In this document: piece by piece, positions 1 to 64,000 of the stretch
Layout of the letters: every line of letters starts with the position of its first letter
Position numbering within the stretch: the stretch's first letter is position 1
The notes under the pieces: model-generated
What the model was told of the DNA's origin: nothing
What the model saw: the letters and a program-made list of their open reading frames with translations, nothing else
Databases searched by the model: none
Assembly: GCA_049512075.1 (NCBI GenBank)
Contig: JBEKXL010000001.1
Span: forward strand, 192,001-256,000
Length of the DNA stretch: 64,000 bases
DNA from: Candidatus Bathyarchaeia archaeon
GTDB taxonomy: Archaea; Thermoproteota; Bathyarchaeia; Bathyarchaeales; Bathycorpusculaceae
Direction of reading: 5' to 3'
Position numbers and translations under genes: made by a program

Positions 1-111
1 CACGTAGGCCAAGGCTGCGGCTATCACTACGAAGGCAATCAAAACGATTGCAGCTTCAATGCCGACGATGCCGCGCTTCTTGCGGATGCAACGCATCAGG
101 GTGTTCATCAT
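1..111 (-). CDS. arlB: Archaellin-type protein, N-terminal part (runs off window start)
   Basis: Manual translation MMNTLMRCIRKKRG|IVGIEAAIVLIAFVVIAAALAYV; class III signal peptide; GGTGA RBS upstream. Confidence 0.85.
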   Translation of the reverse strand, partial: MMNTLMRCIRKKRGIVGIEAAIVLIAFVVIAAALAYV

Positions 112-118
112 GGTTCAC

Positions 119-820
119 CTAACTGCCTACTGTGCTCCATCCTGGAGCTAGCTGGGGCGAAACAACGAAACTCACGGCGAGCGGTGCGCCTTGCTCAGGC
201 CTAATCTGGAGGTAAATGGTTTGGCCGTGAACTGCGCGGTCCTGTGGTGCGAAGGAGACCACTAGAAATCCTTTTTCGTTGCTGTCAAGCGAAGTGTTGT
301 TGTTACTATTGCCTATGAACAGCTCCGCCGTAGTTGTGGTGCCTCCATTGGACAATGCGGTTTGACCCACATCGGTGACCAAACTGTCCATTGTAGTACT
401 ATATGGATCGATAGTGCTGGCGGTGGTGGCGTTGACTCCATAGTAGCAATTGGCGATTGCTGTTTGGTTAGAGACCGTCAAAGTAATTTGGGTTGAATTT
501 GCATCCATTGGAACGTATCTGACTCCGATTACTTGCAGCGGGACCATCAAGGCGTCAACGTAGTAAGGAGCAGTAGTGTTGGCTCTTACCATGATGTCTC
601 CGTCGACAACTAGAGGGCTACTTGCTTCTGACAAGCCCGTCTGAATTGTCTGTTTGCCGCTCTGTGTTGCGAACAGACCCATGTTGACAACCATGAAGGC
701 GAAGGCAGCAGCGACAATGACGAAAGCGATGAGCACGATTGCAGCTTCAATGCCTACCATAGCGCGATTTTGTTTCAGTAGTTTTCTTAGGCTTTGTTTT
801 ATTTTCATTTTCTTTTTCAC
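119..820 (-). CDS. arlB: Archaellin
   Basis: KQNRA|MVGIEAAIVLIAFVIVAAAFAF archaellin N-terminus; true start probably ATG at 808 after GGTGA. Confidence 0.9.
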   Translation of the reverse strand: MKKKMKIKQSLRKLLKQNRAMVGIEAAIVLIAFVIVAAAFAFMVVNMGLFATQSGKQTIQTGLSEASSPLVVDGDIMVRANTTAPYYVDALMVPLQVIGVRYVPMDANSTQITLTVSNQTAIANCYYGVNATTASTIDPYSTTMDSLVTDVGQTALSNGGTTTTAELFIGNSNNNTSLDSNEKGFLVVSFAPQDRAVHGQTIYLQIRPEQGAPLAVSFVVSPQLAPGWSTVGS

Positions 821-846
821 CTGAGCCTAAGAGTATTGACTATTGC

Positions 847-885
847 GATATAATACTCTGTGCGTCACAGCCCCCACAAACAACG
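847..885 (-). promoter_or_regulatory. Archaellin promoter (TATA-like ATTATATC plus upstream conserved box)
   Basis: 29/39 nt ungapped identity with 1833-1871 upstream of the other archaellin gene. Confidence 0.7.
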
Positions 886-1144
886 CTCGCCCAAAAAGGA
901 TAGTTCGACGTTTCCGAGCTCGGCCGACGACCATCAACTGGGCAGATGTTACGGGGCCTCGAGGTCGGAGTTGACTGAGTGCCTGAAAGCCTAGACTCCC
1001 CGTTCCGTTTTCTAAGACCTTTCTGCAGGTTTCAGTGCACGTCTGTTGCGTTATCCATGTCCAGGGTTCAACAGCGGGTTCAGCAACGCTGTCCTGTTCT
1101 GCGGTTGAGACGCGGAAAGGAGGTTTAGAAGCGTGTAGTTTTGC

Positions 1145-1801
1145 TTAGCTGCCTACTGTTAGCCATCCGTTGGTGAGATCCGGCGGGACGAAGATTTCAA
1201 CTGAGAGAGGAGCACCGTTCTGCGGTCGGATGTCGATATAGATGTGTTCTCCTTCGGCTGCCTGGTCGGTTCCGCTGAAATAGAATACCAAGAAGCCTTT
1301 TTCGTTAGAGTCGAGAGACGAGCCACCATCACTGTTGCTTATGAAGAGTTTTGCGCCTGTGCTGCTGTGTCCGACGGCGTTTACGAGCGTATCAAACTGA
1401 GCTGTGTATGGGTTAGTATCATTTATTCCTTCGTAAACATCGGCAATTGCGGTGTGATTCCCCACTCTTAACGTTACTTCAGTCGAGTTTTGGGCCATTG
1501 ACACGTATTGTGTTCCAATAGTCTCCAATGGAATTACCGTGGCATCCACTTTTCCAGAGCTTCCTCTCAGGTATATGCTACCATCAATCATCAGTGGGCT
1601 ACTCACATCCGATATGCCCTGCTGAATTGTGTCTCTTCCCCTCTGCGTTGCGAATAAACCCATATTGACCGCCATGAAGCTGAAAGCAGCAGCAACAATG
1701 ACGAAAGCGATGAGCACGATTGCAGCTTCAATACCTATCATACCGCGATTCTGCTTCAAAGATTTCTTCAGAGCTTTCCTAATATTCATTAAAGCCTTCA
1801 C
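1145..1801 (-). CDS. arlB: Archaellin
   Basis: KQNRG|MIGIEAAIVLIAFV; paralogue of 119-820 (shared SLDSNEKGFLV, IRPxxGAPL); true start probably ATG 1789. Confidence 0.9.
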   Translation of the reverse strand: MKALMNIRKALKKSLKQNRGMIGIEAAIVLIAFVIVAAAFSFMAVNMGLFATQRGRDTIQQGISDVSSPLMIDGSIYLRGSSGKVDATVIPLETIGTQYVSMAQNSTEVTLRVGNHTAIADVYEGINDTNPYTAQFDTLVNAVGHSSTGAKLFISNSDGGSSLDSNEKGFLVFYFSGTDQAAEGEHIYIDIRPQNGAPLSVEIFVPPDLTNGWLTVGS

Positions 1802-1832
1802 CTGTAGCTGTGCTCAGTATTCAGAATATTTA

Positions 1833-1871
1833 GATATAATCTTCTGTATGTCGCAAACTTCACAGACAACG
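1833..1871 (-). promoter_or_regulatory. Archaellin promoter (paralogue of 847-885)
   Basis: GATATAATnnTCTGTnnGTCnCA..CACAnACAACG shared with 847-885. Confidence 0.7.
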
Positions 1872-2228
1872 GTTTCCCGCAGAATTTTGACCCTATCTCC
1901 CGATAAGTTTCTCTTTCAGAGCATCATGCTGAGCATCGTTTGCCTCAAACTGCTATAAATTCAAGAATTCCGAAAACGAAGCATCTTTCAAATTCTCAAC
2001 GATAAGCGTGTTGAGACACACCATCCATTCAACAAGACCCAAAATGAGAACGCCACATTGACGAGAGACTGATCAATATTGACTCTAATGGTAAACTTTT
2101 CCGGGCAGACGGATACAGTCTTCAATGTGTTTGGCGTGGTTATCTGTCAGAACGTGCGGTTTGTTGCGGCCTCGCACAATACAAAGATGCTAATTGAGTG
2201 CAGAAGCCTGAGAAAACGATTGAAGAAT

Positions 2229-3155
2229 TCAGTGTCTCAAGCAGATTTCTTGAACTGTTTCTGCGGTTTCATCAAGTTTAGAGAACAGCATTTCTAGTGT
2301 TTCGATGAAAGCATTGTAGTTTGTCCAGAGAGCCACCGTTTTGGATTTCTTTTTGTCGATGTCGTCCTCTCCTTCTTCGTTTTGTTGAATGGCGATGAGC
2401 AGTTCTTTTCTGTCAGATATTATAAAGCAGGGTATGTTTTTCACATCCACTACCCGGTGCTTGTGGCCTGCCCAGCTCATTTTGTCCAAGAAGAATCTGC
2501 CTTTCAAAGAGTTTTCCGTCAACAACGCGATGTCCAGCTTCTTCGAGCACACTTCCAGGTTGTCTATGAAATCGCTGTGGTACAGTTGACCCAAATATTC
2601 GCCTGGAGCAAATATCTGGATTTCTCTTGTCGCCCGTTCAAGAAGCTCATTTGCTTTGAGAAGTATTTGCTGACCGCCTTCGAGTATCTGAAATATCTCC
2701 TTCTTGTTGCTTTCAAGTTTCGGCTGCGGCATAGATGACCAAAGCTCGACCAAGCCGGCTTTTTCCTTCTCCAAGAGCCTGATTCTCATTTTCTGAGCTT
2801 CAATCAGCAGGTCTACAGCTTTCTCCAAGGGTGCCGCTGTGAACTTCAGCGGTCTTTCGAAAACCGAAAAAACGATACCCTTCTTCTCGAGATCGCGCAG
2901 AATCCTGTAAGTCTCCGTTCTATGAAGCGATATTGCCTCCGCAACTTCAGCGGCCTTTCTCTCCCCCGCTCTTGCAAGATATACGTAGACTCTTATCTCG
3001 TTTTTCAGCAGCCCGAACCTGGACAGTGTGTCCTCTATCATCATCAGCTGCTTGCCAAGCCCCTTGTCTCTCTTGACGAACTTCCATGACTCATTCTTCT
3101 CATCATAAACTTTGATCAAATCATCGATTTTTTCCATCGCCAGCTCCATAGCCAT
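2229..3155 (-). CDS. TrmB-family transcriptional regulator
   Basis: FGLLKNEIRVYVYL..AAEVAEAISLHRTETYRILRDLEKKG TrmB wHTH; coiled coil; C-terminal effector domain (FIISDRKELL). Confidence 0.85.
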   Translation of the reverse strand: MAMELAMEKIDDLIKVYDEKNESWKFVKRDKGLGKQLMMIEDTLSRFGLLKNEIRVYVYLARAGERKAAEVAEAISLHRTETYRILRDLEKKGIVFSVFERPLKFTAAPLEKAVDLLIEAQKMRIRLLEKEKAGLVELWSSMPQPKLESNKKEIFQILEGGQQILLKANELLERATREIQIFAPGEYLGQLYHSDFIDNLEVCSKKLDIALLTENSLKGRFFLDKMSWAGHKHRVVDVKNIPCFIISDRKELLIAIQQNEEGEDDIDKKKSKTVALWTNYNAFIETLEMLFSKLDETAETVQEICLRH

Positions 3156-3678
3156 TCTCCTAGCTCATCGCGATCCGAGCTGACGACCAATTCTAACGAA
3201 GCATATACTTTATACTTATGAACCTGAAATCTGAATCAGAAATTCACCATCGACGGACTCACCCCGCGATAAGAGCAAAGTGGACCGAGAAAAAACCGTC
3301 AAGGCGATCCTATTCTCGAGGTTTCTATGGAAGACCGTGAAAAAACAAACCTCCCTCCTCAATCTTGTAGACCGTTAAATAAAGCCTGCAAATACGATCG
3401 ATAACACGACCAAGCTCTTGAAGTACGTAATCCATAAACAAAACCAGAGATAAAGGATACTTGAAAACTGGAGAAATGATTAAGAGAATTATCGAAAATT
3501 GCGGAGAAACTGCTATTATGGCGTCTCATACGTTATTTTTGACAATTCATATAGGCTTATTGCACCTCAGAACACCTTTCAGACTCCTCAAACGCACGAA
3601 ACGCAAAGGTCTCAGTTAGATATTTACAACTGGAAAATTGAGTTCAGCGAATTCATGATCAGAATGAAAAATTCGTAA

Positions 3679-4515
3679 ATGATTTATCTGATCTTTTGCC
3701 GATTCTTAGATGGAGACTCAGGATTGCAGAGAGATTTCGACGACATCCTGCGCCAAGCCATAAACGAGACGCTGTCTTCGCTAGGCGAAAAAGTTGAGAA
3801 CGCAATATATGAGTGCTTAGAGAAAATAAACATTCAGAGACCAGAAATTCCCTATAAGATTGAGGCCTTTGCAAAGTGTCTCAGTGTAACCTTAGGCCAA
3901 GACGCTCGCATCGTCGAGGCCAATGTTGTGAAACGTCTATTTGAGAACTTAGCAATCCCGTTACAACCGGAAGAGCACTGCGAATTATTGTTAACTGACT
4001 ACGTTAGACGCGCACGTATGCAAATTTACGAGAAGTTCGTCAGTTGCATACGTAGCGGCCTGGCTGTCCTACATTTTGATAACATGAACGATCTTTGCGT
4101 CGTCAAACTCATTGCTGCTAACACTGCTGCGGCGACGATTATGGGTCTAGATGTAGGCAAGGATCTCGGAAGGGCCATTCTGGAGATCTACCCAGGTATG
4201 GAAATAAATATCTTGGAATCTCTTACTGAGGTAATTCATTCAAGAAGGGCAAGAATAGTAGGAAGAATTAAAAGTGAATCTGAGCCCAAAGTGGCTTTTT
4301 CCATCCTATCCTTTCCATTGTCAAGCAACTGTCTTGCCTTGGCTTTCACCAGGGTCGATCAGGTCAGAAAGGACCAAAAGGGGCTATTTGGAAAAGAGGA
4401 GCATTTACATGATGATATTCCAGAGCCAATCGAGGTGACTCTGGAAATCCCTGAAGGAAGGCACGTCTGGCCCGTGCGGGAATGCAAGAAAGCAGAGTCT
4501 GGTCCTGCGGAATAG
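3679..4515 (+). CDS. Hypothetical signalling protein: small helical archaeal domain (DUF3227/NitrOD5-like) plus PAS-like domain
   Basis: AINETLSSLGEKVENAIY..EIPYKIEAF pattern, then AANTAAATIMGL..LGRAILEIYP PAS-like motif. Confidence 0.5.
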   Translation: MIYLIFCRFLDGDSGLQRDFDDILRQAINETLSSLGEKVENAIYECLEKINIQRPEIPYKIEAFAKCLSVTLGQDARIVEANVVKRLFENLAIPLQPEEHCELLLTDYVRRARMQIYEKFVSCIRSGLAVLHFDNMNDLCVVKLIAANTAAATIMGLDVGKDLGRAILEIYPGMEINILESLTEVIHSRRARIVGRIKSESEPKVAFSILSFPLSSNCLALAFTRVDQVRKDQKGLFGKEEHLHDDIPEPIEVTLEIPEGRHVWPVRECKKAESGPAE

Positions 4516-5127
4516 TCAAGACGAGGGAAAAACGAGGGCGAAGGCCCTATAAGTGTTTTCTTCGTTCTTTTCTCTAGCCAGATTTGGTTGGGACATCGCC
4601 AGCTTTCGGACGAACAAGAAGTAAAGGAGAATAGAAACCATGAATCGTAGTTCAAAGCTAACATGCGCTTCTAGCTCCGCCCTATGAAATTGAGCTTGCG
4701 GAAGAACATTCTGGGGCAATGGCGGAATCGCAAATACATGTTTCTGAATTCTCTGAAAAGCAAGGAATCTGAATGATACGCGTGTGCGTCCCTAGTCTCG
4801 CTTCTTCGAATTATGACCTGAGCCATGTCGCAACGTTCTAGACTACGCTTCCCGTGTCCCAAGACAGCATTTCATCCTGCTACCAAGCTAGACCGGAAGC
4901 AAACAGTCCAGCAAACGAATTTGGGAATAGCCACGTACACTGTGCGTAACTTACTCAGAATTCGTGATGTTGGTGGAACAGGGTGTTCTGAGGTAGCTTT
5001 GTTACAAGACGAGAGAAGAAAAGTGGATGGTGTTCATGAATCGATTTTAGGCATATTTCGGCAATAGAAGGATGGTTTAACTGTCTTGCAGGCATCCTTC
5101 CATTTGTAGAAGTCCAAGCAGGGGCTG

Positions 5128-5481
5128 ATGGAGTTGATGGAGAAAGTCGAGGCGCGGTCAGGAAATGCGCATTGTGTGATACTAAGCTATAATGGAACAC
5201 TTTTTTACGTATCCACGGTTCGCGTTCATCTCTGTGAAGGAGGCACGAAGCATAAGGCGACATTCTGTGCCAGAGAAGCAAATGATGGAACATCGAAGGA
5301 ATTGGCCATGGAAATACCTCAAAACCTATACGAAGTCTTGTTAAGATACGTCGGCTTGAATAACCCTGATCTCATACTCGTTTTACAGGCCCAGGGTGAC
5401 GAATTCAAATGGGGTTTCACTAGCGAAACTTGGCTCAAACAGTATTCATGCAGAGACAATTTCCGAAAGTGTGTTGTCTAG
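5128..5481 (+). CDS. Hypothetical protein
   Basis: 117-aa ORF with plausible RBS; no motif recognised. Confidence 0.4.
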   Translation: MELMEKVEARSGNAHCVILSYNGTLFYVSTVRVHLCEGGTKHKATFCAREANDGTSKELAMEIPQNLYEVLLRYVGLNNPDLILVLQAQGDEFKWGFTSETWLKQYSCRDNFRKCVV

Positions 5482-5732
5482 CTCGACTTTGAACATGTGA
5501 AGCGCACGGAAAAAAAGGCGACAAGACTCTGCCAGCGTGCGCGGAAATAGCCCGAGGATGCAACGTTATAGATGAAGTACGGATCGAGAAAGTTCAGCTT
5601 GCATTCTGATCTGGGATTCATAACCTATTTATTCGCACAAGGACACTTTTTCTAAGAAGAGAGGAATTTGATTGTCTATTTGCAAGTATACTGAACTAGT
5701 GCGGAAGGGAAAATCTTTCTCGGTGATGTGAG

Positions 5733-7031
5733 TTGCGAATTGGGTTCTTTGTCTGGGAATATCCACCTGCACTCGTCGGTGGTTTGGGCACGTATGCAGA
5801 GTATATAACGCGTCAATTCGTTGCCATGGGCAACGACGTGACAGTGTTCACCCTTAACCCGGGAAACCTGAAAACCCGTGAAATCCTGAAGGGCGTAGAA
5901 GTTCACAGACCCTTGATCGCCGACGCAAGCAATGTTTTCCCGATGTTCGTCATCGACGATCTGAAAAAGTGGGGCACAAACATACGCATGTTCAATGACA
6001 TATTCATCTATAATATTCTCAGCGCCTCAAAATTCATAAATAGCATGCTGAAAAAGGAAGGCTGCAACTTCGACGTAGTCTGTGTACACGACTGGCTGAG
6101 CAGCATATCCGGCCTCATGGTCAAGAACGAGACAAAAACACCAGTGGTTTTTCACGTCCACAGCACCGAGTGGGGTAGGGCAGGAGGGCAGGGATCAGAA
6201 GTCGTCTCACACCTCGAATGGGCAACATCCCAGAAAGTGGACAAGATCGTAACTGTCAGCCATGCCATGCATGAAGACTTGGTCAGACACGGATGGCCAA
6301 AATCCAAAATAAGCGTAGTCTGGAACGGCGTGGACCCTGAGTATTATAACCCAAGAAAATGCAAACCCGAAGATGTGGAAGCAATCCGTAACCGGTACGG
6401 AATAAAACCCGACGAAAAAATGGTTTTGTTCCTCGGAAGGCTCACCTGGGTTAAAGGAGTCACGGACCTCGTTCAAGCAATGCCCACAGTGCTAGCAGAC
6501 TATCCCAACACCAGACTGGTCATTCTCGGAAAGGGTGAACAACAGAATGACATTGTTGAAACTGCAAACAGACTCGGAATAAGCGAAAAAGTTGCTTGCA
6601 GGTTTGAATTCGTACCCGAAAAAGAGCGTATCCTGCACTATGCAGCAGCAGACGTCTGCATTTTCCCATCCACATACGAACCATTCGGAATAGTAAGCCT
6701 AGAAGCCATGTCGATGGAAAAACCCATAATCGTCGGAGCCCAAGGCACAGTTGGATTCAGAGAACAGGTAATTCCCACCGGGCCAGACCAGAACGGAGTC
6801 CACGTAAACGGTGGCAACCCGTCCGATATCGCATGGGGCATCAAAGAAACCCTATCTGACCCCGAAAGGGCCATAGAATGGGGAATAAACGGCAGAAAAA
6901 GAGTGATTCAATACTTCACGTGGCGAGAAGCTGCAGAACAGACACTTCGAATATATGAGACGGTGGAACATCCGCGAGGGCACGAGGAATTCAAACTCGT
7001 CGATTTGGTCGAGAAACTGACAAGATCATGA
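5733..7031 (+). CDS. Glycosyltransferase family 4 (glycogen-synthase-like)
   Basis: WEYPPALVGGLG, HDW, HVHSTE, FLGRL..KG, EPFGIVSLEAM. Confidence 0.92.
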   Translation: MRIGFFVWEYPPALVGGLGTYAEYITRQFVAMGNDVTVFTLNPGNLKTREILKGVEVHRPLIADASNVFPMFVIDDLKKWGTNIRMFNDIFIYNILSASKFINSMLKKEGCNFDVVCVHDWLSSISGLMVKNETKTPVVFHVHSTEWGRAGGQGSEVVSHLEWATSQKVDKIVTVSHAMHEDLVRHGWPKSKISVVWNGVDPEYYNPRKCKPEDVEAIRNRYGIKPDEKMVLFLGRLTWVKGVTDLVQAMPTVLADYPNTRLVILGKGEQQNDIVETANRLGISEKVACRFEFVPEKERILHYAAADVCIFPSTYEPFGIVSLEAMSMEKPIIVGAQGTVGFREQVIPTGPDQNGVHVNGGNPSDIAWGIKETLSDPERAIEWGINGRKRVIQYFTWREAAEQTLRIYETVEHPRGHEEFKLVDLVEKLTRS

Positions 7032-7180
7032 AAAAGCAAAATGACTTTGCACGCGTCCCCCCTCATAGTCTATGACCCATAGACATAGAACGTTCTAGAC
7101 AGAAAGACGCGATCAAGTGCAGGCGTCGCCATAGTCGTTGCGCGTCCGAAAGGTTTATTAAATCTCACTACTACATACAT

Positions 7181-7332
7181 TGTAGTGAAGGGCTGCCGAC
7201 AGGCTTGGACTAGGCTTGTAGACTTGAGTCCTGACTTGCTTGTGATCCTCGAATCCCGGTCTTGTCGTGCATCGCGGCTCTTGACGCAGCTTGAAGCTCA
7301 GTGTTGGCAGCCCCCGGGCAAGATGCACTGTA
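7181..7332 (+). ncRNA. Candidate structured non-coding RNA
   Basis: TATA-like TTTATTA at 7154; 12-bp stem 7190-7201/7302-7313 with G-U pair; repeated CTTG motifs inside. Confidence 0.35.
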
Positions 7333-7451
7333 GGTCTTATCCTTCACATTCAGTTCCTGGTTTGAAGAAAAACTGCAAAAACGGAGGATCCATGCTTAAT
7401 CGCTGGTTTTGATGAACGCCTTCAGGGTTGAACATTCATAAACTGGTTACG

Positions 7452-7898
7452 CTAGATTGCGCGCATGTTGGAAAGCTTTTCGACTATGTCAATCATTTCT
7501 TGATCAACGCTGACCGTTCGGGCAATGTTGGTTAGGGTAATCAAACCTATCAGCTTTCCATTCTCCACGATGGGGAGCTTCTTGATCTTCCTCTTAAACA
7601 TGAGTCTGGCAGCTTCGTGGATTTCCATGTCAGGGTTTCCCACGACAAGCTTCTGTGTCATGATGTCCGAAACAGCCAGTTTCCTAGGATCCTTTGCCTT
7701 CTCCAGGACTTTCTCCAGAAGATCTCTCTGAGTTACAATCCCTCTTGCTTCCCCATTGTCCTCGATAATCAAACATCCTATGTTATTCTTGTTCATCATT
7801 TTCACTGCATTGTCGACAAGGGTACAGGAGTTTACTTTCACCACTTCTTTAACCATGATGTCTTTGGCCTTCAAGAAGTCCGCCGATAGGGAAATCAT
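7452..7898 (-). CDS. CBS-domain pair protein
   Basis: AKDIM..GIVTQRDL and VSDIM..KKLPIVENGKLIGLIT repeats. Confidence 0.9.
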   Translation of the reverse strand: MISLSADFLKAKDIMVKEVVKVNSCTLVDNAVKMMNKNNIGCLIIEDNGEARGIVTQRDLLEKVLEKAKDPRKLAVSDIMTQKLVVGNPDMEIHEAARLMFKRKIKKLPIVENGKLIGLITLTNIARTVSVDQEMIDIVEKLSNMRAI

Positions 7899-8380
7899 TC
7901 AATTATTCTTTTAAGGAATTGTGTGTAACAGGACCCTACTATCAACGGAATGGGCGCTGCCTACGTGATCTTGTTGCGTGTCTCGCTACATATGCCCTTC
8001 TTCTTATTAGAATCATACAGAAATCAAACCTGAGGATAACCTATGCTTAGCGCGTGCGCTCACATAAACGGCGACATTACATCGGATGTGTGTAAAAAGG
8101 GGACAGGGATCAGCTCTCGAAAGTATTTCTCATGACGCACAGCCTCCCACTCTCCGACGCCAACGTTTCAAGCGGTCAGAAGCTGGACAGCACGCGCACG
8201 AACTTCGCGCCAAAGATCCCGTGTGGCGAATACAAACACGCTGAAGTGCGCCAGAAGATAATGGCAAGTTTCGCCTCTTCACCTAGATCTTTCACGGCAC
8301 AGAAAATCTTAATTCACTATGCTTAAATCAAAGTGTGCTGTTAACTTCCGAAGACGAATCCTAAGTCGTTAATCCGACGC

Positions 8381-8480
8381 AGCGGGGTGGGGTAGCCAGG
8401 ATTAACCCGCTGGGCTCATAAAAGCTCAGTTGCTTTGAGAAACCCAGAGATCAGTAGTTCAAATCTACTCCCCGCTACCA
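8381..8480 (+). tRNA. tRNA-iMet(CAT) with 21-nt canonical 37/38 intron (8421-8441), CCA encoded
   Basis: A1-U72 acceptor AGCGGGG/CCCCGCT; three G-C pairs closing the anticodon loop; BHB helix CTCA/TGAG with 3-nt bulges; T loop TTCAAAT. Confidence 0.95.
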
Positions 8481-8897
8481 AAGCCTACACGAAACTTCTC
8501 TTCACAAAAGCTTACGTCATCTTCTCGCACCTTTAGGCTTCAGAGCGCTTGAAATATCCGCTTCCTTCAAATCTCTCAAGATGCTTGATACTTGATCTAA
8601 CACTAGAAGGAAATCAAAAGTATTAATACCTCAACGTTCCAAACCCTAATGTGACTTACTTTGCAGATTGATGCCATAGAGAACTCTTTGCTTCAGGCCA
8701 CGATTAATCCGTTCCTCAAACGGATAATCAGCCTCATAGACAAGGAATGCCCGAGGGACGGAAATCTTCTCTTAAACTCTCTAAAAGACTTTTGGGCGAA
8801 CCGATTTCTCTATGTCCAACATGTAAGAGTGTAAGCAAAGCTGGCTAGACACTTTTACAGACTTGGAAGCAGCTTCCTACGAGTAGACAAGGACTTT

Positions 8898-10181
8898 ATG
8901 CGAAATCAGTTTCTGAACGACGAATTCGGAGAAGCCTGGTTCAGAGGGTTCGACCTCATGATGAAGGGTGTAGAGAAATATGGCGTACGCATACCTTTTA
9001 CGCCCGCAGGACCCTTCGAAATCGTTTGGAACGTTACTTATCAATGCAATCTGAGATGCAAACACTGCTACGAGAACGCTGGCCAGAAACGCCCAGAACT
9101 CTCCACGGATGAAGCCAAACAAGTGTTAGACAAAATCGCAAAGCTGTCGGGCATCGGTCTGCCAGCGCTGTCCTTCAGCGGCGGTGAACCACTTGCGAGA
9201 AAGGACTTTTTTGAACTTGCAGCCTACACGAGAAAACGTGTGGGCTACTTAAGCATCGCCTCAAATGGCACATTGATTACTCGTGACAACGCAAAAAGAA
9301 TCAAGGATGCTGGGGTCGATTACGTTGAGATAAGCATCGATGGAACAACGCCCGGGGTTCATGACTCGTTCAGAGGCATCCCAGGCGCGTTTGAAAGGGC
9401 GACAGATGGTGTAAAAAACTCTCTTGAAGAGGGCGTGGACACTTGCATCGCAACCGTCTTGCACAGGGACAACATAAATGAGCTGAACAAGCTTATCGGA
9501 CTATCGAAACAGTTGGGCACGAGGTTCATGCATTTCAACTACATTCCCACGGGAAGGGCAAAGGCTCACGTTGAACTGGACTTGACTCCCAACCAGAGAT
9601 ACGAAGTGCTTGAAACCATCGGCAAAGAAATAGTAGGGCTTTACATGCAAAAGAAAGGAGAGGAAATCAAGTGGGGAAAATCGGACATCAAGGTTGACAG
9701 GTTCTTCAGCACATGTCCCCAGTACGCCAGTGTTACAAAAGAGCTGTCACAAAGGCAGGGTGGAAGGTTTATGGTGGAAGCTCACTATGCGACGAAGCAG
9801 GGTGTTGAGAACGTCGCTAACTTCTTAGGTGGATGCGGTGCTGGACGGCTGTACTGCTGCCTCGAACCAAACGGAGACATAAAACCCTGTGTCTTTTTCC
9901 AAACGTCCAAGGAAACAGTTCTTGGAAACATGCTGAAGGACAGCTTCGAAGAAATATGGGACACAAATCCGCTACTGTGGAAACTTCGCATAAGAGAAGA
10001 CCTTGAAGACTGTTCAGTGGACGGAAAGAAAGTGGGCTGCGGTGAATGCCCGGACAAGTACATATGCGGAGGGTGCAGGGCCAGAGCCTACAGCTACTTT
10101 GATGGCAACGTGAAAATGCCGGATGTCGGCTGCATTCACAATCAGCCTCTGTGGGAAAAGATATCTAACTCAAGGAACTAG
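8898..10181 (+). CDS. Radical SAM/SPASM domain protein (AhbD/NirJ-like); N-terminus probably extends to 8661
   Basis: CNLRCKHC motif, SGGEPL, GCGAGR..PC and CGEC..CGGCRA SPASM cysteines. Confidence 0.9.
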   Translation: MRNQFLNDEFGEAWFRGFDLMMKGVEKYGVRIPFTPAGPFEIVWNVTYQCNLRCKHCYENAGQKRPELSTDEAKQVLDKIAKLSGIGLPALSFSGGEPLARKDFFELAAYTRKRVGYLSIASNGTLITRDNAKRIKDAGVDYVEISIDGTTPGVHDSFRGIPGAFERATDGVKNSLEEGVDTCIATVLHRDNINELNKLIGLSKQLGTRFMHFNYIPTGRAKAHVELDLTPNQRYEVLETIGKEIVGLYMQKKGEEIKWGKSDIKVDRFFSTCPQYASVTKELSQRQGGRFMVEAHYATKQGVENVANFLGGCGAGRLYCCLEPNGDIKPCVFFQTSKETVLGNMLKDSFEEIWDTNPLLWKLRIREDLEDCSVDGKKVGCGECPDKYICGGCRARAYSYFDGNVKMPDVGCIHNQPLWEKISNSRN

Positions 10182-10224
10182 CGTGAAAAGAAAAATTAGA
10201 TATCTGCGCCAACAGTCGGCGGAC

Positions 10225-10422
10225 TCACGCCTTTCCTTTCTCTTCCTTTCCGAAATAGGTGGTCCATTTGAGTTTGCGCGCGTCTCTCCTCAAAAATAGG
10301 GAGCTTTTTCTGCACTTGCTTGAACAGAACCACAGAATCGATCCGTCATTCTTGATGAACATCATGCCGGTGCCCGCTGGGAATTCGCTGCCACAGAATG
10401 AACATTTTCTAGGCCTCGGCAT
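10225..10422 (-). CDS. rpl24e: 50S ribosomal protein L24e
   Basis: CSFCG..GTG..DG..FCSSKC..WT. Confidence 0.95.
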
Positions 10423-10454
10423 CAGCCATCTCTCCGAATAATCTGGATGCGAGC

Positions 10455-10685
10455 TTATCTGTTAATCTTCTTTGCTTCTCTCTCGGTTTCCCTGAGCATC
10501 AAAAGGTCCTGGATTCGCACGGGCCCTTTCACGTTGCGCGTTATAATGCGACCCTTGTCCTTCCCTTCAAGGATGCGTATTCTGACCTGCGAGATCTCGC
10601 CCGTAACACCAGTGCGTGCGATTACCTGAATCACTTCTGCCGGCGTAAGCTCTGCCTGCTCAGCCTCTCTCTCCTCTCTGCTCAT
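10455..10685 (-). CDS. rps28e: 30S ribosomal protein S28e
   Basis: [21 protein letters not shown]. Confidence 0.95.
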
Positions 10686-11065
10686 TAGGTCGTTCCTCTT
10701 CTCAACTGTTCAACTCTCGTGACAATCTCTTTTACCAATCCCGCGGCGTCTCCTTCTTTGACGATGCACGCCGCTCCAGCAGGAACGTCAATACCTATGG
10801 CACTGCCAATCTTTTCCTTGCTCGGAACGAATATGTAGGGAATTTTCCTCTCTTCACACAGCAAAGGCAAATGGGCAACGACTTCCGGTGGCTGTACATC
10901 TTCAGCTATCACCACAAGTTTGGCCTGAGCTCTTTCAATAGCCTTCGTCGTCTCATTCGTGCCTTTCCTAACTGCACCTGTCTTAGCGACTATTTGCAGG
11001 GCTTCATAGGCGGCATCTGCCAGCTCTTTTGAAACTTCAAACTTCACATAGAATGGCTTGGACAT
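10685..11065 (-). CDS. rpl7ae: 50S ribosomal protein L7Ae
   Basis: [30 protein letters not shown]. Confidence 0.97.
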
Positions 11066-11161
11066 AAGCCTCTCCCTTCAAATGCACAGTCTAATCAACA
11101 GTTCCTATTTAAGAAGGTTTCGACCCCAGTTAGCGGGCGCGCATGCGTATTCCTGAAACGG

Positions 11162-11290
11162 TTAAGAATGGTGTTTATTTCTTTTTCGCGGGGTTTGAGT
11201 ATAGGAAAACTCTTCGTGTAGGGTCTGCCCGAGCTCCCATGATATGCCATGCCTCAAAGCGGCCAAAATTTGCCTATCAAACAAGTCCAT
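11162..11290 (-). pseudogene. Remnant of small winged-HTH gene
   Basis: MDLFDRQILAALRHG start typical of wHTH, then short unrelated tail. Confidence 0.35.
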
Positions 11291-11670
11291 ACCAGATGCT
11301 AACAAGCATGAGAAGAACATAAACCGTTTTACACAAACTCGAGAAAAAACATGCGCGTCACGGCACACTAAACCCGATAAAGCATATTTGGCTCCAAATA
11401 GAGGGGCCTACACCCGTTGCGCGCACACACAAAAACAACACGAAACAAGAACACTGCTCAGCCTCACTACACCTAAAAACCGAATTCAGGAACACACATG
11501 CACGCTACTAATTGTACAGAGAGACAACCCAAAGGAGCCAGAGCCAAAACCATAGCTTTGAAACCTCAAGCAGACTCCGAGCGCGCACGAAAACTTGAGG
11601 GGACAGCCTACTTCGGAAAAGAAGAAAAAGGAAAACCCTGACAACCCTTCATGCAGTGCCCGTTTTCCTT

Positions 11671-12513
11671 CTATACATTTTTCTTTGGCAAATAAACGGC
11701 ACAAAGCAGTCCGAAGTACGTGGGTACCTGATAAGATAACAGACGCCCAACCATTTCAGTGTGATTCAGAATGCCCTGCAATATGGCCAATTGCCAGAGG
11801 CTATCAGGCTTCGCATCTTCGACAAACTGCGGCGGTAAGCTAAGCAGCGGAACCAAATCATTCTTCAAAACAGCGTTCCTAACTTCTTCGTCATACTTCG
11901 CAGATGCCAAATGAAAGCCATACGGACCCTTAGCATCGTGAGCGTGACCTTGGTCAGCGCTTGCCACGAAAGCAATCTTCCTGCCTGAAGCCTCAGCGGC
12001 CTCGGCGACCACGCGTCCGAAACGCACAAGGCTCTGCAACGGAATTTCCCTTGAAGGCGTGACTATCACAACATTAGGCCCTGCCTGACCCTGCCCAACA
12101 AGAAACCATAGCGGTATCAGTGTACCCCAATCCATAGGCATACAAGAAGCTTCACCTTCGCTAGCACCATAGTTGACACCTACGACAGGAAGCGCAAGCT
12201 TCCTTGCGCTTTCCAGGATCTGCCTTGCCAGTTGTCGATCACATTTACAGCGAAGTCTAATCGTGTTGCCGTTGGCCTCCAACTTTCCCTCAGCAAACTC
12301 TGCAGTTACAACGCCTACAGTTCCCTCCAAACGCATATTATGCGGCGTGGCTAAAACAATCGTGTCAGGCTTATTCTGCTTCATCTCCTTCCCCAGCTGT
12401 TCCATCCCCCTGCGGGTCTCAGCAAAAGCTTCAAGCATGTCCCCAGCCAATTCTGGAATGGCCTCCGCTCCATGCGGTGCAATGCACGCAAAAACCACAC
12501 TCATCTTCGCCAT
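11671..12513 (-). CDS. LigB-like class III extradiol ring-cleavage dioxygenase
   Basis: APH, TPH, MDWGTLIPL, VASADQGHAH, SYQVPTYFG. Confidence 0.85.
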   Translation of the reverse strand: MAKMSVVFACIAPHGAEAIPELAGDMLEAFAETRRGMEQLGKEMKQNKPDTIVLATPHNMRLEGTVGVVTAEFAEGKLEANGNTIRLRCKCDRQLARQILESARKLALPVVGVNYGASEGEASCMPMDWGTLIPLWFLVGQGQAGPNVVIVTPSREIPLQSLVRFGRVVAEAAEASGRKIAFVASADQGHAHDAKGPYGFHLASAKYDEEVRNAVLKNDLVPLLSLPPQFVEDAKPDSLWQLAILQGILNHTEMVGRLLSYQVPTYFGLLCAVYLPKKNV

Positions 12514-12556
12514 CCACCACGGATATTGTCCACGAACCTCAAAGTAATAAACTAGT

Positions 12557-12564
12557 GGTATTCC
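12557..12564 (+). repeat. Left 8-bp target site duplication GGTATTCC
   Basis: Identical direct copy at 18384-18391; each copy abuts a terminal inverted repeat. Confidence 0.93.
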
Positions 12565-12588
12565 GGTTCTGTTAACTCTTCGGGTCTT
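12565..12588 (+). repeat. Left terminal inverted repeat GGTTCTGTTAACTCTTCGGGTCTT
   Basis: 23/24 match to reverse complement of 18360-18383. Confidence 0.93.
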
Positions 12589-12611
12589 GCATGGATAAAT
12601 GTTTGTCCATG

Positions 12612-13301
12612 TTAACCAAAGGGGCTTTTCTGCGAAACTTCATCTATTTTTACAATAGACGATATGTCCATAGATCCATCGAGCATATGTACCCCAATTT
12701 GGTAGCAACGACTTACACTAGGATACTTCGGTTGAATCTGTCTAATGAGTTCGGCGATTTTTTGAGCATGATATAGACAACTATCGTCAACTCTAGTAAA
12801 CTCAGTAGATGGTCTGATTGTTTTGTTAAAATTAACTATGATGTCTTTAACCTCCTCTTCTTTTGCCTCGTATGGACAAATGGCTGCTACTTTATTCTCT
12901 TCCCATCTTGCTAGCCCATCTCCCAATGAGGGATGAACCACATCAAGTCTAAGCTTTGGGATTTCATTCAAAAGTGTTATGTAACTGTATATCCATCCTG
13001 TTAGCCCAATGTCGTCTTCAGTAATTGAAAAAAGAATCTTAGCAGACTTGAAGCGTTCTTCTTTAATTATCTCATAGATTTGGTCTGTGTTGGTAATAGT
13101 TTCTTTTTCAAGTCTAGTTTTCACGGCATTAAGCAAGTCAGTTCTTCCAGCTCCAGTAATCAATCCGCAACTCGTTTTTTGAATTTTCACGGAATTATCG
13201 GTATAACCTATTATTTGTTTTGCTTGATTGAAGAAAACAGTTCGCGTGTCCGCAGCCAGAAGAACATAGTTCCCAAAATTGATTCCTAATGCGATTGTCA
13301 T
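12612..13301 (-). CDS. Proteasome-beta-like Ntn hydrolase (transposon cargo)
   Basis: M|TIALGINFGNYVLLAADTR gives Thr1, Asp17, Arg19 at proteasome-beta positions; KI..TGAG follows. Confidence 0.7.
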   Translation of the reverse strand: MTIALGINFGNYVLLAADTRTVFFNQAKQIIGYTDNSVKIQKTSCGLITGAGRTDLLNAVKTRLEKETITNTDQIYEIIKEERFKSAKILFSITEDDIGLTGWIYSYITLLNEIPKLRLDVVHPSLGDGLARWEENKVAAICPYEAKEEEVKDIIVNFNKTIRPSTEFTRVDDSCLYHAQKIAELIRQIQPKYPSVSRCYQIGVHMLDGSMDISSIVKIDEVSQKSPFG

Positions 13302-13534
13302 AGTATTCAGAAGAGTTCTAACACAGAGCTACTAAAAAACATAAATGAAAACACACGGTTCGAGCACGCATTTTTCTGATGGTGTGTGCAGGGTTCTGCT
13401 TATTTCGGCTGAAAATTTACCAAGAGCAAATAATGATATTAGCGAGCACTGTCTAAGCATGTTTGTTACTTTTATTAAGGTCGACCTATTCCAATCATAC
13501 GAAGTGCCTCCACCCGCATTTATGGTGACAGTAA

Positions 13535-13957
13535 ATGAATAGAAAATTGTTTAATCTTGCGAAAAGTTCTGCATTGGTTTTTGCTCTTGGTTTTCTTCCA
13601 GTTCCCTTCTTGATTCATGTGGGTTATGCTCCCTTGCTTGTCTGCAGTTTTTCTATGGCACTCATGCTTTTGTGGTCTGATGGACTGTTGACGTTATTTT
13701 CAATACGAAAAGGAGCTACCGAAATCAATCCCATCATAAACTTCCTAAACAACATAGCTGGAGAAAAAAGGGGAGTTTTGTTGTCTAGGGTTGTAGGTTC
13801 AATTTTTCCATTAGTCGGCTTGCTGGAAAGGAATCTCTATTTCACTTTGGCGATTTCGTGGGTGTTCGCTGCGGTGATTTTTCTAAATTCTGCAACTCTA
13901 CTCTCGGTACTTGCCGAAAATATAGATGCAAAACAGACCTACCACGCCAATGAATAG
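13535..13957 (+). CDS. Membrane protein, DUF5658-like
   Basis: About four TM segments; DGLLT..GATEINP motif. Confidence 0.6.
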   Translation: MNRKLFNLAKSSALVFALGFLPVPFLIHVGYAPLLVCSFSMALMLLWSDGLLTLFSIRKGATEINPIINFLNNIAGEKRGVLLSRVVGSIFPLVGLLERNLYFTLAISWVFAAVIFLNSATLLSVLAENIDAKQTYHANE

Positions 13958-14083
13958 CAACCAATACTGAGGCGCTAAAAGCGATCCCACAGCGGAAGCA
14001 ACTATCCATATCGTCCCGATTGCAAAGCAAGCTATTAAAAACACTAGAGCTATGTTATGCCAGCTCACATCGTCCTCACTCAT
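13898..14083 (-). CDS. Small 2-TM membrane protein
   Basis: GAGGTGA RBS upstream; two hydrophobic helices. Confidence 0.55.
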   Translation of the reverse strand: MSEDDVSWHNIALVFLIACFAIGTIWIVASAVGSLLAPQYWLLFIGVVGLFCIYIFGKYRE

Positions 14084-14342
14084 CTTGAACCTTCACCTCT
14101 CTCCAAATTGTTTCTTTTACTGGCTAAGAAAGGCTGGCAACGCTTCTAGCCCTCTGATCGGTCGCCCCTCAAAACACAAGTTTTAAATGTGCAATTATGC
14201 ACATTTCTACTTGCGAAATCTGAGAGAGTGGCGATGACCCTTTGGCTAGGAGAGTCACCCGCCTCGTTTATAGCCATTTTAACAGTAGTACAGCTTACAT
14301 ATTTAAGATTAACTGTAATCGCACTAGTATGACCAAAACGAC

Positions 14343-14416
14343 GCGAGAATCCTTTGCATGTTGGTGAAACTTAGTGTGCATGATGATGCTGTACAACATG
14401 GTCAAAGGATTTTCGC
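14343..14416. repeat. Long imperfect hairpin
   Basis: GCGAGAATCCTTTG-CATGTTG pairs with CAACATG-gt-CAAAGGATTTTCGC (21 bp, 2-nt bulge). Confidence 0.75.
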
Positions 14417-14541
14417 TCATGCATGAAATCTGCTTCTCACTGGGAGTTAGAACTGTGTCGATTTTATTTTATTACAAAACGGCATAGACAGTTAACTATA
14501 TATTGCCGATGTTACAACACACTCTACAAGTGTGATTCACG

Positions 14542-14832
14542 TTGGAGAAGCCTCAAAAGATGAAGATTGTAAGTGTCAAGGAGATTCCTTTCAAGCTAAA
14601 GAAAAAGGGTGATGAGTGGTTACAACAGATTCTAAAGATACCTCCTGGCAAGGCTTGGGTACTTACAGAGGAAGAGGCGGGCATACAAGCTGCATCACTT
14701 AGAATGATGGTGGACAGACTGAAAAAGATTGGAGAACTATCAGATCATTACAAGCTAACACAACGTATGATTAAAGGCAAGGTTACGGTATACATCATTA
14801 ACACTGCAGAGGAAAAGACAGAGTTGGTATGA
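14542..14832 (+). CDS. Small basic hypothetical protein, possibly DNA-binding
   Basis: TATA-like CTATATA and GTGA RBS upstream; Lys-rich; no family recognised. Confidence 0.55.
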   Translation: MEKPQKMKIVSVKEIPFKLKKKGDEWLQQILKIPPGKAWVLTEEEAGIQAASLRMMVDRLKKIGELSDHYKLTQRMIKGKVTVYIINTAEEKTELV

Positions 14833-14854
14833 CATACAAAATTACAAGTTAAGA

Positions 14855-14994
14855 GTAGACGACCGATAACAGAGAACATGAACGCATACCGCAGGGTTAT
14901 GGCCACGGTGTTGGGCGTGCCCAATAGCACTAGCGGTATGGTATGCCAGCTATGGTGGCGGGCTGTTTCTGTTTCTCTGTCGGCATACGTCTGC
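14855..14994. ncRNA. Candidate multi-stem structured RNA or ssDNA element
   Basis: Nested stems GTAGACG/CGTCTGC, CCGATA/TGTCGG, ACAGAGAACA/TGTTTCT(CT)GT, CATACCGC/GCGGTATG. Confidence 0.45.
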
Positions 14995-15090
14995 CCTTAT
15001 TATAGAGTCTCTTCGTATAAAAGTTTATTCCTCGGTACATACTTCAGTATATGAGTGGGAATAGACGCCTGAATATACTTCAGCATACGC

Positions 15091-15264
15091 CTATTTGCCT
15101 TCACGTTCTACTATGAGCTTGCTCCCATCAATTCTAACAGTGATGATCTCGCCCACTTTAAAGGGAAAGTTACTGTCTTCGATTAGGTCTTTCTGCAAAT
15201 AGATTGTGTGCCTAGAACCAACTCTACTGATTTTTGTCTTCACTTGACGCACCACTTTGAGCAC
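15091..15264 (-). CDS. AbrB/MazE-like small DNA-binding protein (below ORF-track cutoff)
   Basis: Manual translation MLKVVRQVKTKISRVGSRHTIYLQKDLIEDSNFPFKVGEIITVRIDGSKLIVEREGK; swapped-hairpin pattern. Confidence 0.7.
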   Translation of the reverse strand: MLKVVRQVKTKISRVGSRHTIYLQKDLIEDSNFPFKVGEIITVRIDGSKLIVEREGK

Positions 15265-15317
15265 CGTCGCATATACCTAAGTATGCAGACTTATTTAAAT
15301 CTTTATACACGTGAGTT

Positions 15318-15377
15318 TATACCACGGTGTAGAAACTGTTATATACTTGTGTGTACATTAGTATATACCACGGTGTA
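15318..15377 (+). promoter_or_regulatory. Transposase promoter flanked by two identical 14-bp quasi-palindromic boxes
   Basis: TATACCACGGTGTA at 15318-15331 and 15364-15377 around TTATATA (15339-15345). Confidence 0.75.
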
Positions 15378-15382
15378 AACCG

Positions 15383-15799
15383 ATGAGAACCTCAAACACA
15401 CGCAAAATCCGTGCGTACTCTCTCCTAGCTCACGGAAAGGTTGACAAGATAAGCGATTTTGCTTATCGTGTCTGGTCTCAGACTGAGGAAGGCAAACACT
15501 ACATTGTTGTTAGGGAAGGGCTTGAGTGGAGATGCGAGTGTCCAGATTTTGTTTTCAATCATGTGGCTTGCAAGCACATTCATGCGGTTGAACAGATTAG
15601 GTTAAATGAGCAAGTCGCATTTCCTTCTGAGAAAGAGGGTGAGAACCTATGCAAAGAAGTGGAATCACCAGAGTCGGTTTGTAAATTCTGTGGCTCCGAG
15701 AACATCGTGAAGAGAGGGTACAGAAGCACTCAGAACGGAAAGGTTCAACGGTTCTTCTGCAACAACTGCAAAAGAAAATTGAATGAAGGCTACTCCTGA
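15383..15799 (+). CDS. Transposase N-terminal part: SWIM Zn finger plus Zn ribbon
   Basis: CECPD..CKH SWIM motif; CKFCGS..KRG..QRFFCNNCKRK Zn ribbon. Confidence 0.85.
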   Translation: MRTSNTRKIRAYSLLAHGKVDKISDFAYRVWSQTEEGKHYIVVREGLEWRCECPDFVFNHVACKHIHAVEQIRLNEQVAFPSEKEGENLCKEVESPESVCKFCGSENIVKRGYRSTQNGKVQRFFCNNCKRKLNEGYS

Positions 15800-16553
15800 A
15801 ACAATCACGGTAGCTCTAGATCTGTACTTCAAAGGAATCAGTATGAGGGCAATCGTTGACCACATAAAGCAGTTTTATGGAGTAGAGGTTAGTCATGTGG
15901 CGATTTACAAGTGGATTCGCAAGTACGTTTCGATGATGAAGAAATATTGTGATCAGCTAGTTCCTAGAGTTAGCGGAATTTGGCACAGTGACGAAATGGC
16001 CTTGAACATAAAGGATTTGGACAATCACGACAGCTTGAGATGGGCTTGGAACGTGATCGACAACAAAAGTCGGTTCTGGCTTGCTAGTCAGATAACGGAG
16101 AAGAGGGAAATTGCTGACGCTAGGAAAGTGTTGGCTCAAGCCTCGACACTTTCGCAAACGAGACCTATGGCCGTTGTGACTGATGGATTGAGAGCTTATC
16201 AGGACGCGATACCCAAGGAGTTCTTCACTATGAAGGGGCCAAGGACTCAGCACGTTAGGATTCCGAACATTAGAGACAGGTCGAACAACAACATGGTTGA
16301 AAGACTTCACGGAACGATTAGGCAGAGGAACAAGGTTATGCGTGGACTAGATGATACGGAAACAGCACAGACAATGATGAATGGACTCAGAATCTACTAC
16401 AACTTCATGAGACCTCATATGGCACTAGATGGAAAAACTCCAGCACAAGAAGCAAGAATCGTCGATAGTTCAAAACCCGAGAATTGGCTCTCCCTAATCA
16501 AGAAGGCAAGTCAACACCAGATGTTTGAGGCACAGCCCAAGGACTCTCGCTAG
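15783..16553 (+). CDS. IS6/IS240-type DDE transposase, catalytic part
   Basis: HTH (VSHVAIYKWIRKY), WHSDE, VVTDGLRAY, NNMVERLH, YNFMRPH..GKTPA. Confidence 0.9.
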   Translation: MKATPETITVALDLYFKGISMRAIVDHIKQFYGVEVSHVAIYKWIRKYVSMMKKYCDQLVPRVSGIWHSDEMALNIKDLDNHDSLRWAWNVIDNKSRFWLASQITEKREIADARKVLAQASTLSQTRPMAVVTDGLRAYQDAIPKEFFTMKGPRTQHVRIPNIRDRSNNNMVERLHGTIRQRNKVMRGLDDTETAQTMMNGLRIYYNFMRPHMALDGKTPAQEARIVDSSKPENWLSLIKKASQHQMFEAQPKDSR

Positions 16554-16568
16554 AAGCTCAAAAGTAGG

Positions 16569-17165
16569 TTATATAACTGTGATTTCGATACTACCAAATT
16601 TTGGATCTGAAGAAAGATGGGCGAAGCTTTTGTCTGCGGTTATTAGGCCATCTGCAAAAAACCCTAATGCGAGAAAAGCATGAACTAGGTCAATCCATCC
16701 TAAGCCCTTGTAGGTGTAATGTTCAAAAGAACCGTTACAAATTTGGCATCTGTAATACTTCTTGGCAATTCCGAAATAGTCCTTCGAGTAATCATAGACA
16801 TCTTTCATCATTTGTTTTAGATCGACTGGAGTAAAATCGCTAAAAAGAATTAGTCCCTGATCTTCCATTTGAGTAAGAACTTGTAGCAGGTCTTTGATTT
16901 TTGTGTCAGATTCTCCTTTTAGATATAAGTTCTGTGATATTGTGTCCAACAAATCAAGTTTTGACTTATCTGTTCTTTCAGTAACTCTGCGCCTAATGAC
17001 ATCTATAACCTCCATTAATGTTAGCATAGAAACCAACCCGATAATTTTCTTCTTCATTATGTCGTCTTCGATTATTCTCCTTGCATCATTGTAGAATCTG
17101 TCTGTTGGGCCTAACTGATATGACAATATAATTGAAGAGTCAAGATACTTGACTGGCAAAGTCAC
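16569..17165 (-). CDS. PIN-domain (VapC-like) nuclease with CxxC insertion
   Basis: YLDSS, LMEV, GWIDLVH, LITADKSF; internal CQIC. Confidence 0.8.
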   Translation of the reverse strand: MTLPVKYLDSSIILSYQLGPTDRFYNDARRIIEDDIMKKKIIGLVSMLTLMEVIDVIRRRVTERTDKSKLDLLDTISQNLYLKGESDTKIKDLLQVLTQMEDQGLILFSDFTPVDLKQMMKDVYDYSKDYFGIAKKYYRCQICNGSFEHYTYKGLGWIDLVHAFLALGFFADGLITADKSFAHLSSDPKFGSIEITVI

Positions 17166-17527
17166 GAGCGTTTCCTCAACGTCCTGACTAACTCTACTGC
17201 ATCTTTTTCATCAGAGTATTTTGAAAGAGAACCATCAAGCAAAGAAAGATCGACTCTCTCATCGGTTATTTCTGGCAAAGAGTATTCATCTCGAAGTTTC
17301 TTTGATAATGTCATGCTTTGTCTCGTTATCATATTACGAATGATCAACTTTTTTGCGGAAAAAGGTTGTTCTGCAGAATTTTCTTTCACGATAGGTCTTA
17401 TTTGAAGTTGGGTCGTGATTTCAGCCATAAAACCGCTATCTCTAAGAAAAGCCAAGAGTTCGGCCCATTTCTCGGGAAGCTGTTCTCTTTCGCTCTTTTT
17501 CTCAAACAGTTGACTGTAATTGGCCAT
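17162..17527 (-). CDS. Hypothetical protein, putative antitoxin
   Basis: GTGA-coupled to the PIN gene; C-terminal DAVELVRTLRKR resembles archaeal VapB tails. Confidence 0.5.
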   Translation of the reverse strand: MANYSQLFEKKSEREQLPEKWAELLAFLRDSGFMAEITTQLQIRPIVKENSAEQPFSAKKLIIRNMITRQSMTLSKKLRDEYSLPEITDERVDLSLLDGSLSKYSDEKDAVELVRTLRKRS

Positions 17528-17529
17528 GT

Positions 17530-18222
17530 TTAGCCCTTCAAGATGCTCAAGAACTCGTTACAGTCTTTAATTGAGTCTTGAACCAACTTAGCTAATTCAA
17601 TAGTCGCGGGGGAAGTCTTAAACTTTGTTATCAATTCGATTTTTAGAAGATTTTTCTCCATATCTTCAAGTATATCATAACTTTGTTTCTTGTCAGTAGA
17701 TTCTTGTGATACCATGATTTCCCGTAGTCCAAATGTAAATTCATTTCTTTGGCTCTTCAATTTCTTTACTAGGGGAAAGTCAATTTCACTAACGAGGTAT
17801 TCTTTTAGAGGAACTTCAAATCTAGCAGTCAATTTTACATTTGCGCTTTCAACGACTTTGGCACTTGCCCCTAGAAAGACACCGAGAAACAGATTGAAAT
17901 TTGATTGTGCCTCACGAAGAATTTCCTCTCGGGGAGGTTGCGCTTCTTTCTCTGGCGGGATTGATGTCTTATGAACCTTGAAGTCCATTTGAAGAGTGAT
18001 TTTCTTGGATGACACGAATATGTTGTATCCTCGACCTGATCTCAAGCCCTTCCTAGGCATTTCGTCAAGGGTTTCGCTTATTTCAATAGGTAACGAAAAT
18101 TCAGTCTTCATATCGCCTAATTTTATGTTGTCAATTGCTCTGTCAATTTTTTCCCATTCAGATTCGTATTTAGTGGTTATTTCCAAAATCAGAAAATTAG
18201 CATCTTCGTCTCTGAGCATCAT
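17530..18222 (-). CDS. Hypothetical protein, first gene of PIN operon
   Basis: 230-aa ORF ending 2 nt before the next start; alternating beta/alpha pattern; no family recognised. Confidence 0.65.
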   Translation of the reverse strand: MMLRDEDANFLILEITTKYESEWEKIDRAIDNIKLGDMKTEFSLPIEISETLDEMPRKGLRSGRGYNIFVSSKKITLQMDFKVHKTSIPPEKEAQPPREEILREAQSNFNLFLGVFLGASAKVVESANVKLTARFEVPLKEYLVSEIDFPLVKKLKSQRNEFTFGLREIMVSQESTDKKQSYDILEDMEKNLLKIELITKFKTSPATIELAKLVQDSIKDCNEFLSILKG

Positions 18223-18359
18223 GTAAACTCCAACATAGTTTCATTCTTCGCTTTCAGTATAAATCGTTTGTCTGTCGCAAAGAAACACTCTCATTCTAAT
18301 TTAGGGCAACATATATTCGTAACGGTAGAAAAAAGCCCCGCGGGTTAACAAACTTCTTT

Positions 18360-18383
18360 AAGACCCTAAGAGTTAACAGAACC
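18360..18383 (-). repeat. Right terminal inverted repeat
   Basis: AAGACCCTAAGAGTTAACAGAACC; reverse complement matches left TIR 23/24. Confidence 0.93.
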
Positions 18384-18391
18384 GGTATTCC
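18384..18391 (+). repeat. Right 8-bp target site duplication GGTATTCC
   Basis: Identical to 12557-12564. Confidence 0.93.
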
Positions 18392-18528
18392 TAAAATGGG
18401 AAAAAATGGTCTCAAGCCCCTTCTTACATGTACAGGTTTGCCATGGATTTGTTTGATGAGCGTGTTGCCCAGGGAATAAAACCATTTTGCACCATTTTCG
18501 GAACACACATGCGCGCCCGAACCAAATG

Positions 18529-19281
18529 TTACATGTTCAGCACTCTGGTCAGTATGAAAGTCAGTATGAATATCAGTATGAATCCAGCGGTACACGTAAT
18601 TATTGTGAGTGTTACAGGATTCTTCTCATGCGCTGTTGGCAGGAGGTCACTCGCTCCTAGATATAGGAAACCGCCTGCAAAGAAAGGCAGAAGGAGCACT
18701 ATGTAATACGGCGGCAACTGAATAAAAAGTGTGACAACTGCCCCCAGAACTGGGGCAACTGCGTCCAAGAGCAGCATCCTCAAAGAATTTCGCAGTGAGT
18801 TGCCAGAATTCAGCATCACAGTGACCGTACTCAGCCCGTCAGTGAAGTCGTGGCATATGACTGCAAATGCAATTATGATGCCAACGTGAATATCAGCTTC
18901 AAGACCGAACCCAATTGCCAAGCCGTCTATGAAACTGTGAACTGAGAGTTCTGATGTTGCAAAGACTCCACCCAAAGGGTGCTTCACTTCAACGTATTCG
19001 CCATCTTGGCTGAAAACATGTTCATTTATCATTCTGGAAACGATGTAGAGGAAAAGGAATCCGACAACCGTAAGAGCCATCACGTCTTCAAGATCTACAC
19101 TGGCAGATTGGGCGAGCTTGAAAGTCTGTGGTAGTACATCAAGCAAGGAAGTTGTAATCAGTACACCAGCTGCAAAGGCTCCCAGAATTCCGATGTTCTT
19201 CCGATGTCGCGCTGCGAAAATCCCGCCGAACATTGTGGAAAAGCAAGTAATGACAGCCAAGAGAATTGCATCAAAGTTCAT
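18529..19281 (-). CDS. ZIP-family metal transporter
   Basis: FAAGVL, HSFIDG, HDFTDG, AGGFLY. Confidence 0.9.
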   Translation of the reverse strand: MNFDAILLAVITCFSTMFGGIFAARHRKNIGILGAFAAGVLITTSLLDVLPQTFKLAQSASVDLEDVMALTVVGFLFLYIVSRMINEHVFSQDGEYVEVKHPLGGVFATSELSVHSFIDGLAIGFGLEADIHVGIIIAFAVICHDFTDGLSTVTVMLNSGNSLRNSLRMLLLDAVAPVLGAVVTLFIQLPPYYIVLLLPFFAGGFLYLGASDLLPTAHEKNPVTLTIITCTAGFILIFILTFILTRVLNM

Positions 19282-19456
19282 ATGAGCATTAGGTTCTGAG
19301 ACTGAGCTACTTAACGGTTTTTGTGACCGAAGTATTTTCCACTCTTTAAGTTCTTGTACTATATGCAGAATAAACTTCCGAAGGCTCTATGTGTAATGTT
19401 TAAGGCTGTTCGCCTAGTGAAAGGAAAGATCAGCGCGCGCTGGATGAGCGGAGCCA

Positions 19457-20536
19457 CTAGCGTTTTCTTTTTCCTTGCATGTACTCTTCCACAGACTGTT
19501 TTGCCATGGAGTCTGGCACCTGGATGGGCGGATGCTTGAACGCATAGGAGGATATGCTGAGCAGCGGCCCGGCTATCTTGCGGTCCAGCGCTATCCTCAC
19601 TGCTCGTATTATGTCAATCACAACGCCTGCACTGTTAGGCGAGTCCTCAACCTCAAGCTTCACCATCACCGTCAACGGCCTGTCCCCGAACTTTCTTCCT
19701 TTCAACCACAGATAGCATACCTTCTTGTTCCCCAAGAAAGGCACGTAGTCCGAAGGCCCAATCCGCGTGGGCAAATCGTACGGCACGAGACTCGTAACCG
19801 CCTCCGTCTTGCTTATACGCTTTGTCTTCAAACGCTCCTCAACCGTCATGTTCAAGAAATCCGTGTCCCCGCCCAGATTCAACTGGTAAGTCTCGTCTAT
19901 AATCACGCCCCTATCGACGCAAAGCTTGGCCAATGCCCGATGCAATATCGTTGCGCCCAACTGACTCTTGATATCGTCGCCCGCAATCGGAAGCCCCTTT
20001 TCCTCAAACTTCTTGCCCCATCCGAAGTCTGAACCGATAAACTCCGGCATACAATTGATAAAAGCACAGCCAGAGTCCAATGCTGCCTGAGCATAGAACC
20101 GCGCTGCATCATGACTTCCAACCGGCAGATAGTTAACGAGAATCTCCGCCCTCGACTTCTTCAACACTTCAACAACATCCACCGGCTTGACTTCACCGTT
20201 CTTGTAAACGCTGAAGACTTCTTTCATGTGGTCAGCCACACCGTCAAGGACGGGGGCAGATGAAACCTTCACTCCCAGTTTCGGCACGTCCGCGAATTTG
20301 GCACAGCAGTTCGGCGCTGTGAATATGGCCTCAGACAAATCTTTTCCAATCTTGTTCTTGTTAACCTCAAAAGCCGCAACAAACTTCACGTCCCTAACGT
20401 GGTATCCGCCAAAATTAACATGCATCAAACCCGGCACCGTCACGTTCTCCCCAGCATCCTTGTAATACTGCACTCCTTGAACCAGCGCTGACGCCGAGTT
20501 TCCCACGCCTACGAGCGCCACTCGAATTTCTGGCAA
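19457..20536 (-). CDS. ino1: myo-inositol-1-phosphate synthase
   Basis: GVGNSASALVQG, NYLPVGS, GDDIKSQ, DSPNSAG. Confidence 0.95.
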   Translation of the reverse strand: MPEIRVALVGVGNSASALVQGVQYYKDAGENVTVPGLMHVNFGGYHVRDVKFVAAFEVNKNKIGKDLSEAIFTAPNCCAKFADVPKLGVKVSSAPVLDGVADHMKEVFSVYKNGEVKPVDVVEVLKKSRAEILVNYLPVGSHDAARFYAQAALDSGCAFINCMPEFIGSDFGWGKKFEEKGLPIAGDDIKSQLGATILHRALAKLCVDRGVIIDETYQLNLGGDTDFLNMTVEERLKTKRISKTEAVTSLVPYDLPTRIGPSDYVPFLGNKKVCYLWLKGRKFGDRPLTVMVKLEVEDSPNSAGVVIDIIRAVRIALDRKIAGPLLSISSYAFKHPPIQVPDSMAKQSVEEYMQGKRKR

Positions 20537-20885
20537 AACAAACTACTCCTTAAGGTATATCAGTCTAAGCGTTTAACAATCGTCTGCTCTATAACTTTTT
20601 CTAAGAAGCGCAAACAGTTTGAAGAAAGTGAATTTGCAGTATTTGAGCCAGACACCACACTTCTAGTCTGACAAAGCGCTTCTTAGAGACTGTACCAAAT
20701 GCTGGAACACCCCGTTCCAATGCTTAGCATAATATCGCTCTGAACGCAATTATTAATGCGATGATGTTATATGCAAGGTTATATCGAGAAGCGCGCACTA
20801 GGCCACAAAAAGCCGACAAAGCACTTGTTCACTCATGGTTCTTCCACAATATTAATCAAAGACTTACTCTACATGTTTAATTGGG

Positions 20886-23192
20886 GTGGAAAGAATGAAG
20901 GTTCATAGAACCAACGTTCTGATCCTACTGACTTTGCTGAGTTTACCTTTGTTCTCATCTGTTTCGAGAATTGTCAGCGGCGCGGGAACTTCTTTCGACC
21001 CGTCCAGCATAAGCTATTACGATGCCGTCAAAAAGGCTCTCAACCTCACACATGATCAAGAGACGATGCTTGCGAATAACGGGTTCGTCGTAGTCGAAGC
21101 CCCAAACACAACAGTGGACTACATGTACACGCCTGGCATGCGGTTTGAAGACTTCTACTATACAGAAGTCTACGGAAACGACTTGCCAGTGTTCGTCACA
21201 ACCGACTCGATTCTTCACCTCTTCCACGTGGTCTTCGACTGTTCCGTCAGGATGCTTGAACAAGATGCCTTCTATCCGATGATCCTTGAAGTCTCACAAT
21301 ACGCCTTCAACGCGTCGTTGAACGATTACAACACGATGGCGCATGACGGCTCCCTGAAGTACTGGGCAGTCAGGAATTCGACCGTATACTTTGCTGTGGG
21401 TCTGTCTCTGATAACTGGTCAGAACGTGACCCTGCCACCCGAGCTTTCTGCTGACGAGTCGTTCTATCTGGGTCAGATTTACAGTAACGAGCTCCAGTTC
21501 GTCAAGGCAGGCACGTGGAATTTCCCAGAAAGCCCTTACGCCGCAGAGGTTCAGTACGATTTCACTCAGTTCAAGGTGCGAGGGCATTACTTGGGTGTGC
21601 CCGAGCTTGAGAGGTATTTCCGCACCTTCATGTGGTACGGCAATTATCCAATTTTCGTTCCGCGCAACGACGAAAGTTACGATTGGGCAGTCAGCCACAT
21701 AGATGATGCGGCCATCGTCTACATGAGAGACCTGCTCAAATCGAGCCAGCAATATTATGACGAGTGGGTTCTAATGTACAACGTAACCAGCGCCTTGATA
21801 GGTGAGAGCGACTCCATAAACCTGCTAAGCCTAGAGACAGCTCTTCACAACGTCTTCGGAGACGCGGGACAATACTTGGACCTTGTCGCCGCACAAGGCG
21901 GCCTGGCAAAACTGAGGCAGGAACTGGGCAAACCCGAGTATCACCAACAGATACTGTCACAGGCTCTGTTGTCAAACTTTCCCGTACCGCTTCCGCGTTA
22001 CCCGACCGTTTTCCAGTTCATGGGCCAACGCTACATACCAGACTCATACATTTTCCAGATGCTCACCTGGGACAAGGTAGACACCAACTCTACAGGAAAA
22101 AGACGAATCATGCCCGAAGGAGCAGACGTCTTCGCTGTTCTAGGCTCCCAACGCGCATACCAACTGGTAACACCAGATTTCAACTACACCGGCTACGCAC
22201 AGAACCTACAAACGCTAAAGCAGACTTTCGATAACCTCACAGAACAAGACTGGACGGCCTCATCTTACATGGCATGGATGCACGCCCTTCAGAGCCTAGT
22301 TAACGTCGATTATAATGACACCCACCCGCAGTTCATGAGAACCCTTGCATGGCAAGATGAAAAACTAAACACCGCACTGGGAAGCTGGGCTCAACTCAGA
22401 CACGACACACTACTCTACGCCAAACAAACGTACATTCCAGGCACCCTCTGCAGCTACCCAGAAGCTTTCGTTGAACCTAACCCCACATTCTACGCAAGAA
22501 TGCAGCAACTGACCGAGAGAACATCAGAAGCAGTTAGCATCCTTCCTCCGAACGCTGCTACGCCTACTATCATGAATTCGCTAGAAACCCTGAACAACGC
22601 CACCCAAACACTTGAGACAGTTTCCACGAAAGAACTGGCAGGGCAACCACTTGTAGAAGACGAAATAAACTTCATAAAGCAGCTCGTGTACGGCTGCGGA
22701 TCTGGCTCCCCCGTAGGATGGTACGTCAACACGATGCACATCATTGCCATGGCTGCAAACTACACTTCAATCCTAGATGTTCCGGTCATTGCCGATGTCG
22801 CCACGTTTCCTCCCGGCGACATTCTTGATCCCCCTCAAATACTGCACGTCGCCGACGGCTACGTGGAGGCAGTGGTAGTCTTCTATCCCAGATCCGATGG
22901 AACACTTGCGGCGGCAGTGGGACCCGTGTTCTCCTACTACGAGTTCAGACTCATCGGAACCACGAGGCTGAACGATGACGAATGGAAAACCATGCTGGCG
23001 TGGGACAACAGAACCCAGTATCTTCCCGAATGGCTCAGAGACGTCTACGGAACCAGCCTACCATGGCCCGCCCCAGAATACAACGCAATCATACTGGTCG
23101 TAATGATAATGACCACGACGATAGCCATAGCAGTGACGAAAGGAACCACAAAGGCCAAGAAGTATAGAGAGTTGTCAACCAAGACACGATAG
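20886..23192 (+). CDS. DUF3160-family surface protein with signal peptide and C-terminal anchor
   Basis: FVTTDSILHLFH, DFTQFKVRGHY, SWAQLRHDTLLYAKQ, GPVFSYYEF; C-terminal PEY-TM-basic tail. Confidence 0.85.
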   Translation: MERMKVHRTNVLILLTLLSLPLFSSVSRIVSGAGTSFDPSSISYYDAVKKALNLTHDQETMLANNGFVVVEAPNTTVDYMYTPGMRFEDFYYTEVYGNDLPVFVTTDSILHLFHVVFDCSVRMLEQDAFYPMILEVSQYAFNASLNDYNTMAHDGSLKYWAVRNSTVYFAVGLSLITGQNVTLPPELSADESFYLGQIYSNELQFVKAGTWNFPESPYAAEVQYDFTQFKVRGHYLGVPELERYFRTFMWYGNYPIFVPRNDESYDWAVSHIDDAAIVYMRDLLKSSQQYYDEWVLMYNVTSALIGESDSINLLSLETALHNVFGDAGQYLDLVAAQGGLAKLRQELGKPEYHQQILSQALLSNFPVPLPRYPTVFQFMGQRYIPDSYIFQMLTWDKVDTNSTGKRRIMPEGADVFAVLGSQRAYQLVTPDFNYTGYAQNLQTLKQTFDNLTEQDWTASSYMAWMHALQSLVNVDYNDTHPQFMRTLAWQDEKLNTALGSWAQLRHDTLLYAKQTYIPGTLCSYPEAFVEPNPTFYARMQQLTERTSEAVSILPPNAATPTIMNSLETLNNATQTLETVSTKELAGQPLVEDEINFIKQLVYGCGSGSPVGWYVNTMHIIAMAANYTSILDVPVIADVATFPPGDILDPPQILHVADGYVEAVVVFYPRSDGTLAAAVGPVFSYYEFRLIGTTRLNDDEWKTMLAWDNRTQYLPEWLRDVYGTSLPWPAPEYNAIILVVMIMTTTIAIAVTKGTTKAKKYRELSTKTR

Positions 23193-23401
23193 CACGCCAA
23201 AACATTCGAAGAATAACAACCTTCCAATGTGAACAGTAGCTGCGCTTCTTTTTCCCACGCGTCCACCGCGCCCACGCGAAAGCCCCGAAAATCCGTCAAC
23301 CCAATCTGCCAACATTCACCAAAGCATTGCCAGTTTTTTCCTTTCCGGAAACATGACAAGATTAAAAGGGAACTTAAACCAGATAGACAGCGAATAGAAA
23401 G

Positions 23402-23779
23402 GTGAGCTTTATGGAAGAAGGAGAAGCAGTCGTCAAGTATGAACCTTTCAAAGAAGTCGTAGTGATGGAAAAGGATGTCTTCCCAACCCCTGATGACATA
23501 GCAAGGTTTGCCTCCATCATCGCAGGCGGCAAAGCCGCAGGCCTGTACTGGGCTGAAGGCGTCATTTTCCTGTATTTTCCCCTTCCAGCGTCAACAGAAA
23601 CCACGGCGAAAATGCTCGTTGAACACGGGCGAGTCTACTGGACTTTTCTCGGGTACTCTCTCATGCCCAAGTACCAGCCGATAATTGAAACTCGAGAAAA
23701 AATGATTGTGCCAGTAGTCGATATGTCCACCAACAAGCTCATGAAGACAGTTGCAACTTGGCTGAAAGAACAAAAATAG
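23402..23779 (+). CDS. Conserved archaeal hypothetical protein
   Basis: LYWAEGVIF motif; TATA/RBS-like signals upstream. Confidence 0.65.
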   Translation: MSFMEEGEAVVKYEPFKEVVVMEKDVFPTPDDIARFASIIAGGKAAGLYWAEGVIFLYFPLPASTETTAKMLVEHGRVYWTFLGYSLMPKYQPIIETREKMIVPVVDMSTNKLMKTVATWLKEQK

Positions 23780-23824
23780 GCCCATCATCCACAATTTTCA
23801 GCCCGTCATTTCGGCGGTTCCATC

Positions 23825-24229
23825 ATGCGGTGGGAAGCATTCTTGAAGACTCTGTGTTTGAGGGGCAAGGTTTTCTCGGGGAAGGGTGAAGGAGCCAAAT
23901 TCATGAAGCTTTCGTGGGTGAAGAAACAGATTGAAGAAAAACTGGGTTTTGTCCCCTATCCTGGAACGTTAGACGTGAGAATTACCAGGGAAAGCGTCGA
24001 ACTCAAAAGGGCGCTGGCAGAAGGCGGCGTGGATATCTTGCCCGCCGCAGGTTTCCACAGGGGAAAGTGTTACAGGGCTTCTTTCAAGACAGAGCTGTTG
24101 TGCGCTCTTGTCGTTCCAGAAGTTGCGGGCTACCCGGATAACGTGATAGAGGTTATTGGGCTGGAGAATCTGAGGGAAAAGTTTCATCTCTCAGACGGTG
24201 ATCCCGTCGAAGTTAAGGTGATGTTTTGA
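23825..24229 (+). CDS. ribK: CTP-dependent riboflavin kinase
   Basis: GKVFSGKGEG..F..KLGFVPYPGTL; LREKFHLSDGD. Confidence 0.9.
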   Translation: MRWEAFLKTLCLRGKVFSGKGEGAKFMKLSWVKKQIEEKLGFVPYPGTLDVRITRESVELKRALAEGGVDILPAAGFHRGKCYRASFKTELLCALVVPEVAGYPDNVIEVIGLENLREKFHLSDGDPVEVKVMF

Positions 24230-25730
24230 CGCTGATCCTTTTCCGTTTGCTTTGCAGAAAGTTTTGGGTATATTCTTCGAAGCACCCTTTTTTCTGCAGG
24301 TAACGCCCATATCTAACAAGACCGCTCATTGCTCTTGCAGCGTCCTCTGGTGACGAATAAGCTGGGATACCCTGCTTGTCAAACCTGGTGCGCGTGTGCA
24401 TAGCCATTTCTGTTTCTCCGATGTCGCAGGCAACGATAGGCTTGTCGAACGAAGCCGTCATCTTCGCCACCTCGTCAATGTAGTCTTCCTGCACGGCTGG
24501 CGTCTGATGGAGGCCTAGCAGTATTATGCCGCAGATGTCTGGGTCTTGGAAAAGAACCTTAGTGGCCAATTCAAACATCTCATCGGTTCCTGAACCGGTT
24601 ATATCCACGGGGTTAAGGTTTGACGCAAACTTGGGCAGTTTTCCCTCTACCTTCAGCTTCTCAAACTTCGCCACTGTTTTCTCAGAGAGACGTATCACGT
24701 TCAACCCTTTCAGCTCACTTTCGTCAACGGCCATTATGCCCGGACCGCCGGCGTCCGTGACTATTCCCACGTTTTTTCCGGCTGCAGGCGGCTGCATGGC
24801 CAAGGCTTTCCCCATGTGGAAAAACTCGTCCATGTCCTCCGCCCTCAAGATTCCTGTTTGTTCGAAAACAGCGCTGTAGATCCTGTCTGAACCGGCAAGA
24901 GCTCCAGTGTGTGAAGACGCAGCTCTTGCTCCCGCATCTGTCCTTCCGGCCTTGATAGCCACAATGGGCTTTTTTAACGTGACCTTCTCGGCTATCTTGA
25001 TGAATTCGCGCCCAGCCTTGATGTCTTCAACATACAACAGTATTACCTTCGTTTGGTCATCTTGCAACAGGAAATGAAGCATTTCACCCTCATTCACGTC
25101 AGCCTTGTTTCCGAAACTCACAAACTTGCTAACCCCGACCTCTCGTCCAGCCAGGTAGTCCAGAGCCGCAACGCCGAAAGCCCCACTCTGAGTGACTATA
25201 GCGATGTTTCCAGGAATCGGCCGCGGCGTAGCAATAACCTCGTCTCCATTCGCCAAGACCTTTGTCTCAGGCAGAAAAAGCATGTCCACACCAGTTCTCG
25301 AATCGTAAACTCCGAGACAGTTTGGTCCCAAAACACGTATTCCCGCCTTTTTCGCTATGTCAATTATCTGCTGCTCAAGCTCATGATTTCCAACTTCCCC
25401 GAAGCCAGAAGTGATTATGACAGCATCTTCAACTTTCTTGGCTGCCGCATCCTTCATTATGGTTGACACAACAGCAGCTGGAACAACAACAACGATTAGC
25501 TCAACCTCACCGGGGATTTTGGTCACCGAAGGGTAGCATTTATAACCCATTATAGAGTCTTCAGTCGGGTTAACCGCGTAGAGTTCGCCTTTGAAGATGC
25601 CCCTCATCTTGTTTTCAACGAAATTCTTGAAAATCACGTGGCCCGCCTTGTTTATCTTCTTCGTCGCCCCAACAATCGCGACCGAGCGAGGCCTGAAAAA
25701 GGCGCTCAGCTTCTTCGTTTTCTCTTCCAT
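24213..25730 (-). CDS. acdA: ADP-forming acyl-CoA synthetase alpha subunit
   Basis: PRSVAIVGA, GPNCLG, QSG, SHTG phospho-His, NPVD. Confidence 0.9.
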   Translation of the reverse strand: MEEKTKKLSAFFRPRSVAIVGATKKINKAGHVIFKNFVENKMRGIFKGELYAVNPTEDSIMGYKCYPSVTKIPGEVELIVVVVPAAVVSTIMKDAAAKKVEDAVIITSGFGEVGNHELEQQIIDIAKKAGIRVLGPNCLGVYDSRTGVDMLFLPETKVLANGDEVIATPRPIPGNIAIVTQSGAFGVAALDYLAGREVGVSKFVSFGNKADVNEGEMLHFLLQDDQTKVILLYVEDIKAGREFIKIAEKVTLKKPIVAIKAGRTDAGARAASSHTGALAGSDRIYSAVFEQTGILRAEDMDEFFHMGKALAMQPPAAGKNVGIVTDAGGPGIMAVDESELKGLNVIRLSEKTVAKFEKLKVEGKLPKFASNLNPVDITGSGTDEMFELATKVLFQDPDICGIILLGLHQTPAVQEDYIDEVAKMTASFDKPIVACDIGETEMAMHTRTRFDKQGIPAYSSPEDAARAMSGLVRYGRYLQKKGCFEEYTQNFLQSKRKRISVKTSP

Positions 25731-25739
25731 CCGACCATC

Positions 25740-26657
25740 TCACCGCCTTTTCCTAACAATGACTATAGGTTTATGTCTTACTGTCTCAAGCATCTCCCAA
25801 CTCACATCGGATAACGACACCTTGAACATTTCAGCCATATCCCAAACGGTTCTGCCCGCCCCAAAACCTCTCGCACGATTCGCAACCTCAGCCACCCTCA
25901 AAGCCACCTCCGCCGACATGAAACATCCAGCAACAGCCAAAGGCGTAGCCCTCCGCTCAAGCTTAAACATCCGCCCGACAACATAGGCGGCAAACCCCCC
26001 GAAAGAATGAATGCCACTAACCGGATTTGGCCGCGGCGTAAAATGAAAGTTCCTAAACGAATACGTCTTGTCAGTATCCACGACCATTACCAAGACTCTC
26101 TTCCTTGAAGCCGCCCATATCAGCAGACGTATCCTCTCAGCTACTGCACCAGCCTCGTTCAGCGGGAGGCTCACGTAAGAGTACGGCAAGTTGCTTCCGT
26201 CAATGCCTCCCTCGGAACCGAACATTAGAGCCTGCAACAAACCTGCACCGTGCAAGGCAACCTGCTTGTGGCGGCTTCCCACTTTCACAGGGTAATCGCG
26301 AAGCTGCAACAACAACTTCTGTCGAAGATGGCACAACGGCCCGAGAAAATAGCCCCAACCTGTTCTCATCCAAAAACTCGCAATCCACCTCGCGCCCAAG
26401 CCAGGCTTAACCTCACACTCATCCACGATGTTACTCAACGCGATTGAAATTGCCTTCTCAGACACCACAACAAAATCATCATCAACAATTTTTCCCTTGA
26501 CCGCCTTCACTATTTCATTCAGGTAGTCTTCTCCAGGTCTCCAATATTTCGTCGTTACAGCAAGAACCTTTAACCCTGTCATTCGCATCGCGCTGATTCT
26601 GAACACAACGGTTTCTATAGGCTTCGAAACTTTGCCTTTATCTCTAAAACGCTGCAT
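25740..26657 (-). CDS. CofE-like (F420:glutamate ligase family) protein; true start probably about 26587
   Basis: VVSEKA, GGIDGSN, VDTD motifs. Confidence 0.75.
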   Translation of the reverse strand: MQRFRDKGKVSKPIETVVFRISAMRMTGLKVLAVTTKYWRPGEDYLNEIVKAVKGKIVDDDFVVVSEKAISIALSNIVDECEVKPGLGARWIASFWMRTGWGYFLGPLCHLRQKLLLQLRDYPVKVGSRHKQVALHGAGLLQALMFGSEGGIDGSNLPYSYVSLPLNEAGAVAERIRLLIWAASRKRVLVMVVDTDKTYSFRNFHFTPRPNPVSGIHSFGGFAAYVVGRMFKLERRATPLAVAGCFMSAEVALRVAEVANRARGFGAGRTVWDMAEMFKVSLSDVSWEMLETVRHKPIVIVRKRR

Positions 26658-27313
26658 TCTGGCGGCTTCATTTTCCCTTCAGGACAGTATCCAAGCTCGA
26701 CGCATGAAGGCCCGCTGTTCTCAAACAGGGCGGGCGCAGCTTTCTTCGCATGCTTCAGCATTTCCGTTGCGACTTCTCTTATCTCCCACTGCGCGCGAGC
26801 ACAACATCGTAAGTTGAAGAAGTGTCGCAGTTCCCGCGCGTTCATCGTTACCATGATGTTTGTTTTTGCAGCGTTCGGCAAGATAAACCTCGCATCCTCT
26901 TTCGGAATCGTCATCTTCAGAAGCTTCTGATAGGCCTCAGAGATTTTCTCCAGTGCCTCGTCGAAAACCTTCTTGGCTTCCGCATTTCGCGCTATGCTCG
27001 GCGGCGTCGCATACTTTTCTAGGGTATCATATGTCACATAGCGTTGGCTCTGCTGCGTGTACGAGGCGATGCGGTGCCTGACGAGCTGATGAGTCATGGC
27101 TCTGGACACGTCCTCGACGCTGAACGTGAAGGACGCGTGCTCAATGACTGACGCGTGTCCGTAGCCCGTCACCTGCCTGATTTTCCGCTTGGCAGTTTCT
27201 GCGTCCATTTTCTCGAAGATTTCCGAGGGCCTTCCACTCTTTATGGTAGTGGATGCCGCAGCTCCGCACAGAAGCTCCGAATCTGCCGTGTGACGAAGAA
27301 GCTTAACCTTCAA
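26615..27313 (-). CDS. thyX: FAD-dependent thymidylate synthase
   Basis: GHASVIEH, RHRIASYTQQSQRY, AQWEIR. Confidence 0.95.
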   Translation of the reverse strand: MKVKLLRHTADSELLCGAAASTTIKSGRPSEIFEKMDAETAKRKIRQVTGYGHASVIEHASFTFSVEDVSRAMTHQLVRHRIASYTQQSQRYVTYDTLEKYATPPSIARNAEAKKVFDEALEKISEAYQKLLKMTIPKEDARFILPNAAKTNIMVTMNARELRHFFNLRCCARAQWEIREVATEMLKHAKKAAPALFENSGPSCVELGYCPEGKMKPPECSVLEIKAKFRSL

Positions 27314-27455
27314 CCTTCAACCCCACCCTAGACACGAGATCATTTGGACTGATTGGAACGATCGTAAATTGTCCGCTGGAGCATATAAAATAATATTCAC
27401 CGAACTTTGCTGGTGGAAGACAAGGAAAAGGCCGGCCATCTGCTGGCGTGCGCTG

Positions 27456-28520
27456 TCACACGTGTGCGTAGACGCGGTCGTTGGTGTACTTTCCAGTCTT
27501 CATTTCCTGTTCTATTTCGCGCAGCAGCATTATGCGTTTGAAGGTGGGCGGGTGGGTTGAGAACCACGTGTTGACCGTTTTCCACGTAGACTTGGCTTCT
27601 TTCTCCATGGCCAACTCCAACTCTTTTTCGTTCAGTACGCCGTCGTGGTCCAAGTCGTACTCATCCTTCTTGTCAATGATATCATGGATTTCCTGTTTGG
27701 CCTGCACTGGGTCACTTATGTAGAAAGCTCTGACGCCCTCGGGAGGTTTCGGCGAGAGCGACAGGCCATACGTGATTTTTGTGAGGGCGCTCTCCAAGCT
27801 TCTAGGCGAGCCCGTCACGTAGGCTGAATACGCATCTGAGTAGTGTTCCCGTAGTCTGCTGAGACGCATCACGCTCAACTGTGAGATAAAGTAGACTACG
27901 AAGGAGAGCACAGCGATGATGATGAGGGCTGCTCCGATACTGCCCTGGTTTTTTTTGTTCGAAGAACCGCCTCCCAACCACGCCGCCGACATTGTTCCCC
28001 GCGCGACAAGATAGGCCAACAACGGCAACGCAGAAAGTAGCGTCATAATGGCATAATCCTTGTGTCTTATGTGTCCCAGCTCGTGGCCGATTACGCCTCT
28101 CACTTCGTCCTCGTTCAAGTTTTGCAGCAGTCCCTGGTGGACTGCCAGCGTGGCTGAGTGTGCGGTTCGGCCAAAAACGAAGGCGTTAGGCGTGTTGTTC
28201 GGGACGATGGCCAGCCGCGGCATGGGCACCTTGCTCTTGTCCGCGAGTTCCTTCACAGTGGATTCGAGCCACGGGTTTTCACCCGGCTTGAGGTATTGCA
28301 AGTGCGTCGAAAATTTAACGATTGAGGGCCCGATGGCATACTGAAACAGCACGAAGAGGAGTGGAAGGGCCACAATGAGAACTAAGTCAAGACTCAGCGT
28401 CAACGGAGCAACGAACACTTGAATGATAAACAGCACCAAAGCTAGGAAAGCTGCGAATATGAAGAGCGTGATGAATATGCCTGCTCCCATAGCAAACTTC
28501 AAACCGGCCAGACCAGGCAA
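27456..28520 (-). CDS. htpX: M48 zinc metalloprotease HtpX
   Basis: PNAF, HELGH, SRLRE, STHPP. Confidence 0.92.
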   Translation of the reverse strand: MPGLAGLKFAMGAGIFITLFIFAAFLALVLFIIQVFVAPLTLSLDLVLIVALPLLFVLFQYAIGPSIVKFSTHLQYLKPGENPWLESTVKELADKSKVPMPRLAIVPNNTPNAFVFGRTAHSATLAVHQGLLQNLNEDEVRGVIGHELGHIRHKDYAIMTLLSALPLLAYLVARGTMSAAWLGGGSSNKKNQGSIGAALIIIAVLSFVVYFISQLSVMRLSRLREHYSDAYSAYVTGSPRSLESALTKITYGLSLSPKPPEGVRAFYISDPVQAKQEIHDIIDKKDEYDLDHDGVLNEKELELAMEKEAKSTWKTVNTWFSTHPPTFKRIMLLREIEQEMKTGKYTNDRVYAHV

Positions 28521-28629
28521 CGAATTTCACCCTTTTGTTCTTTACCACAGAAAATCCTGAGAGAATTAAAGCTTTCTAAGAGCCAGCGCTATTAAGTAAT
28601 CTGGCACAGTAGGGCCGCAAAACCCCTGG

Positions 28630-29033
28630 CTACTTGCCAAACTGTTTAGCCGGATGCTTCTCCACTTCCTGTACAACGACGAGTATAGGGATTGCCAAGG
28701 GAACGGGCAGTAGCGCCTGCTGGACACCGCACCTTCGCAGGTAAAGATTTGCGTGCGCCAACTCTTCCGCAACCTCCTCCCGTGCGCTCTTCCTACGGCT
28801 GACAGCAATCGCATAGGCGAAAAGTGGCACATAGTTCAACCCCAGAAATACTAGGTAACCGCCAAAAAAGACCCGAAAAGAGAGTGTCCGTAACCAACGA
28901 TCATAAAGAACAAGCCGAAAAACACCAGTAGGAATGCGCTAAATCCAAACTCGATTAGAATAAGACGCGGACCATGTAAGGCAATGTCTAAGGCTGCGAG
29001 CTTCCTCACTTCAATGAATCTACCCTGTTTCAT
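28630..29033 (-). pseudogene. Membrane protein split by a frameshift in a homopolymer
   Basis: 28851-29033 and 28630-28839 join (..GYLVFLGLNYVPL..) if one base is changed in the A6 run near 28864-28869. Confidence 0.6.
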
Positions 29034-29225
29034 AGTTTCACATTGAGGACCGTGCGCTATTAAGGTTCAGAGAGCATCTAGGGAACAACACTTGCAGGCC
29101 GGAGTCCAGCAAGAAAACCATGATCCTCACAAGACCTCATGATAAAAAGTTCACAGTGCCCTAAGAAGCTTCAGGGGAAAATTAAGATAGTAGATGATTC
29201 GTACATTACCTAAAATAACCGCCGG

Positions 29226-29924
29226 ATGCTCGTCCGTGTTGAGGTGAAATTGAGCGTGAATTGGGGGCTAGTGACACTTGCGATGGAGTTTGTGAGCTCT
29301 CTGATAAGCTTCATCCTTGGATACTACGCGTTGAAGGGTTACCGGGCGTCTGGTTCTCGCGGACTCTTCCTTTTATACACGGCGTTCATGGTTCTCGGCA
29401 TCGGCATTTTCCTTCGACTGATAGCCCTGACTTACTTCGCTGTTATCCTTGGAGTTCACGAAGCATCGAGGGCTCAACTGCTCGGCCTTGTCAACCTCAC
29501 CGTGTGAATTTACTCGGTGACTCAGCTTATAGCCTACAGCATCTTTGCGGTTACGTACATCCTGCAGGCGAGGGACCTCGGAAAACAAAGTACCGCTGCA
29601 TTTGCAGTTGCGGCCGCTGCTACCGTTCCCTTCAGTGCAAGCTTGTTCTTCATTCCGCAACTTGAACTTGGGGCTATAACATTGCTTGGCTTCGTAACCG
29701 TCTACTCCTTCATGAACCTGCTTCTGAGGAAGGGCAGCGATGCCACACTGGTGTTTCTTGGCTTTGGCTTCATGATGTTGAGCCATGTGTTCTTCCTACT
29801 GGAAGGATTCAAGAGTGCGTCAACAGCATTCCTGTTTCTGGGGCAGTTAACTCAGCTGACCGGGTTCGTCTGCCTGTTAATTATGCTGGCGAGGGTGAAC
29901 AAAATAAATGTCCCGAGAGCATAA
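29226..29924 (+). pseudogene. Multi-TM membrane protein interrupted by in-frame TGA (29505-29507)
   Basis: Both ORF pieces are in the same frame: NLTV*IYSVTQL. Confidence 0.65.
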
Positions 29925-30198
29925 AGAATACCGCTCTAAGACCCGCATTTACGCCGACATACTAAACTCCATAATGAAACACGGCGGAAAATCCGGGCCA
30001 ACACGTATTCTTTATGGTGCAAACCTCTCATACGACAGGTTGATGAAACACCTCAGCCAGCTCATCGAGCTGGGACTGATTCAAGAGGAAAAAGAAGACG
30101 ACGAAGTCGTTTTCAAACTCAGCGACAAGGGCAGAGCCTTCGTGTTAGAATTCATCAAGGTAGAGAAGTTCGCCGAAGCCTTCGGAATAACCATCTAA
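29908..30198 (+). CDS. Winged-HTH regulator (ArnR1/HTH_45-like)
   Basis: RSKTRIYADIL..TRILYGANLSY..LSDKGR. Confidence 0.85.
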   Translation: MSREHKEYRSKTRIYADILNSIMKHGGKSGPTRILYGANLSYDRLMKHLSQLIELGLIQEEKEDDEVVFKLSDKGRAFVLEFIKVEKFAEAFGITI

Positions 30199-30365
30199 GC
30201 TCTATCGCACGCTACAGCTTTTCGGATGACGCTAAATTCTTATTGGCCATGTTGCCCTAGTAACAGATTTGCTTTAGCGAAGGTGAATTTATAACGTCAG
30301 CAAAAAAAGGATGGAATATCATTTCCCGAAGCTATCAGCGGAAGACGAGAATCTCTCTTGAGGAT

Positions 30366-31118
30366 GTGCATTACGGACCGATTTCAGCTGGAGAGCGGGA
30401 GCTGAAGCTGCTTGGAAAAGTGAAGGATAAAGATGCTCTTGAAGTCGGCTGCGGCGGTGGACAAAACGCTATAGTTCTTGCTAAATGGGGTGCTAGGTCT
30501 GTCGGTCTGGACATTTCTGAAGAACAGATTAAGCATGCCCGGAAACTCGCAAGGAAGGAAAAGGTGAGGGTTCCATTTCACGTTGGCAAAATGGAAGATC
30601 TAGGTGTCTTCAAGGCTGAAAGCTTTGACATTGTGCTCTCCTCATTCGCTGTGGAATATGCAGATGATATTCTGGCAGCTTTTGAGGAAGTCTTCAGGGT
30701 GTTACGGAAAACGGGATTGTTTGTCCTTGCTGTGACACATCCTATTATCGGCAGGGGGAGGACGTCACGTTGTGGAAAGAGAAGAATTTGGTCGGTGAGC
30801 AACTATTTTGACCGACGAAAACGCGTCTGGAAGTGGAAGGTCGAGGATGGTGTGGCTGAATTCCGCGGCCAGCAAGTAACAATTCAAGACTATTTTGACC
30901 TGCTCGGTGAAGCTGGTTTCGCTGTCGAACGAGTCTTGGAGCCCGAGCCGTACCCTATTGATAAAATGAGTGAGGCTGAACTCGCAAAGATTCCTTATTT
31001 GGAAGCTGGATACTTGAAAGATTACGATTTGTGGCAGAAAGTGCCTTACACCATCATTTTCAAAACTAGGAAGAACTTCAAAAGCGCCCACGACGCACTA
31101 GTTGGCGCTCGTAACTGA
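30366..31118 (+). CDS. Class I SAM-dependent methyltransferase (frame open from 30264)
   Basis: LEVGCGGG, GLDIS, FDIV, RVLRKTG. Confidence 0.9.
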   Translation: MHYGPISAGERELKLLGKVKDKDALEVGCGGGQNAIVLAKWGARSVGLDISEEQIKHARKLARKEKVRVPFHVGKMEDLGVFKAESFDIVLSSFAVEYADDILAAFEEVFRVLRKTGLFVLAVTHPIIGRGRTSRCGKRRIWSVSNYFDRRKRVWKWKVEDGVAEFRGQQVTIQDYFDLLGEAGFAVERVLEPEPYPIDKMSEAELAKIPYLEAGYLKDYDLWQKVPYTIIFKTRKNFKSAHDALVGARN

Positions 31119-31252
31119 TAACTGTGCGTCAGTCTGTTTCCAAAAAAAGAGAGCGCACTTGAAAAACGCATTTGATCTTCGGCGTTAACTACAGTTAATC
31201 TTAAATAGGTAAGCTGCACTACCGAACCTGTAAGTCATCTGGTGTAACATGG

Positions 31253-31945
31253 GTGCTGGTTGTCTCAAACATCGAGTTACCGACATACTTGCACGCAATG
31301 AAACCGACCGCGTTCCTGAACTCGTCAATAAAAGATTTTACTCTCAATCTTAACAATGACTACCGCTACTTGAAGACGGGCTACTATGTGTCTGTGCATG
31401 CGGAGGTTCTGGGAAACCGCGTGATTCCCTCAAGTGAGAGCATAATTGACGCCAGCAGAACGCCTATTTTACTGCTTAAAGCTTCAAAGGCCGAGATTCC
31501 AACCTTGCCTTATCTGGTCACCGGATCGGTGAAAAAGATAATCTCAGAACTTGGGTTTCCACTCGTCGTTTTCGCCGTCAACCCATTCTGCTACGACGGT
31601 TTCAGAATCGCCCAGAATAAGAGCGCACTGTACAGGGCCGTCAAGAGCCTAAGCATGAACTATAAGTTCGCTGTCTGCGCCCAGCCGCTTAAGGGTGAAA
31701 TGGTTTCGTTCAAGTCTGTCTTTGGAAAGTGTGAGATGGAGGGGGAGGTCGCAAATATTTCGATGAAGGTTTACGAAGTTTTTCGACTTCCAATATGCAA
31801 GTTACACGTGCAAAACGTTGGAAAAGAAGCGTACCTGTGCGGGCTCCAGCCCTTGAGGATGGAGGAGGTTTTGCCCGCGGATTTGGAAATGGCTAGTGAA
31901 GAGGTTTCTCGCATGTCGAGAAAGGGTGAACACCTAGTTGGCTAG
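31253..31945 (+). CDS. RimK-like ATP-grasp N-terminal (RLAN) domain protein
   Basis: LNLNNDYRYLKTGYYVSVHAE..VIPS. Confidence 0.75.
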   Translation: MLVVSNIELPTYLHAMKPTAFLNSSIKDFTLNLNNDYRYLKTGYYVSVHAEVLGNRVIPSSESIIDASRTPILLLKASKAEIPTLPYLVTGSVKKIISELGFPLVVFAVNPFCYDGFRIAQNKSALYRAVKSLSMNYKFAVCAQPLKGEMVSFKSVFGKCEMEGEVANISMKVYEVFRLPICKLHVQNVGKEAYLCGLQPLRMEEVLPADLEMASEEVSRMSRKGEHLVG

Positions 31946-32816
31946 GATAGCCTGTTTCGTCGAGAAGTACAACTTTTCAGATCAAAGAGAAGCAACTGCC
32001 CTCCAGAACTTCCAACGTACAGCACAGAGAATGGGCCACGAATTCAATTTCATTTTCAGAGAAGGCATACCTGAGATCCCAGAGTACGACGCGGTCTTCA
32101 TAAGAGCCACAACCGACCCACTCTTCACGTCCTACGTGGTTTCCAAGACAGCCTGGGAGCTGGGCAAAAAAGTAATCGATGACCCAGAGTCAATACAGAT
32201 TTGCGGCAACAAGATACACCTGTACGATCTCTTCGAAAAGCACGATGTGCCCCACATCCCAACCGTCTTCCTGAACAAGGAGGACTTGCACCACAAACGA
32301 CTCGTAGAAGTGTTTGAAACCCTCGGAAAACCCATCGTCGTCAAAGCCCCCTACACCAGCTTCTCAAAATACGTGGAAAAGGTCGCGTGCGAAACAAGCT
32401 TCCGCGAGGTAGCCAAAAGATACTTCAGGAAATCCGACATGCTCGCTGTCCAAACATTCATGCCTACAGCCTTCGACTGGAGAGTCGGCGTCCTAAACCG
32501 TAAAACACTATACGTGTGCAAGTACATGATCCCAAAGGGCAGATGGAAACATGGAGCCAAACGCAGAGGCAAACCCACCTTCGTCTGGGGAAGAACCGTC
32601 GCCCTCAAAACAGAAAACGCCCCCTCCAAACTGAAGGAAGTGGCGCTCAAGGCGTGCGACGTCATCGGACACGGACTCTACGGAGTCGACATAAAAGAAT
32701 TCAACGGCAACTACGTTGTAGTGGAAGTCAACGACAACCCCAGCATCTACGCAGGCTACGAAGACTCCCGAAACACGGATCTCTACGGAAAAATCATAGA
32801 ATACCTAGTCGATTAG
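31938..32816 (+). CDS. RimK-family ATP-grasp ligase
   Basis: FIRATT, IDDP.SI..C.NK, FDWRVGVL, GLYGVDIK, EVNDNPSI. Confidence 0.9.
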   Translation: MARIACFVEKYNFSDQREATALQNFQRTAQRMGHEFNFIFREGIPEIPEYDAVFIRATTDPLFTSYVVSKTAWELGKKVIDDPESIQICGNKIHLYDLFEKHDVPHIPTVFLNKEDLHHKRLVEVFETLGKPIVVKAPYTSFSKYVEKVACETSFREVAKRYFRKSDMLAVQTFMPTAFDWRVGVLNRKTLYVCKYMIPKGRWKHGAKRRGKPTFVWGRTVALKTENAPSKLKEVALKACDVIGHGLYGVDIKEFNGNYVVVEVNDNPSIYAGYEDSRNTDLYGKIIEYLVD

Positions 32817-32948
32817 ACTCAACTTGTCCAAGAAGCACCTTATGCGCCAACACGATACTGTCGACCAAAAGCACATAGGTTGACGATGAGCCATCGGCAG
32901 CTGAGATCATGAGGCAAAATGAAGGATTTGATGTTCGTTGAAGCTTAG

Positions 32949-33398
32949 CTAAGGCCACGAGTCATGACAAAATCTGCAAAAAGTGTCCAGCAGAACTGGA
33001 ACAACTCTCTCGGCCTCGATGTAGTAGACTACTGAAGCCGATTGGAGACTCCCTCTTGTTCCCTCTCGAACAATCCCAGTCACCATTACCTCACCAAATT
33101 CATAATTGGCGCTGCTGTTCCAAGCCACTCCGATAGCCCCGTTAGAAATGAGTTCGTAATTCCATGGCGGAGCTTCTTCTGGAATGGATACTACGGGACC
33201 ACTGAAGTTGCCTTCAACCTCAACTCGCCTGTTCACCCATGCATCGGGATTGAGCAGGATTTGGTCTATCGAGACTTTTTGTTGGGCGGGATTGAAAAGG
33301 ACGAGTTCAAAAAAGGCCGCAACTGTGCTTATGGCCAAAGCGGCGCAAACAATCACCAAAACCACCGCTTTCTTTCTCATGTTCCTCACCAAGTACAT
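32949..33398 (-). CDS. Membrane-anchored OB-fold-like hypothetical protein
   Basis: N-terminal TM; SIDQILLNPDAWVNRRVEVEG. Confidence 0.55.
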   Translation of the reverse strand: MYLVRNMRKKAVVLVIVCAALAISTVAAFFELVLFNPAQQKVSIDQILLNPDAWVNRRVEVEGNFSGPVVSIPEEAPPWNYELISNGAIGVAWNSSANYEFGEVMVTGIVREGTRGSLQSASVVYYIEAERVVPVLLDTFCRFCHDSWP

Positions 33399-33503
33399 TC
33401 CAGATTGAACTCACATTTAAGACTTTACTTCATCAGATTTTAAGCATCCGAAAACGCATTGATTTATTAAACCCTAGACATAATTGCTTTCGGAAGTGTC
33501 ATC

Positions 33504-34442
33504 ATGGTTCACATAGCAGTTGCGGGGACTGGCCGCGTTGGTGGAGAAGTCGCCTTCAGCCTAATCTTCGAAAGGTACGTGACAGAACTCTCACTCGTCG
33601 ACAAAGCTCCAAATGTTGCTGAAATGACCAAAGAGGAATTGTGCCATGCCATCGCCAGTCACGGTTTTGACATCAAAATAAACGCATATGACGACGCCAA
33701 GCAGGTGAAAGACGCGGATCTGATAGTGATAGCAGCCGGTTTCCCAAGAACACCTGAAATGAGCAGAAGAGACCTGGCGACGAAGAACGCCGGAATAGTG
33801 AAGTCGATAGTGGAAAACACGCTTGAAAACAACCCTGAAGCCTGGTACTTCGTCATCACCAACCCCGTTGACGCCATGACCACACTAGCCAACAACGCCG
33901 CAGACTACAAAAGACAAATCATAGGAACCGGAACCTGCCTTGAAACCTCGAGATTCAGGACAATAATCAGCAGAGAACTGAACGTCCCAATAGGAACAGT
34001 CGAAGCGTACGTGGGCGGAGAACACGGAGAAGCCGCCGTTCCCCTCTGGAGCCTCGTTAAAATCAACGGCGAACCACTTGAGAACTACCTCAGAAAAACT
34101 TCGAAGACGCTGGACAAGGCCAAGTGCGAGAACTACGTGAAAGAAGTCAGCCGCGAAATAATACGCGTCCTAGGCGGAACAAGATACGGCCCAGCCGGCT
34201 CCTTCATCGAAATAATTCGCGGACTCATGCTAAACACGGGCAAAGTGATGAGCTACTCCAGACAGACCCAGTTCAAGAAGAACACTCCTGAACCCGTATA
34301 CGTCACGGTGCCCGCCAGAATCGCAAAGTCGCTCCGCCCGGACCTCTGGGACATGCTGAGCGAGCCGGAGAAAAAGGCAATCGAAGACGCCGCGGGAGCC
34401 ATCTACAAGACCTACCGTGAAGCTTTCGAGGGACAACATTGA
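33504..34442 (+). CDS. mdh: LDH-like malate dehydrogenase
   Basis: GTGRVG, AGFPR..MSRRDL, ITNPVD, GEHG. Confidence 0.85.
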   Translation: MVHIAVAGTGRVGGEVAFSLIFERYVTELSLVDKAPNVAEMTKEELCHAIASHGFDIKINAYDDAKQVKDADLIVIAAGFPRTPEMSRRDLATKNAGIVKSIVENTLENNPEAWYFVITNPVDAMTTLANNAADYKRQIIGTGTCLETSRFRTIISRELNVPIGTVEAYVGGEHGEAAVPLWSLVKINGEPLENYLRKTSKTLDKAKCENYVKEVSREIIRVLGGTRYGPAGSFIEIIRGLMLNTGKVMSYSRQTQFKKNTPEPVYVTVPARIAKSLRPDLWDMLSEPEKKAIEDAAGAIYKTYREAFEGQH

Positions 34443-35392
34443 TTTGGAAGAACCCAGTTGAGGACTACAGTTTCTCCGACAAAATGTCCGTGGACGAACT
34501 CGTCCTGCAGATGGAAAAAGCCTGGGGATTCACTGCTGGAAAACTGGCCGTGGGCGTGAAAATCCTCGAAGACATGATCAGAGACAAGAAGTGCGTCAAG
34601 TTTCTCTCCTTCACGGGAAACCTCGTGGCCACGGGAGCCCGAGGCGCTTTGAAGGAGTTCGTGAAACAAAAGCTCGTCGACGTTATCGTAACGACCTGTG
34701 GCACACTAGACCATGACGTTGCCCGAAGCTGGAAAGACTACTACAGGGGTTCATTCGTCATGAGCGATGCCAAACTGCACGAAAAAAACATTAACCGCTT
34801 GGGAAACGTTCTTGTTCCGAACGAAAGCTACGGCCTTATCATCGAGAAGAAAATGCAAGGATTACTGCAGAGCCTATGGGAAGAAGGCACCAGAGAGGTT
34901 TCGTCAGCCCAACTGTCCCGCGAGATTGGAAAACGCATCTGCAACGAAAGCTCCATCCTCTACTGGGCAGCTGAGAATGACGTGCCGGTCTTCGTGCCAG
35001 GCATCACCGACGGCGCAGTCGGATACCAGACCTGGCTTTTCTCGCAAGATCACGATTTCAAGCTCAACTTGCTGAAGGACTCCGGACAGCTGAGCGACAT
35101 CGTCTTCTCAGCAAAAAAGACCGGCGCCCTGCTCATAGGCGGCGGAATATCGAAGCATCACACGCTCTGGTGGAACCAGTTCAAAGACGGCCTCAACTAC
35201 GCCGTGTACATAAGCACGGCAGTGGAATGGGACGGCAGCCTTTCTGGCGCTAGGCCCCGGGAAGCAGTTTCATGGGGCAAGATAAACGAGAAAGCCGAGA
35301 AAATCATGATTGAGGGCGACGCTTCACTCATACTGCCCATAATGGTAGGCTCACTATTAGCAAGGGTTGGAAAACCTAGGGAACGTGGCTGA
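34439..35392 (+). CDS. dys: Deoxyhypusine synthase
   Basis: NRLGN, GGGISKHH, DGSLSGARPREAVSWGK. Confidence 0.92.
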   Translation: MIWKNPVEDYSFSDKMSVDELVLQMEKAWGFTAGKLAVGVKILEDMIRDKKCVKFLSFTGNLVATGARGALKEFVKQKLVDVIVTTCGTLDHDVARSWKDYYRGSFVMSDAKLHEKNINRLGNVLVPNESYGLIIEKKMQGLLQSLWEEGTREVSSAQLSREIGKRICNESSILYWAAENDVPVFVPGITDGAVGYQTWLFSQDHDFKLNLLKDSGQLSDIVFSAKKTGALLIGGGISKHHTLWWNQFKDGLNYAVYISTAVEWDGSLSGARPREAVSWGKINEKAEKIMIEGDASLILPIMVGSLLARVGKPRERG

Positions 35393-36437
35393 AGAGCCAC
35401 GAGAGATCCGGCCCTTTCCTCTTCGCCTTCACCCTCTCGTTGAGCGCGTGAGTTATCAGCGGCAAAGCGATCGTCGCGTCACAGTAGCAAACGGCTCTTT
35501 TCCCCGTTGTATCGATTTTCCCCCAGCTTATCGCCTCTTCAAGCGTGCAGCCTGACAAGCCCCCCCACTGCTGCGAATCAGTTGTTATTTGAATCGCATA
35601 ACGGTGTGGATAGTAGTACTCCTTTATCCCCTTGCGCAGGTGACCCTTCCTTCCAGGAACCCCCTCATCCATCGTTTTAGGCGAAACCGAAATGGCCAGC
35701 AGCTGAGTGAAGTCTTTAGGCACGCCGCCGCCTATGTAGATGACGCCCACCTCCTTGGTCTTCTCGCCTATGCCCACGAACTGGTCAAACTCTTTAACCG
35801 CGTCCAGCACGATAGGGTGACCCTCGTTCTTGGCCATCAAGAAAGCCTCGCCATAAGCGCTATCGGTTATTGCCGGACAGAAAACTGGTACATTGTGGGC
35901 TGCTGCCGTTGCGACTATGCTCTTCACGCCTTTCTTGTTCAGGTATTTACCGAACACGTACAGAAGCTCAGCAGAAGTGTAGGGATACGCTTTTTTCAGA
36001 GTCTTGAGACCGTTGGTCATGAGCAACTCCATCTCTCGGTAATCGGTTTCCTTCCCGTAAACGTCGTAGTACCTGTTCACGTCCGCTTTCAAAAGCTTCT
36101 CATCGTCAGCGTAATGCGTGCCCTGCCAGTAGCCGAGCCCCATGGCGTCGACGATGTCCTCCGATACGTTCGCTCCCGTCGAAACAAGAACGTCGATGAA
36201 ACGGTTCTCTATCAACCAATTAACCATTTTCCACTGACCGGCCGTGCTCATCGACCCCGAGAAACCCATGATAATGACCATATCCTTCTCCTTCACCATC
36301 GCTTCCCAAACGTCAACAGCTTCCCCGAGCTTTCTCCCCTGGTAAGCCGTTTCGCTCATTTCAGCCAACAGCTTGGATACGCTCTTCTCTTCAACGTCGA
36401 TGGCTTTTACCTTCCTCTTGAAGTATGAGCTGGACAT
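35376..36437 (-). CDS. Second DHS-like protein (homospermidine-synthase-type clade suspected)
   Basis: VSTGAN, GGGVPKDFTQ, GGLSGCTLEEAISWGK, CDATIALP. Confidence 0.85.
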   Translation of the reverse strand: MSSSYFKRKVKAIDVEEKSVSKLLAEMSETAYQGRKLGEAVDVWEAMVKEKDMVIIMGFSGSMSTAGQWKMVNWLIENRFIDVLVSTGANVSEDIVDAMGLGYWQGTHYADDEKLLKADVNRYYDVYGKETDYREMELLMTNGLKTLKKAYPYTSAELLYVFGKYLNKKGVKSIVATAAAHNVPVFCPAITDSAYGEAFLMAKNEGHPIVLDAVKEFDQFVGIGEKTKEVGVIYIGGGVPKDFTQLLAISVSPKTMDEGVPGRKGHLRKGIKEYYYPHRYAIQITTDSQQWGGLSGCTLEEAISWGKIDTTGKRAVCYCDATIALPLITHALNERVKAKRKGPDLSWLFSHVP

Positions 36438-36548
36438 GCTGAAACCTCTCGTTGTAGATTAAGAGTACAGTATAAGAGATTTTTGATTCCGAGGCTCGCC
36501 CAAGAACGAATACGCTTTCAGCTGTGGCATCGAGAATCAGTACGTACA

Positions 36549-36917
36549 CTAGAGTTTGATCGCTTGCCCTTTCCGCTGTTTCTCCCTGCACTGGTCAAGT
36601 GTTTCTACCGCGCGTCGTATGTGCGGAATCGTGATTGAACCGCCCACTATCAAGGCTACGTTCAGCGCTTCAAGAAGCTCTTCGTCCGAGACTCCTTCTT
36701 GAACGCAGCGGATGACGTGATAAGTGATGCAGTCGTTGCAACGTAAGACAGTGGAAGCGACCAAACCCATCATCTCCTTTGTTTTCACGTCTAGAACGCC
36801 TTTCTCGTACGCGCGACTGTCCAAAGCAAAAAACCGCTTAATCCCAAGGTTTCCAGCAGAAAGAATACGCTCGTTCATCTTTTCACGGTAACGCCTGAAC
36901 TCTTCAAGATCGCTCAA
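36549..36917 (-). CDS. AhpD/carboxymuconolactone decarboxylase family protein
   Basis: KTKEMMGLVAS..RCNDCITYH. Confidence 0.88.
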   Translation of the reverse strand: MSDLEEFRRYREKMNERILSAGNLGIKRFFALDSRAYEKGVLDVKTKEMMGLVASTVLRCNDCITYHVIRCVQEGVSDEELLEALNVALIVGGSITIPHIRRAVETLDQCREKQRKGQAIKL

Positions 36918-37071
36918 AACATTTCACCGATTTCTTTAGCTATGATGACTGCATAAAACACTTTGCACTCTGCCAAACAACCTCAAAATCGGCCTGCGTG
37001 CGCTATGCCTCGTCAGGGGGGGGGGCGTCGTATATGATTGGGTATTATTACCTAGTCCTGGGGTCTCGATT

Positions 37072-37376
37072 ATGAATAGAGGGAAGATTCTCGTAGTAGG
37101 CGGGGCAGGCCTTCTTGGTTCAAGGCTGGTCCGTGCATTACTCAACGGAGAACACAAGGTTAAGGTTCTCGATACAAGGTATGGAGAGCTCGAAGACGTA
37201 AAGCCCCGCGCAAACCTTGGAATTTGTGGGCATAGGAACCGATGAACTGAGCAGAGGAATGGCAGACAAGCAAATTGTCAGAGAAGCGGTTGAAGATGTC
37301 TACGTTGTCTATCATTTGGCAATTAATTGGGATGGTGCAAGCTGGAAACATGAGATTCCTGTCGTAGATTTGTCAA
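37072..37376 (+). pseudogene. NAD-dependent epimerase/SDR, frameshifted and truncated
   Basis: KILVVGGAGLLGSRL..VVYHLA; frameshift near 37215; recognisable part ends at GCGCGCGC 37377-37384. Confidence 0.8.
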
Positions 37377-37390
37377 GCGCGCGCATGTTC

Positions 37391-39355
37391 TCACATTTTT
37401 TCGGGGGCCAAGATGCCTATCAGGTTGAGGGCGTTCCGAAGCGCTATTCGAAGTGCATGTGTCAGGGCGAGTCTTGCGCTGCTTAGTCCTTGCGGTTCGG
37501 CTCTTATCACCGGAAAAGCGTTGTAGAACGTGTTGAACTTGTCTGCCAAGGAGTTTGCGAAGTCGGCGATGAGGTTTGGCTTGAGGTATTCCGCTGCTTC
37601 TATGAACGCGTCTGGGAAGCTGGCCAGTGTCAGGATTATTTCGTGTTCTAGCTTTTCGTTTAGCAGCTCGAAGGCTGGCTCTCCTGTCTTTTCAGCTGCT
37701 TTCTTCAGGATGCTGCATGCTCTGGCGTGGGTGTATTGAATGTAGGGTGCGCTGTTCTTCTCGAAGTTCAGCACTCGGTCCCAGGTGAAAACTACAGGTT
37801 TCGAAATGTCAACTTCGACGAGCGCGTAGCGGACGGCGCCCAAGCCGACAAAGTCAGCGATTTCCTGTTTCTCCTTTTCTGACAGTTGCGGTGAGCGCTT
37901 CGAAACTTCTTCGTAGGCTCGTCTTACAGCTTCGTCCATGACTTCGTCGAGGGTTATGTAACGTCCTCTTCGACTGGACATCTTGTAGCCTGGAAGAGTT
38001 ACCAGGTTGTAGGCGAAGTGAATCAGGTTGTCCGCTATCTTGCCGTAGCCCAGAGCGTGCAAGGCTATTTTCAATTGCAGTTGAGCAAGACTCTGCTCCA
38101 TGCCAATAACGTTGATGACTCTTTCAGCTCTTTCAAACTTCCACAAGGTGTAGGCCGCGTCTCTGGTGGTGTAAAGCGTTGTGCCGTCTGCACGACCCAG
38201 TGTTAAGGGTGGAACTTCGTGGCCTTCTCTTATGCCAAGCTTGGCCCAAAGCCCCTGTTGCGTGACGACCTTTTCAGCGTCGAACTCCAAAACGCCGCCT
38301 TCAGCGTAGGTGTAAGGTGACTGTTTGAGTTTCTGGAAAACCTCGTTCACGTGTCCGCTCCACACAAAGTCGCTCTCCCAGTCCCACGAGTCGAATGAAA
38401 CGTCGATTCTGCCCAGCGTCTCCCTGAACCCTTTCAGGCACATCTCGCTGACCTGTCGGATTAGCTGTTTGGCCTTCTCTTCCTTCAACTCATAAGCCTT
38501 GTTCAATATCTTTATCGATTCTTCAGGATTCTTGTCCTTAACTATTCTATCCAGCAGTTCCTCGAAGAGAGTCGGATACTTGTCTTTCACCTCCGCGGCG
38601 ATGGAAACCCAATCGTCCAGTTCCCTCGTGATTTTGGCGATTTCCTCTGCGGCCGAAACGGTTTTCGCGTTTTCAAGCTCCTTCTTCAGCCGGTTTATTT
38701 CAACGAGGCAACTCGTGATAGTGTAGATTCTGCCGATGAACTGGTCAGGCTTGCCTTCTGGTTTGGGCTTTCCCAGTTTTTCGTAGCCGTAGGCGATGAC
38801 TGAGGTCTGGCGGCCCACATCGTCAATGTAGAAGTGGCGGCTCACTGTGTGTCCTCTGTTTCTGAGCAGGCGAGAAAGGGTGTCGCCGAGCACGGGGTTT
38901 CTGGCTGTTCCGATGGTGAGAGGGTGAAGGGGGTTTGCGCTCGTGTGTTCAACGATGATTTTCAAAGGCTCGTCCGTCTTGACGAAACCGTATCCAGCGT
39001 CCAAGCTTCTGGCAGATTCAAGGGTCAAGGCTGAGAACTTGGCGAAGTCAACATGGAAATTAACGTAGCCTCCTCCTGCAGCGGCAACACTGCTTATCAG
39101 GGAAAACTCGGAAGGGTCTACGGCCTTGGCAAAGCGTTCAGCCAGCGCTAAAGGTTTCTCTCCCAGTTTCTTGGCGAGCTCAAAACACAATGATGAAGCT
39201 AGTTGTCCAAACTCGGGGTTCGGGGGTTTCTCTATCGCTAAGTTGCCGATCTGGATTTCTGGAAACAGCTTCTTGAAAGCATGGGCTAGGCTCTCCTCGC
39301 ACTCTTTTCGGAAAGCTGCGAAAGGGTTCTCTGCAACGGGTGACGCTTTTTTCAT
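37391..39355 (-). CDS. argS: Arginyl-tRNA synthetase
   Basis: VEHTSANP, DDVGRQ, DGTTLYTTRD, KMSSRRG, PYIQYTHAR, PEKM end. Confidence 0.95.
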   Translation of the reverse strand: MKKASPVAENPFAAFRKECEESLAHAFKKLFPEIQIGNLAIEKPPNPEFGQLASSLCFELAKKLGEKPLALAERFAKAVDPSEFSLISSVAAAGGGYVNFHVDFAKFSALTLESARSLDAGYGFVKTDEPLKIIVEHTSANPLHPLTIGTARNPVLGDTLSRLLRNRGHTVSRHFYIDDVGRQTSVIAYGYEKLGKPKPEGKPDQFIGRIYTITSCLVEINRLKKELENAKTVSAAEEIAKITRELDDWVSIAAEVKDKYPTLFEELLDRIVKDKNPEESIKILNKAYELKEEKAKQLIRQVSEMCLKGFRETLGRIDVSFDSWDWESDFVWSGHVNEVFQKLKQSPYTYAEGGVLEFDAEKVVTQQGLWAKLGIREGHEVPPLTLGRADGTTLYTTRDAAYTLWKFERAERVINVIGMEQSLAQLQLKIALHALGYGKIADNLIHFAYNLVTLPGYKMSSRRGRYITLDEVMDEAVRRAYEEVSKRSPQLSEKEKQEIADFVGLGAVRYALVEVDISKPVVFTWDRVLNFEKNSAPYIQYTHARACSILKKAAEKTGEPAFELLNEKLEHEIILTLASFPDAFIEAAEYLKPNLIADFANSLADKFNTFYNAFPVIRAEPQGLSSARLALTHALRIALRNALNLIGILAPEKM

Positions 39356-39443
39356 TTTGTTGAAGGTTCTCCAGCAGTCTAAGAGATGAGGTTATATTTT
39401 AATCTGGAAAATATCAACCTATCTGAAAAATGGGTGCGCGGCT

Positions 39444-40286
39444 ATGAGGACGAAAATCGTGTTTTCGGAGAAGTGTCTACGCTACGGGTCCTGGCACGTT
39501 GAAGGACCTGAAAGAGTCAGGAAAGCACATGAAATCCTGAGGAGCAAGGGCTACGAGTTCTTGAAGCCAGAACCAGCGTCAGAGGACGACTTGCTCAAGG
39601 TTCACGACCACGAGTACCTGTGGGCGGTCAAGAAGGGACTGGTCGAGGACGGCGACACCCCGGCCTATGACAACATTTTCGAGTACGCAAGACTCTCGGT
39701 CGGAGGAGCCATTCTGGCCGCAAATATCAAGGGGTTCTCGCTCATGCGTCCGCCTGGCCATCACGCGGGAAGGACTGGAATAGCGTTAGGCGCCGCCACT
39801 AGAGGGTTCTGCTATTTCAACAATATAGCCATAGCTGTGAAAAGCCTAGACAAACCCACTCTGATCTTGGACATCGACGGGCATCACGGAAACGGAACCC
39901 AAGAAATCTTCCAAGGCGACAAACAGGTAACATATGTCTCTTTGCATCGGCACCCGAACTATCCTGGCACAGGCACAGCCTCTGAAGGAAACTGCCATAA
40001 CTATCCTCTGCCACGAGATTGTGGAGACACCTTCTACGTAAAGACTCTCGACAAAGCGTTAGGCACCGTTGATATCGGCAGGTTTGAAGTCGTGGGTGTT
40101 TCGGCAGGGTTTGACACGCACGACGGAGACATAGCTTCACTTGGCCTGACGGCGAAAGGTTACAGGGCGATTGGAGAGAGGATTGGATCTTTAAAGAAGC
40201 CCACTTTCTTCGTCCTAGAAGGCGGCTACGAGGGTGAGAACGTGGGGAATGACATAGATCAACTTGTCAGGGGCTTTGAAGTCTAG
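39444..40286 (+). CDS. Histone deacetylase family amidohydrolase
   Basis: RPPGHHA, GFCYFNN, DIDGHHGNGT, SAGFD, LEGGY. Confidence 0.92.
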   Translation: MRTKIVFSEKCLRYGSWHVEGPERVRKAHEILRSKGYEFLKPEPASEDDLLKVHDHEYLWAVKKGLVEDGDTPAYDNIFEYARLSVGGAILAANIKGFSLMRPPGHHAGRTGIALGAATRGFCYFNNIAIAVKSLDKPTLILDIDGHHGNGTQEIFQGDKQVTYVSLHRHPNYPGTGTASEGNCHNYPLPRDCGDTFYVKTLDKALGTVDIGRFEVVGVSAGFDTHDGDIASLGLTAKGYRAIGERIGSLKKPTFFVLEGGYEGENVGNDIDQLVRGFEV

Positions 40287-40337
40287 CCGCTGTTCATCCG
40301 AAACGGATGCAACGAGTCGAAGAAGACTTAGATGACG

Positions 40338-41141
40338 CTATTTGATGAGTCTCCTTTTCATCAGGTTTATGGCCAGAACGAAAAAGACTGGTGTCACTGC
40401 CGCTATCCACACGAGACTTGGAATAAAGGATAGCTCCCCGCTGCCGAAAATCGACCACCTAGTCAAGTTCACAGTGTGCGTCAACGGCAGAACCGCCTGT
40501 GCAAAGATCTGAAGAGGCCGAGGAAGCAGTGTTAATGGAAAGAAAGTGCTGCTGAGCAAGAACATTGGAGTTATGAAAAGATACTGCGGATAATTGAAGA
40601 AATCTATGTTCGGCGCCAGCGCCGTGAAGCAGAGCCCGATTGCCGAGAACATCAGTCCAGCGAAGAAGGCCACCGGTAGAACCAGCAGGAACAGAGGACT
40701 CGAGATCAGTCCGAAGGCGGCTACGACGCCTAAGACTATGGCGCCACCGATGAGACTTCGGGTAGCGCCCCACAGTATCTCGCCTGCAATGACCTCTTCG
40801 ATGCTTATCGGCGTCGCTATGATGGCGTCGAAGGTCCTCTGATAGTACATGCGAACGAATGATCCGTACGTGCACTCAAAGAACGAGGAGTACATGATGG
40901 TTATCGACACCAAGGCGGGCGCTAGGAACTGTATGTACGATTGGCCTTCTATTGACTGTGTGATTAGCGCTCCCAAGCCGGTGCCCATAGCGGCGAGGTA
41001 GAAGATGGGTTCGAGCAGGGGAGGGAAAAAGTTCGTTTTGAAGGTTTTCATGAAGACGTCAAAGTTTCGCCGCCAGACCTTCCACACCCTATAGGTTAGT
41101 TTGGGTAGTCCGAAACCCTCAGGTTTCTGCGGAGCCGTCAC
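40338..41141 (-). CDS. ABC-2 permease (NodJ-like)
   Basis: LEPIFYL, FECTYGSF.RM, ITPMFL. Confidence 0.88.
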   Translation of the reverse strand: MTAPQKPEGFGLPKLTYRVWKVWRRNFDVFMKTFKTNFFPPLLEPIFYLAAMGTGLGALITQSIEGQSYIQFLAPALVSITIMYSSFFECTYGSFVRMYYQRTFDAIIATPISIEEVIAGEILWGATRSLIGGAIVLGVVAAFGLISSPLFLLVLPVAFFAGLMFSAIGLCFTALAPNIDFFNYPQYLFITPMFLLSSTFFPLTLLPRPLQIFAQAVLPLTHTVNLTRWSIFGSGELSFIPSLVWIAAVTPVFFVLAINLMKRRLIK

Positions 41142-42082
41142 TCTCTCAGTTTCCTCCCTGTCAAGTTCAGGAAGACATCCTCCAGGTTAGCGGCGCGGAC
41201 TGCGGCACCCTTCGTTGGGAAACTCTCAAGAAAGCTCGTGAAAACCCCGTGAGGTTGACTGGTGAACACGTGAATTCTTTCACCCACGACTTCAAGTCTT
41301 GCATCGGGGAATTTTTCTTTGAGCATGTTCATCACTTTTTCGTCATAGTCGACTTCCAGAACTTCCTCTCCGGCATGTTTCTTAACTAGGTCGACGGGTG
41401 CGCCTTCTTCGATGATCTTGCCGCTGTCCATGATCAGCGTTCGGTCGCAAAGCTCAGCCGCTTCATCCATGTAATGCGTGGTCAAGATTATGGTGACGCC
41501 CTGCTTCTTCAAGCTTCTAATCTTGTCCCATATCAAATGCCTAGCCTGCGGATCAAGACCCGTAGTCGGCTCGTCCAACAGGAGAACCTGCGGCTCATTA
41601 ATCAACGCCCTCGCCAATATCAGCCGCCTTTTCATTCCGGTTGACAGTTGGTCGATGACGACGTTTCGCTTCTCTTCCAACTGAGAAAACTTGAGCAGGT
41701 TCTCCGCGCGTTCCAGAGCCTCAGACTTCGGGATGTCAAAATATCGAGCGTACACAAGAAGGTTCGTTATGGTTGTAAAGTCCGGGTCAAGGTTCTCTTC
41801 CTGAGGAGCAACGCCTATCATCTTCTTTATTTCCCTGGGCTTTTCAGAAACGCTCATACCTGCCACAGTCAGGCTGCCCGAAGTCAAGGGTAAGACACAA
41901 TGAATCATCTTGATGGTTGTCGTTTTCCCCGCGCCGTTAGGCCCGAGGAAACCACAACACTCACCCTTAAAAACCTCAAAGTCTATGCTGTCCACCGCCA
42001 GCAAATCGTCGTACTTTTTCGTCAGACCCTCTGCTCTGATGAGGACTTCAGGCATCGTTCCCATTCCAACCCATAGTACCAC
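41138..42082 (-). CDS. ABC transporter ATPase (NodI-like)
   Basis: GPNGAGKT, LSTGMKRR, LLDEPTTGLDP. Confidence 0.92.
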   Translation of the reverse strand: MVLWVGMGTMPEVLIRAEGLTKKYDDLLAVDSIDFEVFKGECCGFLGPNGAGKTTTIKMIHCVLPLTSGSLTVAGMSVSEKPREIKKMIGVAPQEENLDPDFTTITNLLVYARYFDIPKSEALERAENLLKFSQLEEKRNVVIDQLSTGMKRRLILARALINEPQVLLLDEPTTGLDPQARHLIWDKIRSLKKQGVTIILTTHYMDEAAELCDRTLIMDSGKIIEEGAPVDLVKKHAGEEVLEVDYDEKVMNMLKEKFPDARLEVVGERIHVFTSQPHGVFTSFLESFPTKGAAVRAANLEDVFLNLTGRKLRE

Positions 42083-42297
42083 ATAGTTTCTTAAGAAAAT
42101 TCCTCTTCTATCCGAATTTCAGCCCGCGCCAAATTGTCAAACACGCGTGGACGAAGCTCAATACACGTAGATACATCCTCTCAGTTTATTGAAGTTAACG
42201 AAAATCCAACCTTATTTTCGTAGTATTTGAGCAGAACCGACACCTATGAGAAGCTATATTAACAACTTGATGTCAAATAGGCTCGCAAGGTGAAAAA

Positions 42298-42702
42298 ATG
42301 GCAGAAAAACCAACAGCAGCATTCGCGTTGTCTCTAATCGGAGCTATCTTCATCCTTCTGGGCGGCTTAGCCATGCTAGCTATAGGGGCTATTGCTGGCA
42401 CTACTTTTAGCCTCGCTGGCTTGGGCGACTTCGGCTTTGGCTTCTTGGCTGTAGGTGTTATTGGACTCATATGGGGAATAATAACGCTGTATGGCGCTAT
42501 CATGATGAACAGCACAGACAAATCTAGAGTCAGAACAGGCGCTATCCTAGTGCTAGTATTCTCAATAATAAGCTGGTTCGGCACTTTCGGAGGTTTCTTC
42601 ATCGGCTTCCTTCTGGGCTTGATAGGTGCTATACTCGGACTGACATGGAATCCCTCAACGACTGAAAGTACCGGAAAGCCGGCACCACCCGTGCCGCCAT
42701 AA
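42298..42702 (+). CDS. Gly-rich membrane protein
   Basis: GGTGA RBS; several TM helices; Pro-rich tail. Confidence 0.7.
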   Translation: MAEKPTAAFALSLIGAIFILLGGLAMLAIGAIAGTTFSLAGLGDFGFGFLAVGVIGLIWGIITLYGAIMMNSTDKSRVRTGAILVLVFSIISWFGTFGGFFIGFLLGLIGAILGLTWNPSTTESTGKPAPPVPP

Positions 42703-42705
42703 CCC

Positions 42706-42720
42706 TTTTTTGTTTTTTTT
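42706..42720 (+). terminator. Oligo-T terminator
   Basis: TTTTTTGTTTTTTTT immediately after stop at 42702. Confidence 0.6.
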
Positions 42721-42817
42721 ACTACGAGAAAACATGCGCACATTATTCTGTTAGTTCTGATTCTATTAAGAAAAGATACGGCTTCGCGAAGGCGCCACAT
42801 TGAAGTGGGCAAAGCAC

Positions 42818-42979
42818 CTATCTGCTGGATTTATTCAAGTATTCATAAAGTTGGCGTGTGTAATTGTTCAGAGAGTCCAATCGTTTGATCACGTCAGCCA
42901 ACTGGACCTCTAATCGAACAACTCTTTCTCGAAGATCAGCTAAATCTCTTGCAGAGGTTTGTTCAGACAGGTTTTCCAC
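42818..42979 (-). CDS. Small coiled-coil protein (below ORF-track cutoff)
   Basis: Manual translation MENLSEQTSARDLADLRERVVRLEVQLADVIKRLDSLNNYTRQLYEYLNKSSR with heptad pattern. Confidence 0.55.
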   Translation of the reverse strand: MENLSEQTSARDLADLRERVVRLEVQLADVIKRLDSLNNYTRQLYEYLNKSSR

Positions 42980-43179
42980 AGCCTTCCGAGCTTTCTTAGA
43001 AGGCTATCCCCCCGAAGGACCTAAAAAGCTTTGTCATCAGTGTCTTAACCAACCTCGCCTGCCCATGCCGAATCCCACGTGTTCCCTCGCTACCTACCGT
43101 GCACGCATGAGCCTTTGCAGCATGCGTCTCTCATGAACAATTGAAAGTGCACGCAATCATTCCAGAGTCTGCGTGGTTT

Positions 43180-43309
43180 TGGCGGGCCCGCAGGGATTTG
43201 AGCCCAAACGGGGTCAAGTCCCACGACCCAGTTGCCAAAAAATGGCAAACGAGCGCGTCAAAACCCGCGCTCTTCAAAGCCGAGAGTTCGAATCTCTCCC
43301 GGGCTACCA
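43180..43309. other. tRNA-like folded unit (two inverted tRNA 3-prime fragments); probable island junction
   Basis: Minus-strand ..TCAAATCCCTGCGGGCCCGCCA and plus-strand GAGAGTTCGAATCTCTCCCGGGCTACCA; no D arm or anticodon arm. Confidence 0.7.
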
Positions 43310-43390
43310 TCAACCCAAGTCAGGTCGACGTTCAAACTCTCGGAATCAGTGCCCGCGCTCAATTCCTTCGTTACTTTTTTCTCTATCCCT

Positions 43391-43555
43391 TTATCTTAGC
43401 GGGTGATTTCCCCGAGTTAGATAGAGTAGAACAATGCCTCCTGCGGCTGATAAGGCGGCTGCATACGTAAAGGCAATCAGGGGTGACATAAGAGCCCAGA
43501 GTGCTCCGACTACTGCGCTAGAGGCAAAGTCGCCAATGCCGTTAACCGTCTGCAG
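43391..43555 (-). pseudogene. C-terminal fragment of an MFS transporter
   Basis: LQTVNGIGDFASSAVVGALW..AFTYAAALSAAG; no start codon. Confidence 0.6.
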
Positions 43556-44284
43556 GCGGAGCTTTGACTTGTCTCACCGGTGCAGTTTCATACGCCGCAT
43601 CTTTAGTGAACCCCAATATATCCAATGCAATTAGCCTCGGCTCGTCAACAATTCCAACAGCCGACATCCCGACTCTTATTGCGAACGGCGCTACCGTTGT
43701 GTGCTCTTTCACATCTTGAAGAACCTTTCTCTGTGAACCCAAAATAGCGCTCGCACGTGGCAGCGCTATTTTTTTCTATTTCTTTTAACCAACATATTTC
43801 CTAATGAATTCGTTTGGCCCTTGGTCGCTAAGGTCTTTTCTATGTTTACGGAAACAATTTAATTCAAAATTCGATGTTGGTCTCACGACAATCATCGATT
43901 AGTGTTACCGCGTAAGGTTCCTATTCGATTTTGAGTGAAATTTTAGTTTTCACACAAGCTCGAAAGAGTATGGAGACGTGTAGTTCCGAGTTCTGCAACC
44001 ACTCTCCTTCTGAAAATAATTTGGAAGGGAAATTCGCTTTTCTAAAAAAAGCGGTTAAACCCAAAGACTGTGTAAGAAAATTGAAATCTGTTTTTTATAT
44101 AGAAATGAAGGCGCGCCGCGCCCGCTTCCTATTTGAGACGTGAAGACTCGTTCTTATTTGAATTAAGGTTTTGAACCCTTTTGGGTTTAGGGACGAATGA
44201 GTTTAGACCTCTACCGGACTTGCGGGCTTGCGTCCGAGATAGACTTTCAGCATCATTTGCCAATTATTCAGACGAGTTGGAACC

Positions 44285-44333
44285 CAAGATAGCCCGATGG
44301 GAATTGAACTTCGCAGTGGGGACTTTGACCCCA
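44285..44333. repeat. tRNA T-arm-like repeat copy
   Basis: CAAGATAGCCCGATGGGAATTGAAC then GGGGACTTTGACCCCA. Confidence 0.65.
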
Positions 44334-44673
44334 TGATTAAGACTTTGTTTCCTCATTAGAGGGTTTGTCGCGGTCTTCTCCATGGCCAATATGGGTTTTA
44401 TGCGACCCGGGTGTTATTGCCGCGAAATACGATGGATCTTTGTGCCATGGAAACATGGGTGGTCTTTTTAGTTTCCCAGGTTCTTTTTCTGCTATGAGAG
44501 TATTTCTTCCCTGCTCAAGATCTGTTGAACGCTGAATGTAGTACGATGCAAATTAGCGCGCGCGCTTTTTCACCGTTTTTTTCCCTATTTTTGTTTCGAG
44601 TCGTTAATCTTAACAATACCTGTTTTGATCCGTCAGACGAGCAAATTATTTTACTATCTAGCAAGATAAAGGC

Positions 44674-45291
44674 TTGATTAAAAGAGGGAGCGATGAAATG
44701 GGAAAGGGATCATACCTTGACATGACTCCCGAAATGCGGGATTTTGCGAAAGAATTACTTTCTGATTCTGATTTTAAAGAAGCCGATAGATTATCCTGGG
44801 ATCTTGCTCAGGGCACTAAAAAAATGCGGCTGGACGCGAGAGTTCGTCTTATGGAAATCGTTAAACCGCCACCGAAAAGACCGCTGGAATATGCCCAGCA
44901 TGAAATTCAATATCTTCCCCAGTCGACGCGAAACAGTATTCGTTATCTTGGCGATTATATAGACCTTTTAGTTAAGGCTTATGCGTTTGAGGTTACGAAA
45001 AATCCTCGTTGCAAGGAGACTTCTTTAAACGGGAATCTTCAAAGATTGAGTTCCACTAAACATGGCGTTCCCTTGCAGTTAATTGATAATTTGAGAAGAT
45101 ACAACGCTTTGTTCTATAATCCAGCCAAACATGACTTTAGCACTCCCCCGCCTGATCGCGAGCACCATTTCACTTCGATAGAGACTATTTACTTGGTTTT
45201 TCTCTCGATGAAGCTTGCAGATGATATCAAGAAAATCTCGCCTTTGGCTAATCTGGTGAGTCTTGATAAAGAATCGATTCAGGAGTTTTAG
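44674..45291 (+). CDS. Hypothetical protein, HEPN-like
   Basis: All-helical pattern; YNPAKH at the position of the RxxxxH motif. Confidence 0.5.
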   Translation: MIKRGSDEMGKGSYLDMTPEMRDFAKELLSDSDFKEADRLSWDLAQGTKKMRLDARVRLMEIVKPPPKRPLEYAQHEIQYLPQSTRNSIRYLGDYIDLLVKAYAFEVTKNPRCKETSLNGNLQRLSSTKHGVPLQLIDNLRRYNALFYNPAKHDFSTPPPDREHHFTSIETIYLVFLSMKLADDIKKISPLANLVSLDKESIQEF

Positions 45292-45463
45292 GAACTGAAT
45301 TTGTATTGTTCCATTAGCAATCTATGACGCTTTTTCCGACATAGCCAAAACTCCACTCGACTGTTCATACTTTCAATTTGTGCTTGGTAGCAAATATGCC
45401 TGCCGCGGAATTGTACCTATCCGACGGGAATGGAACCCCGTGGAGTGAATCTGACCACTCTAA

Positions 45464-45513
45464 CACGACAAGAGATGGCCCGAGGGGATTTGAACCCAAA
45501 TGGGGTCAAGTCC
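45464..45513. repeat. tRNA T-arm-like repeat copy
   Basis: CACGACAAGAGATGGCCCGAGGGGATTTGAACCCAAATGGGGTCAAGTCC; first 27 nt match 49059-49085 at 26/27. Confidence 0.8.
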
Positions 45514-45664
45514 ATTCGTTTGCGCGCGCGCTTCTTGTCAAACGGCCTTGCTCGCCTTGTTAGCTCGCGCAGATTCACAGCCTATACAGTTGACTAGCGG
45601 GTAGGCGTCTGTTTCAGTTTGGTTGGCGTGCTTTGTCTTAGCGCGCGCGTTTCGGCACCGCATT

Positions 45665-46552
45665 CTAATGAAAATAGTTTTTGTCTGATATTTCGCCTTT
45701 TGTAACTTTCTCCACGAGACAATCAAGCAATTCGCCGTATGTGTGTATAAGTGAATTAAATTTAGTTTCAAGTTCTCGAAGTCTAATCCTCTTTTCTTTC
45801 TTTTCCATGACAAAAACAAGGCTCGAAGACTTATAATCGTAATAGAATTTTTCATGTGCCACACAATTCCTTATTTGATTTGCCTTGATTTCCCATTCTT
45901 CTGTATCCAGTACTCGTAGCGAAGGATAGTCACAAAGAAACCTTATCAACTCTTCATCGTTTTCTGGTCCTTTTCCAAGCTTCGCTTTGTAAATCTTGTT
46001 TAGCATTCCCTTTGTCCATTCATACCATGCCACATAGCCGTGTGCGACAATGAAGGCTTTCAACTTACGATTTCTTAGATTTCCAGCTAGACTTTGAATC
46101 TCTACATTGAATTGGATATTTCTCGTTCTGAACTGCATTCTCTCCTTTCGAGTATCATCGTAAAGTCTTTTTAACGTCTTAGGAGTCATGTCGAAAAGCT
46201 TCGTATATTCTTCTGTCCTTTTCCCTCGTGCTTCCCAAAACCACTTCATATAATTCTTGAGATATTCGCCCTTCACGTTTTGGATTGTCCTTGCCCATTC
46301 CTCTACATCATCCATTACCAGCTTGAACAGAAGCCTACCATACCAAAAGTCGTAAATATCCAGATTCTTGTTGAATGCCTCAGCACGGATTTCTCTAACT
46401 GAAAATACCTTTGTCCAATTTCCTCTGCAATTTATTTCCAGATTCTTTGAAGTTAGTATTAATTCGCCCCCGTCACAAATACACTTTTTAGCGCGTGAAT
46501 ACGCTACGCCTTTGAAAACGCCTTTTTTCACAACTTTTCCATTACGTTGCAT
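45665..46552 (-). CDS. Hypothetical protein with C-terminal HEPN-like domain
   Basis: RNCVAH motif; N-terminal PH-like beta region (GELILTSKNL). Confidence 0.55.
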   Translation of the reverse strand: MQRNGKVVKKGVFKGVAYSRAKKCICDGGELILTSKNLEINCRGNWTKVFSVREIRAEAFNKNLDIYDFWYGRLLFKLVMDDVEEWARTIQNVKGEYLKNYMKWFWEARGKRTEEYTKLFDMTPKTLKRLYDDTRKERMQFRTRNIQFNVEIQSLAGNLRNRKLKAFIVAHGYVAWYEWTKGMLNKIYKAKLGKGPENDEELIRFLCDYPSLRVLDTEEWEIKANQIRNCVAHEKFYYDYKSSSLVFVMEKKEKRIRLRELETKFNSLIHTYGELLDCLVEKVTKGEISDKNYFH

Positions 46553-46564
46553 GATAGGTGACTC

Positions 46565-47167
46565 TCATGGTTCGAAAGTTATCAATTTTCCACCGTTAAA
46601 GACATTTCCACAGCAGGGGCATACGAACAAGACTTGGCTCATATTGAAGAAAAAATGCAGAAATTGCCCAATCTGTTTTGAGGGTATCTTGATGCCTTCT
46701 CTGTGAATTTCCAGCATGCTAAGGAACCATTCAGACTGTTCTCCAAGGATTCTCCATGCTTCCTCAATTTTACCGTTCTTAATCAAAGATTCGTCAATTC
46801 CATTTATGGTTCTCACACTTTCGACTTTTTCGTTTAGTTCCGTCTTTGCCTTATCACAATAATCTGGAAGAAGAGCATTGACTTTCTCTTTATCATCTAT
46901 CCCTTCTTTTGGTTCGAATCTAATGTGCCAATAGCTTTTCTGGTCACCTTGAACTCGGCTCGGATGAAAGAGAAAACAATACCATTTCGTGCCCTTCTGA
47001 ATCAAACCCAAAACTATCGGACGCACCTTTAGACGCAAAGTATCATAGACACTATGCAAAAAATCTGAATAAGACATTTTTGGGTTCGTTGGTATTTCAA
47101 TATAGGTTTCCCAGATGCGGTTTAAGTGTGGCTTCTCCATTTTCCTCACAGCAGAACAATGCCACAA
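46565..47167 (-). CDS. Hypothetical protein
   Basis: 200-aa ORF; WYCFLFH..HIRFE; C-terminal CPCCG. Confidence 0.6.
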   Translation of the reverse strand: MWHCSAVRKMEKPHLNRIWETYIEIPTNPKMSYSDFLHSVYDTLRLKVRPIVLGLIQKGTKWYCFLFHPSRVQGDQKSYWHIRFEPKEGIDDKEKVNALLPDYCDKAKTELNEKVESVRTINGIDESLIKNGKIEEAWRILGEQSEWFLSMLEIHREGIKIPSKQIGQFLHFFFNMSQVLFVCPCCGNVFNGGKLITFEP

Positions 47168-47509
47168 ATTACGTTATAACTATAGCTGTCTAGACTTGAT
47201 TAACATCCACCTCACGGAATCACCACACGCATAGCACGCGCGCTGAGTGATGGGAATTGCGAAGAAGCAGTTGTGATTTGCCCGATACACGATCAGATCA
47301 TTCCAGTGACTGCGACCTACCGTACATGGTAGTTCTATTGCTCGCCCAGAGCAAGAGATAAGAGTGAAGAGGCTTGAAAACGAACGTGGAAATAGGAGTT
47401 CTTTCATATCTTAACACTTATGGCAACACCCGAGAAAGTGACCTGATAGACTGCAGATACAGACTTGGCGAATCTTCGGAGAAAGAAAACCCCGCCAAGG
47501 AGGTAAACC

Positions 47510-47923
47510 ATGAAAAAAGGAAGGATCCAAAAAAAACGAAACCGGTGGTATGAGCAGACAGAACGCGCGCAGTCGCAGAGCACAAAGTTGTGGACTACAG
47601 GTGGTGAGACTCGCGCGCCTCAGTCAGTCTATGAAAAAGTTCAGAAGGAACTGACTGGTAAGAGTCACGATGAACTTCTTGAGAGGTTTGAGAAGCGCTG
47701 GAATTTTCTTTGGGAGAACAGGGCAAAAGTGAAGAAGACATATCCTAAATTCTCACAGGCACAAAACATGACCGATGAGGAGCTTATTGAAGCTATTGCC
47801 CAGATAGAATCCGACCTTGCAATCAACACTGACAGAGAGATCGCTATAGCTTTTCTACAGGACCAGAAGCGTTTTGAAGGCAGACAAAAAGGAAGAGTGG
47901 ATAAATCTTTCCGTGAACACTAG
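47510..47923 (+). CDS. Hypothetical helical protein, possibly chimeric
   Basis: GGAGG RBS; two CGCGCGC tracts in 5-prime part. Confidence 0.4.
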   Translation: MKKGRIQKKRNRWYEQTERAQSQSTKLWTTGGETRAPQSVYEKVQKELTGKSHDELLERFEKRWNFLWENRAKVKKTYPKFSQAQNMTDEELIEAIAQIESDLAINTDREIAIAFLQDQKRFEGRQKGRVDKSFREH

Positions 47924-48160
47924 CAGGCAATCTCAAGCGCGCGCAACGTCGTTCCGGTTCAGCCTAGCCAAAATAGAACATGAACGCTCGGGCTTCTCCA
48001 TACACATCATTACATACATACCCAAGCACAGGTAAATAAGAAAATGTCAACCTCCAGAATTTAGCGAGACCCTAGCGCGCGCACTTACAAAGAGGAATTT
48101 AGGAACACGCTAGCGCGCTAGTTCGACAAACACAACATTAAGTTCGGGAAGCAACCAGAA

Positions 48161-48868
48161 CTAACCCCATTCTGCAAAAGACCTAGGCTCAAGATTCCAT
48201 ACGCAACTCTCTTTGACCCTCGCGTATCTCCAACATTGAGGCAGAAGTCTATGTTCTCTTTCAAATTGGTCAATGACCGTAATTCTAGCCTCAATTTTGA
48301 GTTCCTCGTTCAATGCCCACTTGTATTGATCCTGACTTATACTGAAACCTCCAAAAACTGTTGTGTGAGGATTCAAATTCCACTCTGTTTTTCCTGTATA
48401 GTATCCGCTTTCATCTTGGAGGTCCTTCACGTCATTGCCAATAATGACCTTGGTCTCGATTCTAATTCTTACGGGTAAAGAGTTACCCGCATGCTCTATC
48501 AACGTGGCAACAAACGGCAACGAGTCTCCAGGACGAGGATTCGCAGGTGTTGATGCGGTTGTTAAACGCAACAAAATAGGTGACACAAGGTTTCGTGTGT
48601 ATTCCTCGTACACTTGGTCTCTGCGCCTTCTTAATTCCTCAAACCTGTATTTGTTTCCCCTCTTACTCTTCGGATTGTAACGGTCAATTTTGGCGTGACA
48701 TTCATAACAAGCGGGCATTCCATTTTCTATGTTGTTGCCTCCATCGGGGTCAATGTGAGCTATCTCAATGTCTACTCCGCAAGCTTTCTTGCATAGACAA
48801 CAGTGACGGTCACTCCAAAGAAGCATTTTTATTTTGTCTTCGGGTCTAAATTCGGGTGGCCGAGGCAT
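48161..48868 (-). CDS. HNH endonuclease domain protein
   Basis: CCLC..EIAHID..GGNNIENGMPACYECH. Confidence 0.85.
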   Translation of the reverse strand: MPRPPEFRPEDKIKMLLWSDRHCCLCKKACGVDIEIAHIDPDGGNNIENGMPACYECHAKIDRYNPKSKRGNKYRFEELRRRRDQVYEEYTRNLVSPILLRLTTASTPANPRPGDSLPFVATLIEHAGNSLPVRIRIETKVIIGNDVKDLQDESGYYTGKTEWNLNPHTTVFGGFSISQDQYKWALNEELKIEARITVIDQFEREHRLLPQCWRYARVKESCVWNLEPRSFAEWG

Positions 48869-49058
48869 GTCTTTCCTCCGTGGTCTTAGCCTGTCGTATT
48901 ACTATTATCCGATTTGACTCAATGCGCATCGGCACTTAAAACGTTGTTTCTTTGATTTTTGAATAGAAATCAAGCAAGCTCTAACTACGGAAAACCAGCG
49001 CGCGCTGGCATCTGAAAAAAACCTCAGTAGCGATTCAATAATAAGTTTGACGAATTTT

Positions 49059-49087
49059 CACGGCAAGAGATGGCCCGAGGGGATTAG
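49059..49087. repeat. Truncated tRNA T-arm-like repeat copy
   Basis: CACGGCAAGAGATGGCCCGAGGGGATTAG, ending at (GC)n tract 49090-49098. Confidence 0.8.
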
Positions 49088-49098
49088 ACCGCGCGCGC

Positions 49099-49461
49099 TA
49101 CACCTTAAGAAAGGACACAAGACCCGAATTAGTGCAAAGAGTCGGCATAAGAGTACGTGAGACAAACAATCTAGTTGAAAGGATGCACGGCACAGTCAAA
49201 GACAGAACAAGAGTAATGAGAGGACTCAAAAGCTTCGATTCTACAAAGTCACTTCTGGAAGGCTTCACAATTCACTACAACTATGTGAGACCACACCAAA
49301 GCCTAGGCGGAAAAACGCCAGCACAAGCAGCAAGAACACAAGCACCTTGCACGTGGAAAGGATTGATAGACGAAGCAACAAAACATGAAGCGCAACTTCT
49401 GGCCAAAACTACAAGTCCTGAGAAAACGGAGAAAAGAGAAATGGAGGCGGTAGTGAAATGA
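49099..49461 (+). pseudogene. C-terminal fragment of IS6-type transposase
   Basis: YTLRKDTRPELV..NNLVERMHGT..YNYVRPH..GKTPA, homologous to 15783-16553; first two catalytic Asp regions missing. Confidence 0.85.
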
Positions 49462-49626
49462 GAAAAGTCTTAGTTGCTCTTCCCGAAAATGTGGCCGATC
49501 TCTTGAACAGGGAGCGCGCGCGGAACGATAGGTGAGACTTGTTCAGACACCTTGCGAACAATAATAATGAGTTGGCTGTCAGAGAAAGGATATTTGACGA
49601 AAGGTGGGAAGCATGGCAAAGAATAA
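49458..49626 (+). pseudogene. Ribbon-helix-helix-like small regulator, frameshifted at (GC)n
   Basis: MRKVLVALPENVADLLNRE / GTIGETCSDTLRTIIMSWLSEKGYL; ATGA-coupled to transposase fragment; 169 nt (one base out of frame). Confidence 0.6.
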
Positions 49627-49765
49627 ACCAAAACGAGAACTTACAGAAGAGGTTGACCTATTAGACGCTATGCTTTCAAGGCTTGTAGAATTGCTTGAAG
49701 AGAAAGGCATATTGACTCAAGAAGAATGGGAGAAGCATATCAAAGAAAGAGTCGTCGTGAAATAG
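49613..49765 (+). CDS. Small acidic helical protein (below ORF-track cutoff)
   Basis: MAKNKPKRELTEEVDLLDAMLSRLVELLEEKGILTQEEWEKHIKERVVVK; GGTGG RBS. Confidence 0.65.
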   Translation: MAKNKPKRELTEEVDLLDAMLSRLVELLEEKGILTQEEWEKHIKERVVVK

Positions 49766-49774
49766 GTATTCTAT

Positions 49775-50233
49775 TCATTCATCATCCAATTTTCTATAGA
49801 AGCACTTAGGTAGTACAACATAATTCTGATTATTTTCAAGCATCTTAAATAGAGACGAATTCTTGAAGTAGGAGAAACTTTGTGGTGGTTTGAAATCAGG
49901 AAACACCGCAAAGGGATCTATAGGACTCTCAAACCTGAAAGCCTCATCGATTTCAAAAGCGTGAATGATTTTCGTACCGTTACAATAGTTTAGATAAGCA
50001 CGCTCGTCGATACCGCTTGCCTCTTTGCATTTCTGCCAAATTCTTTTGGGCGTTCCAGAATGAATCCTCTTTACTCTGAACTCACCAACAATGCCTCTAG
50101 TCGGGCTACTTTCATACACGAACACCATATCGGTCAAAAATTTGGGTTTCTGCTTGCGAAATTCATATTTTTTTTCGCCGGAGAAAATCTTCTTGGAGTA
50201 TACAGGTTTAACCGACAATAATACGCTCATCAC
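49775..50233 (-). CDS. ASCH domain protein
   Basis: LLSVKPVYSKKIFSGEKKYEFRK (GxKxxExR), PPQSF. Confidence 0.88.
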   Translation of the reverse strand: MMSVLLSVKPVYSKKIFSGEKKYEFRKQKPKFLTDMVFVYESSPTRGIVGEFRVKRIHSGTPKRIWQKCKEASGIDERAYLNYCNGTKIIHAFEIDEAFRFESPIDPFAVFPDFKPPQSFSYFKNSSLFKMLENNQNYVVLPKCFYRKLDDE

Positions 50234-51719
50234 TATTCGTCTCCTTGATTATTTTCTCGAATGATTCATCAGAGATTTCCTCAAATCCTCTTGGTGCTGA
50301 ACTTACGTCTTTGATAATGCCAAGCTTGATAAGTTTTTCTAAATTTATTCTTTTTGGGAAAGAATAAGTGTAGAGGAAATTCACAACGAAAGGACGGTTT
50401 TTTGGATAATAATCCCATTGTTCTTTAAGCTCTTTATCTGAGAAAACGCTTCTTTTCCTACACAAGTCAATGAATTGCCGATAATCGAAGATTGAGGTGT
50501 AAATTCCGTCGACGATTCCGAGTGTGGTAATGACGGACTTGTAGTAACCGTCAGTTCTGTAGAAAACAATGATGTCGCCGATTCTCAGATCTCGCCTAAT
50601 TGACCTTGAGACATAGACTTTCGATATAGCATTTCTGAAAGGTTCGTTTTCAACAAAATCCATAGGTGACTCAGTTCTGAGGATTGAATCAGGAAAGAGG
50701 TTGGTATGATACTGAGGATATATTGGAACGATGAACTTGCGTGCTTTTCTTGACATGAATGGGTACGTTGTTTTAGGAGAACTCAGTGATGCGTTTGGAG
50801 AAAAGTCATGAGTGAAGACCACCTCTTTTCCAGAGGCTGATTGCTTTATTCCGTGATATATGAAACCGTATTCTATCAACAGATTGATCAAGCGAGAATG
50901 TTCAACGCGTTTGGTAAACAAGGTAACATAGATTTCATCGACTGAGAGATGCAATGCATTGTCAAAGACGATTTTCAGGAATCTTTCTCCGATTTTCAAT
51001 CCATTGAGTTGAACCTTGAACGTTCCGATTTTGAGTCGTTTCTTCTTAGAGAACGGCGGTTCTATATCTGAGTAAGGTTCAGATTCATCTTCTGTTTTAA
51101 GATAAAGAAAAGCGATGATTTTATCATCTGATGAACACACGTAAGCGATCTCCTCTGCTTTACGGTTGAACCATTTGTCAAAATCAACGTAGTCTTCTCT
51201 GAAAGAGTCAAAAAACTCGTCTTTCAGGTTGATATTGCCGAAAAACTCTTTCTTTACAGAAGGCACTTTGTAATCCACGAGCTCAGGATTCTCTGCAGTA
51301 ACCTTTTCCAGAAACGAGTCAATGGAAAATACTTTTGTCTCAATTCCCAAGTCATGCGCTTTTCTATGGATTTTCGCGTCCTCGGTTATCAACAAATCTA
51401 CGCGGTCAGAAGCGACTTCATTTATTAGAGTTGTATCATTTCTGTCACTTTCTGAAGAATCGTATTTCTTTGCAACAGTTCGAACTTCATCTTTCAGTTG
51501 TGCTTGGGTTTTCAGTTGATTGTAACTCTGTATTTTCGTGAGAAATGCCTTTCTCGTCTCGGCATTCTGATGAAGAGATATTTCGTCAATTGTAACCTGA
51601 TGAACATATTTCTTGTATCCTAGTTTGTCAATCCACCAAAATAGTTTGCCGATTTCCTCTCTCGTTGGATCTTTTGCCTCGCGGTGCACTATGATATTAG
51701 TGTCCAGCAACACTCGCAA
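50208..51719 (-). CDS. PIN + GNAT acetyltransferase + ASCH/PUA-like fusion
   Basis: LLDTNI, LITED (PIN); FFDSFREDY, KIGTFKV..GLKIGERF (GNAT); IVPIYPQYHTNLFPD, GDIIVFY. Confidence 0.85.
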   Translation of the reverse strand: MRVLLDTNIIVHREAKDPTREEIGKLFWWIDKLGYKKYVHQVTIDEISLHQNAETRKAFLTKIQSYNQLKTQAQLKDEVRTVAKKYDSSESDRNDTTLINEVASDRVDLLITEDAKIHRKAHDLGIETKVFSIDSFLEKVTAENPELVDYKVPSVKKEFFGNINLKDEFFDSFREDYVDFDKWFNRKAEEIAYVCSSDDKIIAFLYLKTEDESEPYSDIEPPFSKKKRLKIGTFKVQLNGLKIGERFLKIVFDNALHLSVDEIYVTLFTKRVEHSRLINLLIEYGFIYHGIKQSASGKEVVFTHDFSPNASLSSPKTTYPFMSRKARKFIVPIYPQYHTNLFPDSILRTESPMDFVENEPFRNAISKVYVSRSIRRDLRIGDIIVFYRTDGYYKSVITTLGIVDGIYTSIFDYRQFIDLCRKRSVFSDKELKEQWDYYPKNRPFVVNFLYTYSFPKRINLEKLIKLGIIKDVSSAPRGFEEISDESFEKIIKETNSDERIIVG

Positions 51720-51873
51720 CTTTCTTCCCTTTTCAGATTGTCTTGATCTCTTGAAAAGATTTGCCCCTAAAGAAGTGGAAAGCCTTCACCAACCACAAAT
51801 AACTTAACAGCGTATCGATACAAGGCAAAATTAAAAAGGGACAAAATCCACCACAAATAACGCAGCAGTATCG

Positions 51874-52845
51874 CTAAGGGCTAAGTTTTTTATAGTATTC
51901 GGGCGTTGATAACACTCGGAGTGGAATCTTTGGAACGTGCTCTCTGGCAAGCTTTGTCCCAAGAAAATTCACGACTTCCTCGATTTCCATCTTGCCTCTG
52001 TAACCCAAAGTTTGAAGAAAACCGAAGTTTCTCTCGATTGATCGATTTTCCCCATCCATCAGGGCTTGCAGAATCGCATTAACGTAGAAAGTCTCAGGGT
52101 CTGAAGCGATCTCCTTAACCATGCCATCGAAATACACGGACTTGGTGCCGATGTGTTCTGTGAGAAAAGTATAGGAAGAGTCGCGTTTTGAGAAGTGGGC
52201 TTTGGGAAAGTAGTGCTCTGCAATCGTTTCGTACAACCATCCCCTAGTTGCTTTCGCTATGACTGACGACCCAGCATGCACAGCACGAGCAGTATAACCA
52301 TAGGGTATGCCAGAATATATTGCGTCTATCGCATGTTTTTCGAGAGTTTTGATATCGTCAGGGTCATTGATCAAAATGCCTTTTTCGTTCTCGTCATATA
52401 CTTCTGATTTTGAAAGGTCGAATGAACCAGAAAGCGCCAAGTCGTTGGTCAGAATGAGCGTTGAATGAAGGTCGCGGGCGAAGAAAACTCTGCAACCAAC
52501 CTCATCCAGAAAGTCGATAAGATGAAAGGCTATTTGCGAGTATTCTCGACCTCTGTATTTTTCATCTTTTAGAGGGTCATTTGTTACGATGTTGATTTCT
52601 GCCCCAAAAACAAGTTTTACAAGCAGCATTGCATATGCAAGATTTATTGAAAATATCCCACAGTCTAACCCAAACCACGATTCATCCAAACCAAGAACAT
52701 CAGCATCGATCGTCAGTTGTACATCACTAATCCACGGGCTCAAAACATAGATTTTTGGAAATTCGCACAGTCTTTGCCGATACCCAGAAAAAATCTGGAA
52801 CATTTCAGCTCGAATCCTGTCGTTCGGAATAGTCTTGGTCGTCAT
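51874..52845 (-). CDS. PLD-like domain protein with degenerate HKD motif
   Basis: LSPWISD; LHSTLILTNDLALSGSFDLS; NEKG. Confidence 0.65.
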   Translation of the reverse strand: MTTKTIPNDRIRAEMFQIFSGYRQRLCEFPKIYVLSPWISDVQLTIDADVLGLDESWFGLDCGIFSINLAYAMLLVKLVFGAEINIVTNDPLKDEKYRGREYSQIAFHLIDFLDEVGCRVFFARDLHSTLILTNDLALSGSFDLSKSEVYDENEKGILINDPDDIKTLEKHAIDAIYSGIPYGYTARAVHAGSSVIAKATRGWLYETIAEHYFPKAHFSKRDSSYTFLTEHIGTKSVYFDGMVKEIASDPETFYVNAILQALMDGENRSIERNFGFLQTLGYRGKMEIEEVVNFLGTKLAREHVPKIPLRVLSTPEYYKKLSP

Positions 52846-53009
52846 GGCTTGTCAAATCAACTGACACCGTATGATTCCCCATTCATAAAACACTTTGCTT
52901 TCGCGGTCATTCAGAAAACCGTGCGCGCTCGCTCAATACGTTATGTTCTCTCCCGAGTCGTTCCCAATGCCTATAGGAAAACCGATGGATCTACATGGTG
53001 TTGGGTGTT

Positions 53010-53118
53010 AGTCTCTGGGGATTAGAACCCAAACGGGGTCAAGTCCCATAGCCTAGCGCGGGCCTGGTTACAAAACTCACTTTTGCAAAGCCGAGAGTTC
53101 GAATACCTCGCGAGGGCT
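53010..53118. repeat. Second, diverged copy of the tRNA-like folded unit
   Basis: Shares CCCAAACGGGGTCAAGTCCCA and CAAAGCCGAGAGTTCGAAT with 43180-43309. Confidence 0.8.
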
Positions 53119-53315
53119 GTCAGAGTACAAATTCTGATCCCGCTTTGTGTCGTGAGGGATAACCATGAACGACTTCGAGAATTTTCAACCTACATGGCTT
53201 CTGCAATTCAGATAATCATTATACATGAGTTCAAGACCCTGCCTTAATTGTATTTGGCATCTATTCTAGCGCAGTCACCCACATATCGCGTGACAACATA
53301 TTTGAGAGCTTCAGG

Positions 53316-53627
53316 GTGGAGGATCACAGTTATACTCCTGAAGATAGTAAGATTGATGACCTTGCCGCGCAATTTTATGATACTATAGCTTGGATGCGAG
53401 GGCTTGGTCCACGCAAATTCGTTTCCCAAGCTTATCCCTCGATCACTTTACTTATCAGAATGGTAAGAAATTGCCAAGAGCATGTTAGAAAGAAACCTGT
53501 TGATCACATTACGCATAAAAATTCCTTCGGGAATGTATACACAATATCAAGTATTATGATACTTGCTATCTATGCTTACCTGGAGATCCTACAGGTTTGG
53601 ACCTACACTTTGAATCTCAATCCCTGA
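53316..53627 (+). pseudogene. HEPN-like C-terminal fragment
   Basis: RNCQEH motif; upstream frame broken by TGA. Confidence 0.4.
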
Positions 53628-53670
53628 TAGGGAGAGCAAATAGAAGCTACAACAAATCCAGGCGCTGGTC

Positions 53671-53995
53671 TCAAGTCCTCACTTCTTCGATCATCTTCAG
53701 TTTGCCGAAATCATCAGGATTTACGAATATCGTTGGTCGTCCTTCCATTACCGCGCGTTCTTTGAGAACCTTGTCTGAAGTCATTAGGAAGGAATTTGTA
53801 AAATGAGCGAAATCCAAGATGACTTTGTCTTCGTCTTCTGGTGTCTTGGTCTGATAGGCGAAGGGCATGTTATGAAATGTGTTGATAGTAATCGATCCTT
53901 TTTCAGCGATTTTTCTGAGGTTATCGAGTTCTTCTGAGATTGCGCTCTTTTGGCTCGATCCCTTGAATCTGTCCACTATGTCTAATAACCTAAAA
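53671..53995 (-). pseudogene. C-terminal fragment of PIN-domain protein
   Basis: EDEDKVILDFA..LMTSDKVLKERA; N-terminal DTN motif absent. Confidence 0.55.
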
Positions 53996-55045
53996 CGCCG
54001 CCACGCCATTATTGTTAGTCGATGTCGCGCAATGACGGAACGAAAACATAAATACAAACCAATTCCCACGAATACTGATTGGGGAATAGTACTGGGCGAG
54101 AAAACTGAAATAGATTATCTGAAAGAACTAAAAGAGAAGATTAAGCGATCAGGATTCCCCCTTGAAATTGAGGTTCTATCCATTCTAAACTCAGCCCGCC
54201 GTAACCAGAGATTAAAGGGCATGGATTTTTCAGTGGGTTCCTACTATCTGGACAAAGACAAAAACATAGGAAGAGAACTGGACATAAGCGTCAAAATTCC
54301 TGTCAAATACAGAGGGGAGTTCAAAGGCAAGAAAAGTGACTTGATAGGAATATTTCTCCATTTGTTAATACAATGCAAGAAGGTGCCAGGAAATGCCTGG
54401 GTTTTCTTCAAAACTCCTCAAGAGTTAGTTCCTGTGCCACAATGCACGAGCGTTTTAGACTCTTTGGAATGGATCCCTCGTTCGAATACTGCATTTGCGT
54501 ACCTTCCCGACCTTCACTATAGAAAGACAGTGAACGCAACTGCACGTGATGAATATGTGCTCGAAAAAAAGAGATCCAATGGATTAACGGACAACCTTTT
54601 TGATGCGATTATTACTCTGGCAAAAGCTACCAGCTACCAACTGGAAACTAATACTCAAGACCTGATGAGTACGCTGAAAAGATTCAAGAATGTTTCAACT
54701 TATGTTGTCAGCTACATTAGCGTATACTATCCAATAATAATTTTTGATGGCAAAATGTATCTCGCAGAGCCAACCAGCGAGTATGGAGAAATGGAACCAA
54801 CGCCAACTGACCACGTATGTCTCTTCTTCGATTATATCTCTGGAAGTTGCGACATAGACCTCTATGTTGACATTGTACAGAGAGAAGCATTTGGGAAATA
54901 TCTGCAGAACGTCGTTTCTGATGTTGAAACATTCCAGGATGCATTGGAAACCGAAGCAGGTGTTGAGTTTAGGCAGGAGGTAGAAAAGGCTTTGAGTTGG
55001 TACAGAAGCAGGGAAAAGGAGGCTATCAACAATAACATTAGATAG
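53879..55045 (+). CDS. PD-(D/E)XK nuclease-like protein; true start probably near 54032-54091
   Basis: SGFPLEIEV, YYLDKD..RELDI, LLIQCKK..WVF, YYPIIIFDG. Confidence 0.7.
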   Translation: MLIVIDPFSAIFLRLSSSSEIALFWLDPLNLSTMSNNLKRRHAIIVSRCRAMTERKHKYKPIPTNTDWGIVLGEKTEIDYLKELKEKIKRSGFPLEIEVLSILNSARRNQRLKGMDFSVGSYYLDKDKNIGRELDISVKIPVKYRGEFKGKKSDLIGIFLHLLIQCKKVPGNAWVFFKTPQELVPVPQCTSVLDSLEWIPRSNTAFAYLPDLHYRKTVNATARDEYVLEKKRSNGLTDNLFDAIITLAKATSYQLETNTQDLMSTLKRFKNVSTYVVSYISVYYPIIIFDGKMYLAEPTSEYGEMEPTPTDHVCLFFDYISGSCDIDLYVDIVQREAFGKYLQNVVSDVETFQDALETEAGVEFRQEVEKALSWYRSREKEAINNNIR

Positions 55046-55282
55046 TGTATCCAAAAAAATCAGGTCAACCTGCGCAAAAACTGATACAAATTAGTTGATT
55101 TAGCAACAGGCGAGCGCGAACTCTATACAAGCCGGCGGGGAACTAAGAATAACGCTAAATTGGGTTACGCTACCAAAGAAGAATTCATACCCGCGGTGCG
55201 TTTCAGGTTGACATGCCCATCAGAAGAGAAGACAAGCAGTGACCCTAAGATACAAAAGCGGAGATAAATTGAAGGGAAACAG

Positions 55283-55960
55283 ATGCCCCTAAAACGCTTG
55301 AGTCCAGCAGATAAAGCTCACATAGAAAGAAAGAGAATCTACAGTAAGATCCGAGATGGCATAACTATTCTTGATTGCACGGTAAAATCTCAAGAGAAAT
55401 GTTCAGAAGGCGAATTTCTGCAACAGTACATCAGAATTCTCAATCGCCAACTGATGGCAAGCGGAAAGTTGCCGGTCGAATGCAAACTCCGTCAGGTACG
55501 AAGCCCTACTGGAGGCATGTCAAGTCTTGACGATTGGCTGAAATATGTATACACCTACACCATTCACATATCTGCACATGGCGATCGTGATGACAAAACG
55601 CGTGAAACATACTTGTGGGCAGGAAATAGCCCATTCAGGTTGAGCAACTTAAAGGGCATTTGGTCGGAATTCAATGAGGAAGAGAGACCCTTGCTTCTCG
55701 TGTTATCAGCCTGTTCGGCAGGTCACTTGGATCTGATCAAAGCCTTTGCTGATGAGGGTTGCAGATACTGCATAGCTCCTGTGTTCGAAACAGACTGGGA
55801 AAAGGCTGCACTGTTTTCAGCGTTATTCTATACATACTTGTTTTATGGCGAACATGCCGAGCCGATGCGTCCGGTTACAGCCTTTAAGAAGGCCAAGACT
55901 CGCCTACCCGAGCTTACTGGATGGTGGAAAATGTTTGACTATGGAAAGGAATTGCCGTGA
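55283..55960 (+). CDS. Stand-alone CHAT/caspase-like domain protein
   Basis: IHISAHG and LVLSAC catalytic dyad motifs. Confidence 0.7.
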   Translation: MPLKRLSPADKAHIERKRIYSKIRDGITILDCTVKSQEKCSEGEFLQQYIRILNRQLMASGKLPVECKLRQVRSPTGGMSSLDDWLKYVYTYTIHISAHGDRDDKTRETYLWAGNSPFRLSNLKGIWSEFNEEERPLLLVLSACSAGHLDLIKAFADEGCRYCIAPVFETDWEKAALFSALFYTYLFYGEHAEPMRPVTAFKKAKTRLPELTGWWKMFDYGKELP

Positions 55961-55966
55961 ATAAGT

Positions 55967-56158
55967 CTAAGCTTTGACGTAACCTTTGCCCTTTTTGAGT
56001 TTAAGTGAAAAGCTATGCTTTCCTTCCCTGCTGTAGTCTCTGAAGTCAGTGCCACATTCGCATGAATATGCTTGGACTCTGAATGCGCCATAATTCCATG
56101 ACTTTCTGGGCTTGATCATTTCCTTTCCGCATTTGGGGCATCTGGTCATAAGAGCCAC
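55967..56158 (-). CDS. Small Zn-ribbon protein
   Basis: CPKCG..PRKSW..YSCECG..F. Confidence 0.7.
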   Translation of the reverse strand: MALMTRCPKCGKEMIKPRKSWNYGAFRVQAYSCECGTDFRDYSREGKHSFSLKLKKGKGYVKA

Positions 56159-56182
56159 AAGATTCTTCTTAGCTAACGATGT

Positions 56183-57385
56183 TTAAAATACTTTGGGAGC
56201 ATTGTTGCTTTGCAGAAGCTCTCCGCTGAAAGCTTTGTCCAATAGACTTGGGACCAGCCCGGCAATGTCTTTCTCAATTTCGGCCTGAATTCGCAAGAGC
56301 TTATCTACTATTTCCTGGAGAGTGTCAAGATAAGAAACGATCTTGCGCTGTTCGGCAACGGGCAATTTTGGCGTTGGGAGCTTTGCGAGGATCTTGAGAT
56401 TAATGTTTTTCTGCGCGAATTCTGGAGCAACCCTTTCAAGATACATTCGCAGATACAGAAGATAATGGTAAAGATATTCACTGTCAATGCCTTCTTTTGG
56501 CGTTATTGCTACTATACTGTCAGGTACACAGCAATCAAAATCCAAGATCCCCACGGCGCCAATAGTTGCAGCTATGCTTATCAGCAGTGTCCCCTTTGGA
56601 AATTTCCGACTTATAGCTAATCCATCATCGTTTAGAGTTTGACTATACGCTGTGATGAATTTGTTTGAGGCTTCAATTTCGCCGATTTGGATCCAAGGAT
56701 GCTTTCCACCGAAAAAGCGCTTTTCGTTGCGGGGTCGATATGAGAACTTGCCGCGCTCAAGACTTGTCAGTTCATCCAAACGAAAGTTGTCGCCCTTCTC
56801 AGCAGCCTGTCTGAACAACTTCCCCCTAGCAGCAGCAACCAGGTTTTCAACCTCCATGGTCACTTTCGTCTTCAACTCCTGCAGCTTTTCGATATCTCCA
56901 ATCAGGCTCTCGACCTTTCTGACAATACGTCTTTGTTCTTCAATGTCTGGGAGTGGAATTTCAATCGAGAGAAGCCTTCTTGGCTTGACTTCAGTCTTTA
57001 TTCCGTTCGGTAGGTGACTTATCAAGATTCGTCGGAAAATATCGCTTCGCATAAAGTACCAAAGGTAAAGCGGATCAGCTTTTTCCGAGTTCACTACATA
57101 TGAAGAAAAATGAATCGTTGCCGCTGCAGTTCTATCACCATTGTATATGGCAATTGCACCTTTTGCCGCGTTAATGCCTGAGACAACCAAGTCTCTAGGT
57201 TCAACTAGAATCATATTTGTTCTTGTTATATTTTGGTCTCTTAGTTCTATCTTGCCGCTACTAAAGCCAATTTTCGCTACGATTGGCATTTCGCCGCTAT
57301 CTATCATCCGTGGATCTGGCTTGCCTTTCCTTTCAGTGAGCACCGTCTCCAGTTTTGCCGTAGGCCAGCTAATTTGCATCTTCAA
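56183..57385 (-). CDS. hsdS: Type I R-M specificity subunit
   Basis: Two TRDs with PLPDIEEQRRIV and LPVAEQRKIV; LLDKAFSGEL. Confidence 0.92.
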   Translation of the reverse strand: MKMQISWPTAKLETVLTERKGKPDPRMIDSGEMPIVAKIGFSSGKIELRDQNITRTNMILVEPRDLVVSGINAAKGAIAIYNGDRTAAATIHFSSYVVNSEKADPLYLWYFMRSDIFRRILISHLPNGIKTEVKPRRLLSIEIPLPDIEEQRRIVRKVESLIGDIEKLQELKTKVTMEVENLVAAARGKLFRQAAEKGDNFRLDELTSLERGKFSYRPRNEKRFFGGKHPWIQIGEIEASNKFITAYSQTLNDDGLAISRKFPKGTLLISIAATIGAVGILDFDCCVPDSIVAITPKEGIDSEYLYHYLLYLRMYLERVAPEFAQKNINLKILAKLPTPKLPVAEQRKIVSYLDTLQEIVDKLLRIQAEIEKDIAGLVPSLLDKAFSGELLQSNNAPKVF

Positions 57386-58853
57386 CGCCTTTCTCCAAAT
57401 GAGCCCTTATTTGCCCCAACAGCTCAAATACTCTGTTTTCCTTTTCAATAATGCTGGTGACTATCTCTTGTGGTTCTTTATGTTTCTCTGTGTCAGCCTT
57501 CCTTGGATTCTTGACATCTAAATTGCACTCATTTTCTATCAGATCTTTGACCGAGACTTTCCATGCAAACTCATTCTCAACCCTTCTGACCCACCATTCT
57601 TGTAAATCGCGGAAATCCTCGTACCGCAAAGGTTTGCTTTTTGTGTAACATGGGCTTTTCATTTTTTGTCTGCCTGGCGGCAAAGGAAGTTCATAATACC
57701 AGATCTCTTTCGTGGGACCATCCCTTTCAAAAAATAGCAGGTTTGTTTCAACACCGGTATATGGAGCAAACACGCCTTTGGGCAGTCGCACAATGGTATG
57801 AAGGTCGAAGTTTTCGAGTAGTTCCTTTTTAATTCTCTCACCTGCTCCCGAAGCGAAAAGAGTGCCGTTGGGAACAACCATGCCGCATCTTCCACCATTC
57901 TTGAGTTTCCGCATGATAAGTTGAAGGAATAGGAGAGCAGTTTCAGCCGTGCGCATAGCTTCAGGAAAGTTGGTCATTATTCCTCTTTCTTCCTCTCCTC
58001 CAAATGGAGGATTAGTCATTATGACATCGACCCGATCCTTTTCCGTGATTTCGTATAGGGGGGTTCTCAGCGAATTGTCTCTCCTTATGTTGGGCTTCTC
58101 TATGCCATGAAGCAGAAGGTTCATCATGCCCAAGAGATAGGGCATAGGCTTCTTTTCGATTCCAAAGAAGGTATGGTACTGGAGAGTTTCTCGATCTTCT
58201 GCCTTTTTCTGTTGATTTCTCATAAACTCAAAAGATTCGGTCAAAAATCCGCCTGTTCCCAATGCTGGATCAAGTATTTTCTCTCCAATCTGCGGTTCTA
58301 TCTGGTTCACGATGAAGCGAATAACAGGTCTAGGAGTATAGAATTCACCATTAGATCCTGCAGCGTCTCTCATTTCTTTGAGCATAGTTTCGTAAAGATG
58401 TGCCATGGTATGGATGTCATCGCTTGAAGTGAAGTCTATCCCATTGACTAGATTGATAATGTCTCGAAGAAGATATCCCGAACGCATACTGTTATAGATC
58501 TCGCGGAAAACTTCCGCAATCACCGTCCTCTGATCTTTCTCATCCGTGCTAACAAGACCACGCAAATATAGAATCAGCTTGTTGTTGACAAAGTCAATCA
58601 ACTCGTCCCCAGTGCGTCCTTTCTCCTCAGGTGCGGCCCAGTCACGCCAACGGTAGGGCTCTTGAATAGCTTCTCTGTAGTCCGGTTTCAGCATTGCGCG
58701 CTCTTTTTCAAGGTCGTCGAAGGTCTTGAGAAAAAGAATCCAGGAAAGCTGCGGTATGCGGTCAACATCTGTACTTAAGCCGGCGTCTTTTCTCATTATG
58801 TCTCTTGCACGTTTGATAATTGATGATAGGTCTTTTCCATCCATCCTTCTCAC
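57369..58853 (-). CDS. hsdM: Type I R-M N6-adenine methyltransferase
   Basis: GEFYTPR, DPALGTGGFL, NPPF. Confidence 0.95.
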   Translation of the reverse strand: MRRMDGKDLSSIIKRARDIMRKDAGLSTDVDRIPQLSWILFLKTFDDLEKERAMLKPDYREAIQEPYRWRDWAAPEEKGRTGDELIDFVNNKLILYLRGLVSTDEKDQRTVIAEVFREIYNSMRSGYLLRDIINLVNGIDFTSSDDIHTMAHLYETMLKEMRDAAGSNGEFYTPRPVIRFIVNQIEPQIGEKILDPALGTGGFLTESFEFMRNQQKKAEDRETLQYHTFFGIEKKPMPYLLGMMNLLLHGIEKPNIRRDNSLRTPLYEITEKDRVDVIMTNPPFGGEEERGIMTNFPEAMRTAETALLFLQLIMRKLKNGGRCGMVVPNGTLFASGAGERIKKELLENFDLHTIVRLPKGVFAPYTGVETNLLFFERDGPTKEIWYYELPLPPGRQKMKSPCYTKSKPLRYEDFRDLQEWWVRRVENEFAWKVSVKDLIENECNLDVKNPRKADTEKHKEPQEIVTSIIEKENRVFELLGQIRAHLEKGVEDAN

Positions 58854-61228
58854 CTAAGGTTCGGAATAGTTAATGGCTCATACAGAAATCTCTGCAAATC
58901 ACTTAAAACCTTACGAAGCTTCTCTATTCCACCAAACAGTTTTGCTATCTCAGAAGGTGAACCTTTCTGCGAAATAGGTGGAATCTGCAGAATGTTTGGG
59001 TCTGTAAGTTGAGTGACGCCGTAATCAGTATACTTCTCAAGCAGCATCATGATTATTTCCCTCGCGTTTGGACTGAACGTTTCAAAGTATCTTTTCTTCC
59101 TGTTCCTTACATAGTCAGCTCTTTCTCGGCGAGTTCTCAGCGGAGCATTGAAGGCCACATTCATTAGGAGATCGAAGGGGTCTGCATCAGGCTGCCCCGT
59201 AACATCCGCTAGTTGTTGGAGTGAGATTCCTCTCTTCTCGAGTTCTTCTATGATATGTTCCCTTTCCTCAGTTTTCGTCCATCTGGCCCTGAGCTCATTC
59301 GCCGATGGATAAAGCTCCCTAACTTTGTCTCTGGTATAATCCGTGAATTTCCAGGTCCTGAGCCTGTGGCCGTCAGGATCCAGTTGGTAAACCACTTCGT
59401 GCGCAATTTCAACTGGAACATCATCAACGTAGAGCTTGCGCGGTTCAACCTCTTCTGGCCCAGCTGCTTCAGGCTCTTCTTCAGCAGGTTCTGTATTATC
59501 TTCAATGACTTCTGGCGGCTTAGTCTGATTGCCCTGTGCATCCATTTCTTCTTGTGTCATGAATTCTGGAAAACCGTCGAAATCAGGATCAGTGAACAGC
59601 CGCGTGGCACCCGCATAATCGATTATTGTGAACCAGAGCTTATCTTTGTCCGGAAAGAGTCTCGTTCCTCTGCCTATGATCTGTTTGAACTGGACCATCG
59701 AGTTGATGGGCTTGAACAATACTACGTTTCTGCAAGTGGGCGCATCAACGCCAGTCGTAAGCATTTGAGAAGTCGTTAAGATGACCGGGGTTTTCTTCTC
59801 AGGATCCTGAAAATCGCCAAGGAATTTGCGTCCATACTTCCCTTCGTCAGAAACCACACGTGCCACATAATGAGGATACTTGACCGTTAAATCATTGTTA
59901 GCATTGTTAAGGGCGAGTCTCATGTCTTCGGCATGCTCTTGATCGACACAGAAGACCATCGTTTTCGCGAATCTGTCCGTCTTCTTTAGGTACTCAGTCA
60001 AATGCTTGGCAACTGCTTCAGTTCGCAAGAGCAGAGACACGACCCTTTCAAAATCCTTGGTCTCATACATGCCATAGGGAACTTCGCGACCGAAGCGGTC
60101 CAGTTGACCCTGATTTGGGACCCAGCCTGCAGCATCAACAGATGGGACTACTCGAATCACTCTATAAGGTGCTAAAAAGCCATCTTCAATGCCTTGTTTA
60201 AGAGAGTAGGTGTAGATGGGGTTGCCAAAGTAGCCATACGTGTCTACGTTGTCATCTCGTTTGGGCGTCGCAGTCATGCCTATTTGATAAGCGGCGTTGA
60301 AATATTCCAGTATCCTTCGCCATTTGCTGTCGTCTCTTGCACTCCCTCTGTGACACTCATCCACTACAATGAGATCGAAATAGTCTGGCGAATACTCTTT
60401 GTAGATAGCCGCACCCTGTTCATTTTCGCCTATCGCCTGGTAAAGCCCAAAGTAGATCTCCCTGCTTTTCACAGATCTCTTCTGTATCTTGTGCAGAGCA
60501 TCGCCAAAAGGAAAGAAAGTCCGATCTTTCGCTTGGTCAGCTAGGATATTCATATCCGCCAGATACAACACCTTTTTGATACGGCCAGTCTTCCACAGCT
60601 TCCAAATTATCTGAAAAGCCACGAAAGTCTTACCCGTACCTGTCGCCATACAAATCAAAATGCGCTTTTTACCTTTGACAACAGCCTCAACCGTTCTGTT
60701 GATAGCGATTTCCTGATAATACCGAGGGCTCATAGCCCCTGTGCCGCGGTAGAAAGGAAACAGAAAATCCCGAATGTCCTTTTCTTCAGTCAGTCCAATC
60801 TTCTTCTCAAGTCTAGCCCACAGTTCTTCAGGAGAAGGAAAATCATCCAGAATGTTCTGCTTGCCCGTGGTGTAATCGTGTTCGACAGCGGCATGACCAT
60901 TTGTCGAGTATGCAAACTTGAGTCCCAAGATCTCGGCATAGTCCATAGCCTGCTGCAAACCGTCTCCGGGCTTCTTGAAAGCAGCCTTTGCCTCAATCAC
61001 TGCAATCGTGAAATCCGGCCTGTATCGCAGAATATAGTCAGCCTTCTTTCCCGGCTTTCTGAAATGCTTTTCACCAGTTGTGACGATACGGCCATCAGTG
61101 AAGTATTTTTGCTCGATTATCTGTTCATCAGACCAGCCAGCACTATGTAGTTTAGGAACCACATACTTGCGACAAGTATCAGCCTCAGTCACAGATGCCC
61201 TGCCTCTTACAACTAATCGAAAGTTCAA
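58850..61228 (-). CDS. hsdR: Type I R-M restriction subunit (EcoAI/EcoEI-like)
   Basis: EADTCRK, ADY..IEAK, MATGTGKT, DECH, TATP, QIIGRGTR. Confidence 0.95.
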   Translation of the reverse strand: MNFRLVVRGRASVTEADTCRKYVVPKLHSAGWSDEQIIEQKYFTDGRIVTTGEKHFRKPGKKADYILRYRPDFTIAVIEAKAAFKKPGDGLQQAMDYAEILGLKFAYSTNGHAAVEHDYTTGKQNILDDFPSPEELWARLEKKIGLTEEKDIRDFLFPFYRGTGAMSPRYYQEIAINRTVEAVVKGKKRILICMATGTGKTFVAFQIIWKLWKTGRIKKVLYLADMNILADQAKDRTFFPFGDALHKIQKRSVKSREIYFGLYQAIGENEQGAAIYKEYSPDYFDLIVVDECHRGSARDDSKWRRILEYFNAAYQIGMTATPKRDDNVDTYGYFGNPIYTYSLKQGIEDGFLAPYRVIRVVPSVDAAGWVPNQGQLDRFGREVPYGMYETKDFERVVSLLLRTEAVAKHLTEYLKKTDRFAKTMVFCVDQEHAEDMRLALNNANNDLTVKYPHYVARVVSDEGKYGRKFLGDFQDPEKKTPVILTTSQMLTTGVDAPTCRNVVLFKPINSMVQFKQIIGRGTRLFPDKDKLWFTIIDYAGATRLFTDPDFDGFPEFMTQEEMDAQGNQTKPPEVIEDNTEPAEEEPEAAGPEEVEPRKLYVDDVPVEIAHEVVYQLDPDGHRLRTWKFTDYTRDKVRELYPSANELRARWTKTEEREHIIEELEKRGISLQQLADVTGQPDADPFDLLMNVAFNAPLRTRRERADYVRNRKKRYFETFSPNAREIIMMLLEKYTDYGVTQLTDPNILQIPPISQKGSPSEIAKLFGGIEKLRKVLSDLQRFLYEPLTIPNLR

Positions 61229-61525
61229 GTGTTAAATACTTTTCACATTCATGGAGCCACTGACGCGAATTTGTTACACGATAATCCCGCCGAATGTGCC
61301 TATGCCTGTTGACTGGTGTGTTTATTGTCAACAGCTATCAGAAGAGTGTCGCTTTGTCTGATCCCTATGTAGTCAACGATTTCTTTAGGAATTGTCATTC
61401 TGACAGAGTTACCCCCTCCTCAGTTTCTGTCCAAAGTGCAGAAGGGCAAGAGGTAGACATGAAACTGTTACCTGGACACTGGTGGGTCTCAAAGATTATA
61501 ATAATCCTTAGAGAGACATTATGCT

Positions 61526-62485
61526 ATGAGCTCACATTTGGTTGAGCTACTCATAACCAAAGGTTATGGGTTAGCCGACGAAGACTTTGACGAAATAATA
61601 AGAATGGATAGACTAAAGGACATCAGCCAGAATTTTGCTGAGTCTATTCATAAGATACAAGAGAGTTTTCATTGTAAGGCTAGGATTAGAGTCGTTGAGT
61701 TTGATGAGCTATCCGGAGTTGATTTTGGTTCCAATTCTTCGTACAACACAGCTATTTTCGTAGGGAGGCATATTTTCTATAATTCCATAAGCTCAAACAA
61801 GAATTGCTGCGTCGTTTTTTTCTATGCGGGTGTTGTTGAGAAACTAAAGGCTCTGTTTAAGGATCGTATATTACCTCATGAGTTCGCGCATCATTATCAA
61901 TTCGCCTATGGAGACTTTCCCTGCATGTTAGGAAAGGGAGTTCCAGAGAACCTTTTTCCACAGTTTGCAAAATCAAACCCTATAGGTCCAGAATCAGGCC
62001 AGGTATACATTGACAATTTGTTGGTAAAAGACTGCAGGCTCTCTTTGTTCAAAGACCTTACAGAAAGAATCAGTGACACTATTTGTGAAGGAATGCTACG
62101 TGAGAGGGGGTTTTGCCAAGGCATTCTCGAGCAATATCGCACTGATAGGAACATCGATCCTGGAAGGGGTCTTCCTCCAAGTCAACAGCCTGCAATTCGT
62201 TATTTTAGAAGACTGAGTCTTTGGGATGTCGCTGAATGGCATGCAATATTACGGCTTGTGTATCCAAATGACCAGGCTGTCAAAAGCATGTCATCTCAAG
62301 ATAGGAGATTTGCGATACGTTTAAACAAGGAATTTGATAGGGCCAAAAATGCCTTCAAAGCGGTCTATGATCTATGTCTGAAAACCGACTACAATACATT
62401 CAAAGAAGTAAAGAATTGCATTGATTATATGAAAGAAATCATGCGGTTTCTGAACATAGAATTACGAACAGATCAGATTTGGTAA
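61526..62485 (+). CDS. Hypothetical protein with HExxH (zincin-like) motif
   Basis: LPHEFAHHYQ and a later E in LTERISD. Confidence 0.55.
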   Translation: MSSHLVELLITKGYGLADEDFDEIIRMDRLKDISQNFAESIHKIQESFHCKARIRVVEFDELSGVDFGSNSSYNTAIFVGRHIFYNSISSNKNCCVVFFYAGVVEKLKALFKDRILPHEFAHHYQFAYGDFPCMLGKGVPENLFPQFAKSNPIGPESGQVYIDNLLVKDCRLSLFKDLTERISDTICEGMLRERGFCQGILEQYRTDRNIDPGRGLPPSQQPAIRYFRRLSLWDVAEWHAILRLVYPNDQAVKSMSSQDRRFAIRLNKEFDRAKNAFKAVYDLCLKTDYNTFKEVKNCIDYMKEIMRFLNIELRTDQIW

Positions 62486-62667
62486 AGTAGAGCCGCACTA
62501 TCCGTTTTTCTCTTCGTTGAGCCATTCGGGAACTATGACTGCGCGAATCAATTCCTGAACGGTAGAACAAGCAACTGCAAATAATGGTTAACAGTCTTGT
62601 CCGCGCGCGCTGCTTCGTTTTTTAGTTTCTTCTAATATCTGGACGGATAGTCCTTCCAAACTTGACT

Positions 62668-63213
62668 TCACCTTTTTCCCAGCGTATTTGGCAAAAAGCC
62701 CTCTCTTCTGTTCCATTCAGCTGTTGCCTGTTTGGATGACATTTTTGGCCGCGGTCTGTAATTCATTGCTTCTCCTTTCTGAACGCTGGCTCTGATTTCA
62801 TTGTAGTTTGTCCCCAGATCTTCAATGGTGGCAAATCCGACTTCATTATTCTTGCAAACGAAGGATGCCCTATTGGTAGCCATATCGCTTTTTGCAAGCA
62901 ACAGTCCAAAAGCATTTCCCACGTGACGGACTTTCCTGCAAAAATTAAGTGCTACTTTATTTCCCACAGGAAAGCGTGTATAAACATCGATTGCCATAAA
63001 CTGCTTGTCCTTCACAGGCTGCTCGAAATGTAGGAAAGCGTCAAAACTAAGCCCTTTGGCTAGCGCAAGCGATTCGTCACTTCCAAGCCTCAGAATATCC
63101 TCATCCCATTTTACCAAGCCTGATGGATAGACTTTCATGAGGGCTCCAAGCACACTATATATATAGTGTAAATGTGTCCGGAAAACCATTATTTCAGCCT
63201 TTCTATCGGACAA
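62668..63213 (-). CDS. Hypothetical protein, restriction-endonuclease-like
   Basis: FDAFL..MAIDVY..GLLL topology; weak. Confidence 0.4.
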   Translation of the reverse strand: MSDRKAEIMVFRTHLHYIYSVLGALMKVYPSGLVKWDEDILRLGSDESLALAKGLSFDAFLHFEQPVKDKQFMAIDVYTRFPVGNKVALNFCRKVRHVGNAFGLLLAKSDMATNRASFVCKNNEVGFATIEDLGTNYNEIRASVQKGEAMNYRPRPKMSSKQATAEWNRREGFLPNTLGKR

Positions 63214-63262
63214 AATGAGACAAATCTTCTCTTATTCCTTAGCGCGCTGCCTTGTCCCTTTA

Positions 63263-63790
63263 TTATGTGTTGAAGTATGTTGGGGAGACTGCTTTGTCTG
63301 GTCTTCTGAGGTTTTCTGCTGCTTCTCTGTTCAGAACCAGGCACAGTAGGCTGTAGAGCGCGTAGGAAGCGACGTTTCTCAAGCCTCTGACCTTGTTTAT
63401 GGCTAAGCTGTACTGCGTCTTCAGGAAGCTGTAGACCGCTTCAATGTGAGGCCTCTTATGATACTCATTCTTCTGATCTTCTGGTCCATAGGTCCGAAAC
63501 TTCTTGTCTACCCTTAGAAGGCCTTTAACGTCGTGTTTCTGGTTAACGGGATAAGGAATCACTGCCTCGTCAACAGCACTTCTGAGTTTGCCGTCGCTGT
63601 ACTGGCTGTCAGCTATGACGCTTCTGAGTTTGGATCCAGACTGTCTCAGAATCAGCTTCGTCTTCTCCAGCATGTTCAGCGAGTGTTTCTTCTCGTTCTG
63701 GTTGGCAGAAGCAAAAGCGCAGGTCAACGGGAGCATGGTCTGAGAATCGATGGACAGGGCAATACTTAACCCAGACATCGTGTGCATTGT
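63263..63790 (-). pseudogene. C-terminal fragment of IS4/IS5-superfamily DDE transposase
   Basis: ASANQNE, VIADSQYS, YHKRPHIEAVYSFLK; N-terminus missing. Confidence 0.75.
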
Positions 63791-63905
63791 GTTCGGATCA
63801 TGTCGAACCCCCAAATCCATGAAGCACAAAACTTATACCTTCGCCTAACCTGAAAACAAGCGAGTGCAATCAATTCAAAATTAGCCTCTCTCTAAAAGTG
63901 AACCC

Positions 63906-64000
63906 ATGAGCGAGCGTAAGAAGACAAGAGCGAGGAAAGTAGACGAGGAAGTCCCGCTCCGGGTAAGAAATATAGAAGATGAGCTACCAAAACCTATTGG
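63906..64000 (+). CDS. Hypothetical protein, N-terminal part (runs off window end)
   Basis: AGTGA RBS-like then MSERKKTRARKVDEEVPLRVRNIEDELPKPI open to the end. Confidence 0.4.
   Translation, partial: MSERKKTRARKVDEEVPLRVRNIEDELPKPI

Follow-up and report, generated by a model that had tools for sequence, protein, structure and literature searches.

A probable unit transposon of an archaeal IS6-like family, with passenger genes, in a Bathyarchaeia chromosome

The locus, its ends and its empty sites

Between a LigB-like gene and a ZIP transporter gene lies a segment of 5,819 bp (12565-18383), which a sequence scan of the window (the whole 64-kb stretch of DNA analysed here) found to be flanked by a perfect 8-bp target site duplication (TSD). 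The segment ends in 24-bp terminal inverted repeats (TIRs) matching at 23 of 24 positions, and the coordinates of the 5.8 kb that the preliminary description had delimited by these TIRs and TSD were reproduced exactly. Taking the transposase as two pieces, we counted nine ORFs as genes, with cargo on both arms and about eight passenger genes inside a single pair of inverted ends. The transposase ORFs span 15383-16553, which leaves 2,818 nt to the left tip and 1,830 nt to the right one, in agreement with the about nine genes and the distances of 2.8 and 1.8 kb given at first. A tenth, doubtful ORF of 61 aa (13898-14083) overlaps the 140-aa ORF. The features are listed below by position.

12557-12564, no strand: left TSD copy, GGTATTCC; present as a single copy at empty sites
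12565-12588, + strand: left TIR, GGTTCTGTTAACTCTTCGGGTCTT, 24 bp; this TIR type also bounds further elements of the host genome and of relatives
12605-12629, + strand: left subterminal repeat; repeats the TIR core TGTTAAC at 12610, 40 nt inward of the first copy
12612-13301, - strand: cargo ORF, 229 aa, no family; possibly Ntn-hydrolase/proteasome-like, a lead only
13535-13957, + strand: cargo ORF, 140 aa, no family; looks like a membrane protein on reading the sequence
14542-14832, + strand: cargo ORF, 96 aa, no family
15091-15264, - strand: core accessory gene, 57 aa, AbrB/MazE-like small DNA-binding protein; divergent, 119 nt upstream of the transposase
15383-15799, + strand: transposase piece 1, 138 aa, SWIM zinc finger and CxxC Zn ribbon; matches the N-terminus of intact relatives of 371-390 aa
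15780-15781, + strand: site of a 23-nt deletion; puts the HTH-DDE part out of frame with the Zn ribbon
15783-16553, + strand: transposase piece 2, 256 aa, HTH and IS6-type DDE catalytic domain
16569-17165, - strand: cargo ORF, 198 aa, probable PIN-domain protein
17162-17527, - strand: cargo ORF, 121 aa, no family; stop codon overlapping the PIN-like gene's start
17530-18222, - strand: cargo ORF, 230 aa, no family; look-alikes include 'TIGR04255 family' clusters, a lead only
18331-18350, - strand: right subterminal repeat; second copy of the TIR core, reverse complement at 18344
18360-18383, - strand: right TIR, reverse complement of the left TIR with one mismatch
18384-18391, no strand: right TSD copy, GGTATTCC, matching the left copy exactly

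Allowing up to three mismatches, the TIR 24-mer occurs at just two sites in the 64-kb window, and 100 shuffles gave 0 matches. The TIR opens with GGTTCTGTTAAC, and its start, GGTTCTGTT, equals the IS257-type tip as given in the preliminary description. The preliminary description had named closer TIRs hugging the transposase as the finding that would speak against it; the window holds no such inverted pair, and internal GGTTCTG motifs are limited to two forward-strand copies, at 13392 and 16072. The subterminal repeats form an inverted pair (12610-12629 and 18331-18350) that is 85% complementary. Of 102 ends in the family, 34 repeat the TIR core 28-40 nt further in, where 0.47 would be expected, an enrichment confined to the 7-mer core, as similarity over the whole 20-mer (10.9/20) does not rise above that in shuffles (10.2/20).

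The empty site that it had been suggested to look for was found twice, and the two occurrences prove the insertion. In contig C16 of a same-genus genome (G002), the left-flank and right-flank matches (95% identity) share exactly 8 bp, so that the site reads AAACTATT, GGTGTTCC and TAAAATGG in succession, with GGTGTTCC as the single 8-bp target. In metagenome run X8, a 24,892-bp contig with a depth of 45 joins position 12556 to 18384, skipping exactly 5,827 bp; eight letters are shared at the joint, and the flanks differ by 5 mismatches in 1,174 nt (~99.6% identity).

The transposase and the genes around it

The transposase combines a SWIM zinc finger, a Zn ribbon, an HTH and a DDE domain, in that order. 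Piece 1 matches the SWIM profile PF04434 (25.3 bits, cut-off 19.6) and an IS1/IS1595-type Zn domain (23.8 bits, under the cut-off of 28), while piece 2, which starts at a conserved Met, matches PF13610 DDE_Tnp_IS240 (60.2 bits, cut-off 27). The best match is the IS6 model of NCBIfam, NF033587, aligned over its full length (model positions 1-202 of 202) with 118.6-121.7 bits, which is 3-6 bits under its curated cut-off of 125; the IS1 model, Zn ribbon included, reaches 65 bits, and the Mutator profile PF00872 reaches 22.5 bits (cut-off 21). Columns D210, D274, E313 and R320 are invariant across four intact transposases. Among the best 120 of 825 homologues, the usual form is a fused, single-ORF protein of 376-399 aa, and one relative is named 'IS6 family transposase' by NCBI. 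The enzyme is an IS6-like transposase.

The break between the two pieces is a 23-nt deletion, defined by DNA alignment against two related elements (G021 and G003), which takes out about eight linker residues conserved in intact relatives. In an independent metagenome assembly (X4), record 2 of the contig spans 15631-16274, and its sequence is the same there, with 0 differences and no gaps. This frameshifting deletion makes the autonomy of the copy doubtful, and the copy is probably either defective or dependent on transposase supplied in trans. The host genome yielded no intact transposase of this subfamily, only fragments (76-77% identity) and paralogues (35-44% identity), and in G003 a nonsense codon interrupts the transposase as well. 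The single central transposase initially described is therefore single, but it is not an intact gene, being read in two overlapping frames.

The 57-aa gene is the sole non-transposase ORF of the transposon that recurs in related elements. An HMM search detected homologues in 7 of 51 elements, 119-138 nt upstream of the transposase except for one ORF with an extended start call, and a small, divergent DNA-binding gene upstream of the transposase is a trait of the family. The structure model (pLDDT 76) has the order beta-beta-alpha-beta-beta, and its best PDB matches are MazE and VapB (probability 0.99-1.0, TM 0.55-0.61, E 0.06). We take the protein to be a regulator or accessory factor that would act on the 119-nt intergenic region to the transposase; a regulator of its own had been attributed to the element, and a small regulator-like gene is indeed present.

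The passengers are harder to place. The 229-aa ORF gave no Pfam, NCBIfam or credible PADLOC match and was absent from all related elements checked; its look-alikes in the atlas are bacterial hypothetical proteins, with PF00227 on 19% of the members, in one cluster. The 198-aa ORF matches the PIN profile PF01850 at 22.2 bits, under the cut-off of 23.6, and precomputed PF01850 assignments occur on 4 of 10 homologues. The cargo had been described as defence-like, a claim that is not supported for this copy, as PADLOC gave no credible match in the cargo and the PIN match is sub-threshold, though recurrent among the homologues. A search with Pfam and NCBIfam profiles found no resolvase or integrase in the transposon.

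A family of cargo-bearing elements and its known counterparts

We scanned the best-scoring 80 of 370 matches, corresponding to 79 distinct loci that are not a random sample, and found GG-type TIRs with an exact 8-bp TSD at 50 of them, compared with 3 matches in 3 x 79 offset control scans. At the other 29 loci no such pair was found, several of them being cut by contig ends. The 50 delimited elements measure 2,425-6,570 bp, none of them a short IS, and hold 1-8 passengers each; their labels are mostly Bathyarchaeia or Nitrososphaeria, with one Asgard (Atabeyarchaeum) and two bacterial. Cargo differs between related elements, and restriction-modification enzymes are recurrent in the relatives. 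The search for homologues with distant TIR/TSD pairs and variable cargo, proposed in the preliminary description, was thus fruitful: the transposon is not a one-off but a member of a widespread archaeal family. It belongs to a large and apparently undescribed archaeal branch of IS6 in which cargo is the rule and not the exception. The family had not been recognised as a described one, and we likewise found no description of it in the IS6 reviews and archaeal mobilome papers searched.

Elements with the same ends and a perfect 8-bp TSD include those of G003 (4,325 bp), G021 (5,807 bp, with an intact transposase of ~390 aa, called as a 401-aa ORF) and G005 (1,150 bp, without a transposase and carrying a MEDS-domain gene). 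The host genome holds two transposase-less derivatives of 1,049 and 801 bp, each with a 7/8 TSD, the shorter (C5:84296-85096) carrying an AsnC-type HTH gene, as well as a truncated copy with a RelA/SpoT-like gene; three of its four paralogues are bounded in the manner of the 50 delimited elements (2,607, 3,171 and 8,093 bp). The perfect or 7/8 TSDs of the transposase-less derivatives indicate that members of this family are mobilised in trans. The 801-bp and 1,150-bp derivatives, with family TIRs and 7/8 or 8/8 TSDs, resemble MICs and MITEs, a likeness that holds for these derivatives and not for the 5.8-kb transposon.

Unit transposons of the Tn3 family have one DDE transposase, one TIR pair, variable passengers, replicative cointegrates and non-autonomous TIR-bounded derivatives. 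Their transposase, of ~1,000 aa, belongs to a different family, their TIRs are ~38 bp long and their TSD is 5 bp, and they encode a dedicated resolvase with a res site. The present family shares with them the single DDE transposase, the single TIR pair, the variable internal passengers and the transposase-less derivatives, but the transposon differs in that no resolvase or integrase was found in it.

Canonical IS6/IS26 members (IS26, IS257/IS431, IS6100) share the HTH preceding DDE_Tnp_IS240, the 8-bp TSD and, in the available portions of the IS6 reviews, TIRs with a GG start, G at position 7 and CTGTT. According to the same portions, they measure ~0.8 kb, with one ORF of 220-250 aa and no passenger genes, whereas the transposon described here is 5.8 kb long with about eight extra genes within one end pair rather than between two IS copies, and the transposase of its intact relatives has ~380-390 aa with N-terminal SWIM and Zn ribbon domains. 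The subterminal repeat of the TIR core and the divergent small DNA-binding gene are further differences. Long clostridial IS6 elements such as ISCpe7 and ISTet2 (Varani et al. 2021, clades h and i; Harmer and Hall 2019, clades VII and VIII) have, in the accessible parts of these sources, an N-terminal CxxC zinc-finger extension on the transposase, with one more N-terminal domain in clade i. They differ, as described there, in being bacterial, 1.2-1.76 kb long and without passenger genes, with only one GG start in the set of Harmer and Hall. ISDsp3, an IS6-family element with a passenger gene within its ends, stands alone among IS6 members in being listed, in the portions available, as a tIS (an IS with passenger genes); it has one hypothetical passenger, measures ~1.45 kb, is present once, in one Dehalococcoides strain, and according to Harmer and Hall is not intact, in contrast to the 1-8 passengers of the 50 delimited elements from several archaeal lineages.

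Mechanism, history and competing readings

With a probability of roughly 85%, we interpret 12565-18383 as a DNA transposon of the unit (non-composite) type that belongs to an archaeal IS6-like family and lies in a Bathyarchaeia chromosome, with the mechanism and history outlined here. A unit transposon using one IS6-like SWIM/Zn-ribbon enzyme was also the earlier proposal, with which the TIR/TSD boundaries and the cargo on both arms agree. Its ends would be two-part, consisting of the 24-bp TIR and the subterminal TGTTAAC copy, and its core would comprise the ends, the DDE transposase and the 57-aa protein, the remainder being passenger DNA that varies from element to element. The transposase would bind the terminal and subterminal sites and join the 3' ends to the target DNA at points staggered by 8 bp, and repair of this stagger would give the duplication. 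By analogy with IS26 and IS257, the route is probably a replicative cointegrate later resolved by host recombination, with cut-and-paste as the alternative. Neither a cointegrate nor a circle nor a second full copy was observed, and the transposon is single-copy in the host genome, unlike what simple intragenomic replicative transposition would leave.

The insertion would date from after the split of the host lineage from the population ~99.6% identical in the flanks, and the lack of the transposon in that population marks it as young. The recent insertion first suggested holds relative to this population, but judging by the broken transposase the element either was defective on arrival or has since begun to decay. 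It is quite possible, though we do not favour it, that the segment is an inert relic, a once-mobile transposon immobilised by the deletion whose genes persist as ordinary chromosomal passengers; the same frameshift in an independent assembly, the lack of an intact same-subfamily transposase in the host genome and the broken G003 copy all point that way. On the other hand, the ends and TSD are still essentially perfect, the insertion is young, piece 2 alone, with its conserved Met, HTH and DDE, has the canonical length and domains of an IS6 transposase, and the transposase-less derivatives speak for mobilisation in trans. Programmed ribosomal frameshifting that fuses the two frames, as in IS1 and IS3, would make the split regulatory. 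Two-ORF transposases fused by frameshifting exist in other IS families, and the overlap is A-rich (AAAAGAAAATTGAATGAAGG), but the second frame lies at +1 rather than -1, the junction is a deletion of conserved linker residues and single-ORF proteins are the norm among the best homologues, which makes this reading most improbable.

That the elements form a distinct unnamed family, IS1-like or IS256/Mutator-like and IS6-like only in their GG...CTGTT ends and 8-bp TSD, such that 'IS6-type' would be a misnomer, appears unlikely. SWIM domains are typical of Mutator-like transposases, the IS6 equivalog score falls just under its cut-off, and the IS1 and PF00872 matches lean in the same direction; moreover, Harmer and Hall, in the portion of their work available, doubt that archaeal and long-transposase 'IS6' elements belong with IS26. 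Nevertheless, the IS6 model outscores the others by a wide margin and aligns from end to end, PF13610 is well over threshold, the TSD is 8 bp, one relative bears the IS6 name and the TIR shows the features given in the accessible parts of the IS6 reviews. A chance or composite arrangement, with two solo ends or MITEs around unrelated genes or an IS26-style pseudo-compound of two IS copies, could draw on the host genome's solo ends and short derivatives, which have this TIR, but it is already refuted by the empty sites, both of which lack precisely 5,827 bp and keep one 8-bp target. There is also one transposase and no internal TIR at up to three mismatches, and the 50 delimited relatives among the 79 loci scanned have the same single-transposase, two-end layout with exact TSDs. 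The unit transposon also differs from its surroundings in composition, with a G+C content of 0.405 compared with 0.481 and 0.489 in the flanks and 0.475 in the genome, which suggests an origin outside the host lineage.

Boundaries and empty sites of the element

The element in the window is 5,819 bp long, and its junctions read ...AAACTAGT GGTATTCC / GGTTCTGTTAACTCTTCGGGTCTT ... AAGACCCTAAGAGTTAACAGAACC / GGTATTCC TAAAATGG... (12557-12588 and 18360-18391), in agreement with the terminal inverted repeats (TIRs) and target-site duplication (TSD) of the preliminary description. Its features are as follows.

Features of the element in the window
12557-12564 and 18384-18391: the two TSD copies
12565-18383: the element
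Left arm: ORFs of 229, 140 and 96 aa
15091-15264, minus strand: ORF of 57 aa
15383-15799: ORF1, 138 aa; SWIM finger PF04434, 25.3 bits (cut-off 19.6); sub-threshold CxxC Zn ribbon of the IS1/IS1595 type
15783-16553: ORF2, 256 aa; PF13610 DDE_Tnp_IS240, 60.2 bits (cut-off 27); best NCBIfam model the IS6 equivalog NF033587, 118.6 bits (cut-off 125)
Right arm, minus strand: genes of 230, 121 and 198 aa, apparently forming one operon

In a repeat search, the TIR pair was the longest inverted repeat in 11500-19500, and a second, subterminal inverted pair was found inside it (12610-12629 with 18331-18350). The TIR pair is unique within the window: even when up to 3 mismatches are allowed, the 24-mer is absent elsewhere in the 64 kb and occurred 0 times in 100 shuffles. 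No inverted TIR-like pair hugging the transposase more closely was found. Both tips start GGTTCTGTTAAC..., with GG, a G at position 7 and a cTGTt motif, and the IS6 'caaa' motif is absent from these TIRs. A pseudo-compound transposon of the IS26 type was rejected, given that there is one transposase and that TIR copies lie solely at the two tips.

Window 11000-20000 was searched against 40 related genomes for an empty site. In G002, a genome of the same genus, both flanks lie on one contig at 95% identity, the two matches share exactly 8 bp, and the site reads AAACTATT / GGTGTTCC / TAAAATGGGC, a single target copy with one SNP. Logan contigs from four public metagenome runs (X4, X6, X7 and X8) were aligned to window 12000-19000. 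In X8, a freshwater metagenome whose study is distinct from the likely source, a contig of 24,892 bp (depth 45) passes from 12000-12556 to 18384-19000; the joint skips 5827 nt with GG..CC ends and 8 nt assignable to both sides, and there are 5 mismatches over 1,174 flank nt. This joint indicates that exactly the element and one TSD copy are missing from a population with a flank identity of about 99.6%. The 8-bp direct repeat, perfect around the element, is single copy in both empty sites. The two independent empty sites show that the window element is an insertion, and chance pairing of its ends was rejected because these sites lack exactly the whole element. The search for an empty allele proposed in the preliminary description was thus successful in G002 and X8, and the recent insertion it had suggested holds, the element being absent from so similar a population.

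Across the entire element and its left junction, contigs from X4 show zero differences, and the low-depth fragments from X6 and X7 show presence only. Two further skip joints in the metagenome contigs (12593 to 18364 and 12631 to 18358) were rejected as alleles of the insertion site on account of their short sides of 21–27 nt; our reading is that they represent other family elements with common ends. The element is single-copy in the source genome (2.73 Mb in 86 contigs, the window being C1:192001-256000), and its G+C content is 0.405, against 0.481 and 0.489 in the 5-kb flanks and 0.475 in the genome, which fits a recent acquisition from outside.

Transposase and probable route of transposition

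The window element encodes its IS6-like transposase in two frames. For ORF2, NF033587 is the best model and aligns across positions 1–202 of 202, with a near miss on the cut-off of 125 bits, as also seen in the intact proteins of the related genome G021 (121.7 bits) and of a source-genome paralogue on contig C2 (120 bits). For intact relatives, the IS6 model scores 120–121.7 bits over its full length, and the next best model, IS1, scores 65 bits. Residues D210, D274, E313 and R320 are invariant across four intact relatives. Each source-genome paralogue, like the G021 orthologue, is encoded by a single ORF of 371–390 aa in which SWIM, Zn ribbon, HTH and DDE follow one another. Likewise, single-ORF proteins of 376–399 aa predominate among the 120 top-ranked entries listed out of 825 database homologues, and NCBI gives one of these 120 the name 'IS6 family transposase'. 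As a side observation, window 49099-49392 (C1:241099-241392) holds a 136-aa C-terminal remnant of another IS6-like transposase, with 43% identity to ORF2.

In a DNA alignment, 23 nt located after the Zn ribbon (CKRK) and before the conserved MKATPE in both G021 and G003, another related genome, are missing from the window copy, so that its transposase frame is shifted by +1. The deletion is not an error of the source MAG alone, as the X4 assembly (record 2, 15631-16274) has the identical sequence, with 0 differences and 0 gaps. Programmed frameshifting was rejected as an explanation of the split ORFs, since the junction is a 23-nt deletion and single-ORF relatives are the norm. The G021 transposase is intact, and that of G003 is broken otherwise, by a TAC to TAA nonsense change. 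We conclude that the window transposase is damaged; ORF2 alone keeps the domains of a canonical IS6 enzyme, and may be active. The proposal of one SWIM/Zn-ribbon IS6-like transposase therefore stands in its identity and domains, but the gene is split by the deletion. The window copy is a young insertion with a damaged transposase.

The 8-bp TSD, the GG...CTGTT tips and the IS240-type DDE domain argue for IS6-type chemistry. According to two reviews, IS26 and IS257 form cointegrates by a copy-in reaction, followed by homologous resolution (PMC7986276, PMC6807381). By analogy, the window element would move by an IS6-type copy-in cointegrate that is later resolved, and this route would leave, after resolution, exactly the structure observed. 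A cargo element moving as a single unit is compatible with it, because the ends and the transposase alone matter. Neither a cointegrate nor a donor copy was seen in the source genome; the lack of a second copy there, together with the low G+C, argues for an extrachromosomal or foreign donor. Cut-and-paste transposition is a possible alternative route.

A family of bounded elements and their cargo

A genome-wide search for the TIR pattern (up to 3 mismatches), a check suggested in the preliminary description, gave 8 occurrences in the source genome, including the two window ends. Family ends and bounded elements in this genome and in close relatives are listed below; among the more distant paralogues of the source genome, 3 of 4 are bounded alike.

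Copies and derivatives in the source genome and related genomes
Source genome, C5:9664-10712: 1,049-bp element; transposase C-terminal remnant and 177-aa ORF; TSD GGCAAAGA/GACAAAGA
Source genome, C5:84296-85096: 801-bp element; AsnC-type HTH gene only; TSD ACACTATC/ACATTATC
Source genome, C17:48550: family end, followed by a gene with a RelA/SpoT domain and, cut off by the end of the contig, a transposase remnant
Source genome, C1:337044: solo end
G003: 4,325-bp element; perfect TSD TCTTTTTG; nonsense codon in the transposase
G003: second element, 1,237 bp; no matching TSD
G021: 5,807-bp element; perfect TSD GAAAATGG; intact transposase, N6_N4 methyltransferase-Mrr fusion and three ORFs matching no family
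G005: 1,150-bp element; perfect TSD GTTGAAGT; MEDS-domain regulator, no transposase
Source genome, distant paralogue: 2,607-bp element; TSD GTCGCGCG
Source genome, distant paralogue: 3,171-bp element; TSD AGTTGCAA
Source genome, distant paralogue, C2:143214-151306: 8,093-bp element; GGCTCTGTGAAGTC-type TIRs; exact TSD CTCGTCAC; intact 381-aa SWIM-IS6 paralogue

The C2 element is the largest family member seen. In C17:48550-50257, the RelA/SpoT-domain protein is 352 aa long (PF04607, 73.6 bits), and this cargo may be an alarmone synthetase.

Using an alignment of four intact proteins, without the split window ORFs, as the query, we found 370 relatives in a collection of species-representative genomes, and the best 79 loci were analysed. 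Their MAGs are mostly labelled Bathyarchaeia or Nitrososphaeria; single loci come from a Methanosarcinaceae MAG and a Methanoperedens MAG, two from Asgard MAGs and three from MAGs with bacterial labels. We scanned for an exact 8-bp direct repeat just outside a 16-nt inverted repeat (up to 3 mismatches) flanking the transposase, and positions flush with the transposase gene were permitted. Such a TIR/TSD pair was present in 51 of these best 79 of 370 loci, 50 of them with GG-type TIRs, and three offset controls over the same 79 loci gave 3 matches in total. The homologues with distant TIR/TSD pairs and variable cargo that the preliminary description predicted thus exist. No GG-type pair was found in 29 of the 79 loci, several of which end at contig edges. 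Within the same sample, the 50 GG-type elements measure 2,425–6,570 bp, with no shorter member. Across the 51 bounded elements, the arm upstream of the transposase (left) measures at least 374 bp (median 1,311), the right arm is as short as 36 bp, and both arms are at least 800 bp in 28.

The ends share a further repeat: TIR positions 6–12 recur as an exact direct 7-mer 28–40 nt inward in 34 of 102 ends (0.47 by shuffles), at 28 nt in 19 of these 34, and the inner copy is present at both ends of the window element. The enrichment is limited to this 7-mer core, the similarity of the subterminal repeat as a whole 20-mer being 10.9 against 10.2 in shuffles, which is not significant. We infer that each end carries two transposase-binding sites.

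Some loci are arranged or placed in other ways. Of the bacteria-labelled loci (L101, L115 and L103), two come from a Limnocylindrales MAG and one from a Saccharibacteria MAG, with complete bounded elements in L101 (5,343 bp) and L103 (4,629 bp); either mis-binning or inter-domain spread may account for them. In L117, a 4,840-bp TIR/TSD-bounded element (5751-10590) lies inside a 102-kb contig that IMG/VR predicts to be viral, one of five viral-contig matches, and such a contig may be a vehicle for spread. Locus L045 has two left TIRs with one right end and the common TSD CTTTATCA (7701-13041 and 8783-13041), an arrangement that suggests nested or tandem elements. A loose end from X6 at window 18383 reads CTTTATCA followed by an GGTTCTGTAAAC-type TIR, so that a family element there adjoins another.

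An all-against-all BLASTP of the ORFs in the 51 elements gave 175 clusters, and the transposase alone is common to all. One recurrent cargo cluster comprises 9 ORFs, most of 630–907 aa, whose tested member is an Eco57I/MmeI-type restriction-modification (R-M) enzyme with an HSDR_N domain. In the window element, the 198-aa protein is the sole cargo with a lead, a PIN domain at 22.2 bits against a cut-off of 23.6, with PF01850 in 4 of 10 homologues; Pfam at E up to 5 gave nothing beyond this weak PIN match. PADLOC on 7 window cargo ORFs returned no credible match (AbiLi alone, at 16.9 bits and with no domain passing), and Rfam gave 0 matches over 10500-20000 at E up to 0.1. Atlas look-alikes provide leads only: the 229-aa protein may have a proteasome-like fold, and the 230-aa protein may belong to the 'TIGR04255 family'. 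Given the PADLOC result and these weak leads, the defence-like cargo initially proposed is unproven for the window copy; R-M cargo in its relatives is real.

Among the eight non-transposase ORFs of the window element, only the 57-aa one recurs in related elements, always divergent and upstream of the transposase. The window protein has no Pfam match, and PF04014 matches 2 of 10 homologues (E 0.015). Its structural model (pLDDT 76) has a beta-beta-alpha-beta-beta fold whose best PDB matches are MazE and VapB (probability 0.99–1.0, TM 0.55–0.61, E only 0.06), and a profile search of the family against PDB sequences gave a chance uL6 match alone (E 1.3). HMM iteration from this family stayed at 7 of 51 elements, without reaching other small-gene clusters. 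An ORF of 40–160 aa occupies the divergent upstream position in 49 of 51 elements, some of these ORFs being surely spurious. Position-equivalent small genes of other subfamilies passed MazE_antitoxin/SpoVT-AbrB (PF04014) in 2 of 3 tested, Zn ribbons were also seen, and we read further ones as putatively ribbon-helix-helix-like. It is from position (49 of 51) and separate Pfam matches that we describe a conserved small divergent gene, and the conserved module would then be a regulator plus the transposase. The element's own regulator, part of the preliminary description, is thereby recovered as a regulator-like gene, predicted to be AbrB/MazE-like.

Relation to the IS6 family and side observations

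IS6 elements are the textbook case of minimal insertion sequences, in which cargo is mobilised only within two-copy pseudo-compound structures. The window element resembles them in its IS240/IS26-type DDE domain, GG TIRs and 8-bp TSD, and differs from them in its length of 5,819 bp with about 8 ORFs besides the transposase, outside the compact IS6 format (0.7–0.9 kb, up to 1.76 kb); its smallest delimited relative has 2,425 bp. One review describes IS6 members as short, with archaeal ones tending to be smaller and clostridial clades h and i, which have Zn-finger extensions, reaching 1.23–1.76 kb, and lists one member with a single passenger gene (PMC7986276). Harmer and Hall (2019) considered 37 archaeal IS and questioned the family membership of archaeal and long forms (PMC6807381), and Krupovic et al. 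(2019) treated thaumarchaeal IS-like transposons as having 1–2 genes (PMC6563490). No mention of such elements was found in a 2026 archaeal IS survey (PMC13343696) or in a paper on the mobile genetic elements of Atabeyarchaeia (PMC11529989), and no description of them was found in the IS6 and archaeal mobilome literature searched, although they may already have been catalogued, for instance in ISfinder or TnCentral.

The window element is a member of an IS6-like unit transposon family of archaea; the finding of the preliminary description is real and its interpretation largely right. Beyond this, we give an even chance (about 0.5) to a joint reading in which an uncatalogued archaeal IS6-related lineage in Bathyarchaeia, Nitrososphaeria and Asgard archaea would consist of obligate unit transposons rather than insertion sequences. 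Its members would combine a SWIM-Zn-ribbon-DDE transposase, a divergent small DNA-binding partner (AbrB/MazE-like, ribbon-helix-helix-like or Zn-ribbon) and two-site ends with 1–8 freely exchangeable passengers, including R-M enzymes, regulators and toxin-antitoxin-like genes, and its offshoots would be transposase-less single-gene cassettes. Relatives of the transposase, as opposed to delimited elements, also occur in methanogen-related MAGs.

If true, this reading would identify the first IS6-type enzyme moving cargo as a single unit, and a major means of gene exchange for archaea without known plasmids. To our knowledge, few plasmids are known in Bathyarchaeia, ammonia-oxidising archaea and Asgard archaea, and in these groups the family offers a concrete route by which R-M systems and regulators can spread horizontally. 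A large archaeal branch whose members routinely carry several kilobases of variable genes with a single transposase and a single pair of ends alters the picture of IS6, and provides a test of whether IS6-type enzymes are limited to cointegrate formation. Elements of this kind will be overlooked or wrongly sized by IS-annotation pipelines designed for 1–2 genes. For lineages without genetics, a transposon tool could be built from the simple, well-defined ends (about 70 bp) and the intact transposases (about 390 aa).

Two other repeats were noticed in the source genome. Just to the right of the insertion site, window 18389-18517 is a short repeat with no Rfam match, which matches C4:132399-132536 and many sites in relatives; in bin 18318-18551 the metagenome contig depth rises sharply, to 306–1,220, and loose ends lie at 18477/18478 and 18510/18516. 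The octamer GCGCGCGC, often appearing as AGCGCGCGCT, occurs 646 times (e.g. C1:2124 and C1:34485) and CGCGCGCG 353 times, each against about 28 expected from base composition. GCGCGCGC is absent from C1:190617 to C1:211433, with none in the window element.

What the first reader, a model, noticed from the sequence alone, without database searches (positions are those of the whole stretch)
37377..62610. (GC)4-5 tracts are over-represented and mark deletion junctions
Seen: alternating GC runs of 8-10 nt at 19433, 37377, 44556, 45522, 45641, 47937, 48075, 48998, 49090, 49514 and 62602 (eight within 44.5-49.6 kb), plus 7-mers at 47237, 47564 and 47612. A rough independent-base estimate (G and C about 0.23 each) gives about one per window. 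Several are at breakpoints: the SDR gene stops at 37377; 49090 fuses a truncated T-arm repeat to mid-transposase; 49514 is where the RHH gene shifts frame; 44556 separates an RBS from a start-less 72-codon frame. Inference: a signature of a repair or recombination pathway (GC filler at end-joining, deletion between CG/Z-DNA tracts, or a HIP1-like iterated palindrome).
Basis: partly seen in the sequence, partly recalled or inferred. Interest (0 to 1): 0.75.

Follow-up and report, generated by a model that had tools for sequence, protein, structure and literature searches.

The report
GC-repeat scars marking DNA rearrangement joints
Short runs of alternating G and C are the commonest eight-letter word in this archaeal genome, they sit exactly where DNA has been deleted, inserted or swapped, and they most likely are scars left by a jumping gene whose two ends carry the same GC letters.

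Summary
All 11 tracts and 3 heptamers are at the stated coordinates. Genome-wide (2.73 Mb Bathyarchaeia MAG) there are 581 alternating-GC runs of 8 nt or more; GCGCGCGC is the most frequent 8-mer (646 vs 28-45 expected). The consensus is A(GC)4-5T, with a sharp ceiling (105 runs of 10, 3 of 11). 75% lie outside ORFs. Against the closest relative (1.0 Mb compared), 83 of 340 homology breakpoints carry a tract within 5 nt, 80 of them in one genome only; intergenic tracts are 6-fold enriched at breakpoints (p=2e-10). 12 of 15 short fillers that replace 100 nt or more are GC-alternating. One is polarised as a deletion by an outgroup. Independent runs bridge the tracts. Best explanation (about 50%): fused tips of an IS5-family insertion sequence whose inverted repeats begin A-GCGCGC-T, in subfamilies down to 33% identity. 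Its transposase occurs in 12 of 22 motif-rich and 3 of 30 motif-poor genomes. Ku/LigD is present but uncorrelated with the motif. The likely agent, a transposon, is new.

The parts
19433..19440 (.). (GC)4 tract, 16 nt past the stop of ORF 19457-20536(-)
   Evidence: G002 has GCGCGCAC at the same place. Sequence to the right is conserved; to the left it is unrelated (53 nt in G000 against 651 nt in G002).
37071..37373 (+). 3'-truncated NAD-epimerase/SDR-like gene fragment (about 101 codons, one frameshift)
   Evidence: 79% identical over 349 nt to the 5' part of a 254-aa ORF in G002:C5. Homology stops 3 nt before the tract.
37377..37384 (.). (GC)4 tract between the truncated gene fragment and the ArgRS stop (37391)
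   Evidence: Homology to all four congeners ends 5-6 nt after the ArgRS stop. The spacer is 74-77 nt in G001 and G004, 497 in G002 and 1312 in G003. A decayed tract GCGTGCGC lies near the fragment's other side (read by eye).
42117..52000 (.). Accessory island without a counterpart in the four congeners; holds 8 of the 11 tracts. The right limit is approximate.
   Evidence: Synteny with G002:C16 ends at about 42116, at that contig's end. ORFs are singletons, mostly without Pfam hits. A tRNA 3'-half-like repeat sits at 43281-43310.
44556..44565 (.). (GC)5 tract
   Evidence: Bridged by contigs of X5 and X6.
45522..45531 (.). (GC)5 tract, paired with 45641 (109 nt apart)
   Evidence: Bridged in X5 and X6.
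45641..45649 (.). 9-nt tract, 15 nt past the stop of ORF 45665-46552(-)
47237..47243 (.). 7-nt run CGCGCGC
47564..47570 (.). 7-nt run CGCGCGC inside ORF 47510-47923
47612..47618 (.). 7-nt run CGCGCGC inside ORF 47510-47923
47937..47944 (.). (GC)4 tract, 13 nt past the stop of ORF 47510-47923(+)
   Evidence: Bridged in X5 and X6.
48075..48082 (.). (GC)4 tract
   Evidence: Bridged in X5 and X6.
48089..48118 (.). Probable solo inverted-repeat end of an IS5-family subfamily, ending in GCGCGC (48113-48118)
   Evidence: Multi-copy in all four congeners. Depth is 370-430 against 94. It resembles, by eye, the TIR AAACTAATTTAGGAACAAGCATGCGCGC of the G002:C7 element.
48998..49005 (.). (GC)4 tract in the 14-nt palindrome CCAGCGCGCGCTGG
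   Evidence: Bridged in X5.
49090..49098 (.). 9-nt tract at the 5' truncation point of a transposase fragment
   Evidence: blastx: the fragment starts 0 nt from the tract, with 278 aa of a 378-aa paralogue missing.
49132..49461 (+). C-terminal remnant of an rve/DDE (IS240-like) transposase
   Evidence: Pfam rve_3 positions 13-67 of 67; DDE_Tnp_IS240 positions 90-134 of 139.
49514..49522 (.). 9-nt tract formed inside a gene copy by a 4-to-5 nt replacement (frameshift)
   Evidence: The paralogue on C20 reads GCTTG-TCG where the window reads GCGCGCGCG, within a continuous 572-nt alignment at 83% identity.
62602..62610 (.). 9-nt tract between convergent ORFs, in G000-specific DNA
63241..64000 (-). 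Partial IS5-family insertion sequence. Tip A-GCGCGC-T at 63241-63248; transposase remnant at 63263-63829.
   Evidence: Pfam DDE_Tnp_1. The end is conserved in 6 further G000 copies and in G001-G004.

Best explanation
The A(GC)4-5T tracts are scars made from the two ends of an IS5-family insertion sequence. The element is about 1.1 kb and encodes one DUF772 + DDE_Tnp_1 transposase. Its terminal inverted repeats begin with A-GCGCGC-T at both tips. Because (GC)n is self-complementary, the left and right tips can pair with each other. When the element leaves or is deleted, the two 6-nt GC tips remain on the flanks. They are rejoined with a 2-4 nt overlap, or after fill-in, giving A(GC)4T or A(GC)5T and almost never more than 12 nt. 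Insertions survive mainly in intergenic and accessory DNA. IS-mediated adjacent deletions, inversions and imprecise excisions then leave the scar exactly at deletion, replacement and truncation joints. Old scars decay by transitions. Some are re-used as breakpoints. SHOWN: the tracts' abundance, shape and place at joints; the element's GC tips; and its association with motif-rich genomes. INFERRED: that tracts derive from the tips, and the chemistry of joining.
For: (1) IS tips. The G000 C32 copy has 29-nt inverted repeats AGCGCGCTGCCTTGTCCC... / ...GGGACAAGCCAGCGCGCT, 1053 nt apart. 5 of 7 aligned G000 copy ends read AGCGCGCTGCC; a sixth (C39) keeps the GCGCGC tip but has C before it. Inverted repeats flanking the transposase were found in 7 of 8 relatives' loci examined. 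6 of those start with GCGCGC, although the inner repeat differs and the proteins are only 33-73% identical. The seventh (G133) has CGCGCC/GGCGCG, which is inverted but not direct, so the tips belong to the repeat and are not a target duplication. (2) Shape. Tracts are flanked by A (69%) and T (67%), with weaker T and A one step out, as the tips are (A|GCGCGC...GCGCGC|T; TA in G131 and G035). Run lengths 8/9/10/11/12/13 number 284/186/105/3/2/1. The ceiling fits 6+6 with overlap. The drop from (GC)5 to (GC)6 is seen in all 22 rich genomes, for example 79 to 2 in G000. (3) Distribution. The transposase was found in 12 of 22 motif-rich and 3 of 30 motif-poor genomes; near-full-length open copies in 11 of 22 against 0 of 30 (panel chosen). 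(4) Joints. 83 of 340 G000/G002 breakpoints carry a tract within 5 nt. 20 of 133 intergenic tracts lie at breakpoints, against 483 of 19247 control windows. Of 25 events with a 1-60 nt allele opposite 100 nt or more, 8 have a perfect run of 8 or more and 3 a run of 6-7; 12 of the 15 fillers of 15 nt or less are GC-alternating or 1-2 transitions off (partly judged by eye). E1 is a 776-nt deletion inside a DEAD_2 helicase gene, with G004 keeping the long form. Truncated paralogue fragments end at tracts in 25 of 417 cases against 17 of 1860 controls. 78 of 974 repeat-copy ends carry a tract within 5 nt, against 2-26 after shifting. Truncated copies of a 285-nt repeat carry tracts at their truncation points. 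An IS fragment on C3 (21690-21814) ends at a tract. (5) Small non-autonomous elements with GC tips exist.
Against: No site was found that is IS-filled in one genome and carries a scar in another; the one boundary inspected (C39 against G002:C1) diverges on the far side too. 10 of 22 motif-rich genomes, including all 4 of family f35, gave no hit with this transposase. IS copies are often missing from MAGs, but G108 is a single contig. G000 has about 4 long copies against 581 tracts. If the tips paired in full register, A(GC)3T should dominate, yet AGCGCGCT (91, tips included) is rarer than AGCGCGCGCT (115). From recall, the studied IS4-type DDE transposases cut via hairpins and leave no transposon bases on the donor; the chemistry of IS5-family excision is not known to me. 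Joints with large deletions need two steps (adjacent deletion, then loss of the IS). An outgroup polarised only 1 of 8 events tried. An IS that merely prefers tracts as targets would produce the same correlation.
Confidence: 0.5

Rival explanations
1. The tracts are primary recombination or fragile sites, comparable to HIP1 or to Z-DNA or topoisomerase hot spots. They arise by some other route. Breaks or exchanges start at them, so they end up at joints. The IS family simply homes to them, or has evolved tips that mimic them.
For: Some joints carry a tract or remnant in both genomes with unrelated DNA beyond it: 19433; C14:8005 and C4:14722. Two events look like loss or gain of a segment between two tracts (E9, E10). 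Six full-length copies of a 285-nt module are bounded by GCGCGCGC on both sides. Tracts cluster: 15% of spacings are under 200 nt against 4% expected.
Against: Of 83 tract-bearing breakpoints, only 3 have the tract in both genomes. The long alleles of E1-E5 have no tract at either end, and E1 is polarised as ancestral. At 49514 the tract replaces unrelated bases. The G133 tips are inverted, not direct. This reading leaves the origin, the A/T flanks and the length ceiling unexplained.
Confidence: 0.22
2. The tracts are filler made by the host's end-joining machinery, independent of any transposon. Broken ends receive self-complementary alternating G/C tails, either added by a polymerase or copied from other tracts by microhomology-primed template switching. 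The tails anneal and are ligated.
For: A complete LigD-PrimPol, Ku and ligase+phosphoesterase operon lies at G000:C16:5124-8191. Short GC fillers replace segments of 124-2551 nt. Small replacements also occur. Closely spaced tracts separate short heterogeneous fragments: 103 pairs at 260 nt or less.
Against: Ku was found in 4 motif-poor genomes (G010, G020, G026, G052) and not in G003, G021, G028 or G035, which hold 45-69 copies. There is no PolX and no RT. Prim-Pol occurs in 2 of 22 rich and 3 of 30 poor genomes. A constant sequence with fixed A/T flanks and phase (250 GCGCGCGC runs against 34 CGCGCGCG) is not what untemplated addition gives.
Confidence: 0.15
3. This is a HIP1-type motif built up by methylation-directed very-short-patch or mismatch repair (Elhai's model), and its place at joints is incidental.
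For: It is an octameric GC-rich palindrome, the top 8-mer, at about 1 per 4.7 kb. One-step transition variants are 2.3-2.8-fold over-represented. N4/N6 methyltransferases are present (7 matches in G000).
Against: No C5 methyltransferase was found. N4/N6 enzymes occur in 49 of 52 genomes regardless of motif. There is a 14-fold intergenic bias. Tracts appear as multi-base insertions or replacements, not point changes. Placement at breakpoints is precise to 5 nt, with no excess at 6-20 nt.
Confidence: 0.04
4. The tracts are an assembly or sequencing artefact.
For: The genomes are MAGs, and GC-rich repeats are hard to sequence.
Against: Contigs built separately from four runs in four studies carry the tracts with 0 differences; two of the runs are not flagged as the source. 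Tracts are shared at orthologous sites in separate assemblies. The motif is lineage-specific, absent or rare in most sister genera.
Confidence: 0.01

Closest known systems
Excision footprints of cut-and-paste DNA transposons (Tc1/mariner, P element, hAT); from recall
   Same: A short palindromic sequence built from the few terminal bases of both inverted repeats is left at the donor site. It is often accompanied by flanking deletions, and it accumulates where insertions are tolerated.
   Different: Footprints are hardly described in prokaryotes. Here the scar would be uniform because the tips are self-complementary. It would be the most frequent octamer of the genome. The element is IS5-family, and the cleavage chemistry is untested.
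HIP1 (GCGATCGC) and alternate HIPs of cyanobacteria
   Same: A GC-rich octameric palindrome, over-represented tens of fold and lineage-specific (Elhai 2015, PMC4390886: abstract and passages seen; Xu et al. 2018, PMC5861425: passages seen). From recall, HIP1 was first noticed at the borders of a deletion in a Synechococcus smt locus.
   Different: HIP1 is abundant inside genes, is linked to cognate methyltransferases and is quasi-periodic. These tracts are 14-fold intergenic, no C5 methylase was found, and they match the tips of an IS. GCGCGC does not occur in the text of Elhai 2015.
IS5-family insertion sequences
   Same: DUF772 + DDE_Tnp_1 transposase, about 1.1 kb, 22-34-nt terminal inverted repeats.
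   Different: The tips are alternating GCGCGC, conserved across subfamilies while the inner repeat diverges. The target duplication is unresolved. I know of no described IS5 group with such tips (recall only; ISfinder is not available here).
Mobile GC clusters of yeast mitochondrial DNA
   Same: Short GC-rich palindromic elements scattered in AT-richer intergenic DNA, mobile and associated with recombination and deletion (Wu and Hao 2015, PMC4478555: search listing and start of the abstract only).
   Different: GC clusters are 30-50 nt structured elements with their own flanks. Here there are only 8-10 nt, and an autonomous IS is the candidate source.
Filler or N-nucleotides at non-homologous end-joining junctions (Ku/LigD, TdT); from recall
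   Same: Extra GC-rich bases at joints between unrelated sequences. A Ku/LigD operon is present.
   Different: The filler has a fixed sequence, phase and flanks. Ku is not correlated with the motif. There is no PolX.

Membership tests
Highly iterated palindrome (HIP1-type) | Octameric palindrome far above Markov expectation, the top word of the genome | tested here: met
   646 observed against 27.8 (iid), 29.9 (order 1) and 44.6 (order 3). It is the most frequent 8-mer.
Highly iterated palindrome (HIP1-type) | Abundant within coding regions as well as between genes | tested here: not met
   0.064 per kb in ORFs against 0.89 per kb outside. 437 of 581 tracts lie wholly or partly outside ORFs of 80 aa or more. 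Even so, ORF counts are 6-10-fold above expectation.
Highly iterated palindrome (HIP1-type) | A cognate DNA methyltransferase for the motif or its core | tested here: inconclusive
   PF00145 gave 0 matches. PF01555 gave 7 matches in G000, but it is present in 49 of 52 genomes, rich or poor. Specificities are unknown.
IS5-family insertion sequence (the element, not the tract) | DDE_Tnp_1 transposase with an N-terminal DUF772 domain | tested here: met
   PF01609 at 5.9e-17 and PF05598 at 6.6e-06 on the 289-aa ORF of the C32 copy.
IS5-family insertion sequence (the element, not the tract) | Terminal inverted repeats bounding an element of about 1-1.5 kb | tested here: met
   29-nt arms, 90% complementary, 1053 nt apart (C32); 26-nt arms (C39). 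Found in 7 of 8 relatives' loci.
IS5-family insertion sequence (the element, not the tract) | Short direct target-site duplication | tested here: inconclusive
   The flanks of the C32 and C39 copies show no clear duplication. TA flanks both tips in G131 and G035.
Transposon excision footprint | The sequence is composed of the terminal bases of both element ends | tested here: met
   The tips are A-GCGCGC and GCGCGC-T. The tracts are A(GC)4-5T, with 6 of 581 runs longer than 10 nt.
Transposon excision footprint | The same site is found occupied by the element in one genome and carrying the footprint in another | tested here: inconclusive
   None was found in the 1.0 Mb compared. The only IS boundary inspected is not a clean empty site. 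No systematic search was possible after the script cap.
Transposon excision footprint | Occurs only in lineages that have or had the element | tested here: inconclusive
   12 of 22 rich against 3 of 30 poor genomes have the transposase. All 4 f35 genomes lack it with this query.
Ku/LigD end-joining filler | Presence of Ku, LigD polymerase, ligase and phosphoesterase | tested here: met
   G000:C16:5124-8191.
Ku/LigD end-joining filler | The signature tracks the pathway across genomes | tested here: not met
   Ku occurs in 7 of 61 relatives: 3 of 11 genomes with 10 or more motif copies and 4 of 50 with fewer (counted by hand).
REP/RAYT-type repeats | A structured imperfect palindrome of 20-40 nt with a Y1 (IS200-like) transposase | not tested
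   Only 1-2 flanking positions are conserved. PF01797 was not searched.

The most novel reading that the evidence does not exclude
Bathyarchaeia possess a dedicated way of sealing broken DNA with a self-complementary GC linker. Any two ends receive the same A(GC)n tail, from an unidentified sequence-specific nucleotidyl transferase or from a fixed template, and anneal through it. Deletions, captured fragments and acquired genes would all be stitched in with the same 8-10 nt joint. The IS5-family element would then have evolved GCGCGC tips to exploit this pathway for resealing its donor site, and would not be the source of the tracts.
Probability: 0.12. Interest if true: 0.85.

Novelty: new variant of a known kind. 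Interest (0 to 1): 0.62.

Why it matters
If the tracts are IS scars, three things follow. First, they are a readable record of past transposition and of the deletions, replacements and gene captures that went with it. That record would cover about a quarter of all structural differences between two close archaeal genomes. Second, they would show that a prokaryotic insertion sequence can leave uniform excision footprints in such numbers that the footprint becomes the genome's commonest octamer. Third, that would offer a concrete, testable origin for highly iterated palindromes, whose origin in cyanobacteria has stayed open for 30 years. Practically, the motif marks accessory-DNA boundaries and pseudogene ends in Bathyarchaeia MAGs. 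It can also be used to date and count rearrangements.

Tried and rejected
Candidate enzymes:
- C5 methyltransferase in G000: none.
- PolX palm domain: none in G000, and weak scattered hits elsewhere.
- Reverse transcriptase: none in G000.
- Prim-Pol: one in G000, but 2 of 22 rich against 3 of 30 poor genomes.
- N4/N6 methylases: ubiquitous.
- Ku: uncorrelated with the motif.

Outgroup polarisation:
- Uninformative for E3, E4, the G2C4:30132 event, E5, and E7/E12.
- E2 and E6: G004 has a segment of similar length, but with no detectable similarity for E6 and only a 30-nt hit for E2. These are at most suggestive.

Other analyses:
- First version of the truncated-fragment test: controls scored the same (4.7% against 4.3%) because flanks cut at control points create false ends. 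It was replaced by the contiguous-query test. Part of that signal comes from a spurious ORF inside the 285-nt repeat family (6 of the 40 hits listed).
- Donor search for long fillers (15-59 nt): no second copy in G000. The coordinates used for the 59-nt one were wrong-stranded, so that one is untested.
- A 170-nt element first read as the source MITE has only about 6 copies.
- Tract-to-tract duplicated modules: only one family (20 of 950 HSPs), so general cassette mobility is not supported.
- Rfam on 42-52 kb: no match at E of 0.01 or below.
- Inter-tract segments of 103 close pairs are heterogeneous.
- Blunt-joined odd variants (GCGCCGCGC and the like) are not enriched.
- Homopolymer G/C runs: 16 only, tied to another repeat.

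Literature and tools:
- Searches with 'GCGCGCGC' or 'highly iterated palindrome', Bathyarchaeota/palindrome/over-represented/octamer and archaea/end joining/filler/deletion junction/LigD found no description of this motif.

Full report
THE OBSERVATION

Five runs are 8 nt, four are 9 nt and two are 10 nt, and there are three 7-mers. Eight of the eleven lie in 44.5-49.6 kb, and all eleven lie outside ORFs of 80 aa or more.

The window is G000:C1:192001-256000 of a 2.73-Mb, 86-contig genome. The record titles of its closest relatives place it in the Bathyarchaeia.

IT IS A PROPERTY OF THE WHOLE GENOME

Alternating-GC runs of length 6/7/8/9/10/11/12/13 number 669/195/284/186/105/3/2/1. No other dinucleotide repeat shows such a hump. 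GCGCGCGC is the single most frequent 8-mer, at 646 copies against 27.8 expected for independent bases. Order-1 and order-3 Markov models expect 29.9 and 44.6.

Outside ORFs the count is 486, against 5.2, 20.7 and 96.1 expected (orders 1-3). Inside ORFs it is 152, against 24.4, 19.0 and 14.6. The phase is fixed: 250 GCGCGCGC runs against 34 CGCGCGCG, and 90 (GC)5 against 15 (CG)5. The flanks are A (69%) before and T (67%) after, with weaker T and A one step further out. The consensus is therefore tA(GC)4-5Ta.

There are 581 runs of 8 nt or more (0.213 per kb), which predicts 13.6 per 64 kb. The window's 11 is ordinary. The cluster of 8 in 5.1 kb is matched only on C35 and C11. 437 of the 581 lie wholly or partly outside ORFs: 0.89 per kb against 0.064 per kb. 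All four kinds of intergenic spacer are used.

One-step transition variants are 2.3-2.8-fold over-represented and transversions 0.9-2.5-fold (most at or below 2.1), as expected if tracts decay by mutation.

THE TRACTS ARE REAL DNA

Contigs assembled separately from four public runs of four studies carry the 44.0-49.5 kb stretch without a difference. Two runs not flagged as possible sources (X5, X6) bridge 44556, 45522, 47937, 48075, 48998 and 49090. Of 22 tracts lying inside G000/G002 alignments, 14 are identical in both assemblies.

DISTRIBUTION ACROSS LINEAGES

AGCGCGCGCT occurs 115 times in G000 and 29-98 times in its four congeners. It occurs 0-1 times in most other genera of the family, with exceptions (63, 53 and 45 copies). 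The backwards control gives 0-8.

Among 301 genomes of the class, high counts recur in families f26 (up to 119), f35 (up to 131) and f36 (83). The same A...T flanks and the steep fall from (GC)5 to (GC)6 hold in all 22 rich genomes examined, for example 79 to 2 in G000 and 158 to 26 in G108.

THE TRACTS MARK JOINTS

I compared 1,007,126 nt of the nearest relative G002 (93-97% identical where alignable) with all of G000.

Of 340 homology breakpoints, 83 have a tract within 5 nt. In 35 the tract is in G002 only, in 45 in G000 only, and in 3 in both. Among intergenic G002 tracts, 20 of 133 sit at a breakpoint, against 483 of 19,247 random intergenic windows (15.0% against 2.5%, binomial p = 1.8e-10). 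18% lie inside alignments, against 49.5% of controls. There is no excess at 6-20 nt, so the association is exact to a few bases. The first 612 kb alone gave the same picture.

Of 99 collinear junction events:
- 24 are clean indels, several with AT-rich target duplications of ordinary integrated elements.
- 45 are replacements, 20 with a tract of 8 nt or more at a boundary.
- 25 pit a 1-60-nt allele against 100 nt or more.

Of those 25, 8 short alleles contain a perfect run of 8 nt or more and 3 a run of 6-7. Of the 15 fillers of 15 nt or less, 12 are GC-alternating or one or two transitions off (partly judged by eye). Examples are ACCGCGCGCGT for 776 nt, ATAGCGCGCG for 229 nt, AACGCGCGCGCGA for 902 nt and GCGCGCG for 835 nt.

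The 776-nt case lies inside a DEAD_2 helicase gene. The outgroup G004 aligns continuously across the long form, so G000 suffered a deletion and gained the tract. Seven further attempts at polarisation were uninformative or only suggestive.

Within G000, truncated paralogue fragments end within 12 nt of 25 of 417 intergenic tracts, against 17 of 1,860 control sites (odds ratio 6.9, p = 2e-9). Part of this signal comes from one repeat family. 78 of 974 ends of repeated-sequence copies carry a tract within 5 nt, against 2-26 after shifting. Copies of a 285-nt repeat that are truncated at different internal points carry a tract at the truncation point.

THE WINDOW'S OWN CASES

- 37377 lies between a 3'-truncated epimerase-like fragment and the ArgRS stop. 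The fragment is 79% identical to a G002:C5 gene and its homology ends 3 nt before the tract. On the other side, homology to all congeners ends 5-6 nt after the ArgRS stop. The spacer there is 74-77 nt in two congeners and holds three different inserts in the other three genomes.
- 49090 abuts a transposase remnant that lacks 278 N-terminal residues.
- At 49514 a paralogue reads GCTTG-TCG where the window reads GCGCGCGCG. This is a 4-to-5-nt replacement that shifts the frame.
- At 19433 G002 has GCGCGCAC in the same place. The right side is conserved and the left side unrelated, so a tract can also be re-used as a breakpoint.
- The 42.1-52 kb stretch has no counterpart in the congeners and consists of singleton ORFs.

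WHAT MAKES THEM

Host enzymes do not explain the pattern.
- G000 has a full LigD-PrimPol/Ku/ligase-phosphoesterase operon. Yet Ku is found in four motif-poor genomes and not in four rich ones.
- There is no PolX, no reverse transcriptase and no C5 methylase.
- Prim-Pol and N4/N6 methylases do not track the motif.

The lead came from the window's right end. A 59-nt sequence starting at 63242 recurs in all congeners. It is the end of an insertion sequence. The complete G000 copy on C32 is about 1.1 kb and encodes a DUF772 + DDE_Tnp_1 (IS5-family) transposase. Its 29-nt inverted repeats read AGCGCGCTGCCTTGTCCC... and ...GGGACAAGCCAGCGCGCT. Five of seven aligned G000 copy ends read AGCGCGCTGCC; a sixth (C39) keeps the GCGCGC tip with C before it, and the seventh is decayed.

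Relatives of the transposase at 33-73% identity in G002, G021, G028, G035, G131 and G136 all have inverted repeats that begin with GCGCGC, while the inner repeat differs. In G131 and G035 the tips are flanked by TA. In G133 the tips are CGCGCC and GGCGCG. These are inverted but not direct, so the tips belong to the repeat and are not a duplicated target. In one of the eight loci no repeat was found.

On a panel chosen by motif count, the transposase was found in 12 of 22 rich and 3 of 30 poor genomes. Near-full-length open copies occur in 11 of 22 against 0 of 30. By hand the odds ratio is about 11. No test was run, and related genomes are not independent.

THE MODEL

Two tips, A-GCGCGC and GCGCGC-T, are self-complementary. 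Joined with a 4- or 2-nt overlap, or after fill-in of short overhangs, they give A(GC)4T and A(GC)5T and cannot exceed 12 nt. This reproduces the sequence, the phase, the A/T flanks and the ceiling.

The biology of insertion sequences supplies the rest. Such elements survive in intergenic and accessory DNA, and they cause adjacent deletions and imprecise loss. That accounts for where the tracts sit and for their presence at joints.

I put this at about 0.5. Shown: the motif's statistics, its place at joints, the GC tips, and the association with rich genomes. Inferred: that tracts descend from tips, and how the ends are joined.

EVIDENCE AGAINST THE MODEL

- I found no site that is IS-filled in one genome and scarred in another.
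- 10 of 22 rich genomes, including all four of f35, gave no hit.
- There are few IS copies against 581 tracts.
- A(GC)3T is not the commonest product.
- From recall, the studied IS4-type enzymes leave no transposon bases on the donor.

The main rival (0.22) is that the tracts come first, as hot spots, and the IS homes to them. A transposon-independent GC-linker end-joining pathway remains possible (0.12-0.15).

WHAT IS KNOWN

The nearest relatives in kind are transposon excision footprints, cyanobacterial HIP1 and yeast mitochondrial GC clusters. Three full-text searches found no description of this motif or of GC-tipped IS5 elements in archaea. Elhai's HIP survey does not contain GCGCGC. A survey of prokaryotic genomes reports Z-DNA-type patterns as generally suppressed (PMC4060949, abstract seen). 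I class the finding as a new variant of a known kind.

Noticed in passing
window 8381-8480 (+): ARAGORN calls a 100-nt tRNA-like gene of undetermined identity with a four-base anticodon (ataa). It may be an intron-containing or permuted archaeal tRNA, or a false call.
   Followed up: no
window 56183-61228 (-): A complete type I restriction-modification operon: HsdS (400 aa), HsdM (494 aa) and HsdR (792 aa). A CHAT-domain ORF lies upstream at 55283-55960.
   Followed up: no
window 43281-43310: A 30-nt tRNA 3'-half-like sequence (T-arm, acceptor, CCA) recurs at 100% identity at many loci of all four congeners. It is probably the attachment-site repeat of integrated elements, at the left edge of the accessory island.
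   Followed up: partly
G000:C26:22424-22708 and 38 further copies (e.g. C13:8732-9018, C8:6408-6694): A repeat family with a 130-150-nt core holding two copies of TTGTAATGTCAGATGTAATG, often next to a run of 8-10 G or C. Six 285-nt versions are bounded by GCGCGCGC on both sides. Its nature (MITE, small RNA gene?) is unknown.
   Followed up: partly
G000:C16:43773-43950, C4:42375-42547, C7:19602-19772, C9:28921-29088: A repeat of about 170 nt with imperfect inverted ends (GCGCGC-TAGRGCRTTGCTAAATCGA ... CGAATTTAGCAACACGCTA-GCGCG) that resemble the inverted repeat of the G002:C7 IS subfamily. It is probably a non-autonomous derivative, with about 6 copies.
   Followed up: partly
G000:C16:5124-8191: A complete bacterial-type end-joining operon in an archaeon: LigD primase-polymerase, Ku, and ATP-ligase fused to the 3'-phosphoesterase. 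DUF72 follows and a HerA-like ATPase is nearby. Ku is found in only 7 of 61 relatives.
   Followed up: partly
G000:C35 (17.8 kb contig): The densest tract region of the genome: 29 tracts in 17.8 kb, many in pairs 80-200 nt apart between small ORFs. It may be a decayed mobile element or plasmid fragment.
   Followed up: no
G000:C30:13482-19122, C18:31915-34891, C12:45909-51931, C13:41021-61149: Four insertions of 3-20 kb relative to G002 with 9-12-nt AT-rich target duplications and no GC tracts at their ends. These are ordinary integrated elements, which shows that not all indels in this lineage carry the GC joint.
   Followed up: no
G000:C4:113369-113794: A Prim-Pol domain in an 871-aa open frame, typical of plasmid or integrated-element replicases. 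Similar proteins of 806-917 aa occur in G006, G026 and G121.
   Followed up: no

Follow-up and report, generated by a model that had tools for sequence, protein, structure and literature searches.

In the tDNA islands collected in Islander (PMC4383910), the tRNA gene is restored, a displaced fragment of it lies at the far end, an integrase gene stands beside the tRNA, and the empty site is visible in relatives; all of this is shared by the locus described here. In the tycheposon islands of Prochlorococcus (10.1101/2020.12.28.424599) and in arrays of integrated elements in archaea (PMC6563490), newcomers displace older elements outward, and partial tRNAs and decayed elements lie amid defence or adaptive cargo, two traits for which our locus has counterparts. 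Streptococcal ICEs and IMEs (PMC5704250) have related CIMEs, integrase-less blocks with att repeats in tandem with an integrase element, and such a block is present here (w45469-49085). In integrons, including archaeal ones (10.1101/2022.02.06.479319), an array of cargo blocks is interrupted by imperfect inverted repeats, with a tyrosine recombinase close by, as here. Finally, the SSV-type "suicidal" integrases (PMC7253208) likewise have a tRNA gene as target. Our system is a known, ordinary kind of genomic island; one detail of its attachment site is new.

An island between two copies of a tRNA-Arg end

The stretch of 64 kb analysed here, which comes from a Bathyarchaeia archaeon, is called the window; coordinates marked w count from its first base and run on beyond its right edge. 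The original prediction described tRNA T-arm-like repeats dividing a defence region into blocks. Scanning the window with the pattern CCCGANGGGANTNGAACCC, with at most 2 mismatches allowed, gave five matches (43187, 44293, 45420, 45479 and 49074), all on the plus strand, for 0.04 expected and with five or more in 0 of 100 shuffles, a statistic inflated because the pattern was derived from the same sites. Identities to tRNA genes give independent support, and the repeats do exist. A sixth site, w53017, retains the T-arm part only, with 4 mismatches to the pattern, counted by reading. The single orientation proposed for the repeats holds for these six sites, but a tRNA-Gln fragment and a small module (43281-43309 and 44167-44195) are both reversed. 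The features of the region are as follows (window coordinates, strand).

43180-43201, minus: displaced 3' end of tRNA-Arg(GCG), from T loop to CCA, 22/22 identical to C1:295944-295965; as attR core, the direct repeat at the far end of the 60.8-kb island
43193-43222, plus: imperfect inverted repeat on the P-arm side of attR, made of antisense T arm, 4-nt spacer and T-arm-like site A (43210-43222); folded as DNA (plus strand, -11.7 kcal/mol, z -2.6), with an inverted copy of site A between the intact tRNA and int436
43281-43309, plus: 3'-end fragment of tRNA-Gln in opposite orientation, 29/29 identical to the ends of the tRNA-Gln genes on contigs C4 and C11
44167-44195, minus: small related module (arm, AAAA spacer, GGGTTCAAAACC), reversed relative to the main repeats
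44293-44332, minus: degenerate T-arm/acceptor-like piece (44293-44311), 17/18 to a tRNA T arm, then a site-like 15-mer (44318-44332)
45416-45460, minus: degenerate fragment like a tRNA 3' half, with anticodon-arm-like and T-arm-like hairpins, by reading; T arm 17/18
45464-45513, minus: attR-type junction with site A, 4-nt spacer and a T-arm core equal to the C5 tRNA (21/21); left direct repeat of a 3.6-kb block without integrase
49016-49091, minus: attL-like junction, same core as at 45464-45513 plus a 55-nt arm; hairpin side cut off at a GCGCGCGC run (49091-49099)
49100-49765, plus: IS fragment encoding the C-terminal region of a DDE transposase (rve_3, E 4e-14; DDE_Tnp_IS240), abutting the truncated repeat and 83% identical to C20:4342-4923
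49775-51719, minus: PDC-M11, a candidate defence pair made of one ASCH protein and one PIN-like protein of 503 aa (PADLOC, PDC-M11A at E 1e-215 and PDC-M11B at E 2.5e-39; Pfam ASCH match, PIN match weak)
53018-53047, plus: third hairpin, T-arm antisense and site A; synteny breakpoint relative to a related metagenome contig
53090-53123, plus: decayed tRNA-Gln-like T-arm copy, layout as at 43281-43309
56183-61228, minus: type I restriction-modification genes S, M and R (Pfam Methylase_S, N6_Mtase, ResIII, EcoEI_R_C), island cargo

The pieces at 44293 and 45420 are weak, degenerate tRNA-like sequences (E 0.18). The tRNA-Gln fragment is a member of a separate family of Gln-type att modules, detected in the genome by nhmmer, and the composite at 43281-43309 recurs in two other genomes, G083 and G132.

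The window was said to hold neither an integrase nor an intact matching tRNA, which we confirmed; ARAGORN calls no tRNA in its 43-54 kb part. A search beyond the 64 kb, proposed as a check, found both, 39.9 kb past the right edge of the window: an intact tRNA-Arg(GCG) with a D-loop insert (w103944-104090, or C1:295944-296090, minus strand), whose counterparts in relatives ARAGORN assigns to Arg-GCG, and an adjacent integrase gene, named here int436. On contig C1, the 22-nt exact direct repeat has two copies only, at C1:235180 and C1:295944, 60,764 nt apart. The flank at w43168-43180 matches the native downstream flank of tRNA-Arg in genome G002, whose tRNA end and flank are 92% identical to w43168-43205. 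In G002, G004 and G001, all of the same genus, an ABC ATPase gene is followed by an intact tRNA-Arg(GCG) on the minus strand, less than 100 nt away. With the tRNA directly beside the ABC-transporter gene in three genomes, this is therefore the empty site. In G003, a different insert of 10 kb lies at this place. First, these results demonstrate the displaced 3' end, the 22-nt repeats and the empty site. The locus has the features of a tDNA island, namely an intact tRNA, a displaced 3' fragment with native flank, an adjoining tyrosine integrase and an empty site.

The DNA between the two tRNA-Arg copies is low in GC (0.39-0.46); the genome as a whole has 0.475 and the flanks 0.49-0.51. Its cargo includes type I restriction-modification, SNF2 plus Mrr, McrBC, a PLD nuclease, methylases and PDC-M11. 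No excision or circular joint was seen in assembled contigs of four metagenome runs, a material blind to rare forms.

We consider it probable that a tyrosine integrase inserted elements into the 3' end of tRNA-Arg(GCG), and that the repeats are remnants of their attachment sites. Integration would rebuild the tRNA from element DNA and displace the original 3' end together with its native flank, and this original end now lies at w43180-43201. The predicted integration scar at a tRNA holds for the outermost repeat, a displaced tRNA-Arg end; for the internal ones, discussed below, serial integration at one tRNA is a plausible reading.

The integrase family and its attachment site

The int436 gene begins 30 nt downstream of the intact tRNA-Arg 3' end. 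Judged from its sequence, the product is a divergent tyrosine integrase. It matches PF00589 weakly (E 9e-4, 19.5 bits for a cut-off of 27.1), and among 37 aligned relatives, 15 match this model and 22, including the query, fall under the Pfam threshold. Catalytic residues are retained in the family: R159, K204, Y275, H305 and Y313 never vary, and R278 reaches at least 90% conservation. The family profile matches the XerA structures 4a8e (1.9e-9) and 5hxy (3.7e-6). There is no NCBIfam model for this family, which counts 2165 cluster representatives (E ≤0.001) and 437 loci in our genome collection. Such a large archaeal family, poorly seen by current models, distinguishes the locus from the Islander islands (PMC4383910). 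A co-oriented tRNA ends at most 200 nt from the integrase at 52 of the 67 family loci that have at least 300 nt upstream. A 76%-identical integrase in G118, a genome of another family, shows the same succession of tRNA, site and integrase, and likewise starts after the tRNA.

An integrase of the SSV type was rejected for int436: the core is crossed by another reading frame, which ends after 44 codons, and the int436 gene is unsplit. Some integrases whose ORF does pass through the att site are found at Gln-type modules and on the 5' side of this tRNA-Arg.

Between the tRNA and int436, 7 nt past the CCA, lies site C, an inverted copy of the second hairpin arm (site A). We examined 56 archaeal loci of the int436 family with a clean T arm. 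The best T-arm-like copy was found 31-33 nt downstream of the T arm in 43 of them, and at exactly 32 nt in 40, against 2/56 in an upstream control. Second, these data demonstrate the integrase family and a constant place for site C. The att site of the family would combine three parts that resemble a T arm: site A, inverted and 4 nt ahead of the T arm; the core, made of T arm and acceptor; and site C, direct and some 32 nt from where the T arm begins. The hairpin, in which site A adjoins the T arm, would be half of an attR junction, the one on the element side (P arm). A further difference from the Islander islands (PMC4383910) lies in these additional T-arm-like copies with their constant spacing, and a literature search found no description of them in this integrase family.

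Three of the repeats had been reported to continue into a hairpin, and the hairpin core is indeed found at 43193, 45485 and 53018. Allowing at most 5 substitutions, it has 5 copies only in the genome, and the island holds 3 of these. Among 151 genomes of the order, 6 have the hairpin pattern, this one included, and a reversed control pattern is absent from all. The three copies of the window preserve site A well, while their flanks differ. In two hairpin loops we also observed a separate element of 128-130 nt, with terminal inverted repeats and a target duplication.

Could the repeats instead be MITE ends or copies, scattered at random and unrelated to integration? Hairpin copies in G118 sit on four contigs, a larger scatter than a single island would give, and some pairs share about 50 nt upstream; in addition, w45477-45514 has a high metagenome word depth, indicating many copies in the community. 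However, the genome has few copies, most of them in the island, the outer one is a true tRNA end with its native flank, and the motif accompanies an integrase family with constant spacing. Random MITE ends had been named as the finding that would overturn the original prediction: the unit has neither terminal inverted repeats nor target duplications at its borders, and the flanks of the copies are unrelated. MITEs are thus a very improbable source.

Slightly less credible still are genes for small structured tRNA-like RNAs. The imperfect 13-bp hairpin has z -2.0 to -2.6 on the plus strand and is less stable on the minus strand (z -0.9 to -1.5), and one pair has compensatory changes (AU in 7 copies, CG in 3, GC in 1). 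But pairing cells amount to 85.6% against 83.7% in shuffles, another pair is unpaired in 11 of 16 copies, and the 5' acceptor strand is absent, by reading. Rfam gives no match at gathering score in the 64 kb, nor at E ≤1 in 42500-54000, and ARAGORN calls no tRNA at the modules. Several observations count against attachment-site remnants, our preferred explanation: the scatter of the hairpin in G118, the tRNA-Gln 3' end that goes with it in 4-5 of 16 copies, the failure to see an excision or circular joint, and, among the internal repeats, the reduction of w53017 to its T-arm part and the small blocks free of integrase.

Internal repeats and the blocks between them

The likeness noted between 45464 and 49059 was recovered by BLAST, with 28 of 30 bases alike, including 22 consecutive exact ones (45469-45490 and 49064-49085). 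The core at w45477-45497 agrees at 21/21 positions with the 3' portion of a tRNA on contig C5 that contains an intron; those at w49074 and w81134 (outside the window) also match this tRNA end, and not tRNA-Arg. The 55-nt arm at 49016-49091 is found again at C1:273076-273148 (92% over 73 nt) and in G003. Metagenome contigs contain an opposite-strand joint between 44151 and 45480.

Internal repeats carry the P-arm site of the family in the expected orientation. It is plausible that they are attR-type junctions left by successive integrations and later decayed. The junctions at w45479, w49074, w53017 and w81134 would record further integrations by the same family, each newcomer pushing older elements outward, and IS insertion and deletion would later have eroded these elements; the sites at w49074 and w53017 are truncated. 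Neither site C nor an integrase follows w45479, w49074 or w81134. With cores from another tRNA and these parts missing, simple repeated integration at tRNA-Arg needs extra steps. Here the locus departs from the tycheposons (10.1101/2020.12.28.424599) and the archaeal arrays (PMC6563490), as described: its internal partial tRNAs match a tRNA that is not the occupied one, and integrase remnants are not adjacent to them.

These observations might also be explained by a single arrival of the island, already composite, its internal junctions having been made at C5-type tRNAs of earlier hosts. The 21/21 identity of internal cores to another tRNA and the presence of one tRNA-Arg repeat pair only agree with such a history. 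So do relatives of int436 at 69-76% identity in the genome of another family, from which it follows that elements move between lineages. A strain difference at a repeat, which had been suggested as a check, points the other way: a contig from run X7 follows the window at 97.7% identity along w50917-53046 and diverges precisely at the hairpin edge, w53046. The content at an internal junction thus differs between close strains, and local turnover fits better than a single composite arrival, which we regard as rather unlikely.

The blocks between repeats measure 2.3-3.9 kb, have up to five ORFs on both strands, and contain no integrase. They had been described as blocks of nuclease and toxin genes; the candidate pair PDC-M11, cargo of the block between two repeats, bears this out in part, but most other ORFs are without family.

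Another possibility is that the repeats are working sites, at which an int436-family integrase moves integrase-free blocks in trans, as in integrons or cis-mobilisable elements. The 3.6-kb block is suggestive in this respect, with five ORFs lacking integrase domains between exact 22-nt direct repeats, site A at one end and the shared 55-nt arm at the other. Such an organization (w45469-49085) is that of a CIME, with the difference from the streptococcal ones (PMC5704250), as described, that the host is an archaeon, no conjugation genes are seen, and mobilisation is putative. The conservation of site A despite differing flanks, and the strain breakpoint located exactly at a hairpin, point in the same direction. 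However, the IntI profile TIGR02249 yields at best 36.1 bits in the whole genome, for a cut-off of 265, and nothing above it. Elsewhere, a single homologous block was found, a two-gene unit in L046 (88.7% over w45671-47150), and it stops at gene boundaries rather than at repeats; no block DNA was found in 5 relatives, and two sites are truncated. The integron-like cassette array of the original prediction is therefore not supported. An integron attC layout was rejected, given tRNA-derived repeats and blocks of up to five ORFs on both strands. In the same respects, as well as in lacking IntI, the locus differs from integrons (10.1101/2022.02.06.479319).

Working sites thus appear improbable, and equally so the broader proposal that the int436 family reads the DNA form of the T arm, the T-arm mimics keeping integrase-free blocks competent for recombination and exchangeable in trans. 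If this were true, archaeal tRNA-gene defence islands would be open cassette platforms, a tRNA-based functional analogue of the integron.

Implications for archaeal tRNA-gene islands

With attachment-site remnants as the preferred reading, puzzling tRNA-like repeats resolve into an ordinary mechanism, by which a defence island grows at a tRNA gene under the action of an integrase. The family concerned has been overlooked by standard annotation, having no NCBIfam model and, for the query, a sub-threshold Pfam score. A T arm, a T-arm-like copy 32 nt downstream and then an integrase of about 430 aa make a signature for mapping islands in Bathyarchaeia and other archaea. If the T-arm mimics are binding sites of the integrase, they would show how the int436 family reads its tRNA target.

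Displaced tRNA-Arg end at the island boundary

The 22 nucleotides at w43180-43201 (w, window coordinate; values beyond 64,000 lie outside the window on the same contig, C1) are identical, 22/22, to the 3' end of a tRNA-Arg(GCG) gene that bears an intron, C1:295944-296090. This 22-mer is present on C1 at these two places only, and the tRNA body lies 60,764 nt rightward of the w43180 copy. Same-genus genomes place the tRNA at the left position. In G002 (95% identity), G004 and G001, an intact minus-strand tRNA-Arg(GCG) comes less than 100 nt after the ABC-transporter ATPase gene, which in the window ends at w42116. The alignment of G002 to w43168-43205 takes in both the tRNA end and the flank downstream of it, the letters after CCA being clearly homologous to those left of w43180; past the intact tRNA-Arg of the studied genome lies a different, element-derived flank. 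Judged from these alignments, the outer repeat is the displaced 3' end of tRNA-Arg. The original prediction, which had offered either scars of serial integration at one tRNA or an integron-like cassette array, was thus half right: the integration scar stands for the outer repeat, the cassette array is not supported.

As had been noted, the window contains no integrase (no PF00589 match within it). Both the integrase and the matching tRNA, proposed to be sought past 64 kb, are there: the divergent tyrosine integrase int436 adjoins the intact tRNA-Arg.

The interval between the two tRNA ends has a GC content of 0.39-0.46, versus 0.475 for the genome (2.73 Mb in 86 contigs, many of its tRNA genes with introns, nearest public relatives labelled Candidatus Bathyarchaeia) and 0.49-0.51 for the flanks. 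Its cargo comprises a type I restriction-modification system, an SNF2 helicase with an Mrr nuclease, McrBC, a PLD-family nuclease, an Eco57I-like methylase and a candidate defence pair, PDC-M11, so that "defence island", the name first given to it, is fair. Most ORFs in 43-56 kb belong to no known family.

Several other observations were made. Just inside the island, w43390-43556 is conserved in another genome (G006, 74%) and in a metagenome contig (about 90%), and is overlapped by a 66-aa ORF without family match. A 30-60-nt repeat at w48063-48124 is found on at least 7 other contigs of the genome, with many copies in same-genus relatives. At w8381-8480, ARAGORN reported a 100-nt tRNA with an odd 4-letter anticodon; with introns permitted, the call becomes tRNA-Met(CAT) with an intron of 3 nt, and the Rfam gathering score is not reached. 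Comparison of C1:295944-296090 with L012:5485-5563 shows that about 68 nt are inserted in the D loop of the tRNA-Arg(GCG) studied here, and apparently of that in G003 too; G002, G004 and G001 lack the insert and have a gene of 79 nt. The 5' side of this tRNA is a second hot spot (C1:295896-299292, w103896-107292), where a 356-aa integrase ORF runs antisense through the whole tRNA and a second one, of 374 aa, overlaps 36 nt that repeat the 5' part of the tRNA (C1:298346-298381). G002 has a 48%-identical integrase at the equivalent place.

The int436 family and its attachment sites

int436 (C1:294603-295913, minus strand) is a 436-aa ORF starting 30 nt past the tRNA 3' end; it may truly begin at residue 10, a Met that is almost invariant. 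By itself int436 scores under the Pfam threshold (E 9e-4) and has no NCBIfam match, and PF00589 matches 15 of 37 aligned family members. That 37-member alignment shows five invariant residues, R159, K204, Y275, H305 and Y313, with R278 conserved to at least 90%. The sequence alone matched no PDB sequence; the family profile found the archaeal XerA structures 4a8e (1.9e-9) and 5hxy (3.7e-6). We rejected an SSV-type split integrase, as the reading frame through the tRNA core ends after 44 codons and differs from that of int436.

The family numbers 2165 cluster representatives at E <=0.001. From 437 family loci, 80 were retrieved (Bathyarchaeia, Thermoplasmata, Hadarchaeota, Methanomassiliicoccales, Nitrososphaeria and others). 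Co-oriented tRNA ends lay less than 200 nt from the integrase in 52 of the 67 loci having at least 300 nt upstream, a lower bound because ARAGORN misses intron-rich tRNAs. A search of 2.5 kb around 63 family loci found no attR copy, which is what larger elements would give.

Seven bases past the CCA of the intact tRNA-Arg lies a 12-mer that is an inverted copy of the second arm of the hairpin found at the displaced end (T-arm antisense, 4-nt spacer, T-arm-like "site A"). An integrase of G118, a genome that belongs to a different family within the order, shares 76% identity with int436 and is preceded in the same way: tRNA, 6 nt, 13-mer, integrase. A T-arm copy was then searched for in the next 14-89 nt of 56 loci with a clean T arm, allowing up to 4/13 mismatches. 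The best copy was at offset 31-33 in 43/56 loci (exactly 32 in 40/56), against 2/56 in an upstream control of the same search; a T-arm-like site at fixed distance, hereafter "site C", is therefore a feature of the family. The hairpin itself is the pair formed by an inverted site A and, 4 nt further on, the T arm in the displaced fragment; its site A belongs to the other element arm, seen at the far end of the island.

A selected RNA hairpin was considered and rejected for weak covariation: among 16 hairpin copies from six genomes the arms are mostly conserved in sequence rather than co-varying (85.6% of cells paired versus 83.7% after shuffling), with one compensatory pair and another unpaired in 11/16. 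Such conservation fits protein-binding sites better than a selected fold, and we infer that sites A and C are putative integrase-binding sites.

Two different hairpin modules hold, within their 4-nt loop, a MITE-like element of 128-130 nt whose terminal inverted repeats are 15 nt long (C1:273157-273284, that is w81157-81284, and contig C2:161167-161296), with the loop letters duplicated on either side. The two copies are nearly identical and their flanks unrelated, which suggests an insertion aimed at the hairpin.

Repeats and blocks inside the island

Repeats and blocks of the window.
w43187, w44293, w45420, w45479, w49074, plus strand: pattern matches (<=2 mismatches)
w43193, w45485, w53018: 29-nt hairpin core
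w44167-44195, reverse-facing: related module
w43281-43309, opposite strand: tRNA-Gln fragment
w43223-43342, w53050-53123: modules ending in a tRNA-Gln 3' end
w45469-49085: 3.6-kb block, five ORFs, no integrase domain, 22-nt exact repeat at its bounds
w44558-44566, w45524-45532, w48998-49006, w49091-49099: examples of GC runs

The repeats are real. The expected number of pattern matches is 0.04, a figure that overstates the case because the pattern was drawn from the very sites counted; independently, w45477-45497 is identical (21/21) to the 3' part of a tRNA on contig C5 (whose ARAGORN label, Leu-CAA, is doubtful), and w43281-43309 is identical (29/29) to the 3' end of both tRNA-Gln genes. The sites at w44293 and w45420 are weak (17/18, E 0.18), and at w53017 the T-arm part alone is kept. 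The hairpin core has just two more copies genome-wide (<=5 substitutions), and the pair at w45464 and w49059 has 28/30 bases in common, 22 of them consecutive and exact. The single orientation ascribed to the repeats holds for the listed pattern sites and fails for the w44167-44195 module and the Gln fragment. The stretch w43181-43310, with CCA-like ends on both strands, was also tried as an intron-bearing or split tRNA; ARAGORN and Rfam gave nothing there and a 5' acceptor strand is missing, so this reading was rejected.

Past site A, at a distance of 35-60 nt, 4-5 of the 16 hairpin copies have an outward-facing tRNA-Gln 3' end, intact or decayed: those at w43187 and w53017, those of G083 and G132 and, weakly, one of G118. 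The genome contains no fewer than 12 other modules of the Gln type. Those of about 120 nt ending in the tRNA-Gln 3' end include, besides the two in the window, C6:107995, 109028, 117117 and 120380; C29:746; C32:9500; C39:237; and C1:342460, 364714, 368747 and 368949. The C6:120380 module is part of the sequence coding for the N terminus of an SSV-like integrase (ORF C6:120353-121399), which reads through it antisense, and the C32 module begins 4 nt past tRNA-Pro(TGG). The Arg-targeting elements thus have an intact Gln end within their arm.

The whole genome has a huge excess of (GC)n runs with n of 4 or more (GCGCGCGC occurs 646 times versus about 28 expected, 547 runs), their flanks favour TA-(GC)n-TA, and several tRNA-like modules end abruptly exactly at such a run.

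The copies at w45479, w53017 and w81134 (C1:273134) each consist of site A plus T arm, oriented as attR junctions should be for a tRNA on the minus strand. At w49074 the core is kept and the site A side is lost at a GCGCGCGC run adjoining an IS fragment. Within the parts of the window covered in metagenome runs X7 and X9, a contig from another sample is 97.7% identical to w50917-53046 and diverges precisely where the w53018-53047 hairpin ends on the right; close strains therefore differ in content at one internal junction or more. The w45469-49085 block has site A at one end and at the other a 55-nt arm that recurs at w81134 and in G003. The only homologue of it found elsewhere in the genome collection, on L046 (another Bathyarchaeia MAG), is 88.7% identical in DNA over w45671-47150; the shared unit is two genes (295-aa and 200-aa proteins of no known family) with unrelated flanks, and the homology is bounded by genes, not repeats. 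The prediction that strain differences would fall at the repeats was thus borne out in one case, the break at w53046, and not in the other.

An integron-like cassette array is not supported by these blocks, which are multi-gene and of mixed strands. The best match to TIGR02249 in the genome scores 36 bits versus a cut-off of 265, hence no integron integrase, and in five relatives nothing of the block DNA matches beyond the IS fragment and short repeats. In a weaker form, integrase-less blocks mobilised in trans via their retained sites are possible. Most likely, successive integrations that later decayed would have left the internal repeats. Three observations fit poorly: the internal cores match the C5 tRNA and not tRNA-Arg, neither site C nor integrase remains follow them, and the L046 homology ends elsewhere. 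Less probably, the island may have come whole as a composite element.

Comparison with known systems

The island resembles those presented, in passages of 10.1101/2020.12.28.424599 and PMC6563490, as grown by repeated integration with partial tRNAs scattered inside. The int436-family site layout was not found described in literature passages that include those of a review of archaeal tyrosine recombinases (PMC8371274), in which there is no mention of "Bathyarchaeota", "T-arm" or "arm-type". The system is known in kind; what it adds is that the attachment site of a widespread archaeal integrase family contains a T-arm mimic at fixed spacing.
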